Origin: Eledone cirrhosa
Taxonomy: Eukaryota
Reading direction: 5' to 3'
Assembly (NCBI GenBank): GCA_964016885.1
Contig: OZ024741.1
Span: 146,692,001 to 146,756,000, forward strand
DNA length: 64,000 nucleotides
Shown here: positions 1 to 64,000 of the stretch, piece after piece
Numbering within the stretch: the first letter of the stretch is position 1
How the letters are laid out: the number at the start of each line of letters is the position of its first letter
Position numbers and translations under genes: made by a program
The notes under the pieces: generated by a model
Told to the model about the DNA's origin: nothing
Seen by the model: the letters and a program-made list of their open reading frames with translations, nothing else
Databases searched by the model: none

Positions 1-1605
1 TAGTATTACCTGGTTAACGATACGTGTGGTTATAGTGTGACCTACAGACCCAGATGCCTTCAGCATCTCGGCAGCTATACCCGATGGACCGGTTGCCTTC
101 CCTATCTTCATATCTCTGATTGCCTTACTTACTACGCTGCCGCTGACTTGTACTGCTGGTCCCTCTATAGGGTCTACGTGGGGTAGGGTCTCTTCTTCCC
201 ATGCATTCTCCTCATTTAGTAATCTATCATAATGACTCTTCCATGCATCTTTCTTCTCAGCACTTGTGAGGGCAAGCTCACCTTTATCATTCCGGATACA
301 CTTCTCTCCAATGACATCACAACTATCTCTGACACACTGCCTCGCAATCTTGAATACCTCCTGTTTCTGGTCCTCACGTTGTAAAACATGCTTGAATTTT
401 CTATCCTCTGCTTCCCTCCTAGCTAAGTATACTTGTCGCCTAGCTTCCCTCTTGGTCTCTATGTAATGTACCCTGCTCCCCCCGTTCTTCCATTCTTTCC
501 ATGCCTGTCTCTTGGCCTTGACTGCTTCATCTACCTTATTGTTCCACCACCAAGTCACTCTCCTCCTGCTTGAGGTCTTACTCCAGCCACAAACCTCATC
601 CGTCGCCTCTAGTAAGTTATTTTTTAGGAACTCCCAGTTCTCTTCTACGTTAAATGTCTCTATCTGTTCTTCTTTACTGTCGTAGGCGTTGAGTAAAATA
701 TCTTTAAATCTGTTACTGGTTGAGGGGACTTTCAGCTTCCAGATCTTTCTTCTCCAGGTTGGCCTCTGTTTCAGGGCTCGTCTAGTTCTGACCGTGAGGT
801 CGCTGACAACTAAGCTATGTTGGGATGTACATTCCTCACTAGGGAAGGCTTTTGTGTTTACGACCGTCCATCTGTCACGTCCTCTGATGAGGATAAAATC
901 TAACTGACTAGAGTGCTCCCCTGATCTATAGGTGATCAGGTGGTTGTCGGGTTTTTTAAAGTTTGTGTTACATATCGACATGTCATTGGCGTCGCAGAAT
1001 TCTAGAAGTCTGAATCCTTCCTCATTCCTTGTGCCAACTCCATGGCCTCCATGTACTCTATTGAAGCCGTCGCAGTGTTTACCTACGTGTCCGTTAAAAT
1101 CTCCTGCAATGATTAGGAAGTCCTTGTCGTCTGTTAGAGCAGTAGTGTGTATTAGGGACTCGTAAAACCTATCCTTAAGTTCGTCTGGCAGCCCCGATTG
1201 GGGTGCGTAAGCTGATATTATTGTGGTAATTGTCTTATTCAGGACTAGTCTGAGTTTAATGATTCTTGCATTTACCCTGTACACTGAGATTACTTTATCT
1301 ACCCACTTGTCAGCTAATAGTATACCTACACCACCCATCCCATCGTCATTTCCCACCCAGAAAAATTTGTAGCACTGGCTTTTTCCTACAAGGACTCTAG
1401 CAGACCCTCCTCTCCATCTAGTCTCTTGCACACAGCATACATCAACTTCCTTTCGCTCTAGCATTTCTACGATTTCTCCTGCTCTTCCTTTCATTGAGCC
1501 TACATTGATGGTACCAACTCGGAGTTTTGGGCATTTGTCGACACTCGTAGGGGAGGGTCTCTGGGTTGGCGCTTCACGTGGGTGCTTGGTAGCTCGCAGA
1601 TTCAT
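1..1605 (-). CDS. RTE-clade non-LTR retrotransposon ORF, N-terminal part (APE endonuclease and linker); runs off the left window edge
   Basis: ATG at 1605 gives MNLRATK...LRVGTINVGSM...VCCVQETRW...GVGILL...SAYAPQ...IAGDFNGHVG...QLDFIL...SQHSLV, i.e. the APE motifs. Bases 1-1240 match 9991-11230 but lack that copy's stop codon at 10741-10743. Confidence 0.93.
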   Translation of the reverse strand, partial: MNLRATKHPREAPTQRPSPTSVDKCPKLRVGTINVGSMKGRAGEIVEMLERKEVDVCCVQETRWRGGSARVLVGKSQCYKFFWVGNDDGMGGVGILLADKWVDKVISVYRVNARIIKLRLVLNKTITTIISAYAPQSGLPDELKDRFYESLIHTTALTDDKDFLIIAGDFNGHVGKHCDGFNRVHGGHGVGTRNEEGFRLLEFCDANDMSICNTNFKKPDNHLITYRSGEHSSQLDFILIRGRDRWTVVNTKAFPSEECTSQHSLVVSDLTVRTRRALKQRPTWRRKIWKLKVPSTSNRFKDILLNAYDSKEEQIETFNVEENWEFLKNNLLEATDEVCGWSKTSSRRRVTWWWNNKVDEAVKAKRQAWKEWKNGGSRVHYIETKREARRQVYLARREAEDRKFKHVLQREDQKQEVFKIARQCVRDSCDVIGEKCIRNDKGELALTSAEKKDAWKSHYDRLLNEENAWEEETLPHVDPIEGPAVQVSGSVVSKAIRDMKIGKATGPSGIAAEMLKASGSVGHTITTRIVNQVIL

Positions 1606-1848
1606 ATTTCATCTATTGATTCAGAGTTGCTCGTGTATTCCCAGCTCATCCATCCCTAACGGTGGGAAAATTGAGGGCTAGAAGGACAGTGGTGGTGGGG
1701 TAATGGCAGGGTGTGTTGGGATGCGCCAGAGGAGGAGAGAGTTAGTTAGGCAGGTAGTAGCAGCAGCAGCAGTGGAAATGGCATGCTAGGTTTGATTGGT
1801 CGAATAGACTATGGTGGTGTGTGGGGGTGGGGGGGAGGTAAATTGTGA

Positions 1849-3244
1849 GGTAGGAACTGAGGGTCGCATGGTAAATAACTGAGAGAGATACAATAGGATT
1901 AGAATACCGCATGGTAAATATCCAAGTTAATAAGTTAATACTACATCAGTAAAATTAACAATAATAACGTCATGAAAAAAAAAAAAGCTACTAAGAGAAA
2001 CCCTCGAAAATTTATCGCTAATACAGCAGGGAAAATTTAACGCTAATACAGCAGGGAACATCATAATATTAACGACATGAAAAAGCTACTAAGAGAAACC
2101 CTCGAAAATTTATCGCTAATACAGCAGGGAAAATTTAACGCTAATACAGCAGGCAACATCATAATATTAACGACAATATGTAGGCTAAAATACCTTCGTA
2201 GATTAGGTGGATGGCTGGCTGGGAAAATTTGAATCAGCTCTAGTGGTACATTTTAGCAGAGAAGAATGGCAAAGTGTCTTATCTCTTCAATATTTTCAGA
2301 TTGAATGAATTAGGTTAAAGACAGGGTAGTAAGCCTTAAAGAAGTGCATAGAGGGGGGGGGGGTAGGAACTGAGGGTCGCATGGTAAATAACTGAGAGAG
2401 ATACAATAGGATTAGAATACCGCATGGTAAATATCCAAGTTAATAAGTTAATACTACATCAGTAAAATTAACAATAATAACGTCATGAAAAAAAAAAAAG
2501 CTACTAAGAGAAACCCTCGAAAATTTATCGCTAATACAGCAGGGAAAATTTAACGCTAATACAGCAGGGAACATCATAATATTAACGACATGAAAAAGCT
2601 ACTAAGAGAAACCCTCGAAAATTTATCGCTAATACAGCAGGGAAAATTTAACGCTAATACAGCAGGCAACATCATAATATTAACGACAATATGTAGGCTA
2701 AAATACCTTCGTAGATTAGGTGGATGGCTGGCTGGGAAAATTTGAATCAGCTCTAGTGGTACATTTTAGCAGAGAAGAATGGCAAAGTGTCTTATCTCTT
2801 CAATATTTTCAGATTGAATGAATTAGGTTAAAGACAGGGTAGTAAGCCTTAAAGAAGTGCATAGAGGGGGGGGGGGGTAGGAACTGAGGGTCGCATGGTA
2901 AATAACTGAGAGAGATACAATAGGATTAGAATACCGCATGGTAAATATCCAAGTTAATAAGTTAATACTACATCAGTAAAATTAACAATAATAACGTCAT
3001 GAAAAAAAAAAAAGCTACTAAGAGAAACCCTCGAAAATTTATCGCTAATACAGCAGGGAAAATTTAACGCTAATACAGCAGGGAACATCATAATATTAAC
3101 GACATGAAAAAGCTACTAAGAGAAACCCTCGAAAATTTATCGCTAATACAGCAGGGAAAATTTAACGCTAATACAGCAGGCAACATCATAATATTAACGA
3201 CAATATGTAGGCTAAAATACCTTCGTAGATTAGGTGGATGGCTG
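1849..3244. repeat. Tandem array of ~2.7 units of 513-514 bp upstream of the RTE ORF; each unit has an internal ~100 bp duplication
   Basis: 'taggaactgagggtcgcatgg' recurs at 1851, 2364 and 2878. Units differ only in homopolymer length. The array ends at a (TATG)n tract at 3245. Confidence 0.95.
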
Positions 3245-3487
3245 TATGTATGTATGAATGTATGTATGGTATGTGTGTATATATGAATATGTATGTGTTT
3301 ATGTTCTGTAACTTATAATTTCAATAAAATAAGTACTAGGCATGAAAATATATGTACTGGTCTTGATATCGTTGACCAAATGTCCCTATAAGGTGGTGCC
3401 CCAGCAGGGCCACAATCATATGATTAAACTAGTAAAAAATGTTTTCAAATATTATCTATTTAATACCAAGTATATTGTAATTATTTG

Positions 3488-3730
3488 ATCATCATCGTCA
3501 TCATCCGTCTTCCATGCTAGCATGGGTTTTACGTCCGTTCTTCCACGCTAGCATGGGTTAGACGGGTTGTCCTGTTGTGTGCAGTGTTCAGTTGGCTGAC
3601 CATGCCTTGCTCATACGGGAACTGATTCTGGCTTGATTTCTACAGCTGGATGCCCTTCCTAACACCAACCTCATTTACAGTGAGTGATGGGTGCTTTTTT
3701 CCGTGGCGCTATTTTTTCCGTGGCGCTATT
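3488..3730 (-). mobile_element. 5'-truncated RTE 3' UTR fragment with (GAT)n tail
   Basis: Near-identical to 8190-8375; (cat)n tail at about 3489-3505. Confidence 0.85.
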
Positions 3731-4328
3731 TGTAATAATTGATAAATCAAAAGAAGTTGAATTTAAGATAAAATATTTGTGAATATTTTTATATAAACTA
3801 CTGATTTCTAGCTTAAGAACAAGGAAAAAATGATTTTGTTTCTTTTGATACTTTAGTCAGAGCAAAGAGAATAGTACCGAGGGCATATTTAGAGCTCATT
3901 AGACTGGCTGCAGAAAACAAAGAAAACTCTACATCTGTTGATGCAATAAGATGCAGCAGAAGATATTAACTTTTAATACCAAACTGCCTGAAGCCAACTG
4001 CCTGAAGTTCTATGATACAGAACTATTTGCTTTACAGTATTTATATTTAAAAACCTTCCAGTATAAGGATTTGCAAGAATTTATTTTATATTAAAAAATT
4101 TAGCTTAATTATGATAAAGTTAATAATATTACTAAATTCATCCAAATTCCTGATTATTTTCAAAATTATAGGCAGTGTTCTTCATTAGAAATATGGTAAG
4201 GAAGGTGTTAATTTATCCTCAGAGTATTTTTAAAGCCTAAATTCTTTCAATACAGTAGTGAACTCTGCAAAAGCAACTCAAAGGCCAGCAGATTGTGTTA
4301 AACTGTTATTATTTTATTGAGCATAAAA

Positions 4329-4519
4329 GGGCGGTGGATTGGCAGTATCAGTAGAGCGTCGGACGCCATGCTTTCCAGCATAGTTACGTCCCTTTACGAT
4401 CTGAGTTAAAATCCCGCCGAGGTTGACTTTGCCTTTCATCCTTACGGGATCGATAAAATAAAGTACCAGTAATGCACTGGGTAATTGCTGGCCTTGTGCC
4501 TAAAGTAGAGACAATTATT
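4329..4519 (+). mobile_element. tRNA-derived SINE (family A) with ~18 bp TSD
   Basis: A-box-like TGGCAGTATCAG, B-box-like GAGTTAAAATCC, central 'tttgcctttcatccttacgggatcgataaaataaagtaccag', tail 'ccttgtgcctaaagtagagacaattatt'. TSD attatttt(t)attgagcata on both sides. Confidence 0.88.
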
Positions 4520-5421
4520 TTATTGAGCATAGAGAGATGGAAGGTAAAGTTATCCCTTACAAGGTTTGAAATCAGAAACAAACTAAATATCAAGCCTGTC
4601 ACCAGGCTTTAGTGCTGGGATTTGGGGTTGGGCTTCAGAACATTCTGTGTGAGCATTCTAATTTACAGTAATTCTAAGGTAGAGTTTTGAGATAAAAGTA
4701 GGGAAGCAGTGCCATACAGTGCCCCTATCACCCCACCCTTAGCAAAGGACCAACTAAATACCATTAGGTAATTTGTCTTAGTACACTGTCTACTTTGCCA
4801 TCCTCCACCCAAAATGATTTCTAACATAGGCAGAAGAGCACAAATTCTGGAAAAGAGATGATGGCTTCTTATTTTGTTGATCATGAAAAGATGATAACAG
4901 TGGAATTTAACTCAAGACTTAAAGACATGCAGCTAAATACTTCAAGATGTAAAGACATGCTACTAAATTCTGCAAGGTGTAAAACATGGAATCAAATATT
5001 GCAATATATTTTCTTAAGTGCTCTGAACAGCCAGTTTAGGAGAGCAGTAATTCCGTATAAAACCAGCATGGAAGAGACATTGTCTCTGTGAACCATAATG
5101 AAGGCAGCCCATTTAGAAGAGCCATATAAAAATTGCATGGAGGAGACACAGACTCAAAATAAATACTGGCTGTATAAAAAGGACACTTTAGTCTTGACAG
5201 ACAAACTTTCTAGTGCTGGAAGAAAAATAAAATGCATCCGGTCTACACTGTAAAGTTGTTGGTGATAGGAAAAGCATCCAGCCAGTTAAATCATGCTAAA
5301 ATATGAATAGTTCTGATATGATACACCCTATATAACCTATGCAAGCATGGAAAATCAGTTGTAAATATAATTATGAAGGGTATAAAATAATTCCAATGAA
5401 ATGGAATCTTAGCACTACATA

Positions 5422-6018
5422 TTAACTCATTTGTAAACATATTTCTAATGAAATACATCACCTGTGTTTTTCAATTAATTTTGAAAATATTCAACATTTT
5501 GAGGGAATTTAGTAAAATAACTTATTGTATTATTAAGCTAGTGTTTAGTACATAATTTAACAAACATTTTCCCTATCATTATTGGCGGTGGATTGGCAGT
5601 ATTGGTAGAGGGTTGGATGCCATGCTTTCCAGCATAGTTACATCCCTTTTGCGGTCTGAGTTCAAATTCCGCCGAGGTGAACTTTGCCTTTCATCCTTAA
5701 GGGGTCGATAAAATAAAGTACCAGTAATGTACTGGGTATTTGATGGCCTTGTGCCAAAAGTAGAAACAATTATTGTCTTATCTAGCATAGAGTTACCTCT
5801 CTTTATGACCTGAGTTCAAATCCCGTCGAGGTTAACTTTGCCTTTCATCCTTACGAGGTCGATAAAATAAAGTACCAGTAATGCACTGGGTAATTTATGG
5901 CCTTGTGCCTAAAGTAGAAACAATTATTGTCTTATCTAAAATAGGAATACTTTAAGACAGGAGGTGCATCATGAGAGAAGTAAGGTGGTTTTCACTGGGT
6001 TTGTATCAAAAGGGTTAA
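5422..6018. mobile_element. Degenerate TTAA-flanked MITE-like repeat (piggyBac-like ends), interrupted by two SINEs
   Basis: Ends 'ttaactcatttgtaaac' and 'gtatcaaaagggttaa'. Related AT-rich bodies occur at ~4000-4200, 26930-27480, 52146-52381, 57990-58260 and 58370-58755. Confidence 0.5.
5584..5938 (+). mobile_element. Two tandem family-A SINEs (full-length plus 5'-truncated)
   Basis: Same body as 4329-4519; the second copy is flanked by the direct repeat attattgtcttatcta. Confidence 0.88.
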
Positions 6019-6549
6019 TTCTCCTGCTTCCTATGATGGTAAGCTAGATCTACCTTATTTGTACCTTAGCCAGTAAAATGTAGTAGCTAACTTGATTTTG
6101 ACCTTTGTGCAGTGTTGCTGACAGAATATCCTAAAAGCAATTCTTTAGTTAGCCACCTTGTCAATTAGTGCACCTGTAGATTTCAAGTTTATACACCCAG
6201 CTCCCCATTAAAATATGAAATAACAAACATTTAGAATACTAAACTCACTTGAATACAGTATGAAAACTAAAAATAAAAATATTATGGAAAGACTTTTCAT
6301 ATACTAGAAATTATTTTTAGCTCTTCATTTTTGGAACATATTTTATGCATCGAATAAGTATGTTATCTACTTTGAAATAGTAACTATATGAATAAATTTT
6401 CTCTTGAAAATATGTTTGCATCGGAAGCTTCTACTACCACTATGTAATAGAATTATGTCTATACAGTTAAGATAGCCATGAGCATATGTCTTTAAACAAT
6501 CGCTCTGTTACCAGAAGGAGTCCATTTAACATTACCTTGCCTGCTACAC

Positions 6550-6695
6550 AATGGCCAAATGGTTAAGAAGCTCACTTCTCAATCATTAGATCCCATGCTT
6601 GATCCTACTGCATGGAATTTTAGGCAAGTGTCGTTAACTATTGCCTCAGGTCAATCCATGCTTTCAAAGTAAAACTGAGTCAATGGTAACTGTTA
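6550..6695 (+). mobile_element. Degenerate tRNA-derived SINE
   Basis: A-box-like TGGCCAAATGG followed by a 'ggcaagtgtc' core; heavily diverged. Confidence 0.5.
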
Positions 6696-6959
6696 TGTTG
6701 AATCTTCATGAACATTATGTTAAGGATACACGTGTCTGTGGAATGCTCAGGCACTTAAGTGTTCATTTAATGAGCAGGCTGTTCCACTGATCTAACAACT
6801 GGAATACTCATCATCGAAATTGACAATCCATTCCACCTGCTACAATCAACAAATGTTTACATACTGTTCAAACATGAATGTCAGAGTTATCATTTTACAC
6901 CTGGTTTTTCATATTTATATGGGTTGGACCTGGCACAGAGCTTATCCCCATTTCATAAA

Positions 6960-7200
6960 CATTAAGTAACTGATTGTACTAGACTTACCCCCATGCCCAC
7001 CCTCTGAATGGAACAGCAATCTGTCACAGGGCAGGGCCTCAGCTGCTACTGTTGATACTCATTTTCTGCTGGTTGAATTTGATCAATGAGAATTAAAATG
7101 CCTCGATAAAAGATTCAATATTTCACCTAATTTTGGAATTGAACCCATAACCTTATAATTGTGAACCTAACATCCCAAGCACTAAACCACACACCTTCAC
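6960..7200 (-). mobile_element. Degenerate tRNA-derived SINE
   Basis: Reverse complement gives 'gtgtggtttagtgcttggg...gggttcaattcc' (A and B boxes). Similar heads at 11390-11550, 12760-12935 and 60060-60210 (-) and 31510-31650 (+). Confidence 0.55.
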
Positions 7201-7254
7201 TAGTACCAACAATAATTTACTAAAATTGATATTCAATTAAAAAATGAATTTAAT

Positions 7255-7522
7255 ATACTGTAAAGTGGTCATGTAGGCATCATGACAAAAAGTACCCAGT
7301 ACACACTGTAAATGTGGTTGGCATTAGGAAGGGCATCCAGTTATAGAAACCAACCCCAAATCAGTTCCTGTGTGAACAAAACAATGTCCTCCGACCTGAA
7401 TGCCTCACAACAGGGCAACACGTCCAACCCATGCTAGCGTGGAAATTGGATGTTAAACGATGATGATTATTTCCATTTGACCATGCAAGCGTGGAACATG
7501 GATGTTAAACGATGATGATGAT
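7255..7522 (+). mobile_element. RTE-type 3' UTR fragment with a duplicated terminal tail
   Basis: 'gtggttggcattaggaagggcatccag...ccatgctagcgtggaaattggatgttaaacgatgatg', then a second copy of the terminal ~40 nt. Confidence 0.8.
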
Positions 7523-7595
7523 AACTGTATTGTAATATTAACATTTGTCCTTTTCAGTTGGGAGTTTCCAATCCCACCAAATTTAAATTTACTTT

Positions 7596-7926
7596 GGAGG
7601 CACATGGCTTAGTGGTTAGAGCATTGGCCTTGCAATCGAAAGGTTGTGAGTTCAATTCTCAGACCGGGTGATGTGTTGTTTCTTTGAGCAAGACACTTTA
7701 TTTCACATTGCTCCAGTTTACTCAGCTGTAGAAATGAGATGATAGGACTGGGGTCCATATCATTCCACTGCAAAGTGGTCGTGGAGGCACCACGGCAAAA
7801 AGGCACCGAGCACTCACTGTAAATGAGGTTGGTATTAGGAAGGGCATCCAGCTGTAGAAATCAAGCCAGAATCAGTTCCCGTCCCACCTTTGCAAGCAGG
7901 GAAAAGCGGACGTAAAATGAAAATGA
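7596..7926 (+). mobile_element. tRNA-derived SINE (family B) with an RTE-derived 3' half
   Basis: A box TGGCTTAGTGG, B box GAGTTCAATTC, core 'ttgagcaagacactttatttcacattgctccag'. 7770-7880 matches the RTE 3' UTR at 8285-8430. Confidence 0.85.
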
Positions 7927-7973
7927 TATATTTTCTTTTCTCCAGAGTCAACATTATAAATATCAGTAACATG

Positions 7974-8141
7974 CCGTATTTCCTAGTGCCGAAGACACTT
8001 CATCCTCGAGGACGCACCCTAATTTTGACAACCAAAAATGTGAAAAATAATGATAAACAACCTTCGGCCTCTGGGACGCATGGTAGATTTTTGAAACTGA
8101 TTTTAGGAAAAAAGTAGCGTCTTCGATGCCGGGAAATACGG
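7974..8141. mobile_element. Tc1/mariner (pogo/Tigger-like) MITE
   Basis: Imperfect TIRs ccgtatttcctagtgccgaagacact / agcgtcttcgatgccgggaaatacgg, flanked by TG (left) and TA (right). Confidence 0.75.
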
Positions 8142-8169
8142 TACATCAGCTAATTTAACTGATTTTGTC

Positions 8170-11100
8170 TCATCATCATCATCATCATCACCGTTTTACG
8201 TCCGTTCTTCCACGCTAGCATGGGTTAGACGGGTTGTCCTGTTGTGGGCAGTGTCTGGTCGGCTGACCATGCCTTGCTCATACAGGAACTGATCTGGCTT
8301 GATTTCTACAGCTGGATGCCCTTCCTAACACCAACCTCATTTACAGTGAGTGCTGGGTGCTTTTTCGTGGCGCCTACACGTCCACTTTACAGTGTGGGCT
8401 GGGTGCTTTTTTGCCGTGGCACCTCCACGACCACCTTGCGGTGGGGGGGGGGGGGGGGCATATTGTTTATATGCTTCAGCATGTACCCATGGGAGGTCGG
8501 GTACCCTGTATTACTGCGTGACGCCAGAAGTCACGGTCGTGTGTCATTGACTTTGAGAGGTGTAGTTGGGTAAGGTCGGCTTTTATCACCTCATCCCAAG
8601 TCATCTTGGGTCTCCCCACTCCGCGGTTTCCATCAACTTCTAGTGCTCTGCACCTTTTTATGCAGCTGTCATCCTTCATACGCATCACATGTCCATACCA
8701 GTGTAACCGCCTCTCCTGCACGCAGCATTTGATTCCTCTTATGCTCAGTCTCTCTCTCAATTCATTTATGCTTTGTCGTTCACGTATATTACTGTTACAC
8801 ATCCATCGGAGCATGCAGGCTTCGTTTCTCTCTAATCTACGTAAGTCTTCCACCTTCAGCGCCCAGGTCTCACTACCATGCAACATCGCTGTTCGGATAC
8901 ACGCATCATACAGTCTGCCTTTCATTCTGAGGGAGAAGCCTTTTGCAGCTAGCAGTGGTAGTAGTTCCCTAAACTTCTTCCATCCCGTTCTTACCCTAGT
9001 TATTGTACTTTCTGAGCACCCACCTCCGTTGCTAATTCGGTCACCTAGGTAGCAGAAGCTGTCTACTGTTTCTACGGAGACCTCCCAGAGATTGGTGGTA
9101 CTTGTCTCCTGTGGCTGTTTGCTTGCTGTTTCAGCACAGCTGCTGCATGTGAATCCTACATTCTTAATTAAGCTTCCTGAGATCCCGCTACATCTCTTGT
9201 GTACCCATTGTTTGCATTTGGGGCAAAGAATGGAGTTCCTACCTACACCTTTCCTACATACTGAGCAAGGCCATTTCCCTGAGGGGATCTGGGTTCTGTT
9301 TTCTCGTCTACTTATAAGGACCTTAGTCTTTGTCATGTTGACTTTGAGGCCCTTTCTCTCTAGTCCCTGCTTCCAGGTTTGGAATTTATTCTCTAGTTCT
9401 ACCATAGATTCAGCTATGAGTGCGAGGTCATCAGCATACAGGAGTTCCCATGGGCATCCGGTCTTAAACTCCTCCGTTATTGCCTGCAGGACTATGATGA
9501 ACAGGAGAGGGCTAAGAACAGAGCCCTGGTGGACCCCAACCTGTACGCTAAATTCCTCGCTATACTCATTGCCAATCCTAACTTTGCTGACTGCTCCCCT
9601 ATACATGGCTTGTACCGCTTTCACAAGCCATTCATCTACTCCTAGTTTTCTAAGAGCTCACCAGATTACTGCACGTGGAACTCTGTCAAAGGCTTTCTCA
9701 AGGTCGACAAATGCCAAGTAGAGTGGCTTACTTTTAGCTAGGTACTTTTCCTGTAATTGCCTCACAAGGAAGAGCGCATCAGTGGTGCCTTTCCCTGGTA
9801 CAAACCCAAATTGCATCTCGTCTATATTCACCCGGTCCCTAATCAGCTGTGCTATAACTCTTTCTGTTACTTTCATGACCTGGTCCATCAACTTTATACC
9901 TCTATAGTTTCCTCTAGCTAGTGCATCGCCTTTACCTTTGTAGCAGTTGACAATGATGCTACTGCACCAATCTTTTGGTATGGCCCCCTCTAGTATTACC
10001 TGGTTAACGATACGTGTGGTTATAGTGTGACCTACAGACCCAGATGCCTTCAGCATCTCGGCAGCTATACCCGATGGACCGGTTGCCTTCCCTATCTTCA
10101 TATCTCTGATTGCCTTACTTACTACGCTGCCGCTGACTTGTACTGCTGGTCCCTCTATAGGGTCTACGTGGGGTAGGGTCTCTTCTTCCCATGCATTCTC
10201 CTCATTTAGTAATCTATCATAATGACTCTTCCATGCATCTTTCTTCTCAGCACTTGTGAGGGCAAGCTCACCTTTATCATTCCGGATACACTTCTCTCCA
10301 ATGACATCACAACTATCTCTGACACACTGCCTCGCAATCTTGAATACCTCCTGTTTCTGGTCCTCACGTTGTAAAACATGCTTGAATTTTCTATCCTCTG
10401 CTTCCCTCCTAGCTAAGTATACTTGTCGCCTAGCTTCCCTCTTGGTCTCTATGTAATGTACCCTGCTCCCCCCGTTCTTCCATTCTTTCCATGCCTGTCT
10501 CTTGGCCTTGACTGCTTCATCTACCTTATTGTTCCACCACCAAGTCACTCTCCTCCTGCTTGAGGTCTTACTCCAGCCACAAACCTCATCCGTCGCCTCT
10601 AGTAAGTTATTTTTTAGGAACTCCCAGTTCTCTTCTACGTTAAATGTCTCTATCTGTTCTTCTTTACTGTCGTAGGCGTTGAGTAAAATATCTTTAAATC
10701 TGTTACTGGTTGAGGGGACTTTCAGCTTCCAGATCTTTCTTCACCAGGTTGGCCTCTGTTTCAGGGCTCGTCTAGTTCTGACCGTGAGGTCGCTGACAAC
10801 TAAGCTATGTTGGGATGTACATTCCTCACTAGGGAAGGCTTTTGTGTTTACGACCGTCCATCTGTCACGTCCTCTGATGAGGATAAAATCTAACTGACTA
10901 GAGTGCTCCCCTGATCTATAGGTGATCAGGTGGTTGTCGGGTTTTTTAAAGTTTGTGTTACATATCGACATGTCATTGGCGTCGCAAAATTCTAGAAGTC
11001 TGAATCCTTCCTCATTCCTTGTGCCAACTCCATGGCCTCCATGTACTCTATTGAAGCCGTCGCAGTGTTTACCTACGTGTCCGTTAAAATCTCCTGCAAT

Positions 11101-11230
11101 GATTAGGAAGTCCTTGTCGTCTGTTAGAGCAGTAGTGTGTATTAGGGACTCGTAAAACCTATCCTTAAGTTCGTCTGGCAGCCCCGATTGGGGTGCGTAA
11201 GCTGATATTATTGTGGTAATTGTCTTATTC
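8170..11230 (-). mobile_element. 5'-truncated RTE-clade LINE (partial APE, RT, PHD finger, 3' UTR, (GAT)n tail) with two in-frame TGA stops
   Basis: ORF pieces 10741-11232, 9658-10548 and 8476-9624 share one frame. Motifs NYRGIKL, QFGF, FVDLEKAFD, GVHQGSVLSPLLF, LLYADD, YLG. Stops at 10741-10743 and 9658-9660. Confidence 0.96.
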
Positions 11231-11871
11231 ATAAATAAATATTCATAAATAAATATTTGTATTGAAAAGGTTGCTGATCAATCAAATTAAATAACAGCAC
11301 ATAATATCCTAAATTATGTAACCTTATAGATAGCTCAAACACATGTAAGTTTAACTAGCCTCCTACAAAGTTGCATTTCATAGGTTTCTTAAATGTTTTA
11401 ATGGTAGGGGGCCCAGTTCTATAAAAAAAAAAGTAATGTGAAATGAAGTGTCTTCCTCAAGAACACAACATACCACAAAGTCAAGGAATCAAACCTATGA
11501 ACATATGATCATGTGTCCAACACCCAAACCATTAGGTCTGGCACCTTACGCCAACATTTAAATCAATAGAGACATTTCAATACAGTGAGTGTAGTTCTTC
11601 ACATTAAATAGTAGCCATTTTAAGTATGAAGCAGTCACCAATATGTGAGCCAACTGCTATAAAAATGTTATTTTTGTAAGAAATTATATCATCTATGTGA
11701 TCAAATTAAGAAAGACACCATAAACAAATATGGTCCAACTTTGAAAAAATATTATTTATAAAAAAGACGTGTAGATAAATGTTTCAAGAACTTCTAATGG
11801 TAGCATACGTAAAAGACAAGTTAATAAGAAAACTACTATCATTCATTCTAAGCCCTCCCATATTCTTTAAC

Positions 11872-11902
<31 letters not shown>

Positions 11903-12481
11903 GTATGTGTGTGTGTGTAATATTTGTATGCATTGTATATCTAGTTTAATGATGCAAGTTATATATTTAGGCAACAGATTAAAATAAGGGGGAAGGGGAA
12001 AAGTATCAAAGCATAGACATTTCTGAGGAGATAGAATATGTTCACGTCACAAGAAATTGATATCAAACTTCTTTATGACAAAGATAAACTAATGGTTATA
12101 CCAACTTGGAAATATTCCATTATTTTTCGTGTTTTTTTTTGTTTTTGTTTTTTATTTCTACACCAGATAGAAATGTTCCAGAAACTAAACTATTATACAT
12201 TAGCAGAATTAGTCACCTTGGATTTTGTTTGATCTTTTTATTTCAAACATTACTGTATAAAAGTGTGCATATGCCATATGCATGCATGTATTTATGACTA
12301 CATATGTATTTATGTTTGTGTCTGTCACATAATCTATGTTTGCATGTGTATATGTGTGAGTTATATTTTAGTTGCTATAATATTAGAATGTTATTACATT
12401 GATAGTAAATTGGTAATAATACAAATACTTGCAGGTAATCTCAAGAGGACACATAAATAAGATTACATTATATGTAGTACA

Positions 12482-12672
12482 GGGCGGTGGATTGGCAGTA
12501 TCGGTAGAGAGTTGGACACCATGCTTTGAAGCATAGAGTTACGTCCCTTTATGATATGAGTTCAAATCACGCCGAGGTTAACTTTGCCTTTCATCCTTAT
12601 GGGGTCGATAAAATAAAGTACCAGTAATGTACTGGGTAATTGCTGGCCTTGTGCCTAAAATAGAAACAATTA
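12482..12672 (+). mobile_element. Family-A SINE with 17 bp TSD
   Basis: TSD attatatgtagtacagg at 12467-12483 and 12669-12685; A and B boxes present. Confidence 0.9.
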
Positions 12673-14291
12673 TATGTAGTACAGGAACATATATAAACTA
12701 TATGCATATGTACTCATAAAATTCATATACATATAAAATTCATATGCATAACCTCCTATGACATTGTATTCCATAGGAGGTCTCTCAAATGTTTAAATGA
12801 TAAAGGCCCCAGTACTATCAGGAAAAGCAATGTGAAATAAAGTATCTTGCTTAAGAACACAGTTTGCCACTTAATCCAGGAATTGAATACCAGGAATCCA
12901 ATCCAATACCCTAAACACTAGGCCATGTGCCTTCATAATTATAAAGTAAAATTCATCCTATACTTTAAAAGTCCTTTCTAATGTCGCTGGGATTTTCTAA
13001 ACATTTATAATAAGCATTTCCCCATAGATCATATATAGTTTACCTTCAGTAATCTATGATTGCACCAAAAGCTTCAATAAAAAATCCAATAAACATATTG
13101 GGGACAAACATGTAAAACTCCTGCCATTTATATAATTATAACAACCCTAATATCTGTTCTCTTAATGATATGCATCTTTTTAAAGCATTAGTTTATCAAG
13201 CCAGGATCTCTCTTGCAAATAAAATAGATGATAGTGTATAATACTCGTTTAAATATTTTTTTTAAAGGATTATTGCAACATGTATATATATTGAAAAACT
13301 CAGAAAAACACCTTACTAAGACACTCTCGAAATATAGAATTTCATTACCTCACACTTGAATTTTTAACAAAATGTCTGAGTTGACGAATTTCTGCAGATT
13401 CTTCAATAGCAATTTATTCAAGGATTTCCAATTACTAACTGACTAGCAAATCTTATTTCCTACCTAAGGCCTGAAAAGTACAGTATCTAAAAAAAATAAT
13501 TTCCTATTTCAGAAACATTCATATGATATTCCATCAATAAAATCACTTTCCTTGCTCCAATTTCTTTTGCATGTGTGGCTAAAAAATTAAAGTATCACAT
13601 GTTTTGGGCAGGTGGTATTTAGAAGATATAGATATCATTCCTATTGATTTTGGGGGACAACCAAACAAATCTTGATATACAGTTAACTAATTATATCTGG
13701 ATATGCAAAGAAATATTTTTGCTCGTATAATGTAATACTGCATTACTTCACCAATCATTTAAACAATCAAATGCTAAACTTAGTTTTAATTCAAAAATAT
13801 TCTTTTTCTAATAAAATATATACACTGTATATTGAAAACTGTGGATATTTGTTTCTCCATTTATAAATTCAAAAGCTGACTAATCCACATGCACTCTATA
13901 AAAATGTTAATTATATCTTCAATCTTAATACATCTAGATTGAAAATGTTTACCTGTTGCTGTAATTTTTGTCTCCTATCAGCCATGTTATAAATAATATT
14001 TTGAAACCTTGAAAGTGTATCATATTTATAATTATAAGAGGTTCAGTAAAAGTAGTTGATCTACAGATTAGATACACTGCTCAGTGATTAGCTTTATTGT
14101 AATCTAAAAGGAATATCTGAGAAAAAAGTGTATTTCATATAACATTTGATGATTATTCAGAAGAACACACATAGAGAAACACATATATATATGTGTGTGC
14201 GTGTGTGTAATATATACATATGTATACAGACACCACACTAACACATACATACAGACATATATATATCTATATCTATTTATCTCTTTCTATA

Positions 14292-14500
14292 TATCATCAT
14301 CATTTAATGTCCATTTTTCATGGATAGAACAGGTTGTGAGAGATCCAGGTCGAAGGATCATTTTTCACTTACATAGAACTGATTTGGGCTTGGTTTCTAC
14401 ATCTGGATGCCCTTCCTAATGCCAGCCACATTTACAGTGTCTGCTGGGTGCTTTTTTTCATGGCTGTCATGACCATTTTATAGTATTGACTGGGTGCTTT
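14292..14500 (-). mobile_element. RTE-type 3' UTR fragment
   Basis: (cat)n tail and 'ggatgcccttcctaatgccagccacatttacag'. Confidence 0.75.
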
Positions 14501-15389
14501 TACAGTTCCAAAAGTACAGTAGTCAGAGTAAGAACAAGATGGATAAAGGTCAGGGAGATACTACCGTTGTTAGCTACAAATGGTTTTCCCCTTAAAATGA
14601 AGGGCAGATTGTATGATGCCTGTATACAAACAGCAATGTTACATGGTACTGAGACCTGATCACTGTGTGGAGAGGACTTGCAGTGATAAGAAAGAAATGA
14701 AACATGTATGCTCTGATGGGTGGGTAATAGTAATATACACAAATAGCAAAGCGTAAATGAACTGAGAGAGAAATTAGGCATAAGAGGAATCAGATGCAGT
14801 ATGTTAGAGAGGAGATTGCATTGGTATGGTCATGAGATGCATATGAAAAATGACAGCAGTATAAATAGGTGCATGGCAATCAAAGTCGATGGAAACTATG
14901 GAGTAGGAAGATCTGGAATGAGGTGATAAAAACTGACCTTGTGCAATTACACCTCTCAAAGACAATGACATTTGATTGAGATCTTTGGTGTTATACAGTA
15001 ATACAGAAGATATGCCTTCCCATGTGCATGGACTCTCACATACATCTAGTAGGCACTTCTTAACCAATATACCCTCTTCCATACACTCCCACGACCTAAC
15101 ACCCACACACTTCTGTCCACACCATCCTTACACTGTAAAGTTATGTTAGTATCACAACAAAAAAGCATCCAGCCCACACTGTAAAGTGATTGTGTAGGAG
15201 TTATGACAAAAAGTACCCAGTACACACTGTAAATGTAGTTGGCATTAGGAAGGGCATCCATCCATAAAAACCTAGCCAGAAACAGTTCTATATGAGCAAG
15301 ACATGGTCACCTCACCCAACATGCTTCTAATAGGACAATCCATCTAGCCCATGCTAGCATGAAAAATGGACTTTAAACGATGATGATGC
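14500..15389 (+). mobile_element. Degenerate RTE 3' fragment (RT C-terminus, 3' UTR, tail)
   Basis: Translates to STVVRVRTRWIKVREILPLL...MKGRLYDACIQTAMLHGTET with stops; homologous to 56590-57500. Confidence 0.88.
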
Positions 15390-15419
15390 ATGTATACATA
15401 TATATATATACATATATAT

Positions 15420-17370
15420 CATCATCATCATCATCATCGTTTATATATGTATATAACACGCTTGCAAGGTTTGGATGGGTCCTTTTCAGCAAAGCATCTC
15501 TCCACTTGCTGCTTTCCTTCATTATCTGAGTCTCAGTGATTTGAGATCAGTTTTCACCACATCTACCCAGGTCTTGCTTGGTTTACCTCTACTGTAGCTT
15601 CCTTCCACTGGGATATCTTGGCGCTTCTTTACTCAGCAATCATCATCCATGTACATCCCATGTCCGTAACAATGCAGTCTTCTCTCTTGCACACCACTTC
15701 AGATTCCTCTTTAACCCAGTTTCTCCCTCAGTAAATGTCTCTGACATTTACATTGCACATCCAATGAAGCATGGTTGCTTCATCACTCTCCAGTCTATGC
15801 AAGTCCTTTTCAGTCACTGCCCATATTTTACTACCATCCAGCATTGCACTTCACACATTGCAAACATTGACAAACTTTATTTATTCACCCTCTTTCTGAG
15901 CTATGTATACTTGTTGTCTAGCTTCTCTCTTAGCCACCTTGTACCAGATCATGCTGCCCTCATTTTTCCAGACTCTCCAAATCTGAATCTTGACTTTAAT
16001 GGCTCTCCCCTGTATGCTGTTCTACTACCAGGTCACCCTCTGTTGGCTGGCACTTTGTTCCAGACACAAGTATCATCAGTTCACAAGAGGTTGTCACATA
16101 ATAATTTCCAGTTGTCCTCTATGTCATATGTATCTAACTCATCACCCCTCTTATCAAATGCATCCCATAGAACCTTTCTAAACCTATAATTAACAGAGAG
16201 GTCTTTTAGCTACCAGACCTTCCATCCCCATATTTTTCTGCATATCTTGTCCCATCTTGTGTTCACCCTGGTGTCACTAATAAGTTGGTCAGCACATTCT
16301 TCCTTGGAGAAAGCCTTAGCATCTATTAATGTCTGTCTATCTCATTGTCTTACAATTAAGAAATCAATCTGGCTTGTGTGTTCACCTGATTGGTACGGAA
16401 TCAAGTGGCTGGCCAGTTTCCTGAAATTTTTGTTGCAAATGGTTATTTCATTTGCATCACAAAATTCCAAAAGCCTCACTCCTTCTTCAGTTCTTCAGCC
16501 ATAACCATAGCTACTGTGAACTCTCCAGTGAATCCATCGTGATACTGTCCAACATGTCAATTGAAGTTCCCTGACAAGGCGATGAGGTCTCTTTCATCAA
16601 TAACTGAAGTTGTCTGTAAAAGTTCCTCATAGAACCTGTCCTTATGTTCTTTATTAAGTCCTGCCTATGATGCATAGGTAGCTGTAATTGTCATTATTCT
16701 ATTTCTTACAGCTATTATAAGCTTGATAATTCTGTCACTTACTCTAACTACCTCTATCACCTTATCTATCCATTTCTCAGCAAGCATAATGTCTACACCA
16801 CCTACCCCATCGTTATTTCCCACTCAGTGAAGTTTTTATCTATGCTGTTTGTCTGTGAGTAGCCTCGCTGAGGCACCCCTACATTTCACCTCTTGTACAC
16901 AGCATACATCCACTTCTCTTCTCCCTGACAATTCCATAATTTCACCTGATTTATCTTTCAGGGTGGCAACATTGAGGACAGCAACCCTGAAATTTATAAC
17001 TTAACAGTGGTTAGTTCCTTGACTAGCAGTTCTCTGTACATAGAAGTGAAAAGTTCTGTGTGATTGTTTGATGATAGTCGAAGGGTTCTCACACATGACT
17101 ACTCTAACCACCACACTGGCATCTGCAGCACTAACGTGACTAGTGTTAGTCTTGTATACACAATTAGTCTGAATCTTATTTGTTGTGCTTTCCATTATCT
17201 TGGCAGATTTTTTTCTAGTTGAATGCCCTGCCTATCACCAACCACTTTACAGCCCAGACTGGGTGCCTTAATCACTTACCAGCACCTGAGAGGTTGTCTT
17301 ATTCAACTCAAGAGACCCCCCTATCCTATATCAGTTTTTAGTCTCCTAGACGAGTTGCTTTCACCATGGC
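15420..17370 (-). mobile_element. Old internally deleted RTE: 5' UTR and APE joined to RT C-terminus and tail
   Basis: APE remnants (RVAVLNVATLK, CCVQEVK, GVGGVDI, GNFN) at 16200-17000; 'RRLHCYGH' remnant at ~15660; (cat)n tail at 15420; 5' UTR motif 'gcaactcgtctaggag' at ~17345. Confidence 0.75.
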
Positions 17371-18352
17371 TTACAGAGCCCATATATACACACAAACACA
17401 CACACACCCACACACACATACATAATGTATGTATAAGGCATATATTGGATTGAGATACTTCTTATATTGCAATTATTCTAATGTACATTTATTCTTATAG
17501 AAATTTTCCTGCCAGAAAATGGGATGCTGAAATAAAGAATAATTCTGAAAAAATAGTATAGCCACACACAAATAAAACAAGAATACATTCCATTGGCTAT
17601 CTTAGTTTGATAAATCTGCTCCAACAGATTTTATTGGGTCCTGTGCATGTGAAAACAGTAACTAAGAAAACCAAAGTTGAACAGAAAAAATGAATGGAAT
17701 AACAACAACAACCATACACAAACACACAATAATGACCTAAGAGAAATATAAATAAATATACAACAATCACACATAAACACACACTAGTGAGCAAAAATAG
17801 AATACAAACACACAGACTCAGACACTAACACACACCAAACAGTAAACACACACACAAACACATGCACAAACAGAGCCAAGAATAAATAAATAAATACATA
17901 AATAAAAAATAGACTAGACATTAAAATACAACAGGAGGAAACATAATAGTACCACTAATGATGTCACAAGTATGTGATGAAAGAACTTTGATAGACTATA
18001 TATATATTTATATATATATATTTAACTGTTGGTCAATCAATGGTAAACATTGATTGCCAATAAATTAACTATAGGGATATAAAAGATACAGAAGCAAAAA
18101 CCAGTCCAAACCAAACAGTGAGTGTGTTTTATTATTATTGCTAGCAATATCATAACAATACGATCCTCCCCAAATATTACAATATATATATATGGGGGAG
18201 GGGAGTTATGTCATGTGTATCCCTGTTTTTAGAATGGATACACCATATCTGTGCATGTTGTAAAAAGGGTTAGTGTGAAGAAGGTCATTTGGCTGTAAAT
18301 ATTGTCTCAAAATATCCCATCCAACCCATACAAATATGAAAATGAGGATGAT

Positions 18353-18399
<47 letters not shown>

Positions 18400-18534
18400 G
18401 TTTAACAAGTTTCAATGAATTCATCAATGAATAAAGTTTCACAATAGCTTAGAAGCACTCTACAAGAAGGTTTTATGGAGTTATTAATATTACTTCAAAA
18501 TATGAATAAATATAGACATTCATGTGATCAAATA

Positions 18535-18600
18535 TATTTTATTATACATATTTCAGAGGTACTGAGCTATTTCAACAGTACGTCCTCATCAGATGAAATA
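18535..18600 (-). ncRNA. Minimal type I hammerhead ribozyme (Penelope-type)
   Basis: UAUUUCAU-CUGAUGA-GGACGUACUG(uugaaauagcu)CAGUACCUCU-GAAA-UAUGUA-UA/AUAAAAUA: intact core boxes, 10 bp stem II with one mismatch, near-palindromic stem III, 8 bp stem I with one mismatch. Confidence 0.78.
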
Positions 18601-19842
18601 AGTTGATGCCTGACATACCTTGACTATGTTGATGGTTATAATTTAGTCATGGCAGTGATTAGTTATGACAAAACTCAATACCTTAAGTAGAAACATGAAA
18701 AATTATATATAATACAGAGGGTGCATATGAGAATGTGTATAAAGATATATAAATAACTAATAATATATAATACATAAACTTATATAACTGTTAAAAATTT
18801 AAATAACAATAATATATGCATACCTCATTATTGCAGATAGTGGAAGTGAGAGAACGAGATAGCAAATCATGAGGAAAGAGAGAAAAAGAAAGAGATTTGA
18901 TCGTAGGAACAAAAGAAGGGAGAAATGATCAAATGATAGAGAGAGGAAAATAAGTTTAATCGTATAAACAAAGGGAGGAAGATATGCATTGTAACGTATA
19001 AATAGCGTATAATTAGATAGGAGGGAAAGAATATCAAGGCATATGATGCGTGACCGTTTATTTTCAAATCTTATGTTAATTAGAAATAGTCAATTAATCA
19101 AATGACATAAGATTTTAGAGTATAAAATTTGAAAGGATTATATTATTGTATTATATCAGAGTTAAAGCAAATGTAACGTGAAAGAGATACATTTATGTTT
19201 ATCATAACTCCAAAGGTAATCACAAGTATATTTAAAAGTATATTAAAATTAAGAATATAATCAATATATTAGTAAAAAATCATTAAAATTAAGATGTTAT
19301 TAATAAGCCATAAAGCATTATAAATGTATTTAATAAGATATTATTAAACCAGATTTATCTAGATATACACATCTGTATAATTTATATCTAGACTATAAAG
19401 TTTAAAGTTTAAGACGATATTAGTCACTTATATATAGTATAATTACTGTTAAGAGTGTTATAAATTTGATTCAATTAGATTTTACTGTATTTAAAATTTT
19501 ACATCAAATTAAGTACAACAAAATTTATCAACTTGGGTCTAAGGAGACTTTTATACTATAAATGTACAATCATATCCTCGTGAATCGTAAATAACCATTC
19601 AAAGTAATTAAACGGTTTACAAGTCTGAATACGTATATGAGATATAAGATTTAGAAAATGCAAAAACCAAAATTAAATGTATCTAAAGGTCATACGTACT
19701 CAACAAGAGATCAGGTTAACAATTTCAGGGTTAAGGTAGAAACCCTTAATCTAATATTAATAATAGTATAAATAATAAAAGCATTACAAGAATTTTAAAT
19801 CTGACACAATACTGTTTCACGCTCAGAGTTATTAATAAACGT

Positions 19843-20560
19843 CTAAATCATTTCACATTTATTTAATGTTTTTTCCTGATTTTTTTGTGAAGATTGGAAT
19901 GTAGATGTAGCTTTGTGCAAGCAATTTGAGAATAATTCACTTTTTTTGTTAATTAAGTTATCATAATTATTAATTATTAATAGGGTCTCCATATCGCAAA
20001 GATTGCAGTTAGGTGATACTGAGGAATTTACGTAGACTTTGTTATTACAAAGTTTTGACCAAAATATTGAGTACTCTAAATTTTTGTCTTTTAAGGACAA
20101 TATAAGCTGTGATAAAGAGGGAGATAATTTCTTATCAGGATTCGAAAAAGAGTGTTTGTGATTAGAATATCTTAATTTAAAGCTCGATGAAGTTGCACCT
20201 ATATAGTTGTAGGTGATGTTATTTGCTTTAACGGTACATTTATAAACTAGGTTCTTATCAAGACAATTATTTTGCAGAGGGCAATTCGATCTGTTTCTAC
20301 AGTTACATTTCGATTTACTGTTATTACTATAATTTAAACTGTACACGTTATCATTGCTAATACTTGGAGGTGTTCTATTGTGAGCGCTTAAATTAATGTT
20401 ATTGTTATTCACAGTATCAATATTATTGCTAATGTTAATATTGCCATTATCCCTAATTGTTTGTTGGTTATGATTAAGAATTCTACTATTTATTTTTGCA
20501 ATGTTCTGAGCCATATTCATAGTTGTAGAATAAGATAGCTTAATTGTGTGTCTATTGAAT
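19843..20560 (-). CDS. Penelope-like GIY-YIG endonuclease domain (C-terminal ORF remnant)
   Basis: IKLSYSTTMNM...CNCR...CPLQNNCL...LVYK...YIG...FKLRYSNHKHSF...CNLC..E...LINKKSEL..CLH. The listed ORF N-terminus (20560-20736) is microsatellite and inverted repeat, not real coding sequence. Confidence 0.88.
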
Positions 20561-20684
20561 ATAGATGAGGACGTACTGTTGAATATAGATGAGGCCGTAC
20601 TGTTGAAATAGCTCAGTACCTCTGAAATATGTATAATAAAATATATTTGATCACATGAATGTCTATATTTATTAATATTTTGAA

Positions 20685-20731
<47 letters not shown>

Positions 20732-22180
20732 CCCATACTTCACTCACAATTCCACATATTCTCATTTGGTCTAACATTTCTTTTCACATTTATATTTATA
20801 ATGCTTCCCTTCCCATTAGCACGATATTTTTAATATGTTATATAATAGTAATACCCTTGTCTCCATTGCATTATTTTATGACACACATGTAACATATTTT
20901 GCTTCTTATTCCCCATTGGCAGCTAAACAATTATATCTTATTTTCAAAATACAATACATCTTTATATATATAGGCATGTGTATGTGTGTGTATTTCTTCA
21001 CTGATAATCTGAAATGCTTATATTTTATCTGTCTTTTATTTTACATTGTAGATATTTTTTTCATATTATCACATAAAATTCATTATTATTAATATTATTA
21101 TTATCGTCATTTTGTTTTATATTTAACTTGAAAGGAATTTATATTCATGATATATTCTGTTTTGATATGTTCAGAGAAAATAGGGATAATTACATATACC
21201 ATAACTCAAACAACAGATTCTTTCAGCTAAATACATTGTATAAACAATGGATTTTTTTTCATCACTACTGCTATTGTAGCTGATGCTGTTGTCATTTTTA
21301 ATTCAGCCCATGGGTATTAGATATGATTTTTTTAAAAAAGCAATTGTAAAAGTTTGCACATAGATTAAATGAATATGTCTACAATATATAAGCCAAAATA
21401 TAAACAGTATGAGTTAACAGATTTTCTTCAGACTTTTAATGAATACAAACTGAGACAGTGTTGTATAGCATGCAACACTGCCTTCTATTCCACTGATAAT
21501 TTTGATTCCTATCATTATAAAACATTCTATACAAATTGCGAAAACTTTTAGCTCAATCACAACAATAAAAATTAGACAAATTTTATACTAGCTGTGTGGT
21601 TAGAAAGTTTACTTCACAACCCTGAGGCTTCAGGTTTGGCCCCACTTGATATGTAAACTTAGAGGTAACATATATTTTATTGCATTGTATTAGATGTATG
21701 CTTAAAAATATTGCAAGTTTCATAGGTATACTTGGTAATGACATGTATTTTCCATTATAAGGACTAGCAGAAAAATTACCCTTTGTGCAGTGTACATATT
21801 GATATTATACACATGTGGATATGATATGTTAAATAAAATCCTAATTGACAATATGCACAGAAATTGAAGAGAGACTATGTTACACTCTCTTCTGTAATCA
21901 ATAAAGTAATCCATGATACATTTAAAAAAGACGATATTATGGCAAAATTTTATGAAAACGTTAAAGAAGAAAATTAGCGACAGAAATATAAACCATATAT
22001 AACGATGCAAATATATGAACGTTTACATAAGTGATGTAATAAGTGTAGACATTTGAAACTTTTAAAAGAAGTGAATCTTAAAATAAGCAATCATTATATA
22101 TAAGAATATTTATGTTTAATCAACAGCTACGAAATTTAGTACATAAATTGTGTAATATTCATTGATTATTTATTTAAAGT

Positions 22181-22662
22181 GGCGGTGGATTGGCAGTATC
22201 GGTAGAGGGTCGGACGCCATGCTGTGCAGCACAGTTACGTCCCTTTACGTATTGATTTCAAATCCCACCGAGGTTAACTTTGCCTTTCATCCTTACGGGG
22301 TCGATAAAATAAAGTACCAGTAATACACTGGGATAATTGCTGGCCTTGTGCCAAAAGTAGAAACAATTATTTATTTAAAGTGGTCGATAAAATAAAGTAC
22401 CAGTAAAACACTGAATAATTGCTGGCCTTGTGCCAAAAGTAGAAACAATTATTTATTTAAAGTGGTGGATTGGCAGTATCGGTAGAGGGTCTGACGCCAT
22501 GCTTTGCAGCAAAGAGTTACGGCCCTTTATGGTCTGAGTTCAAATTCTGCCGAGGTTAACTTTGCCTTTCATCCTTACGAGGTCGATAAAATAAAGTACC
22601 AGTAATGTACTGGGTAATTTCTGGCCTTGTGCCAAATGTAGAAACAATTATTTATTTAAAGT
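22181..22662 (+). mobile_element. Three tandem family-A SINEs (full, 5'-truncated, near-full)
   Basis: The 16-mer attatttatttaaagt occurs at 22165, 22366, 22448 and 22647, bracketing every copy. Confidence 0.92.
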
Positions 22663-22819
22663 AATCTAACTTATTCTACTAACAGGATACAAAAATATAT
22701 TCAGGACGCAGTATGGACATACTGTTACGTCTCATCATCAGTCTTGAAAGTGCATTTCCAGAATTGTAGTTACCTTCAGTGTTTATATTCTTTTTCTGCA
22801 CCCACTTATTCCTGAGATA

Positions 22820-23770
22820 GTCATGGGGGTAGGGTCCTCAAATGCTCCTTCCAGTGGGTCCTGCCAGAAGCAACCACCTCCAACTAATCTGGCTGCTTCC
22901 CCAAGCGAGACCAGCCAAGCTCATGGGTGTTATCCAACCATCTTGCTCACGGTCTACCACTGGGTCTTCTGCTGGTTGGTTTGGCCCGTAAAATCTGTCC
23001 AGTGATTCTTTCCTGAGACATTCTAATCCGATGCCCATAGTATTGGAGCTGTGATATCTCAATTCAAAGAAGTAATGGCTCTACCTGGAGTGATTCTCTG
23101 ATCTCCAAGCTATGCACTCTATCAAGTCATGTTACTCCCATGAACCTTCGGAGGAACCCCCATTTCATCCACTTGTATTCTATTCACAATTGTATTCTTT
23201 CAGTCATTACCCAAGATTCATGACCATAGGTAAGGGTTGGCACAAATACCAAATTAAAGTTAGCAAGTTTGGCTTTTACACCTAGCTCCTTTCTTGTGAT
23301 TACTGAATGCTGAAGCTGGTGCATTACTGTACATGCAATTCTTCTCAATTCAGCCTGCTTCCTTCTATCACTCGTGAACACAGCCCTGAGATACTTGAAC
23401 TTCCCTTCTTGCTTCAGTGTAACTCCATTCACATGTAGAGTGCACCATGCATGCTTCCTTGAGAGGATGAGTGTCTCAGTTTTCACAGCACTGATTTTCA
23501 TTCTAGTCATGTAGCAGTCAGCATCAAACCTATCAAGTGCAAGTCGGAGATCACCTGTTGAGTTAAGTAACACCATGTCATTTGCAAATTCCAGCCGACT
23601 GATTTTACACCTGCCAGTTGTGATACCACTTCCAAACCAGCTACGCATGTAAATCCTGTTCACCAAAATAATGAACAAGAGAAATGACAGTATGCACCCT
23701 TGGCAGAGTCCAATTCTCAGATTGAATACTTTCGATTTAGCACCATTTTTCCAAACACAAATACTTGGGC
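22820..23770 (-). mobile_element. Degenerate RTE-clade RT fragment (different subfamily, no PHD insert)
   Basis: GCILSFLLFII, LEFANDMVLL (decayed FADD), KFKYL, VPTLTYGHESWVMT. Confidence 0.85.
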
Positions 23771-24279
23771 ATTCTTAGAGAGATTGAAAGATGGACTGAA
23801 AAATATGTTAGATATTGGATCCTTTGACACATTACCCTTAGACCAAATAAAAAAGGAAGATAAATAATCTATCTAAGCAGCTGTATTTATGTGTGTGTGT
23901 ATATATACACAATTCTTTTTCCATCTACCACCACTGCTAAACAGGTCATACAGACAATTCATATTGATAAAATTCCAGCCAGCCAGCTGATGTTATATGT
24001 ATGAATGCAGAGTGCACAGTGTATATGTGGAATACATATGCATATATACAAATACAATTTATCATACTCCTTCTCCCTTCCCACATCTGCAGCAGCAACT
24101 CTTCATACATCGCAGTATACAAGAGTATTATATCATACAAAATAACCTGGTTTTAAAAATGACTTAACACCACAGAGTAACCTTCCCTAAATCAGACTGA
24201 ACAACATGTTTTTTTTCTGATAAAATATAAACACAACACAAAAGACATTGTTGACTTGATGTGTTTATATTTTATCAGA

Positions 24280-25450
24280 TCTTTCTATCTCTGTTTTTAA
24301 CTAAATAATTGAACACTATTGGAGATGGGAGCAGGATCAAACATTAACATAAAACAGTCTTTCATTTGGTTTCCTAAAGGGTTTATATGTGTTACTTTTT
24401 TAGGTCTAGGGTGACATCTAGAAAGTTTACAGTGGTTAGTTTACTGTCTATAGTCATTTTAAAACCATATTATATCTTTCCTTAATCTGTCTTGTGTGTG
24501 CCCATTTGTGTTATTTGCTATTGCTAGAGCATCATCTCTGTACATGTCAAAATGCATGGGTAGAAAAGCTCCTGAGATGCTTAATAGGTATAATCCAACC
24601 AAATATCTTACACCTGGGGTATCTAATGAGCCCATGTTGACATCGAAGGAGTCATTTGGATTGGCCATTTTTACCTATTCAGTACTCTCACTTAAGAAGA
24701 GGGTTCTCCTTGCATGCATTATTATTTTATGGTCTTTGCTATGTATTAGTTGGATTCTATCTGTGAAATTCAGGGCTCTATCAGATAGGTCTCTAGAGTC
24801 TGAAGGGTAAAAGTCCACACTGTGCAATTGGATAAACCTGATGTTTTTCTCATCCTTGATATTTCTAAACCACTGTTAGTCCACTGTATCAAGCCTTCTT
24901 CATATTGATATTGATTTTCCTTGGTAAGTTTTTGATAACTATACCAATTGTGGTGGTAGTGGTGATGTTGGTAGCATTCATGATTGGGGGACAGTAGTAT
25001 TAGTAGTAATAGTGGAGGTGGTGCTGGTGGCAGCAGCAGCAGCAGCAGTGGTGGTGGTGGTGGCAGGAGGAGTTTTTTTAATTCTCTTTTAGATCTTTAC
25101 TATTGGCTAACTAGACAGCCAATTCTAGATCTTGTAATTTTAATTTGTTACTTAATCTATTGTATATTACAATTTCATATATCTTAATTATTAAAAGATG
25201 ATATTGTTTCCATATCAGAAAAATTAATGTCTTCGCTGGCTTGCAAAGTAATTGAATACAACATAAAATATCTTATTTAATATTCTGTTTATAGAGTTAG
25301 ATCTTTATATCAATTATCTTCTATGTTTTATATCCAGCATGAAATACTTTCGTTTTAAAATTATTTTGTTCTTTATAGTTTCCTTTAGTATTTCGTATAC
25401 ATTGGTTAAATACCTCATGTAGTCACTTGAAGATAGAAGATAAACTTAAA
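24280..25450 (-). mobile_element. Degenerate Penelope-like (Naiad-like) RT fragment
   Basis: SFDVNMGSLD...LVGLYLL...MYRDDALAI...DRLRKDII..F at 24459-24668, VNFLDVTLDL downstream, 'DFYPS' upstream. The extent beyond ~24950 is uncertain. Confidence 0.75.
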
Positions 25451-25909
25451 AAATTTGAAACAAACATAATGCTGGCCATAACAGATTTATGATACCTTAG
25501 TGTTACTTAGATGACTTAATGAGCAGTTATCAAGTGGAAACAGAAACTCACTAGCAGAGAATTATACCAGCTCCTTCCACCAGTAACAGAAAAGATAAAG
25601 TATAGAAGAATGAAACTTATATGTCACTGTATTCAATACTGTGAGGAGATAGTAAGGGATGTTGTTCTGTGGGAACCATCAGAAGAGTATAAAAATAGAG
25701 ATAGAAGGAAAAGAAATTACATTGATAGTCTGTTGTAAAATACTGGAGTAGGTGGTGTAGGAGAGCACAGAATATTGTTGATGGATAGAGAGCTTTGGAG
25801 GGCAAAAGACAGATGGGTGACCTGGCAGTCAGCCTATTTAGATCTGTTGGGATTGATATGATATTAGAAGGCATTTCTTTTACTGGTAGTCTTTCACTAC
25901 TATTATTAT

Positions 25910-26665
25910 CTGTGAGTAGAGCAGCATATGCTTTGTGTCATTTACTTACGTCCCTTTATGTTCTGAGTTCAAATCCTGAGGAAGTCAATTTTGCCTTTTA
26001 TCATTCTAAGGTTGATAGTTGATAAAATATTGTGTAATCAACTTTACCCTCCCACAAGTTTGTTGGCCTTATGCCTATGTTAGAATCAATTATTAAAGAG
26101 TATGGTAAATTGACAATATTGGTAAAGCATCAGACAAAATATTTTGCTATTTAATTACATCTTTTTACATTCTGAGTTCAAATCCTGCTGAGGTCAATTT
26201 TCATCGATTCAAGGTCAATAAAATAAAGTACCAGTCAAGTATAAGGGCCAATATAATTAACTTTACCTTTCAACCACAAAGTGCTGGATTTGTGTCTAAA
26301 TTAGAAATCAATAATATGAACCTGTGTATTTGAGTGTGAGTGTGTGTGTATGAGTGTGTGTGTGTGTGTGTGTATTTGTGTTTCACTATGTGTCTTAGCA
26401 ATAATCATTAAAACATTTTCAGATTACATTAATAATAATAATAATGATAATACTCCTTCTTCTTATTATTATTGGATTGGCAGTATCGATAGAGTGTCGG
26501 ACAACATGCTTTGTGGCATATTGTTATGGCTGTTTACGTTCTGAGTTCAAATCTTATGGAGGTTAGCTTTGCCTTATATGATTGATAAAATATAGCACCA
26601 ATAATGCATTGGGGTTGATTAATCGACTTTCCTCTCCCCCCAAAAATTGTTGGCCTTGTGCTATT
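25910..26665 (+). mobile_element. Three diverged family-A-like SINEs
   Basis: 'ttctgagttcaaatc' B box, core remnants and 'ccttgtg/ccttatg...agaatcaattatt' tails. Confidence 0.7.
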
Positions 26666-26689
26666 GTTTGTTTACACAAAGATGTGAAT

Positions 26690-26885
26690 GGTGCTGGAGC
26701 TTCTAGTGAAGGTGCCTTGTCCAGCAGGTGTCCTGTGGGTGAGCAGCACAGGCTCAGTCATCATCATGACACTACTAGAATGAAGTGGAGTAAGGAGATA
26801 AACAAGGCTGTTATGGAGTGTTATTTTAGAAGCAAGCCTGTGAATGAAAAGGGTGTGCCAATTAGAGGATGCAGACAAAGGTAGG
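26690..26885 (+). mobile_element. R4/Dong-type LINE N-terminal (Myb-like) fragment
   Basis: RMKWSKEINKAVMECYFRSKP...RGCRQR resembles REKWSREDNKEVLEAFY at ~45170. Confidence 0.65.
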
Positions 26886-27405
26886 GATATTTGAATCAAC
26901 TGGTCAGAGGATAGAAGTTTAACTCTTTACAAACCAGCTGCTCAAAATTAACCCAGTTTTTACAATGACAAACATAAACCTCTTATTTTAAAGTAATTAT
27001 ATTTAAATAAAAAAAATGTTATGGAAGAATATTCTTGTTAAGCTATGTACTCAGCTCTCACTTAATACTATGATTGATTAACTAAATTCCTTCAAATTGT
27101 TGATTATTTACAAGATTAATTAAAAAACAGAGGTGGTGTATTTCATTAGAAATAGAGTATGTTCTATGATTTAAATTCTGGTTAGAGGCATTTCCAGCCA
27201 GGCCCTCTTAAACTTTCAAAACTGATGTTTAGTTCAACCCTTTTGATACTGACCAGGCTGAAACTGATTCTGGTTCTATGATACTAAACCATTTATTTTA
27301 AAGTGTTTATATTTATCTAAAAACCTTCTATCATAATTATATGTAAGAACCTTTCTTGAGTTTGCCCCAAACATTAGCTTAACAATTAGAAAATTAGATA
27401 TATTG

Positions 27406-27798
27406 CTAAATCCTTCCAAATTCTTGATTATTTTCAAAATGATTAGAACATCTTAGGCATCTTTCATGAGAAATATGGCAATGAAAGTCTGCATATTGAC
27501 ATCTGCAGGAAAACATGAATGAAGTGGGATTTCCAGGTGGTGAAATATTTGATAAGAATGATTGTTCAGTATTAAGTGCAGAATCTGGGGAATGGGATGA
27601 CATATTGTAATAAGTTATAAAAGGAGTAAAGTTACGTATATCTGCTGGGCCTGTGCAGCATGTTGGTGAGTGAATCTTGGTAATATTTTGTTGATATAGT
27701 CTACAATGTGTAGTATGTGTAGTAGCAGAAACACCATCTGCGAACTGTGCCCCAATCTCAATTTGTTGTAAACTTTCAAGACCAACTGAAACTATCCC
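27406..27798 (-). other. Candidate host coding exon, unidentified
   Basis: 131 codons without an internal stop (GIVSVGLESLQQIEIGAQFADG...), with no repeat similarity noticed, plus a 29-nt AG/GT-bounded segment at 27865-27893. Confidence 0.25.
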
Positions 27799-28399
27799 TC
27801 ACTAATATAAAGGTAGACTAATTAAAAGCAAAACATCCATTTAATTTTTGTTTGGAGAGAATACCTTTGCTGTCATACAGAGGTAATAGTTGCCTGAAAT
27901 TTTTCCACAATGTTACAGGAAATAAACAAACATAGGTTATATTCATATATATATATATATATATATATACATACATATACACACACATTGGTTGACCTGG
28001 GTCTAAGCAACACAATAACAACAACAATGGTTGATGAACAAGTGAGCTTGACATACTAAAAATAGTAGGTATATTTCCCTCAAATCACATTTTAGAGTAT
28101 TTTGAATGAACACAAAATGACACATTGGTTAATGTTGTTCTTATTCTAGATACGCCTTATGTCTAAACAATAACAACAAGGAAAATAGACAGGATTACCA
28201 CAGATGGAATGCAAATGATCAAACTAAAGATGGAATGTAAATGATCAAACTAAAGTGCTAGTATGAAGGAAAGAAGATAGGACCCTGATCCTTTCATGAA
28301 AGTGGCCTTGCTTAATATGTAGTAAAGGAATAGGTATAAACTCTATAAGATGTACTCAATGTAAGTAGTGGCCACACAAGAGATGTAGTGGGATAACAG

Positions 28400-29060
28400 A
28401 GAGATTGACAAGAAAAGAAGACTGTTTGTAGAAGATGCACAGGGAAATCGAGGGGGAGAGCATCAATGATATAAGCGTTTTCGAATCACAGGAAGGAACC
28501 ATAGAAGTAGTTGATTGCTTCCGCTATCTAGATGACTTAAATAGCAGTAGAGGAGGGTGCTCTGAGAGATTAATAGATAGAATAAGGATAGCATGGAAAA
28601 AGTTTAGAGAGCTACGCCAACTATTGAAAACAAAAGATTTCTCCCTATGTACAAAAGGATGACTGTATGACACCTGTGTGGGAAGTGTGATGCTTCAAGG
28701 TAATGAAACAGGGGCAGTGACTGCAGAAGATGCGCATATATTGGAGAGACTGGGCAGCTATGCTTTGTTGGATGTGCAATGTACATGTGAGTGAAAAGCA
28801 GAGCTTGGATGAACTGAGGAAGGAGCAGGGTTAAAGAGAAATCCGAGGTGGTGTGCAGGAGAAAAGACTGCATTGGTATGGACATGTGATGTGCATGGAT
28901 GACGATCGATGGGTGAAGAAGTGCCAGGAAATGCTAGTGGAAGGAAGCTGCAATTGAGATAGATCAAGAAAAACTTGGGCAGAGGTGGTGAGAACTGACC
29001 TCAAATCACAGACTCACAGAGGAGAGGACGAAGGAATGTGGTGATTGGAGAGATGCTATA
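28400..29060 (+). mobile_element. Degenerate RTE RT C-terminal fragment
   Basis: IEVVDCFRYLDD...GGCSE...RIRIAWKKFREL and RLHWYGHVM. Confidence 0.85.
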
Positions 29061-29319
29061 AAATAACTTATAAAATAGAGTGAATGTCCTTACAGATAAA
29101 AAAAGAAGAGTTGCCAACTGCCACTACAAAGAATTGAACTCCCAGATACCAGCAAGATACTTTGAACACTTAAACCAAGGAGCGTGATAACTCTTACCGT
29201 CTTAAATTAGATAGCTGAATCACAGCTTTAAATGCTAATAAACATGCTGTGTGCGTAGTTAACCTCTTGGAATTTTACAAAGGTTATATGTTACCAGTAG
29301 ATCTCTCAAGAGTAACCTG

Positions 29320-29362
<43 letters not shown>

Positions 29363-30045
29363 CATCAGCAGAAAATATACAGTTACATAAGATGAACAGA
29401 TAGCTGTGTTTTTACTTAATCCACCTCCCTGCTGGTGCACAATTTCAGGCATTAAGAATGATGGTATTACATTTGTAATGCAACAGAAAAGAGAACCACT
29501 CTGTTGGTAAGGTGCATGTGAGATGATAACAAAGCAAAGAATGGACAGGGAAATTTACAGGTGTCTTTCAACAAAAGCAGAGATAAATACATAAAAGGAA
29601 TTACAACTAGAAATCAATAAACAATGGACTTAGTATGCAAAATGTGCATCATGTTAACGCTGAAATGATTTAAAAATTAAAATATTTAATCTTTCTTCAA
29701 AAGAATGTAGTTGGGTTGTGGAGTGTACAGAAAGAGGTCTACAACCTATGAAAGTTGAGAAATAAAAAAGAAACAAAGTGATGAATTACAGGGTTATGGG
29801 AGGATGAACAATAATTAGAACAATAATGAAAAACAAAGAAAAAGTGGAATAAAAGGAAACAAATAGAGAGAACAGGAGTCATGGCAATAAAAGCATAGTA
29901 GCAGCTGTATGTATGTGTGTGTGTGTGTATATATATATATACATATATATGAACATATATATACACATATCAGATTGGAGGTGGTAAAACCCAGTTAGAC
30001 CATTACTCTCCAGTGTACTCAATACTTGGGGTAGTAGAGAGGGTA

Positions 30046-30128
30046 ATATGAAAAAATTCAGGACCCCAACAGATCTAGATGTTGAAATAGCTGGAGCTCA
30101 GCTGTTGGGGTACTGAATTTTTTCATAT
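30046..30128. repeat. Imperfect palindrome (~27 bp arms)
   Basis: atatgaaaaaattcaggaccccaacag ... ctgttggggtactgaattttttcatat. Confidence 0.85.
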
Positions 30129-30142
30129 ATATGTACATATAT

Positions 30143-30174
<32 letters not shown>

Positions 30175-30287
30175 TTATTAAAATAACAGATTAAAGTTTA
30201 AGCAAAGAATCGCTGCTTTCACCCTTAACGGGATCTTCTGAAACTAACAAAGTCAATCTGTTTAGTCTTCAATTTTATTATTATTAC

Positions 30288-30334
<47 letters not shown>

Positions 30335-30409
30335 CACACACACACACATATATATATATACACATATATACACACATATATATATATATACATAGATACA
30401 TATATATAT

Positions 30410-31010
30410 GGTGGCTGCCAACTCGTTTTCGAGTACGGCCACTACTTTATATCCATGTAGGAGAACTCCTACCGATGCGCTGAACGAGTGTGACTTTTTA
30501 GTTCAGCCAGCGACTTGAAAACTCTGGTACAAACACTACACTTGTGACAATTATTGACACATAGTGCTGGGCCCATGGTACCATGTGACGACAAGTGCAG
30601 AGAGATCTCCAGATATAAAGCAATGCCTGTGCCGTGAAGCTTTTATAGTGAGCAAAGGCACTGCACAAAGCCAGTCCCACTCTCTTAACCAAGATGATAT
30701 TTACCAAAAAGAAGAACAAGTCAACATCATTGGATACCATCAGAGTTGCAGGTGTTATATCAGAGTTTTCCTTCTCCTAGAATTCTGCCTTGACAAAGGC
30801 TAAGGGGTCATCCCTCCCGGTGATTTTGGATAGCCATTGACTCTTAAGAGCTGCTTTGACAGGTTTTGTTTTTAGTCCTGCAGGATGTCCAAAGTCACCC
30901 TCCTCACCAAGAAACCTTGGTGGGGTTGCCAGTTTAGTCGCCAACGACCCGACCATGAGACAGGTTGTACTGGGATACATGTTACCAGTAGCACCAACTG
31001 GTGACCTGAC
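30410..31010 (-). mobile_element. Non-autonomous RTE-like element (5' UTR-type sequence) between (TA)n tracts
   Basis: GC-richer block with the RTE 5' UTR-like motif 'tctaggagaaggaaaactctga' (cf. ~17345); sharp borders with (TA)n on both sides. Confidence 0.55.
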
Positions 31011-32522
31011 ATATATATATATATACATATATACACACACACATATATATATTTACAGTAATAATAATAATAAATTTGAAGACTAAAATCCAAAGAGGGC
31101 TCGATAAGGATAAATATATATCAAATATATAAGAACCCTAGAGCAAATATGTATTAAAATAACAGATTAAAGTTTAAGCAAAGAATCGCTGCTTTCACCC
31201 TTAACGTGTATTTGTTCTCATCGCTCCACATAATGACGTTTTATCTTCGCTTTTTTCCGTTCATTGCCGGGGACCGTCTTCACGAACCAAAGTATCATCT
31301 TCCTGTTTTCCTTCGGTTGCAACGTTTTTCGAAATATTTACTTGTGCATTCACAGTTTGATTTTTTTTAATTTCAGAAGATCCCGTTAAGGGTGAAAGCA
31401 GAGATATATATTGTATATATATATATATATATACATATATACATATATATACCTATATACACATATATACATATATACACGTGAAGGCACATATATATTT
31501 GCAGCTTTTGAGTTAGATTCTTGGACTGGGTGATGCATTGCATCCTTGAACAGGACACTTTATTTAACATTGCCCCAGTTTACTCAGCTGCATATATGAG
31601 TTGAAACATCCCTGATACCAAGCTGTATTGGCCATTACTTTTCCCTTGGACAATATTAATATATATATATATTTAAAAGAAGGAAAAAAATGACATTACT
31701 TGTAGTTCTGAATAATTTGATTTAATTTTATATTATGATTTGGTAGATCTAGTAAGTTCTTTGTTAACTTTGGTGGGAAGATTTTAAAAGATTCCTAGTT
31801 AACTTTCTTGCATTCGTGGTGATTATCAAACTGAGATCAGATTATGTTGTGATGTGTGACTCTATATATATGAGAGATTTGGGTGTGTCTGGTGTGTGTG
31901 AGTGGGAGGGGGGGGGGGTAATGAGTGTGGAAGTGAAGGAGTGTTGATGAAGATTTAAAGGAATTAAAGCATATATATAAATATATATACAGAAAATAGT
32001 GAATGGTAACAGCAAGATAATTGATTGGAAGTGGTGTTGGGGTTTTTAGGAAAGGTGTTGTAAAAGTGCCCTCCTGTTGGTTCTATTTCAATAAATTACC
32101 TTTGATGGATATAATGGCAGGATGTTTTTTAAATTATTTTCTTATAGCTGAATCAACTCTCTTAAATTTATAAAGAATACCTTCAACAATTTTCTATATT
32201 AAATATGAATTTGGGTGTGTGTCTGCTGGTGGAGGGATTAATGAGGTGTAAGATACATGTTTTTTGATAAAAAAAAAAGGATGACAGCAAAGAAAAAATA
32301 AGGATAGTTTTGGAACATTTGTCAGAAATATATTTTTTCGATATTGGTTTGGGAGGGGAAGTGGGAGAGGGGAACATGCTAGCTCACATATTTACTTCAT
32401 GTAAACATATATACAGCCCATATACATATACATACACACACATACACACATATATATATATATATACAAAGGTATACACACACACATATATACACATACA
32501 TACACACACACATACACATATC

Positions 32523-32567
<45 letters not shown>

Positions 32568-32571
<4 letters not shown>

Positions 32572-32856
32572 CCAACTTCCCATGGGTACAAGCCGAAGCT
32601 GAAACATATAGACAATATGCCTCCACCCCTCCCACTGTAAAGTGGTTGTGTTGGTAAAACGGCAAAAAAGCATCCAGCCCACACTTTAAATGAGGTTGGT
32701 TTTAGGAAGGGCATCCAGCTGTAGAAATCAAGCCAAAATCAGTTCCTGTATGAGCAAGACAAAGTCAGCAGACCGGGACACTGCCCACAACAGGACAACC
32801 CGTCTAACCCACGCTAGAGTGGAAGAATGGACGTAAAACAGTAATGATGATGATGA
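32568..32856 (+). mobile_element. Young RTE 3' end inserted next to (TA)n
   Basis: Close match to the reverse complement of 8170-8500, ending in (gat)n. Confidence 0.9.
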
Positions 32857-33014
32857 TATACACGCATACACACATAACATATTTGTATGTGTGTGTTACA
32901 CAAATACACTCACACCTATACCATCCTTAGAATTGATATTCCTTATGTTCCACTCTAATAGTATGATAAATTAAACATTTATTACACACATTTTACTGAA
33001 ATAAAGCAAGAAAA

Positions 33015-34086
33015 ATGTGGTTTAAATAATACATATATTAAACAGATCCTTATTCTTCTTGTAATATGCATATTGTATGAGTTATATTCAGGATAGTACT
33101 GTATATTTCTTTAACATATTTATCCCCTTATTTTAGTTTTCAGAACTTCTGTTGTTTGTGCTGTCTGTATAAACAACATTTATCTTGAAACAATAAACCA
33201 AAGAATTTCTGTCAAGTGAAATTGATGAGGTATTTTTTTTAGGTCCCAATGGATTTTAACATTTTTGTCTATTTAATCATTCTTTGACAAGTATTTTCTT
33301 TCTCTCTATTCTCTCTCTCTCTTTATGTCCCTTTCAGTGAAGGTCTTTTAATGCAATTTCTTTCAACATACATTCATTGCTATTGTTTTTTACTTTCAAA
33401 ATGTTTCAACACACATTATGACAATTTTTTTAATGAAAGGTTTATTATTAGGACTATAGTTACTTATTTTGAGCATGTACAGTTCTTGTGGCAATATAAC
33501 AATTTTGATGATATATGTAGAACATAACTTTGTATTCAAATCTCTTTAGAACACTAATCATGTGTGTCTTTATGTCATGTAACTTTGAGATTCAACAAAA
33601 TAGAGATTGATGATATAAGTCCCAGTTGATATGAACCACTAAAATCCCTTCAAGACAGTGAAACATGTAAAAGAATATATATATATATATATATATCATA
33701 AATTAAAGGCTAAGACTTTACCATTATGATTACCAATTTGGGACAGAAAATAAACAAGACCATCTTATTTAAATATAAATGGACTTCCATTGATTTCAAT
33801 AAAAGTTCCAGTTGTTTGACCAATGGGATGACCTGCTCATGAAATTTTATATGCACCTGGTTGAGCTTTCCACAAACACAAGTCACCCACATTTGATATG
33901 AAGTCACTCATAAACACAGTCATACTGTCTTCCTTTTTCTTTTCTGTAGCTGCCTCAGTGAAAACTAAAATAAGGGGATAAATATGTTAAAGAAATATAC
34001 AGTACTATCCTGAATATAACTCATACAATATGCATATTACAAGAAGAATAAGGATCTGTTTAATATATGTATTATTTAAACCACAT
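33015..34086. repeat. Perfect 128 bp inverted repeat with ~816 bp spacer
   Basis: 33015-33142 is the exact reverse complement of 33959-34086. Confidence 0.95.
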
Positions 34087-34579
34087 CCTTAGATATTGCT
34101 AGCATACTACCCCCCCCCCCCCCCTCAAACTCTTACAATTTACTTGTCTCTTCTCTTTCATCACTAATATAATGTGACCTCCCACCACCAAACAAAAACT
34201 CACACTAATCACTATATTCAGCCAGGGTTGGATTTGGACCTGGGTGGGACCGGGGCACTTCAGGTGGGGACTTGCTACATACAGAAAAAAATTAAAATAC
34301 ACAGCAAACTCCCCAATTTTACACATCAACTTTGACTTGGAGCAAGTAATTGGGATTGAAAAGTTATACATACAGGTATTAAATTAAAGAATTCTAACCA
34401 TCCTAAAACTAAAAAGCCCAGCTAGGAACAGTAAGGATTCTAAGGTGGGTGTTGGAAAGTTAAGTTAGAAGGAATGACCCAAAGGATCTTTGGCAATTGG
34501 CTATGGCTCACTCTATAGTGTTGGTAAAACATCTGCCAGAGCAAAAGCATTATGAATGATGAGGATGTTGATGATAATA

Positions 34580-34797
34580 ATTTGTTCTACTTTAAACACA
34601 AGGCCAGCAATTTGAAGGGGAGGGAAAGTTGATTAAATTGACCCTAATGCATTATTGGTGCTTTATTTTATCGACCCCATAAGGATGAAAGGCAAAGCTA
34701 ACTTTGGCAGGATTTGAACTCAGAACATAAAGGGCCGTAACTCAATACCACGAAGCATGGTAACGACAGTCTACCAATGCTGCCAATTCACTGCCCT
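34580..34797 (-). mobile_element. Family-A SINE
   Basis: Head 'gggcagtgaattggcagc', B box gagttcaaatcc, core, tail 'ccttgtgtttaaagtagaacaaattatt'. Confidence 0.85.
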
Positions 34798-34821
34798 TGT
34801 AATAATAATAATAATAATAAT

Positions 34822-37092
34822 GGTTTCTTTATTGGCCACAAGGGCTAACATGAAGAAAAACGTTACAGATGGCACAGAACTGTTCAGGATGATACAAAAT
34901 GGCTTTTGGCCGTGTAAAAAGGTTATAACAAGATAGAAATCAAAAAAATTCAAACAACAAAATTTCCCCAAAAAGGAGGAAACCTCCGAGGGTCACTCGT
35001 GGCGAAAACCACACAAATGATCGCAGCCACCCTGACCACCAGGGCAAGCGCCTTCTCTCAGTTTTCCCACTCCTCAGTCTACAGGCACATACTCAGAGCG
35101 GGCCCATTCACTCTAACCAGACTTGCCACTTTCACCCACCTTTCAACAAACTTACTAGAAGACAGCACTTGCCTCTCCATCCTGATTTTCCTCTTCAAGA
35201 GAAACTTGAAAAAGTTAATCAGGGATTGGCCGGAGAGGAATGTGTCCGTCTTCAATCCTTTCAACCTTGTCCACCATACAATCTCTTTCACCATGGCCAC
35301 CAGGCAGATGAAAAAGGAGGCTGGCGGGTTATCTGCACAATGGACTCAGTCAATAATCGGATCCATCCTATACGGGATAGAAACTGTTTGACATAGCCGC
35401 ACAAGTCAGCAATTCTCGGGCACTGGATGAGTGCATGCAGGATGGTTTCGTCACCCTGCGCACATCTCGGACAGGCTTGGCTGACAGCACCTCTGTGCCT
35501 GTAGAGATTATCCCGAACTGGCAATGCTCCCTGGTAGCACTGCCAGGCCAGGGATTTCTGTAAGTTGACCATAGGCCCCGGGCTGAAAGTTCTCTTGAAG
35601 AGAGCGAACAGCTGATCGTCTTCAACGCCCAGGGTCTCCCTTCCACTATCCCTCTATAGAACGCCAAGGTGGATGTTCTACCGATATCAGTGCCCAGCTG
35701 GTAGAGGGCGGTGAAAGCTTCCAAGCATTATCCCTCGGTATTTTCCTGATCCAGGACTGCACCTCCGTCAAGGAGACGAGCTGCAGAAAAGCACGTCTGG
35801 CAAACGGCAACCACAGCTGTTCACCATCAAGGAAGCACCAGAGATGCGCAGCCTCAGCGCATGTTTGCGCATCATCAGCCACGGCTTGCCCAGTCCTCCA
35901 CGTAATGGGTGCTGACAGCAGATAGATCGTCTGACCATGGGAGCACATCCCTTCCACAAAAAGCAGAAGAGAAGGTGCTCTATTTGGGTCAGAGTTGGGT
36001 GGGGGCAAGGTACGACGGTCACGCGGTGGCAGATGATGGACGCGATGTATGCATTCACCATCTCCGCCCGACCTTTCAGACACAGCCTACTCTGCTCGTC
36101 ACCTCGTTTCAGTTTTTCTCCATCTGGAGGTCCTCAGTGAGTGCGATTTTGCTTCCTGGGTGGTAGCAAAAAGGACGTCCACGGTAGCATATTTCTTGCC
36201 TCGGGTGATGTGGGTTTTCCATGTCCACTCAGTTCCCAAAGTCTTCTGGATTTGAGCCTCTGTGGCTCTCTCCACATGCCGTGATTTCGTGGCAATCGTG
36301 CAGTATGACATTGTGCCTCGCTCTTGTTCCTCCAGGAAGTCGGTTGGTGGTTTCAAGGACACACTGAAAATTCAGTTCTGGTTACCATGTGTCTTGTGAC
36401 CACCATCTCCTCCTCTGTGACAAGACTGTTTCTACGTTGTGAGCCATCTTTGCAAAAGAGATGGTCCCTTTTTCAGTGGCATCATTGTTGCCACCGTTAC
36501 TGCTGCTACTAGTCTTGTTGTTGGTGCTGTTGCTGTTGCTACTTCTACAAATGATGTTGTTGCTGTTGTTGCTGTTATCACTGTTGCAGTTGGTTGTGTC
36601 TTTGGTGCCGCCGTTGGTGTTGTTCTCGGTACAATTTATATTGTTGCTGTTGTATTTGTTGTCATTTTTTCTGTTGTCTGTATTTTGGTTGTCGCTGTAA
36701 CTGTTGTGGTTGGTGTGGTCATTTTTTTTCCGAAATTAGTATTCTCGGTGTTGTTGTCATTGCTGTCTTTGTTCACGTTGCTTGTGGTGGTGTTTGTTGT
36801 ATCACTTTCTGTGTTTGCCGTAACCCTTCTCTCAATTTTTATGGTTGTTGTCACATGACAGTAGATATATCGCTGGGGGCTTGACTCAGCCATGTTTTTT
36901 TTCCCGATAATTTTTAAGTGTAAAAAGTTCAAATATTGAGGCTAAAAAGCCCAAATATTATATTTTCCCCTTCACAGGGCAAAGTCCAAGGGCTTATATC
37001 CCTTACACAACAATAAAATTTAACAATAAATAATTTATGACAGGTAAATAAAGAGACTTCTGAAAGCGAGAAAAAAGACGTTCGATCAGACC
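34822..37092 (-). mobile_element. Internally deleted Tx1-clade LINE (both ends intact, APE and RT lost) with TSD gt(aat)5
   Basis: ORF1 start MAESS at ~36893 and an RRM-like stretch homologous to 42000-42200, fused at ~36130 to post-RT ORF2 ending in CPRCAQGDETILHALIQC. TSD at 34799-34815 and 37094-37110. Confidence 0.88.
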
Positions 37093-37110
37093 AGTAATAA
37101 TAATAATAAT

Positions 37111-37160
37111 TGTTCTACTTTTGGCACAAGACCAGCAATTATCCCAGTGTATTACTGGTA
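37111..37160 (-). mobile_element. 3'-terminal fragment of a family-A SINE
   Basis: taccagtaatacactgggataattgctggtcttgtgccaaaagtagaacaattatt on the minus strand. Confidence 0.85.
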
Positions 37161-37436
37161 AAAATAATAATAACAATAATAATAATGCTTTCTTTATTAA
37201 CCACAAGGGTCTACATAAAGTAGACATTAAGGACAGTACAGGACAATACAGGGCGGTACAAATGGGCATTTCTGCGTGTAAAAAACAAGAAACAGAGGAT
37301 GTAATAATAGAACAATGAAAAAATTCCCCAATAGGGGGGAGACTTCCGAGGGACATTCGTGGAGAAAGCTCATTAAAAAGCCACAGTGACCCTGACCACC
37401 AGGCCAAGTGCCCTTTCCCAGTTTTTCACCTTTAAT

Positions 37437-40400
37437 TTACAGACACATACTCAGAGTAGGCCCATTCACTCGGGCCATTCTTGCCTCTCTCACCCATCTT
37501 TCAACAAAATGCTGGGAAGAGAGGACTTCCCTCTCTACCCTGATTTTCCTTTTCAAATAAAATTTGAAAAACTTAATCAGGGCATCACCGAAGAGGTAAG
37601 TGCTCGTCTTCAGCCATTTCAAACGTGTCCACCATACTATCTCTTTCGCCATGGCCACCAGACAGATAAAAAGTGCCTGCCATTCCCGGCTAAAGGAAGA
37701 GGGCGGGGAAATCCTCACGATGGACTCAGCTGATAGCTGGATCCGTCCTACACGCGACAGCAGGTGTTCGACATAAACCCACAAGTCAGCAATGCTCGGA
37801 CACTGGACGAGTGCTTGCAGGACGGTTTCGTCGCCCTGCGCGCATCTCGGACATGCCCGGCTGACGGCACCTCCATGCCTGTAGAGTTTATCCCGGACTG
37901 GCAAAGCTCCTCGGTAGCACTGCCAGGCCAGAGATTTCTGGAAGTTGTCCATAGGCCCCGGCCCGAAAGTTCTTCCGAAGAGATTGGCTATTTGATTTTC
38001 GTCGACGACTAGAGTTTCCCCAAGTACGTCGTCGCCCTTCCCCTCCACTAATCCTCTATAGAACGCCAAGGTGGAGTTTCCACCGATCACATTGCTCGAT
38101 TGGTCGAGGGCTGTGAGCGCCTGAAGACATTCCAGTCTCCAAGCGCTCCCTCTCGGTCTTCGCTTGACTCAGGACTGCAGCTCCGTCAAGGAGACGAGCT
38201 GGGGAAAGACGCGTCTAGCAAACGGTGACCACACCTGATCACCGTCGAGGAAGAGGTGGAGATGTCGTAGCCTGAGCGCGTGTCTGCGCATCATTAGCCA
38301 CGGCATGCCCAGCCCTCCACGTAGCGGGTGTTGACAGCAGATGGACCGCCTGGCCATCGGAGCGCGTCCCTTCCACAAAAAGCGAAAGAACAAACGCTCC
38401 AGTGCAATCAGGCGGGGCTTAGGACAAGGTACGACGGTCAGGCGGTAGTAGATGACGGACGCGATGCACGCGTTAGCTACCTCCGCTCGACCTTTCAGAG
38501 ATAGCTTCCTCTCCGCCCATTTCTGTGTGAAAAAAGCCACCCTGCTCGTCACTTCGTCCCAATTTTTGTCCGTCTGGAGGTCCGGACCGAACCAGACCCC
38601 TAGCAATTTAACCGGTCCGTCTGTCCAGCGCCCGACGACGCTGTTGGACGGCATGGACCTGCCTCTCCAGGTGCCGAGCTGCACGCCCACTGACTTTTCC
38701 TGGTTGATCATTGCTCCTGTCACCGCTTCGTATTATCTTAGTGTAGTGCCGATCGCCTCGATGTGTTTGGCGTTCGACACCACTACGGTGACATCGTCCG
38801 CATATGCTGACACGGATCTTCCTCATCCTAGTTCGCGCAGGACCCCCCTCAACGTCTCCAGTTTGTGCAGTAATGGCTCGAGAGTTAATACGTACAAGAG
38901 GGACGAGAGGGGACATCCTTGGCGGACCGAGCGCATGATGTTGAACGGTTCCAAAAGGTGACCGTTCACTTTCACCACAGAGCAGATGTCGCTGTGCATG
39001 GCAGCGACCCAGCCTCTGAAGACGGGCCCAAAGCCAGCCGCCCTCAGGACTGCCGCTAGGTAACGATGGTCGACCCTATCGAAAGCTTTCGACTGATCTA
39101 AATTGATCAAGGACCCACCCGTGCCAGGTTCCCTAGCTACCCTCTCTACGATGTATCGCATGAGGTGGAGGTTGTCGTGGATGGATCTGTCGGGAATGGC
39201 GCATGTCTGCGCCTCTCCCACCAGACCACCAACGACAAGCGCCAACCTCTTTGCTAGCACCTTCGCCAAAATCTTGAACTCTGTGTTTAGCAGAGTTATG
39301 GGCCTAACATTATCTATGTTATCCCCCTTGTTCGGATCCTTTCTCAGGAGCTCCACAGCTCCTCGGCTCACAGAGCTGGGAACTCTCCCGTTCTGTTGCC
39401 AGTTGCAATAGACGTCCGCCAAGAGGCCTCCGAACAAGTCTGGCATCTGTACGTAAAGTTCATAGGGCAGACCTACCAAACCAGGCGATTTACCCCTTTT
39501 GCAGCCAGTCATTGCCTCCCGTACTTCAGCGGCTGTTAACGGCTTTTCGCAACACTCCGCCTCAGTGGCCGAGAGCCGCGGCAGTCCGTCGAGGTAGACA
39601 CTAAAGTCCATCCCTCAATCCGGCCCGCCGCTGCCCCCGAACAGCTGTGCGAAGTGTCGCTGACAAGCTTCACACATTTGCCCGAGATCGAGTAGCATGC
39701 ACCACTCGTGGTCCACCAAAGACCGGATCGTGGCTTTGTTGCCACGACGCGCCTCCGCTACTCGGGCCCATTGAACGGCTTTCGTCCCCTCGTGTCTGAG
39801 AGCACGCACGCTAGCTATGACAACGCAGCCTTCCAACTAGTTCTCCCTCTGCTCTATTTTTCTCTATTGCTAAAGCCTTACTAAACCTAATGGACTCTAT
39901 TCTAATGGCTCTTTTCAGAGCAAACCACCACTTGTTGTTGACGATGGCCCCCGTCAACGCCCGCTTTACTAGTTCGCTAATCCGGTCTCTGTATGCCTTG
40001 CGCGCTGGTAAGGACGCGTTTAGCTTCCAGTAGCCGGGTCCTCGTCTATGAAGCCTATCTAAATCAAGAACACAGATCACGAATTTGTGGTCCGTGTAGC
40101 TGACTATTTTGAATTGTGGACAGCCTATGCTAGACCTATCTATTTCCCTACAAAATACTCTATCTAGATATGATATGGATGACCCTATGCGATTTGTCCA
40201 AGTCCACATTGGCACATTAGGGAAATACAATCGGTACCTGTCAGACAGTTCAAAACGCCTGAGCAGTTGGTGAGGCTCTTGCACCCTCCTCCCCTATCCG
40301 CTAATCCCACACTGTCCCAGCGTGCATCTAAGATCCTGTTCCAGTCGCCCATTAACATTAAAGAGCGGGCGTTCCAAGAAAGGTCTCCAGACGCCGGAAG

Positions 40401-40765
40401 AAATCAGGCCGCCCTGCTCCTGTCGGGGCATAGACGGCCACTAGCCTGAAAGCTTGCCCGTCTCCGATGGTCACGTCCAGCACCACCAACTTACCCTCTG
40501 GGTCCAGGAAGATGGCCCGTATGGCGAGATCCAAACCTCTCCGAAAAAGCACAGCAACTCCTCCCCCCGATCCCGGACGACTGGGAGATGTGTACACATC
40601 GTAGCCGCCGAAGATCGGTGCGAAGGCCCGTGCTTCGAAGATTCTGGTCTCGCTGATGGCCACTACATCTCTGTTTAGTGACCTGAGGTCGTTGAGCAGG
40701 TGGCCCTGCTTCCATGACGACCCCAAGCCACGCGCATTTATGCTGCCTATTCTGAGTGAGGTCAT
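37437..40765 (-). pseudogene. Tx1 ORF2 (APE-RT-zinc finger), broken by stops and frameshifts
   Basis: IGSINARGL, ISET, VYAP, YLDR, YTDH, GPGYWKLNASL, KSPG, RPITLLNTEFKILAK, LDQSKAFDRV, RQGCPLS, AYADD, CPRC..ET...ALVQC. Confidence 0.93.
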
Positions 40766-40808
40766 GTTGAAATGGAGTGGAAAAGATGGGAAAGACCACT
40801 TACCTTAC

Positions 40809-42699
40809 TTATCGTAGAGGAAGGATGGTTTCTCCATCCTTTTCACTGCTTCTGGCCTCCTCCGGAAGGATGTCCTCATAAATCCCCCTGGAGAGTGCTT
40901 GTCGGAAGTCTCCGATGTCTTCGGGGAATTTTTGTTTTAGTGTCGTGTACGTTTTCTGTGTGATGCGAGTGATTTGTATGTGTGGAGGTGGTGTGAACTT
41001 TTGGGTTGCTGTGTAGTCTTTTTCTGTGATGCTGGTGTTGTGTTGGATGTAGTGTAATAATTGGTTGTTCAAATTTATTGCTGTGTAGTGTGTATTGTTT
41101 TGGTTGTTTTGTTTGCGTTTGTTGTGGGTTTGTTTCTGTTTCGCTTGTTGGTGACTTTTGTGGTGTTGGTGATGGTGGTGTTGGGGTTAATGATGGTGAT
41201 GGTGTTGGTGTTTGTGGTGATGGGGTTGGTGATGCTGGTGTGGATGGTGGCATAGCTGTCCTAACTTTTTTGTTTGATAGTTTATTTGTTTCCCTCTGTA
41301 TTTTGTTTTTGGAGGGGGAAGGAAGGGGATTTTTTTCTTTTTTGGTTTCTTTTTCTTTTTTTCTTTTTTTCTGATACCGTTTCCCACTCCTCGTCGTCAC
41401 AATCTGTCTCCAGTTGCGATAGGTCGGGGACTGGAAAATCCTCCACAGGCGTTGGTTTTGGTTGTGGCGTGGTCGATGGTGTAGGCGCTGGTGCTAGTTC
41501 TGGCGCGTTGGGTGGTGGTGGTGTTGGTTTCGCTACTGTTGTTGGGGTTGTTGCTGCCATTTCTGCTGCTTGTTGTGTTGATGGTTGACTCACTGGGGTG
41601 GGTAAGAGAGGTGGCCTCAACCTTTTAGCCTGAGGGCAGAAAGCCCTTAGGTGGGTTCCTTCACCACAAACGACGCACCTAGGCCTTCTGCCCTCGACGA
41701 TTACGGTGAGGTGGCTGCCGTCAGTGAGGTCTATTACCTCTGGGATCTCCTCAATACTTTTTTGGTCCGCTTGGATCAGGAGCACCATCCCAGATCCGGA
41801 CCAGTTCTCCTGCTTTTCTTTCGCTATTTCGATTATCTTGGTGTTGGCTTCGATGCCGGCGAGGACGGCAGCCATTAGCCAGGGAATTTCGATGGCCGGT
41901 GGAACGTGGGTCACCCTGATCTTTACGATTCTCTGGCCACAATAGCTTGGGACGAGTGTGAAGTCATCACTTCTTAATGAGGGCATGGAGTGTTCTCTGG
42001 CCTCCTGTTGTGTTTCAAAGAACACGTCCACGGTTCCATATTTTTGCCCACGTTTGATGTGAGTTTTTTTCGCCCACACATGTCCCAAAGCTTTTTGGAT
42101 TTGGGACTCGGATGCCCGTTCCACTCGGCGCGATTTCATGTTAATCGTCCGATAAGACACGGTGCATAGGCGCCTATGCTCCATTTTATTAGGTGGGCGG
42201 TGAGGCTGACCCTGAACCCATCTTTCTTTACCATTTGTTTGGCTTCTTCTAATTCCTCCTGAGTTACCCGGAATGCTTCGCACTGTTTTGCTACTCTGGC
42301 AAAAGACAGGGTTGTTTTCTTAATTTCATTGTTGCTGTTGTTGTTATCGTTATTTTTGTTATTGTTAATTTTAGTTTCAGTTGTGGTGGTGGTGGCGTCA
42401 GTGGTGTTCGGTGTGGAAGAGTTCATTTTGGCTGAATTCGTTCCGATATCACGAGATAATTTATTTTTTTCTTTTGTTTCTGTTGTCGCTGTGCTGTTGG
42501 TGGGGGTGGCGGCTTCAACACCTGCAGTCATTGGTAATGGCGGGAAATGAATGTCTGCCTGAGACAAATTTAAAATATTGCTACTGCTTATATTTTTAGT
42601 GTTGGCAAACGTAGTAATATTTACAATGGTGATGTCGATGTGATGTGTTAGTTTGTGAGGAAGGCTCTCAGCTACTGGGTTCAGCTGTGAGTCGGCCAT
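40809..42699 (-). pseudogene. Tx1 ORF1 (gag-like: RRM-like region, CCHC knuckle, Pro/Thr-rich tail), frameshifted
   Basis: Start MADSQ; knuckle CVVCGEGTHLRAFC (CX2CX4HX4C); frame changes near 42195, 41370 and 41070. Confidence 0.85.
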
Positions 42700-42913
42700 G
42701 ATTTTTCAAAGAAATTTTTTTTTTGTTTGATAATTATAAAAGTTTAAATTTTGGGCTCAAGGCCCCGATATCTTTTAGTGTCCTTTTCAGAAAACAATGT
42801 ATGTGCACTTATATACAGTTAACAATAAAAATCTTCCAATAATGGCAATTTTAAACAACTGAAAATGACAAACCTTTGCGGAGCTCACAATACGATTTAC
42901 TACGTAGGTCGCC

Positions 42914-42945
<32 letters not shown>

Positions 42946-42947
<2 letters not shown>

Positions 42948-44766
42948 GATAGACTACAGAAAGGCATTTGACATGGTGCCTCATTCTTGGATCACCAAAA
43001 GCCAGGAGATCTTCAAGGTGGCAGATAACATCAGACAGTTGTTGGGCAAAAGTATGAGGTCCTGGGAAACAGAGTTGACATCAACTGGAGAATCCTTGGG
43101 AAGCGTGAAGATCAAGAGAGGTATCTTCCAGGGAGATAGCCTGTCCCCTCTGTTGTTTGTCCTTTCCCTGATGCCCCTGACCAGTGTACTGCGAAAAGTG
43201 AGAGCAGGATACAGGTTGGGAAAGGGAGGGCTTGCCATCAATCACCTCCTCTTCATGGACGATCTTAAGCTCTTCGGGAAGAGTGAGAAGGAGTTGGATG
43301 TCCTTGTTGACACTGTCCGTATTTTCAGCAGTGATATATGTATGCAATTTGGTATTAGTAAGTGTGGAGTCATTGTGATGAGGAGAGGTAGGTTGAGCAG
43401 AAGTAACGGAATCCAGATACCAACAGGTGAGGTGATAAAGGAAATTGACTCTGAGGAAGGATACAAGTATTTGGGCGTTCTGGAGGCTGATGGCATAAAG
43501 AACAAAAAAATGAAGGAATTGTTAAGAACTGAATACATTCGGAGAATAAGGAGCGTATTGAAGTCACATCTGAACAGCAGAAATGCCATAAGCGCAGTAA
43601 ATTCCCGAGCTGTGTCTATTATTAGGTACAGTGCGGGAATTCTGAGATGGAATGTTGCTGAACAAAAAGAAATGGATAGGAAGACTAGGCAGCTATTGAC
43701 TATCTACAACATGTTCCACAAGAGGAGTGATGTCGATAGACTCTACTTAAGGAGATCTGAGGGTGGAAGAGGTCTTATCAGCATAGAGGACTGTGTTCAG
43801 ATGGAGAAAAACAACCTACACAAATACGTGACTGATAGTAAGGAACCAATGCTCAGAACTGTACTGAAGGAGGGGACAATAGGCCAGGGGATGTCCAAGG
43901 AGGAAATAACATCAAGGAGAAAGAGCAGCGTTCAGGAAAAATCCCTTCATAGTACCTTCTTTGAGAAAACTGAATTTAGAGATCCACAGACATGGAACTG
44001 GTTGAGAAGAGGAGACCTTAAAAAGGCTACAGAAGGAATGTTAATGGCTGCGCAGGAGCAGGCCCTCAAAACGAAGTGGTTGAAACACCATATTTACAAG
44101 GAGGAGGCTAGCCCACTGTGCAGGATCTGTGGAGAGAGAGAGGAGACTGTGGCTCACATTGTATCCGAGTGTAAACACCTAGTCCAGACCCACTATAAGG
44201 GCTGGAGACATGATGTGATGGGCAGGGTGATCCACTGGCACCTGTGCAAAGTAAACAATTTACCACACTCTGAGAAATGGTATGAGCATAAGCCAGAGGC
44301 GGTGATAGAGAACGATCAGGTGAAGGTGCTGTGGGATTTTAGGATACAGACGGACAAGAAACTGGAACACAATAGACCTGACCTGGTGGTTGTGGACAAA
44401 GAAAAAAGATCGTGCCTGATTGTGGATGTGGCCTGCCCATTCGACACGAGAGTGCAAGAGAAGGAGAGGGAGAAAATTAACCGATACCAGAACTTAAAGT
44501 GGGAGGTAAAAAGGATTTGGAACTGCCATGAAGTCAAAGTGATCCCGATTGTCATAGGCGCACTGGGGACTATCTCCAAAAGTTTCCAGGGATGGTTAAA
44601 GAAAATTGGCCCCTTCACGCTTTTTGGAACGCTTCAAAAGGCATGCTTGCTGGGAACAGCAAGAACCCTCCGATACGTCCTGAATATCTGAGGCTGCAGG
44701 TAGTGGCTTGATATTCATTCCAACAAACTTTCCAGTTAACTAACATCAATGACTGAGACTCAAGGA
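42946..44766 (+). mobile_element. 5'-truncated R4/Dong-type LINE (RT plus restriction-like endonuclease) in (AAT)n
   Basis: Begins at WIDYRKAFD directly after (aat)n; ends in a (taa)n tail at 44767-44821. Confidence 0.93.
42947..44691 (+). CDS. R4/Dong-type RT-RLE ORF, uninterrupted from the truncation point
   Basis: GIFQGDSLSPLLF, LFMDD, YKYLG, GGRGL, CRIC..ETVAHIVSEC, RHD, RPD..D, EKINRY. Confidence 0.93.
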
Positions 44767-44774
44767 GTAATAAC

Positions 44775-44821
<47 letters not shown>

Positions 44822-44822
<1 letters not shown>

Positions 44823-47800
44823 GAAAACCCGTGACCAAGAAATACCGGGATGGCGGCCGGCGGGGAATAGCCGTGTCTCTAGGGGAGGACGACCCCTCTA
44901 GTCTTGTTTGACACTCGTCCTAGAAGTGGTAACACGAAATGATTACCCCTTGGTGGATAAGGATAAAATGCGACAAAATAAAGTAAATGTCTAATGATAA
45001 AATCTCATACCGGATCGGCCGTCACCCGGGTCAAAAAGGGCCGCGTCCCTCAGAGAGGAACCAGACTGAGGTCGAAAAATCAGCTAATGGTTCGGAGCTG
45101 GAGACCTCCCATAACCGGAATACTCCTACTGTTGGTCCTCCATGCTCACCACCAAGAAATCCAAAGAAAAAGAGAGAAAAATGGTCAAGGGAAGATAATA
45201 AAGAAGTCCTTGAGGCTTTCTACACTGCCATGCACTACCCATCAAATACATCGAATACAGAACAGACATATATCAACTGAAAAAAGAAACATCCCGAAAA
45301 CAGAGGCTATATTGACAGTAACAAACTAGCCAATATACGAAGAAATATTGTAAAAAAAAAGTTACTAACTGATATAGAAATTGATCAGATCAAGCTATTA
45401 GCACAAAGTCAGCGAAGGGAAAATGAAACATGTGTCAGTGAAAACGAGATAAATTGTAACACTTCGAATCCCACGGTTGGGGCAGAATCACTGACAACAG
45501 AACAAATTAAAGAAAGGATTGAAAAAGTGGCGGGAGTGCATACTCAAGATGAAACTCCAAATGAAAACAATGAGATCGTAAATGATAAAGAAATGAATGA
45601 GAATAAACTTGCTAACTTGAAGGATAAAATTATGATCGAATGGATGAAGATGAAAGAATCTGACATGGGGGAACGAGACACCCTCCCTAAGATCCAGAAC
45701 TCCAAACAGAACCAAAAGATAATACACAAGACTAACATAATTCTTTAAAAACATTATCATCACAAACAAACTAAACATTACTGATTTAAATCATCTCTAT
45801 TATGCATCGGTTAAAGTCACCACTCACTTATGTGGAGTGAAGATGAAAACCAAAGAAATTCCCACAAAAAATCTACTTGGCAAGAGAACATCAATCGCCA
45901 AATAAACCTTCTCCGATCTGACATAGAAATTTTAACAAACTATAAAGTAGGTGAACATGTTAAACAAACTAAACTTAGAAAATTGAAAAGAAAGTACAGT
46001 ATAAAATCAACAAGTGACATAGACATGCTGATAGAAATAATCAAGCAAAAAGTGTCGGCCAAAGCTGCTCGTATAAGGCGCTTTGAAAAACGATCTAGAT
46101 TCTATAAGGACAATAATATGTTCAAAAACAACCAAAGAAACTTCTACAGAAAAATTGGTAAGTCAACAATAACTGCTAAATCAATACCACCCAAGGAGGA
46201 AGTGCAAGAATTCTGGGAAAAGATCTGGGTCGAAGAAAAAACTCATATTATACATGCCCCATGGATAGACAGACAAATGAAAGATACACCTCACTTTGAG
46301 GAACAAATATAACAGTTGAACAGTTGCGTTTGGCTCTAAGAAAAACCAGCAAATGGAAATCCCCAGGAAAAGACAAAATACAAAATTTTTGGATAAATGC
46401 CTTCACAGAGTCTCATGAGCTGTTAGCCCAACTTTACAATGAAATAGTTAAGGAGCGAGAAAACATACCTTCATGGCTAGTTAACAGCATTACATTCCTG
46501 CTTCAGAAGAATGATGAGACAAACAATCCCAAAAATTACAGACCGATAACTTGCTTGACCACAATGTATAAAATTTTGACATCAGTCCTAACTGAATATA
46601 CATATGACCACCTGATAACAAATGACCTATTTCCCATTGAGCAGAAAGGGTGTAAACGAGGCTCATATGGCTGTAAGGATCAGCTTTTGGTTAACAAAAT
46701 GATACTGGAAGATTGTCATAATAGACACAAAAATCTATCAATTGCTTGGATAGATTATAAAAAAACATTCGATAGTTTGCCACACAGTTGGATTGAAAAA
46801 TGTTTAGAGATTTTCAAAATATCTCCCGTTGTCAGGAGGTTTTTGTCATTCAGTATGAAGACATGGAAAACGACACTCCTTTTGAATAGTGAAACAAAAT
46901 CACTGGAAGCTGGAGAAGATAATATTAATTGTGGAATTTTTCAGGGTGACTCTTTATCACCGCTTTTATTCTGCATCGCACTTATACCATTAAGTAAAAT
47001 GCTCAATGAAACAAACCATGGGTATAAAGTCTATGACAAAACCATTAATCACTTGTTCTACATGGATGACCTGAAACTATTTGCAAAAAAATGATGAACA
47101 ATTGCAAGGGCTATTATCTACTGTGGAGCAGTTCAGTGATGACATTAAAATGGAGTTTGGACTAGATAAATGCGCCAAAGCAACGTTCACCAGAGGAAAG
47201 CTGCTGAAGAGTTCAGACATTAATCTTGATCGGGGGAATGTGATAAGAGAACTTGATCAAGAGGAAACTGACAAATATCTAGGTGTTTGTGAAGGAGACG
47301 GAATCAAGCACTCGACAATGAGGGAAAGGATAAGGAAGGAATGTTACCGCAGAGTAAGAGCAATCTTAAGAACGGAATTGAATGCAAGGAATAGGATCGA
47401 TACCATAAACACGCTTGCCATACCATTAGTAACCTACAGTTACAATGTCATCAACTGGTCAAGCACAGAGATCCGTAGGCTCGATACAAAAATTCGAAAA
47501 TTCTTAACCATGCACAAAATGCATCACCCTAAGGCAGATACAGATAGAATATATCTCCCTAGGAAAGAAGGAGGATGTGGGTTAATCCAGTTAGACATTG
47601 CGTTGAAAACTGCAACAATTGGATTATCTACATATCTAAGGGAATCACATGATTGGATGATCAAACTCATTTTGAAACACGAAAGCATCAAAAGATCATA
47701 CTCCATTACAAAAGATGCACAAAGATTCAGTAATGGACTACAAATTTCAGAAGTCCCATTTACTGCTGAAATGGAAAACACAGAAAAAGCAAAGCAGGTA

Positions 47801-48757
47801 AAAGTAACTGCAAAGAAAGAACTGCTACAGAAGCTGGCTAAGAAATGGCAAGAAAAGCCTCTGTATGGAAAATACCCAGAACGAGCTAACAATCCTGATG
47901 TTGACAAAACTTTAACCCATCAGTGGTTGGCATCCTCTGGACTGAAATCGGAGACTGAAGGACTGATTATATCAGCACAAGATCAGTGTCTGCCAACAAA
48001 AAATTACCAAGCCAACATAATAAAAAATGGATGCAGCCCATTATGCCATGTATGTAAAAAACAACCAGAGACCATTGACCATATAATTTCAATGTGCAAT
48101 CCTATAGCGCCAACCGAATACCTAAACAGGCATGACAGAGCTGCACAATACATACATTGGATAATGTGTAAGCGTTTTGACCTGCCCCATCAAAAGAATT
48201 GGTGGGAGCATCAACCACCTCCCATACTCGAAAAAGATCACATCGCAATCTTGTGGAAATTTAGCATCCAAACAGACCGAAAAATAGATGCAAATAGACC
48301 TGATATAATATTGAAGGAATTTAAAAAGAGGGTATGCCTGCTAATTGATATGTCTGTTCCAATAGACAAGAATGTATCTACAAAAACATTTGAAAAATTG
48401 AGCAAGTATAAGGACCTGGAGATAGAAATTGGAAAAATGTGGAAATTGAGAACTAAATCAATACCAGTGGTTGTAGGCACTCTAGGAATGATACCTAAGG
48501 GGTCTAATGATTACTTATCACAAATCCCAGGAAACCCGCGTATAGGAGAAATACAAAAGATAGTACTAATGGGAACTGCCCATATACTAAGGAAGATTCT
48601 GTCAATATAAGTACATCACAAGTCTAAACACCTAAAGATGCATGTGCGAGTATGTATGTTCTTTCTTGAACATGGCGGACCTTGTTGTCTCTTGAGGTCA
48701 CTGGTTGTGACTTGGTGATAACTCGTATGAACATAAAGCAAGATAAATGCAGCTGTA
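44822..48757 (+). mobile_element. Full-length R4/Dong-type LINE in (AAT)n with a disrupted single ORF (44987-48610)
   Basis: Myb-like KWSREDN, KSPGKD, NYRPITCL, WIDYKKTFD, FYMDD, CHVC..ETIDHIISMC, RHD, RPD..D; several stops and frameshifts; (taa)n tail at 48758-48819. Confidence 0.93.
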
Positions 48758-48763
48758 GTAATG

Positions 48764-48808
<45 letters not shown>

Positions 48809-48819
48809 GTAACAACAAT

Positions 48820-49205
48820 ATGAGTTATATGGGACTTAATGCTCCAATGTGACCATGAAATTGAACATTACATACTATGTTTGATTCTGGATGCAACTTG
48901 TTGCAGTGACAATTAGACCAATAACAAAGAAGGTTGAGAGGTAAAAACTACTAGCATGGGAGATAAAATATCTGTGGGCAATAAAAACGGTTGAGTATAT
49001 CACAGTTGTAATCAGGGCACATGGTGCTGTGAGCACCAAAACTGAAAGCTATAAAAAAATTGGAACCAACATCATGGGGTCCTTACAGAAAATAACATTC
49101 CCTTGGAACTGACAGGATACTCAGAAAAGTGCTTGACAATTGAATGTGCCAGCTCAGTCCACTGATTGTGAACATCTGGCACCAGAATTACATCACCAGC
49201 AACAA
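48820..49205 (+). mobile_element. Old R4/Dong RLE 3' fragment
   Basis: Decayed LWD..LQCDHEIEH, VVIRAHGAV and RILRKVLD motifs, plus the 3' UTR hairpin. Confidence 0.7.
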
Positions 49206-49214
49206 ATACTGTGC

Positions 49215-49652
49215 AATAAGCAGAAAACAAATGCTTCTTGATTGATATGAGCATTCCATCAGATCTTAACATCTTGAAAGAATTCTGAAAACTCAGTAAA
49301 TATAAAGATCTGATAATTGAATTTTAGAAAATGTGGCATTTTAAAGCCTGTACAGATTGTCAGAACACATAGAATGATAAAAAGGTAACTAAAAGTATTT
49401 AGATCATATACCTGGAAAGCCATACAGAAAATAATACCGAATGTCACCGTCCATATCCTGAGAAGGGCATTATCAATTTAAATACCTCGCAAAGACATTT
49501 ACTGTTGTTTCTGTCATTATGGAATATGTATGTCAATTGATTGTTAAATGTGTGTAATCCGTAAATTTTGCCTCAGGTGTCAGGTTGACACTTGGCAAGG
49601 TATGGGAAAGAAACAGAATTCAAAGGAAGTTTCAAACAATAACAACAATGAT
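49215..49652 (+). mobile_element. Second old R4/Dong RLE 3' fragment
   Basis: KCFLIDMSIPSD, KLSKYKDLIIE, IPGKP, HILRRALSI*; decayed (aat/aac)n tail. Confidence 0.78.
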
Positions 49653-50122
49653 AAATTTGAACTCCCATTTATTGGGTACTTTTGTGTTGAGAATTTGACA
49701 GCCAATTAGAATGGCTGGCAAAATAAGAGTCAAAATTCTATTTTTACCCCCAGATAAAGAACAAATAAAGGAAAAAGCAGAACAACTAAAAGATTGGTCC
49801 TTTCATCTTTCTCTTTTAGATTTTTCCATTAAGATACAAAGCATCACACATCTGAATTGTATTAATTGCATACTCTATATTGATTCATGTCAAAACTTTG
49901 ATATATATTTACCTGTCTATCTACTTAATATATAATCTATATATTTACATTAAAAGAACAAAATTGTTATGACTTTTCTAATGTGTTTCCATTTTTCAAT
50001 AATATTTTATTTTGAAAAAATATTGTTAGTCATAATTTTCTCACCATTTAACAAAATTCATGTGGTTATTCATTATATTTTATACCATAGAAAAGCACTA
50101 TCAAAGAAAACTGAGCCCCGGT

Positions 50123-50630
50123 ATATTTGCTGACTAGTGCTGACTTTTAAATGAGACATGTCTGACTGAGCCAGTATAAAATCAAATTGAGTGACTTTTT
50201 AACCACATTTTAATAATTGTGTAACTATATGAGTGGATGCTTTAAAAGTTAAATTGCATGTTATACAAAAACAGACCTTATTGAGAAATGTTTGCAAATT
50301 ATTAGGAATTTAGGAATTTAGCACAAAAAAATTCTATAAGAATCAAGTATTTTTTCTTTGGATACAAAAATGTTGTTTTTGTTCACCTTCGTCAGTAATG
50401 TATTGAGTTGCTAATGTGGTGTTAATATAGTAAGTTGCTCATGTGAGGAGTTCCTTATGCAACGAGTTTCTTATGTGATGAGTTGCTTAAATGACTAGTT
50501 GCTAATGTGATGAGTTGCTAATGTGGAGAGTTGTAAATGTGGTAAGTTTAAAAAGTCACTTGGTTTGATTTTCTGCTGTACTTTGCTTGAGACATATCTC
50601 ATTTAAAAGTCAGCACTAGTCAGCAAATAT
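50123..50630. repeat. ~85 bp imperfect inverted repeats enclosing a short degenerate tandem array (MITE-like)
   Basis: atatttgctgactagtgctgacttttaaatgaga... at 50123 and its complement ending at 50630; 'gagttgctaatgtg'-like units at 50404-50545. Confidence 0.75.
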
Positions 50631-51831
50631 GGTAAGTTGTTATGAGATACTATGCACTTAAATGTTCAAATGTGTTGAGAAATCAAGTTGGTGCATTACC
50701 CTATGCATGAAGTAAGGTATTTAAAATGTAAATTTAATTACTCTAAGGCGATATTTTATCCTAAAATCAATATCCGAAAAATGTATCTTAACCTTTAAGA
50801 AATAACTATTTAAATGTTTCATCAGTATTCTAACCCAATGGGTTTGCTTCATGAGAGTTCCCCAAAAGTTAGGTTAAATATTCATAGCATATGTATATTA
50901 TGGGTTTCATTCCCACTATCCTATTTCAGATTTAACAAATGATCTCCTATAATCTTATCCAAAATATGTAAGAAGTTAATATATAAAATCTTATAACATA
51001 TGCCATTTTCTACTTCAAGAAAAAAGAACAATTACTATGAAAACAAATATCAAATTCATTTTCATAATTGAATAGTATTTCTGTTCTTTTCTGAGACATA
51101 TTTATTACGCATATTTAGCGTTCATGATTTGAAATTATGAAATGTATAGGTTTCATTTAAAATTAATATTCATGTCTGAATATTTGTAAATTGATGTCTG
51201 GATAAAGCCAGACTAGTTGCAGCCAAAAGCATTTAATATAATATCCGTCTTAATAATGCCACAACTGATGTGCCAGTATCAAAAATTAGCTGTAGCAAAA
51301 CTTTTATAAAAAAATAAAGTTTCTCCTTTCTTTCAAGAGTGCCTATCATGATTTCAGGTTGATGGAAGGACACTCAGCTTCAGAAACCAATAAAATACAT
51401 CCAGTATACTCTGTAATGTAGTTAATCACAAGAGGGGCATCCAGCCATAGAAACCATGTCAAACAAAGGGTTTGGAGGACGCATCAATTGTGTGAAAGGC
51501 ACAGCAACTTTCCTAGTACTGGTACCAGAATAAAATGCACCCAGTACACTCTGTAATGTAGTTGGTGACAGGAACAGCATCCAGTTATTAAATACATTTT
51601 TTTAATAACATTTTTATTGGTTTCAGTCAGCAGACAGTGGCTATGCTAGTCAAGCATAACGACCTCATCAGTTCTTTTTTCCAAGTCTGTTACTTATTTT
51701 ATTGATCACTTTTTTATTGAACCATCAAGTTACAGGACGTAAACAGAGACAAATGGAAACACATATAGGGTATATGCACACACACACACACACACATACA
51801 CACATACACACATACACACATACATACATAT

Positions 51832-51863
<32 letters not shown>

Positions 51864-51898
51864 TATGGAATATTGCTACAATAATTTCTATACTTTTC

Positions 51899-51938
<40 letters not shown>

Positions 51939-54900
51939 AGCTTCTGTAGTTTCTGATTAACAAATTCCATTCACAAAGCAATGGTTAACCTAAGGCTAAA
52001 GTAGAAGATGACTGCAATGCAAACTCCTTAACCATACAGCCATGCCTGCATCTATTTGTTCGCTTTGCTTGATACCAACAAATAGAAATCAGTCATAGGG
52101 TTTTAGTTACCTGTGTCTTATTTAGTTTTTATGAAACACTCTTCTACCCCCTTTGATACCAACCCAGCCAAAACCAGCTCTGGTTCTATGAAACAAAACT
52201 ACCCATTTTAAAGTATTTCTATTTAAAATAAAATCTTCCAACATAATTTTACATAAGAACCATATATTAAGTTAGTGTTTTAATGAAATAATTAATTAGT
52301 TTAGTAAATACCTTAAAAATTCTTCATTACTTAATTGAAATAGAGTGTATTTCATTAGAAATGCAGTCTCAAAATGGTTAAAACTACTATAGACAAAATT
52401 GAAACATCAGTGAGGTATAAGAATAAAGAAATGCTATAGTTATTTGTAGTTTATACTGTAGATGTTCACAGCACAGTAGTCAAGCTGATATCAAAGAGAA
52501 TAATAGTAACAAGAATGACAGCATTGTCTGAAAGGTTGTCATGTTGGTATCATACTTCTTATTGCATAAACATTAACATGTTACATTAAGAGGTAAAGGC
52601 AATATTGTATTAATACTGATCTAAAACTAAAAATATCGAATAAAATATGGCAAAATATTCTCATATGATTTGATAAATAAGTGAAATAGTTCAAGGGGAG
52701 TTGGTGAAAACTTCCATATAAGATATGCTGCTAAGAGAGATTGGATTAAAAAATATAGATCATGAGCAAATAGAATAAATAGTGAAAGAGTTCTTTAGGT
52801 TCAACTTTCCTACAAAGAAGAATGACGGAGAAATATGAAAGCAGAAGAAAAGATGAGAATAGGGAATAGAAGAGAGAAAAGAGGAAAAATGAGTAAATGA
52901 AAAAAGGTGAGAGAGAATTTTCTCTCTTCTAATTGCTTTTAAACACTTGACTAGAGAAACCAAACAATATTATTTCAACTTTTAGCAAGGCAGTGTATTA
53001 TTGGAACTCTAAAGTTTTCCCTTCAGCAAAGGTGAATCTATTGCCTTCAGACAAACAGTAACTCCTTACATGTGTATATGACATCAATAGCTTTTTTTTT
53101 TCATTTTTGGATTTTTATGTAAGGTAAAAAGAAAAACATTCAGAATATAACATTTTATTTATTTATTTATTTTGTCTAGAAATGTATGTCAGAAAAATGT
53201 GTATGTATTAATAGTATAAATTTGTAGAATACAAATGTATGAAACATAAAATTGCATTAACTCGATTGGCCATGTTCCATTATAAACAAAATAAATTTCA
53301 GACATGAAAGAGATAATAATAATAATAATAATAATATATAATACTGCTCATGATGATGATATCTTGTGACTTGATTTCCATTTCACATCAAGTGCTAGAG
53401 ATTTTTTTTCTTACGTCCATATAAAAGTTTTCAACAGAGCCAAGGTTCAAAAAGAGAGATTATTCTACTCTTCCACCTTTTGTGGAAAAGAAAAGAAAAA
53501 ATAGAAGCCTATGTAATTTTCTAAAGGTGCAGGAATGTGTGGATATCAGTGTTGATAAGAAGAAAATAGAAATACGTTTGACTGCTGCAAGTAAAATCAA
53601 TGGTCTCTAATGAGACAGTTGAGCAAAAAGCAGCCTTCAGTGGCCATCTTGAGAAATTAGTTAAAAGGAAATAGTTGTTTGGAAAATCTCTCTCTCTCAC
53701 TCTCTCACTCTCTCTCTCTCTTTAAAAAAAATTTACATTTACACAGCAAATGTTAGATAAGAGTTCATAAAAAGCAATGAAAACAATTCTTTTATGCAAT
53801 ACCACCAATGAAATAAAACAGACTGTGGTAGATAGATAACTTAGTAGAGTTCATAACAGTAGAGATGACCCTTCACAATATAGAAATTACAAAATATCTA
53901 CAGAAATATATATAACAAGAACAAAATTTTCAATGTCAGCTATTTGTTTTCAGAGGTGACAAACCTTTCAACAGTCATCTACCCTTTTCCTTTCCATGTC
54001 TGAAATGTTTGTATAAATATAGAAATACACAAGTTTAATCTGAACAAAATACAATTTAGATATTTGATAACCATATAGAAAATATATTTGATGGTAAAAA
54101 CCAAAATGGGCAGTGACAAAATCTTGATTAAATTCAATATTCAATAAAAATGATATTCATCTTAGGTAACCAACAATATATTTTCTAAATCCGATTTCTT
54201 CCTAAGTTAGTGAAAAACAAATCATTCATATTTGAGTTAATTCTGCATAGTTTATCTGATAGCCAAGTACAACAATTATTATCAATATTCTTTCTATATT
54301 TGTTTTCCTCTTTTACTGTTATTCCACAACAGTTCCTATGGATTAAAAAAAGTTTTTCTAGTGTGGCGGTTAAAATTAAATTACTTGATTTAATATGCGT
54401 TTACAATAGATTAGGACTCTCATGCTCTACTCTGCTCATTGAGTTAGTTTAATCTAGCAGAATAATAAAGAAAAGCAAATATTTCAATTTAACATACAAA
54501 TAAATATTTTGTTTTCAGCCTGCAGCTGATTTGAAATTTTTCATTGTCTGAAATGTCAAGGAAAATAAACACTTTCTGTGTAATAGTGTGCAAAATGGTT
54601 ATCATATTTAAAGTGTGAAATGTTAAGCAGCTAAAGTAAGATAAAATATGGCATCAGAATTACTGAATTTCTACACAAATGTAGTTATATAATTACATAA
54701 TTTTTATTTGCTGTTCCTATCTCAAAGTAGATGAAGCTGTGATCATATCGTAGTTTAATTCTTATGTGAGTGTATATCTAATGAAATACTTTGTATACCA
54801 ATTTATTAATGAAGAATTTTGAGGGATTTTCTAAAATTATCAATTATTTCACGACTAAGATAGTAAATTAAAAGATTTTTCTTATATAAAATATAGTTTA

Positions 54901-55282
54901 AATTGGAGCCCTTTAAAATGGATGGTTTTATTTCATATCAACAGGGTTGAAACATGCAAAACAAGACTAAATGAATTTTAATTATACATAAAAATATTGG
55001 ATCCAGAATCACCCTGTGTTAGTGCTATTACTAATTAATAGTAGATGGAGAAGCTTGCAATATATGTAAACAAGCTTTTAACAATAATAGTTTGTTTAAA
55101 GATTTATAAAATTTTACTGTCTTCTTTACCTAAGCAAATGCCTGATTCCAAAGTAACTATGACATCATCACAGCTTAAAATACTCACAGAGAAATTAAAT
55201 ATATGTTTAGTATGCATTTACACCTTTTATCTAAATCATGTGGTGTTAATAATATTACTAATGCATTATTACCAATATAAAC

Positions 55283-57506
55283 TGTGATATTGTCGGGGAG
55301 AAGTGTGTACTTAATGATGACGGCGTACTTGCCATCACCGACGCTGATAAGAAGGTAGCTTGGAAGTGTCACTATGAAAGGCTACTAAATGAGGAGAATA
55401 AATGGGAGAAAGACAGTCTCCCCCACATCGACCCAATAGAGGGACCAGCAGTGTTAGTCGAGGGTAGTATAATAAGTAAGGCAATCAAGGATATGAAGAC
55501 GGGTAAGGCGGCTGGGCCTTCGGAAATAGTTGCTGAGATGCTGAAGGCATCTGGCACGGTGGGACACACCTTGGTCACCCGGAGAGTTAACCAAGTCGTA
55601 CAGAATGGGGTTGTTCCGAAGGACTGGCATAGCAGCATCATCGTTAACTGTTATAAGGGTAAAGGAGATGCCCTAGATAGGAGTAACTATAGAGGCATTA
55701 AATTAATCGACCAGGTCATGAGGGTCACGGAAAAAGTAATAGCGCAACTAATCAGAGAGAGAATTGACCTAGATGAAATGCAGTTCGGGTTTGTGTCAGG
55801 CAAAAGTACCACAGACGCTCTTTTCATTGTACGTCAACTACAGGAGAAGTACCTAGCTAAAGGTAAACCCCTCTACTTAGCTTTTGTCGACTTGGAGAAA
55901 GCCTTCGACAGAGTCCCCCGTTCCATTATCTGGTGGGCCCTTAGAAAACTAGGTGTCGACAAATGGCTTGTGAGGGCTATACAAGCCATGTATAAAGAAA
56001 CAGTCAGCAAGGTTAGAATTAACAACGAATATAGTGAAGAGTTTAGCGTAAAAGTTGGCGTCCATCAGGGCTCTGTTCTCAGCCCGCTACTATTTATTAT
56101 TGCCCTTCAGGCTATAACAGAGGAGTTCAAGACCGGCTGCCCATGGGAACTCCTATACGCAGACGACCTGACACTCATAGCTGAATCAATGGCCGAGCTA
56201 GAGAAGAAATTCCAAACATGGAAGCACGGCCTAGAATCAAAAGGCCTTAAAATTAACCTGGCTAAGACTAAAGTTCTAGTTTGTAGGAAAGAAAATAAGG
56301 CGCCGGTCCCTTCTGGGAAATGGCCATGCTCAGTGTGTAGGAAAGGTGTAGGTAGAAACTCCATTTTATGTCCCAAATGCAAAGTATGGGTGCATAAAAG
56401 ATGTAGTGGGATCACAGGTAAGCTAACTAAGAACTTAGATTTTACATGTGGGCGGTGCTCTGGTGCAATAAGTAGCAGCGAGTGCCCACAAAATACTAAC
56501 TCTTTCAATTGCGCAGAGGGCTCTATAGAAATAGTGGACAGCTTCCGTTACCTGGGTGACAAAATCAGCAGTGGGGGAGGGTGCTCCGAAAGTACAGTAG
56601 CTAGAGTCAGAACTGGATGGAAAAAGTTCAGAGAGCTTATACCACTATTAGCCGCTAAAGGGTTCTCCCTAAAAATGAAAGGCAGGTTGTATGATGCCTG
56701 CATACGAACAGCAATGTTGCATGGCAGTGAGACCTGGGCATTGTGTGCAGAGTATATACGCAGAATAGAGAGGAACGAAGCTTGCATGCTCCGCTGGATG
56801 TGTAATAGTAATATACGTGAACGGCAAAGCATAAACGAACTAAGGAAAAAATTAGAAATAAGAGGGATCAGATGTTGTTTACTCGAGAGAAGGCTACGTT
56901 GGTACGGACACGTGATGCGCATGAAAGTCGATAGCTGTATAACAAAGTGCAGGGCAATAAAGATAGACAGTAGCCACGGAATAGGCAGACCTAGAAAATC
57001 CTGGGACGAGCTGATAAACTCCGACCTCACACACTTACACCTCTCCAAGACAATGTCACTGGACCGAGACCTTTGGCGGTACTCAGTAATAGAGAAGACC
57101 CGCCTTACCTAAATACATAGTAAAACCTACTACAGCCAGTAGGCATCTCTAACAAAATACACCCCCGTCCCACCACCCACACCCCATCCACACCACCCCC
57201 TCCTATGTAAAGTTATGTTGGTGCCACAACATCCAGGCCGAAACAAATGAGATCGTGTAGGTGTCACGACAAAAAAACACACAGTCCACGCTGTAATGTG
57301 GCCGTGTAGGCAACACGGTAAAAACCTCCCAGTCCCACACTGTAAATGTGGTTGGTGTTAGGAAGGGCATCCAACTGTAGAAAACCTGCCAGACAGTCCT
57401 ATGCGAGCAAGACAATCACTCTTGCCTCAAGTGGGAATACCCCCGTCCAAACCCATGCAAGCGTGGAACACGGACGTTAAACGTTGATGATGATGATGAT
57501 GATGAT
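55283..57506 (+). mobile_element. 5'-truncated RTE-clade LINE with open RT-PHD frame (55283-57112), 3' UTR and (GAT)n tail
   Basis: CDIVGEKC... continues in frame into the 553 aa ORF; same motifs as 8476-10548 with many synonymous differences. Confidence 0.95.
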
Positions 57507-58552
57507 ACTGTATATCTGGTTATGCAATGTTCTTAAAAGAAACTTTCAGCCTTTAGGATGAAGTCTTAATTATAGATTTAGTATCATTATTCTGAGCTAT
57601 TATTTTGACCTGCTATTTGTAGCATATTTTAGTTTCGTCTGTAATACTGATGCCTAAAGAAAGTGTTAGAGTTGTAATTATCTTTTCTTGGCTGTTTTGA
57701 GGTTATTGACTGAAATAGAACACTATATCATAAATGTTATGGAGTTTAAGAGTGTATTGTAGTTTGTTTGAAGTATTGTGTAAAGTATAGAAAATAATTT
57801 TAAAATGGCAGCATACGAATAACAATATATTCTATTCTGAATTATTTTCCTCAATTTTTCTTTTGGTGAAGGAATTTTATCCAGAAATATAACAACTTTT
57901 AAGTAACTCTAAGTTAAGGTTCCAGCATTTATTATCATTAACATTTAATATTCTATCTGCATTGACATAGCCTTCTAATAAAATGCACCATTTGTGCAGT
58001 TTGTTTCAATTAACAGCTTTTATTCCAAACAACCACTGGATCTATGATACAAAACTGTTGGTTTTAAAGTGTTCACATTTTAATTAAAAACCATTCATCA
58101 TAATTTTATTGAAGAGTTTTATGTTAAGTAATGTTCCAAACATCAGATTACTAAAGTAAAGAGTTATTTTACTAAATTCTGAAAAAAGTTGATTATTTCC
58201 AAAATTGATTGAAACACATTGGTAGTGTTTTCCATTAGAAATATAGTAATGAAACAGTTCTATCTTGAAAGTCTTAAGGTTTTCTATTGTACACTTATTC
58301 CATTAAAAAGAACATTGTTGTTATAGTTGTATCATTTGTCAATTTGAATAATGAAAATGTAGGTGTTTGATCAACCCATCCACAATCACCTCTGGTTTAT
58401 GAAACAAAACCACCAAATGTGAAGGATTCCAGTTTAAATTAAAATCTTTCAATATTGTTTGATAAGAACCTCTTGTTAAGTTATGTGTTATTATCATAAT
58501 AATAAAATATTTCCTAAATTTAGTAAATCTCTTCAAAATACATCATTAATTA

Positions 58553-58730
58553 TCGGTGGACTGGCGGTATCGGTAGAGGGTCAGACGCCATGCTTTGCAG
58601 CATAAAGTTACTGCCCTTTAATTCTACTGAGGTTTACTTTGCCTTTTATCTTTATGGGGTCGATAAAATAAAGCACCAGTAATATACTGGGATAATTGCT
58701 GGCCTTGTGCCAAAAGTAGAAACAATTATT
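58553..58730 (+). mobile_element. Family-A SINE
   Basis: Same head, core and 'ccttgtgccaaaagtagaaacaattatt' tail. Confidence 0.85.
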
Positions 58731-58865
58731 AGAAATATGGTAATGATAAAGTTAAATTAATATTGAAGAGACGTACTGTCCCACTGACATATGCACCTGT
58801 AGCATAATTCTAAGAACAAATCAGCAACAATATGTGATAAGGCCAGGCCATTAAATCAGAAGTAC

Positions 58866-59834
58866 AAAGCACCCAGTCCACATTGTAAAGTGGTCAAGCA
58901 GGTGTCACGACAAAAAGCACCCAGCCCACATTGTAAAGTGGTGGTGTAGGTCTCATGACAAAAAGCACCCAGCCCACACTGTAAAGTAGTCGTGTCAGTG
59001 TCACAGCAAAAAGCACCCAGCACACACTGTAAAGTGGTTGTGTAGGTGCTACGGCAAAAAGCACCTAGCCCACACTGTAAAGTGGTTGTGTAGGTGTTAC
59101 GGCAAAAAGCACCCAGCCCACACTGTAAAGTGGGTGTGTAGGTGTTACAGCAAAAAGCACCCAGCCCACACTGTAAAGTGGTTGTGTAGGTGTTACAGCA
59201 AAAAGCACCCAGCCCACACTGTAAAGTGGTCGTGTAGGTGTCATGACAAAAAGCACCCAGCCCACACTGTAAAGTGGTTATGTAGGTGTCACAACAAAAA
59301 GCACCCAGTACATTCTGTAAATGTGGTTATGTAGGTGTCACAACAAAAAGCACCCAGCCCACACTGTAAAGTGGTTATGTAGGTGTCACAACAAAAATCA
59401 CCCAGCCCACACTGTAAAGTGGTTATGTAGGTGTCACAACAAAAAGCACCCAGCCCACACTGTAAAGTGGTCGTGTAGGTGTCACAAAAAAAAGCACCCA
59501 TCCCACATTGTAAAGTGGTTATGTAGGTGTCATGACAAAAAGCACCCAGCCCACACTGTAAAGTGGTTATGTAGGTGTCACAACAAAAAGCACCCAGTAC
59601 ATTCTGTAAATGTGGTTATGTAGGTGTCACAACAAAAAGCACCCAGCCCACACTGTAAAGTGGTCGTGTAGGTGTCACAACAAAAAGCACCCATCCCACA
59701 CTGTAAAGTGGTTATGTAGGTGTCACAACAAAAAGCACCCAGTACATTCTGTAAATATGGTTGGTCCTCCAGCCTGGATCCCTCACAATGAGACAACACG
59801 TGGAAATGGACATTAAACGATGATGATGATGATG
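58866..59834 (+). repeat. 48 bp minisatellite (~18-19 units) derived from the RTE 3' UTR repeat, ending in an RTE tail
   Basis: Unit aaaagcacccagcccacactgtaaagtggttatgtaggtgtcacaaca; terminal 'cacgtggaaatggacattaaacgatgatgatg'. Confidence 0.93.
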
Positions 59835-60697
59835 AATCAATTCAACAGGTTTCCACAGAATTTCTGTTTCCCCATTTTCACTCACAAGTCTTAGCTATAG
59901 CTGAGAATGTGGTAAAACACACTTGACTTAGATGTTTTACAGAGGAATAGAGCACTAGAACTCTTGATTGTTGATTGAAACTTCTTAACTTCTTAACAGA
60001 TGTAATACATGCCTCTGTTTGACATTTTTTTCCCAGCTCACACCTACCAGATTGTATATCAGGTGTTTTAAGGATAGGGGCCCCAGTCTTTTATAAAAAG
60101 AAATGTGAAAGGGAGAGTCTTTCTCCAGAACACATGCTGTTTGATCAGGAATCTAACCAATGACCTTATGATTAAGAGTCCAACACCCTAACCACTAGGC
60201 CACATACATTAACCCTGCCTGTATATCTTTGTTGTATATCAAAGAAGATTAATAAATATTAATTTTAATTTTGCTGCTACAATTAATGAGAAAATTTCAA
60301 CTTCATATTCTTTTTCATAATTTCTTTTCTAACTATTTGTATTTCAGAATAGTTTTGAGAAGTAAATAAGAAAGCTTTTCATACCTTGTATTCTAAAGAT
60401 CATAGAATATAATTCACAATATTGAGACCTGACTAGATGGGTTGTTAGAGAACAATAGAAGAGCTTAATATATCTATTGTATTCTAAAGGTTAAAATAAT
60501 AAGCTACTGTAAGTTTGTGGATATCAATATACTACATTTATTGTATAGTCTTTTATAGTAAAGTTCAAACTATTGTGATTACTGCTACTTACTTGTGATG
60601 GTCTTGAAACATTCACACTTCAGTATGATATCAAGAAACAAATTGCACTGTTTAAATGTATATGTAAATGTGGGTGTATGTATATATATATATGTGT

Positions 60698-61117
60698 CTG
60701 ACCGCAGCCCCCTCGTGGAGAAGCAGGAGGGTGAAGGGGTGGATCGGCTTTTTGACTTTCAAGTAGCATACTATATATATTTAAAGTAATTTATAAGTAG
60801 AATGGGGAGGATTTTGTTTTTTTTTGTTTGAGAATACGATAGAATTAAGATAGAAGGTTATGAATGTTTAACAAGCGATTTAACAAAAAGCAAAACTGCA
60901 AGATTTGTTCTGTTCAATACGACAAAAACACCGTATTTAAACCTTAAATAGATAACAAAAAAATACAGATTTCGGATTTTGCGAGATTGGATGTTTGTTT
61001 GGACTGTGTACGGAATTGAGCGTGGAAATGGAGAGAAGGATTGTACTTTACGGTTTACATGAGTCCATCATAGAAATAATTGAAGCAAAGTGGATAAACA
61101 TGAAGGAAAACTTATCT

Positions 61118-61152
<35 letters not shown>

Positions 61153-61352
61153 AGCTAAGCGAGAGATAGAGGGGAAGAAAGAGAGGGGGGGGGGAGATAG
61201 TGGCTGACCGCAGCCCCCTCGTGGAGAAGCAGGAGGGTGAAGGGGTGGATCGGCTTTTTGACTTTCAAGTAGCATACTATATATATTTAAAGTAATTTAT
61301 AAGTAGAATCCCCCCCCCCCTCTCTTTCTTCCCCTCTATCTCTCGCTTAGCT

Positions 61353-61387
<35 letters not shown>

Positions 61388-61859
61388 AGATAAGTTTTCC
61401 TTCATGTTTATCCACTTTGCTTCAATTATTTCTATGATGGACTCATGTAAACCGTAAAGTACAATCCTTCTCTCCATTTCCACGCTCAATTCCGTACACA
61501 GTCCAAACAAACATCCAATCTCGCAAAATCCGAAATCTGTATTTTTTTGTTATCTATTTAAGGTTTAAATACGGTGTTTTTGTCGTATTGAACAGAACAA
61601 ATCTTGCAGTTTTGCTTTTTGTTAAATCGCTTGTTAAACATTCATAACCTTCTATCTTAATTCTATCGTATTCTCAAACAAAAAAAAACAAAATCCTCCC
61701 CATTCTACTTATAAATTACTTTAAATATATATAGTATGCTACTTGAAAGTCAAAAAGCCGATCCACCCCTTCACCCTCCTGCTTCTCCACGAGGGGGCTG
61801 CGGTCAGCCACTATCTCCCCCCCCCCCTCTCTTTCTTCCCCTCTATCTCTCGCTTAGCT

Positions 61860-61894
<35 letters not shown>

Positions 61895-62364
61895 AGATAA
61901 GTTTTCCTTCATGTTTATCCACTTTGCTTCAATTATTTCTATGATGGACTCATGTAAACCGTAAAGTACAATCCTTCTCTCCATTTCCACGCTCAATTCC
62001 GTACACAGTCCAAACAAACATCCAATCTCGCAAAATCCGAAATCTGTATTTTTTTGTTATCTATTTAAGGTTTAAATACGGTGTTTTTGTCGTATTGAAC
62101 AGAACAAATCTTGCAGTTTTGCTTTTTGTTAAATCGCTTGTTAAACATTCATAACCTTCTATCTTAATTCTATCGTATTCTCAAACAAAAAAAACAAAAT
62201 CCTCCCCATTCTACTTATAAATTACTTTAAATATATATAGTATGCTACTTGAAAGTCAAAAAGCCGATCCACCCCTTCACCCTCCTGCTTCTCCACGAGG
62301 GGGCTGCGGTCAGCCACTATCCCCCCCCCCCCTCTCTTTCTTCCCCTCTATCTCTCGCTTAGCT

Positions 62365-62399
<35 letters not shown>

Positions 62400-62867
62400 A
62401 GATAAGTTTTCCTTCATGTTTATCCACTTTGCTTCAATTATTTCTATGATGGACTCATGTAAACCGTAAAGTACAATCCTTCTCTCCATTTCCACGCTCA
62501 ATTCCGTACACAGTCCAAACAAACATCCAATCTCGCAAAATCCGAAATCTGTATTTTTTTGTTATCTATTTAAGGTTTAAATACGGTGTTTTTGTCGTAT
62601 TGAACAGAACAACTTGCAGTTTTGCTTTTTGTTAAATCGCTTGTTAAACATTCATAACCTTCTATCTTAATTCTATCGTATTCTCAAACAAAAAAAACAA
62701 AATCCTCCCCATTCTACTTATAAATTACTTTAAATATATATAGTATGCTACTTGAAAGTCAAAAAGCCGATCCACCCCTTCACCCTCCTGCTTCTCCACG
62801 AGGGGGCTGCGGTCAGCCACTATCTCCCCCCCCCCTCTCTTTCTTCCCCTCTATCTCTCGCTTAGCT

Positions 62868-62904
<37 letters not shown>

Positions 62905-63374
62905 AGATAAGTTTTCCTTCATGTTTATCCACTTTGCTTCAATTATTTCTATGATGGACTCATGTAAACCGTAAAGTACAATCCTTCTCTCCATTTCCAC
63001 GCTCAATTCCGTACACAGTCCAAACAAACATCCAATCTCGCAAAATCCGAAATCTGTATTTTTTTGTTATCTATTTAAGGTTTAAATACGGTGTTTTTGT
63101 CGTATTGAACAGAACAAATCTTGCAGTTTTGCTTTTTGTTAAATCGCTTGTTAAACATTCATAACCTTCTATCTTAATTCTATCGTATTCTCAAACAAAA
63201 AAAACAAAATCCTCCCCATTCTACTTATAAATTACTTTAAATATATATAGTATGCTACTTGAAAGTCAAAAAGCCGATCCACCCCTTCACCCTCCTGCTT
63301 CTCCACGAGGGGGCTGCGGTCAGCCACTATCTCCCCCCCCCCTCTCTTTCTTCCCCTCTATCTCTCGCTTAGCT

Positions 63375-63411
<37 letters not shown>

Positions 63412-63881
63412 AGATAAGTTTTCCTTCATGTTTATCCACTTTGCTTCAATTATTTCTATGATGGACTCATGTAAACCGTAAAGTACAATCCTTCTCTCCA
63501 TTTCCACGCTCAATTCCGTACACAGTCCAAACAAACATCCAATCTCGCAAAATCCGAAATCTGTATTTTTTTGTTATCTATTTAAGGTTTAAATACGGTG
63601 TTTTTGTCGTATTGAACAGAACAAATCTTGCAGTTTTGCTTTTTGTTAAATCGCTTGTTAAACATTCATAACCTTCTATCTTAATTCTATCGTATTCTCA
63701 AACAAAAAAAACAAAATCCTCCCCATTCTACTTATAAATTACTTTAAATATATATAGTATGCTACTTGAAAGTCAAAAAGCCGATCCACCCCTTCACCCT
63801 CCTGCTTCTCCACGAGGGGGCTGCGGTCAGCCACTATCTCCCCCCCCCCTCTCTTTCTTCCCCTCTATCTCTCGCTTAGCT

Positions 63882-63918
<37 letters not shown>

Positions 63919-64000
63919 AGATAAGTTTTCCTTCATGTTTATCCACTTTGCTTCAATTATTTCTATGATGGACTCATGTAAACCGTAAAGTACAATCCTT
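60698..64000. repeat. 507 bp satellite, near-identical units, with an orientation switch at ~61308; continues past the window edge
   Basis: About 1.2 units in one orientation (60698-61308), then about 5.3 inverted units. Period shown by identical ORFs at 62745, 63252 and 63759. Confidence 0.96.

Follow-up and report, generated by a model that had tools for sequence, protein, structure and literature searches.

The window, meaning the whole stretch of 64,000 nucleotides analysed here, carries copies of a short interspersed element, the family-A SINE, alongside Tx1-type and Dong/R4-like LINEs. Family A is a ~185-nt, tRNA-headed element whose exact tail occurs 124,785 times genome-wide. A full-length copy (4329..4513, +) comprises a tRNA-like head with A and B boxes, a body and a tail, with a predicted tail hairpin, GGC-CTTGT-GCC, at 4490-4500. 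It is flanked by an 18-bp target-site duplication (TSD), ATTATTTTATTGAGCATA, whose 5′ copy lies at 4308..4325 (+) and whose 3′ copy lies at 4514-4531. The copy at 5584..5768 (+) has a flanking repeat of only 7 nt, and a 5′-truncated copy inserted at its tail (5785..5922, +) has a 16-bp TSD (5769-5784 and 5923-5938). A further copy (12484..12668, +) is bounded by a 17-nt TSD (12467-12483 and 12669-12685), and three stacked copies, full, truncated and full (22165..22663, +), have a common 16-nt TSD between them. Older material comprises degraded relatives with longer tails (26473..26660, +), a longer variant directly behind the ATT tract of a Tx1 derivative (34581..34797, −) and a copy with no recognisable TSD (58554..58725, +). 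A 51-nt 5′-truncated SINE (37111..37161, −) lies within the ATT tract separating the two Tx1 copies.

These SINE copies are short, non-coding, dispersed, 5′-truncated and bounded by TSDs, which, together with the tRNA-like head and its A/B boxes, points to a SINE of the tRNA-derived type. Two heads of the short form can be aligned with tRNA-like genes of the genome, with none of 200 shuffles scoring as high as the best match; the head of the older, long form aligns more weakly. The head itself was called by neither Rfam nor ARAGORN, and Rfam matched only flanking simple repeats at five SINE loci. Rfam likewise gave no snRNA match for the head, and thus no sign of U1/U2 derivation. A tRNA-Lys motif gave no match, so no parent tRNA is claimed. 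The family presumably resembles the octopus OK SINE and carries what we take to be a Nin-like body; Ohshima and Okada reportedly described octopus OK, OR1 and OR2 SINEs in 1994.

The Tx1-type LINE is represented by a full-length but frameshifted element (37187..42913, −) with a 5′ UTR, ORF1, ORF2 and a tail of type T1, which combines the hairpin GACC-CTTGT-GGTT with AATAAA. Its ORF2 contains AP endonuclease, reverse transcriptase (RT) and zf-RVT domains, and Pfam matches to Exo_endo_phos, RVT_1 and zf-RVT are found both here and at locus L220. ORF1 frames are present in Tx1 elements and have no Pfam match. An internally deleted derivative (34822..37093, −) has a second type of 5′ end and a T2 tail with the hairpin GCC-CTTGT-GGC. 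An (ATT)11 tract (42914..42946) is common to the 5′ end of the full-length Tx1 element on the minus strand and to a Dong/R4-like element on the plus strand, one of two LINE copies (42947..48757, +) that we take to belong to the Dong/R4 clade and that use this microsatellite on the other strand.

The RT of this LINE appears nearer to Tx1 than to mammalian L1. In phmmer comparisons the window RT scored 159-183 bits against three proteins named YTX2 or TX1 149 kDa, names that are database annotations, and 98-100 bits against PDB LINE-1 ORF2p entries. An RT tree, built without a true L1 outgroup, places it in a clade of seven rows (100/100) that forms an open polytomy together with the Tx1-named one. 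An ESM Atlas search returned generic RT clusters only, the cluster look-up for the LINE protein contained no Tx1 names, and no relatives were found in metagenome contigs. Three subfamilies, T1-T3, are distinguished by their 3′ ends, and all 30 zf-RVT loci examined match T1 or T2 3′ regions, with readable ends of the T1-T3 types. ORF2 frames longer than 1,000 aa are present in the genome; because they exist naturally, a repaired ORF2 is unnecessary for a trans-mobilisation assay.

The shared 3′ tail and its predicted hairpin

The earlier note proposed that the SINE tail, here at ~5747-5775, resembles the Tx1 3′ ends (34844-34822 and 37209-37187, −), and this resemblance is borne out. The last ~24 nt of the SINE are identical to the 3′ ends of the three Tx1-type subfamilies at 12-18 of 24 positions, against a mean of 7.3-8.0 for 1,014 random, 3′-anchored 24-mers upstream of ATTATT. 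No other sampled LINE family matches the SINE tail, with identities of 4-8/24 for Dong, 8/24 for an ATT-tailed CR1 family and only 5-6/24 for RTE, which was rejected as a partner; the survey behind this comparison combined 0.02% of the genome with targeted searches, and several of its RT fragments had no definable 3′ end. The shared stretch is confined to these ~24 nt, and the SINE tail lacks AATAAA. Evenly spaced genome samples totalling 600 kb contain 67 matches to the tail motif, comprising 51 SINEs, 9 Tx1 elements and 7 unassigned.

Within the shared tail, a hairpin of 11-13 nt is predicted, with a stem of 3-4 bp and a CUUGU loop placed 16-17 nt before ATTATT. Pairs 1-3 are kept in 85-100% of copies across five groups (n=26-200). 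At pair 2 the SINEs have G-C where the LINEs have C-G; at pair 3, T1 has A-U and the other groups have G-C. The covariation score of 0.461 was reached by none of 500 shuffles and slid controls gave at most 0.239, although the structure was chosen from the same sequences and about three independent changes lie behind the score. Pair 4 of the SINE stem forms in no more than 52% and 17% of copies. Folding energy is not significant as proof of the hairpin, single tails folding no better than shuffles (z +1.09 to −2.06) and one SINE tail favouring a different fold. Shared 3′ sequence and a conserved stem-loop with compensatory changes, as judged from these alignments, suggest a pair of the stringent type.

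A look-alike of the SINE tail also lies in the Tx1 5′ UTR (42730..42766, −), ~45 nt before the ORF1 ATG, where GGGC-CTTG(A/T)-GCCC is followed by AAAATTTAAAC and an ATT-like stretch. It matches the SINE tail at 15-18 of 24 positions, as well as the Tx1 3′ end does, and its hairpin resembles that of the tail but has a variable loop. At each of 30 loci this motif is part of a Tx1 5′ end; 28 continue towards the ORF1 start, one is interrupted by a SINE and one has diverged. The idea that the motif is an independent SINE with an (ATT)n end was dropped after 0 exact matches, and no RNA family matches it.

Target sites, orientation and nesting

The TSDs of the SINE and Tx1 are both ~17 bp long and start with ATTAT (medians 18, 17 and 17; SINE versus Tx1, Mann-Whitney p=0.51). 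The likeness claimed by the earlier note thus holds for length and for start, and its four window examples (4308, 5769, 12467 and 22165, the last at 16-18 nt) are real, 16-18 nt long and all begin with ATTAT. They are, however, a selected subset, set against the 7-nt repeat at 5584 and the lack of one at 58554, and in the longer window values 2 nt overlap the leading GG of the SINE. Similarly, the (att)5ac repeat reported around the Tx1 derivative (37093-34822) is present, but its length is weak evidence because it lies within the microsatellite. Non-simple TSDs of at least 10 nt flank 24/30 SINE loci among the best copies and 12/39 among random copies, with mismatched-flank controls at 2-5%.

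One host repeat is entered by the SINE and by Tx1 at the identical base with an identical 18-bp TSD (SINE loci L005, L017 and L024; Tx1 loci L350-352). The SINE stack at 22165..22663 sits on this base, which Tx1 uses elsewhere. Copies of the repeat with an empty site number 2,584, and tails at the hot spot comprise 1,740 of the SINE and 3 of Tx1. The idea that Tx1 adds further ATT units on insertion, and so is hidden at the hot spot, gave 0 matches for either element. The isolated sites used by the SINE also hold truncated Tx1 copies, with the same TSD.

Tx1 has a target-sequence preference: each of 30 intact 5′ ends is preceded by in-register ATT, and 11,297 of 15,553 3′ ends (73%) are followed by at least four ATT units. 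The corresponding figure for the SINE is 11,585 of 124,785 (9%). Like the lopsided tail counts at the hot spot, this strong difference in site use weighs against the pairing. The proposal that the SINE inherits the ATTAT preference of Tx1 therefore stands for the short ATTAT core and the TSD length, but not for long (ATT)n tracts.

Adjacent SINE/Tx1 pairs have the same orientation in 48/54 cases; in the window array, as had been described, the SINEs at 37161-37111 and 34797-34581 lie on the Tx1 strand. The two elements stack in tandem and each is found nested in the other (L143, L221, L317). Reciprocal nesting and overlapping divergence show that the SINE and Tx1 were active together.

A candidate mechanism and its alternatives

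Our analysis supports the reading, drawn from sequence alone, of a Tx1-partnered SINE. Of the two outcomes that were to refute it, a better-matching LINE did not emerge among the families sampled, and TSDs did not differ in length or start. From the tail, the compensatory stem changes, the matching TSDs and the common insertion base we infer mobilisation by Tx1. Very probably, the SINE is copied in trans by the ORF2 protein (ORF2p) of the ATT-targeting Tx1, which would grip the shared predicted 3′ hairpin, as the common motif and ~17-bp TSD suggest. Transcription of the SINE would be by Pol III, directed by the A/B boxes of its tRNA-like head, and ORF2p would bind the 3-4-bp stem with its CUUGU loop, 16-17 nt before AUUAUU, in a stringent recognition with no poly(A). 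The AP endonuclease may then introduce a nick on the bottom strand across from Y|ATTAT, releasing an AATAAT-3′ end that would pair with AUUAU of the RNA and prime reverse transcription, with a second nick 16-19 nt downstream generating the TSD. With its short AUUAU(U) end, the SINE could insert at isolated ATTAT sites in their thousands, and the LINE would mostly use long (ATT)n tracts.

Other LINEs could occupy the partner role. A Dong/R4-like element targeting the same microsatellite shares tracts with both of them, within the window as well as in the genome, but is refuted by its orientation, on the opposite strand in 40/40 adjacent pairs, and by its tail, which ends in (TAA)n and has the low identity given above. 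An abundant CR1 family ending in (ATT)n is largely refuted and hardly credible: its 8,217 exact tails are followed by ATT repeats, and the available text of PMC3747384 names CR1, L2 or Crack as partners of Deu/Nin SINEs, yet its tail identity equals background, its hairpin is different and no CR1 match occurs at the shared hot spot. In unique flanks its junction repeats are 4-8 nt and do not start with ATTAT, longer values being internal tandem duplications of CR1's own end. Quite improbable, too, is a different L1-group family, unsampled or extinct, with the same hairpin and a looser endonuclease, to which the sampled Tx1 subfamilies would be only relatives. Such a family would fit a SINE that depends much less than T1-T3 on long ATT tracts, lacks AATAAA and has pair 2 in the opposite orientation. 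Against it, all 30 zf-RVT loci examined have 3′ regions like those of T1 or T2, with readable ends of the T1-T3 types, truncated Tx1 copies share the isolated sites and TSD, and all 13 genome matches to a SINE-like tail plus AATAAA, the form sought as a closer LINE tail, are SINE copies.

If Tx1 is the partner, it might instead read the AUU repeat only, in a relaxed mode, with the hairpin likeness due to ancestry or drift. We regard this as unlikely, even though the folding energy is weak, independent compensatory events are few and the 5′ UTR contains a comparable hairpin whose loop varies. Outside the hairpin the 3′ regions of the Tx1 subfamilies share only ~73-84% identity, yet loop and pairing are retained across them. 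Moreover, the ATT-tailed CR1, which has no such hairpin, shows no long TSD of the Tx1 type in unique flanks at 30 loci, though its RNA would end in AUU repeats.

A broader possibility, which we offer tentatively, we consider somewhat less probable than its contrary. An animal L1-group element may combine strict recognition of a hairpin, rather than poly(A), with the same hairpin-plus-ATT module at both RNA ends and drive a SINE of more than 125,000 copies. Either ORF2p would bind at each end, or a captured tail would make up the 5′ UTR. If so, this Tx1 would represent a surviving case of the stringent recognition that has been proposed for ancestral L1.

Comparison with known systems

A likely driver is thereby named for a repeat that ranks among the most abundant in this genome. 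The pair also shows that a SINE can take over the cut site of a LINE specific to microsatellites and still disperse across the genome, by needing only ATTAT. The literature already contains a SINE that shares its target with Tx1 and is mobilised by it, SINEU of crocodilians, for which mobilisation by Tx1-clade LINEs (Tx1-Mar) was inferred from the common target (PMC4494074, available text). The octopod pair resembles it in target sharing, tandem copies sandwiching one TSD and concurrent activity. SINEU, however, has U1/U2 heads and a Mariner target, and no Repbase LINE is given as significantly similar to the 3′ half of SINEU-1, whereas the octopod SINE has a tRNA-like head, an ATTAT/(ATT)n target and a tail hairpin shared with its LINE. 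Kibi with (TC)n, Koshi with (TTC)n and crocodilian Tx1 elements with (TTCC)n/(TTTC)n are likewise AP-endonuclease LINEs inserted in register in microsatellites and forming tandem arrays; the octopod target is (ATT)n, and the same text describes no SINE partner for those families (PMC4494074). Where Deu/Nin-domain SINEs have published partners in the text available to us, these are CR1, L2 or Crack, not Tx1 (PMC3747384).

Stringent L2 systems (UnaL2/UnaSINE1, ZfL2-1 and ZfL2-2) are alike in that ORF2p recognises the stem in a general way and the loop specifically, immediately before a short terminal repeat (PMC4176376, in part). They belong to the L2 clade with binding demonstrated experimentally, while the octopod pair would involve an L1-group enzyme, long TSDs and binding deduced from sequence. 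Hayashi et al. name the change from stringent to relaxed recognition an open question (PMC4176376). An 11-13-nt hairpin common to an animal Tx1 LINE and a SINE, with natural compensatory variants and a long open ORF2, makes that question directly testable.

In the literature searched, we found no description of a tail-matched SINE/LINE partnership for animal L1-type elements. Common 3′ ends between an L1-clade LINE and a SINE are reported for maize ZmSINE2/3 with LINE1-1_ZM and for Chlamydomonas SINEX-3_CR with L1-1_CR; in the available text, Ohshima counts only three SINEs with L1-clade tails, all from plants or algae, and proposes that ancestral L1 recognition was stringent (PMC3472496). The maize pair resembles the octopod pair in its hairpin, conserved loop, compensatory stem changes and stringent type. 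The plant and algal pairs share ~50-80 nt, and the algal pair ends in poly(A) (PMC3472496); the octopod pair, in contrast, is animal, belongs to the Tx1 lineage, shares ~24 nt, has no poly(A) and is target-specific.

SINE tails, Tx1 tails and a shared predicted hairpin

The Tx1-type LINE of the window is likely the partner that mobilises the family-A SINE. This LINE lies on the minus strand (42913-37187) and carries ORF1 as well as an ORF2 that is frameshifted and contains AP endonuclease, reverse transcriptase (RT) and zf-RVT domains. Proteins annotated YTX2 or TX1 149 kDa match this RT at 159-183 bits and LINE-1 ORF2p structures at 98-100 bits, and its best named match (74%) is in Argonauta hians. 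Because the window clade and the Tx1-named clade form a polytomy in an RT tree without an L1 outgroup, the name 'Tx1' is based on the scores together with the element's architecture and target specificity. The 3.0-Gb genome holds 15,553 exact Tx1 3' ends and 2,049 exact copies of the 5'-UTR motif, and of 150 zf-RVT matches, 5 fall in frames longer than 1,000 aa. The terminal motif is kept by at least three tail subfamilies (T1, the full-length window element; T2, the window derivative at 34822-37093; and T3), which are about 73-84% identical upstream of it.

The SINE is about 185 nt long, has an older, longer variant and a head that aligns to tRNA-like genes, and presumably resembles the OK family and the Nin domain. 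Its exact tails number 124,785. In 60 evenly spaced 10-kb pieces of the genome, the tail motif matched 67 times: 52 SINE-class (one of which proved on a closer look to be a Tx1 stub of 26 nt), 8 Tx1 and 7 unassigned. At other loci of the genome (L336, L338-L346), tRNA-like copies that are almost identical but differ in their anticodons are probably another tRNA-derived repeat family.

Four SINE tails of 24 nt, aligned at the ATTATT anchor, match T1 at 14-16 positions, T2 at 16-18 and T3 at 12-13, as against 4-8 for Dong, 5-6 for RTE and 8 for the CR1 end (two SINE tails compared). Background identity averages 7.3-8.0 of 24, and 6-8 of 1,014 background 24-mers, probably degraded SINEs, reach 16. 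What SINE and Tx1 tails have in common is predicted to fold into a hairpin that has a CUUGU loop and whose stem is GGC/GCC in SINEs, GCC/GGC in T2 and T3, and ACC/GGU in T1. In five groups, 85-100% of copies keep pairs 1-3 intact, the loop being fixed by the search. Across 99 sampled tails (50 distinct; one of 100 removed as a mis-oriented hit), a covariation score of 0.461 exceeds 500 of 500 shuffles and every slid control, on few events and with a structure chosen from these same sequences. Single tails folded no better than shuffles in all but one of eight. AATAAA is present in the LINE tail and absent from the SINE; the inspected tails were not followed by poly(A).

The Tx1 5' UTR also contains a look-alike of the SINE tail, about 150 nt from the start of the UTR and roughly 45 nt before ORF1 (42730-42766, minus strand). 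It reads GGGC-CTTG(T/A)-GCCC, then AAAATTTAAAC, then an ATT-like run (loci L304-L333), and agrees with the SINE tail in 15-18 of 24 nt. A second Tx1 5'-end type has a hairpin with a different loop at the equivalent place, and no stand-alone form of the look-alike was found. The look-alike may represent a captured tail, a putative second ORF2p site or a convergence.

Insertion signature and shared targets

The coordinates, the SINE and Tx1 tails and the four ATTAT-starting SINE target-site duplications (TSDs) described in the earlier note were recovered on re-inspection, and two window SINE copies lack a long TSD. The (att)5ac repeat, which that note took as the TSD of the Tx1 derivative, is ambiguous because microsatellite surrounds it. 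Genome-wide, one algorithm counting TSDs of at least 10 nt was applied to three sets. Such TSDs were present in 24 of the 30 best SINE copies (median 18, the query biasing this set to ATTATTT sites), in 19 of 39 random SINEs (12 non-simple, median 17) and in 20 of 50 Tx1 copies (14 of these non-simple, median 17). Tx1 copies were picked for 3' flanks that are not microsatellite, and 4 of 54 whose 5' junction was not reached were left out. Controls were 2-5% positive, and the SINE and Tx1 comparison gave p=0.51 (Mann-Whitney). C or T mostly directly precedes the TSD in both. ATTAT lies within 30 nt upstream of 31 of 46 random SINE heads against a 6% background, so the motif belongs to the target and not only to the tail.

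One unclassified repeat of the host, of which 2,584 exact copies are empty, carries a single SINE hot-spot base (window 21800-22700; L094, L103, L231, L299). SINEs with different 5' ends enter at this base (L005, L017, L024, L119, L245, window 22165), as do three Tx1 copies. The 18-bp duplication is identical in the full SINEs L005, L017 and L024 and in the Tx1 copies (one mismatch in L351), and no extra ATT units added on insertion were found at this site. SINE tails there outnumber Tx1 by 1,740 to 3; the SINE figure may be inflated by tandem stacks and by co-amplification with the host. A further LINE family, whose 3' end is (ATT/GTT)n, offers a second recurrent Tx1 target at one base (L141, L219, L229, L095), where the inserted Tx1 copies differ in truncation point.

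ATT in register precedes 30 of 30 intact Tx1 5' ends; it may be co-transcribed and guide 5' joining. Long pure (ATT)n of at least four units stands before 22 of 24 intact ends (L304-L333), whereas the ATT preceding truncated copies with a readable TSD (L141-L240) is often only short. Across ATT tracts at fetched loci, SINE and Tx1 neighbours share orientation in 48 of 54 pairs. Dong is opposite in 40 of 40 adjacent pairs, tail-to-tail with Tx1 or SINE; in the window, two families that we take to be Dong/R4-like (42947-48757, plus strand) occupy the same microsatellite as Tx1 from the opposite strand. Tx1 stubs at L143 and L221 include SINE head bases in their TSDs, and at L317 a SINE with a 16-nt TSD sits in a Tx1 5' UTR. 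Divergence ranges overlap (SINE 2-17%, median 6.1, n=38; T1 1-29%, median 3.8, n=43).

Alternative partners and other repeats

The proposal that the SINE inherits the target preference of Tx1 holds for the ATTAT motif and TSD length, but simple inheritance does not: at least four ATT units follow the end in 73% of Tx1 copies versus 9% of SINEs. A single endonuclease may cut at ATTAT, with the length of RNA-primer pairing setting the remaining site difference. The main rival is that a looser, unsampled Tx1 subfamily mobilises the SINE; the LINE survey covered 0.02% of the genome and included several RT fragments without a definable end. The CR1 family, with 8,217 exact tails, likewise ends in (ATT)n, but carries its own ATT run and a hairpin that differs from that of SINE and Tx1, and no long TSD in unique flanks was found among 30 loci. 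CR1 (ATT)n ends (L353-L382; L121:4800-5900) seed tracts in which SINEs insert later.

The LINEs that we class as RTE-like (8167-11277 and 55262-57500) have a PHD finger directly after the RT domain, end in (GAT)n and have many short copies of their 3' end. From their 3' UTR derives a tandem array of 18 copies of a 48-nt unit (58866-59742). Near-identical arrays with units of about 506 and 513 nt occupy 61309-64000 and 1849-3244, the former with an inverted copy at 60694-61309. A 1.2-kb stretch of LINE sequence is duplicated at 99.8% identity (1-1241 and 9991-11231).

Comparison with known pairs

In the parts of the sources covered, mobilisation of SINEU by Tx1-Mar is inferred from common targets (PMC4494074), a stem/loop recognition mechanism is given for L2 (PMC4176376), and a Tx1 partner is absent from the rows examined of a SINE/LINE pair table (PMC3747384). 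SINEs make up 11.6% of Octopus vulgaris, where L1-Tx1, CR1, RTE and Dong were recently active; the portions of that account covered here gave no SINE/LINE pairing (PMC13282606). No report of the present pair was found in the literature covered; an assignment could exist in Repbase, Dfam, SINEBase, subscription papers or most supplements. SINEs driven by Tx1 are already known, and so are stringent pairs of the L1 clade, but no published animal case that combines the two was found.
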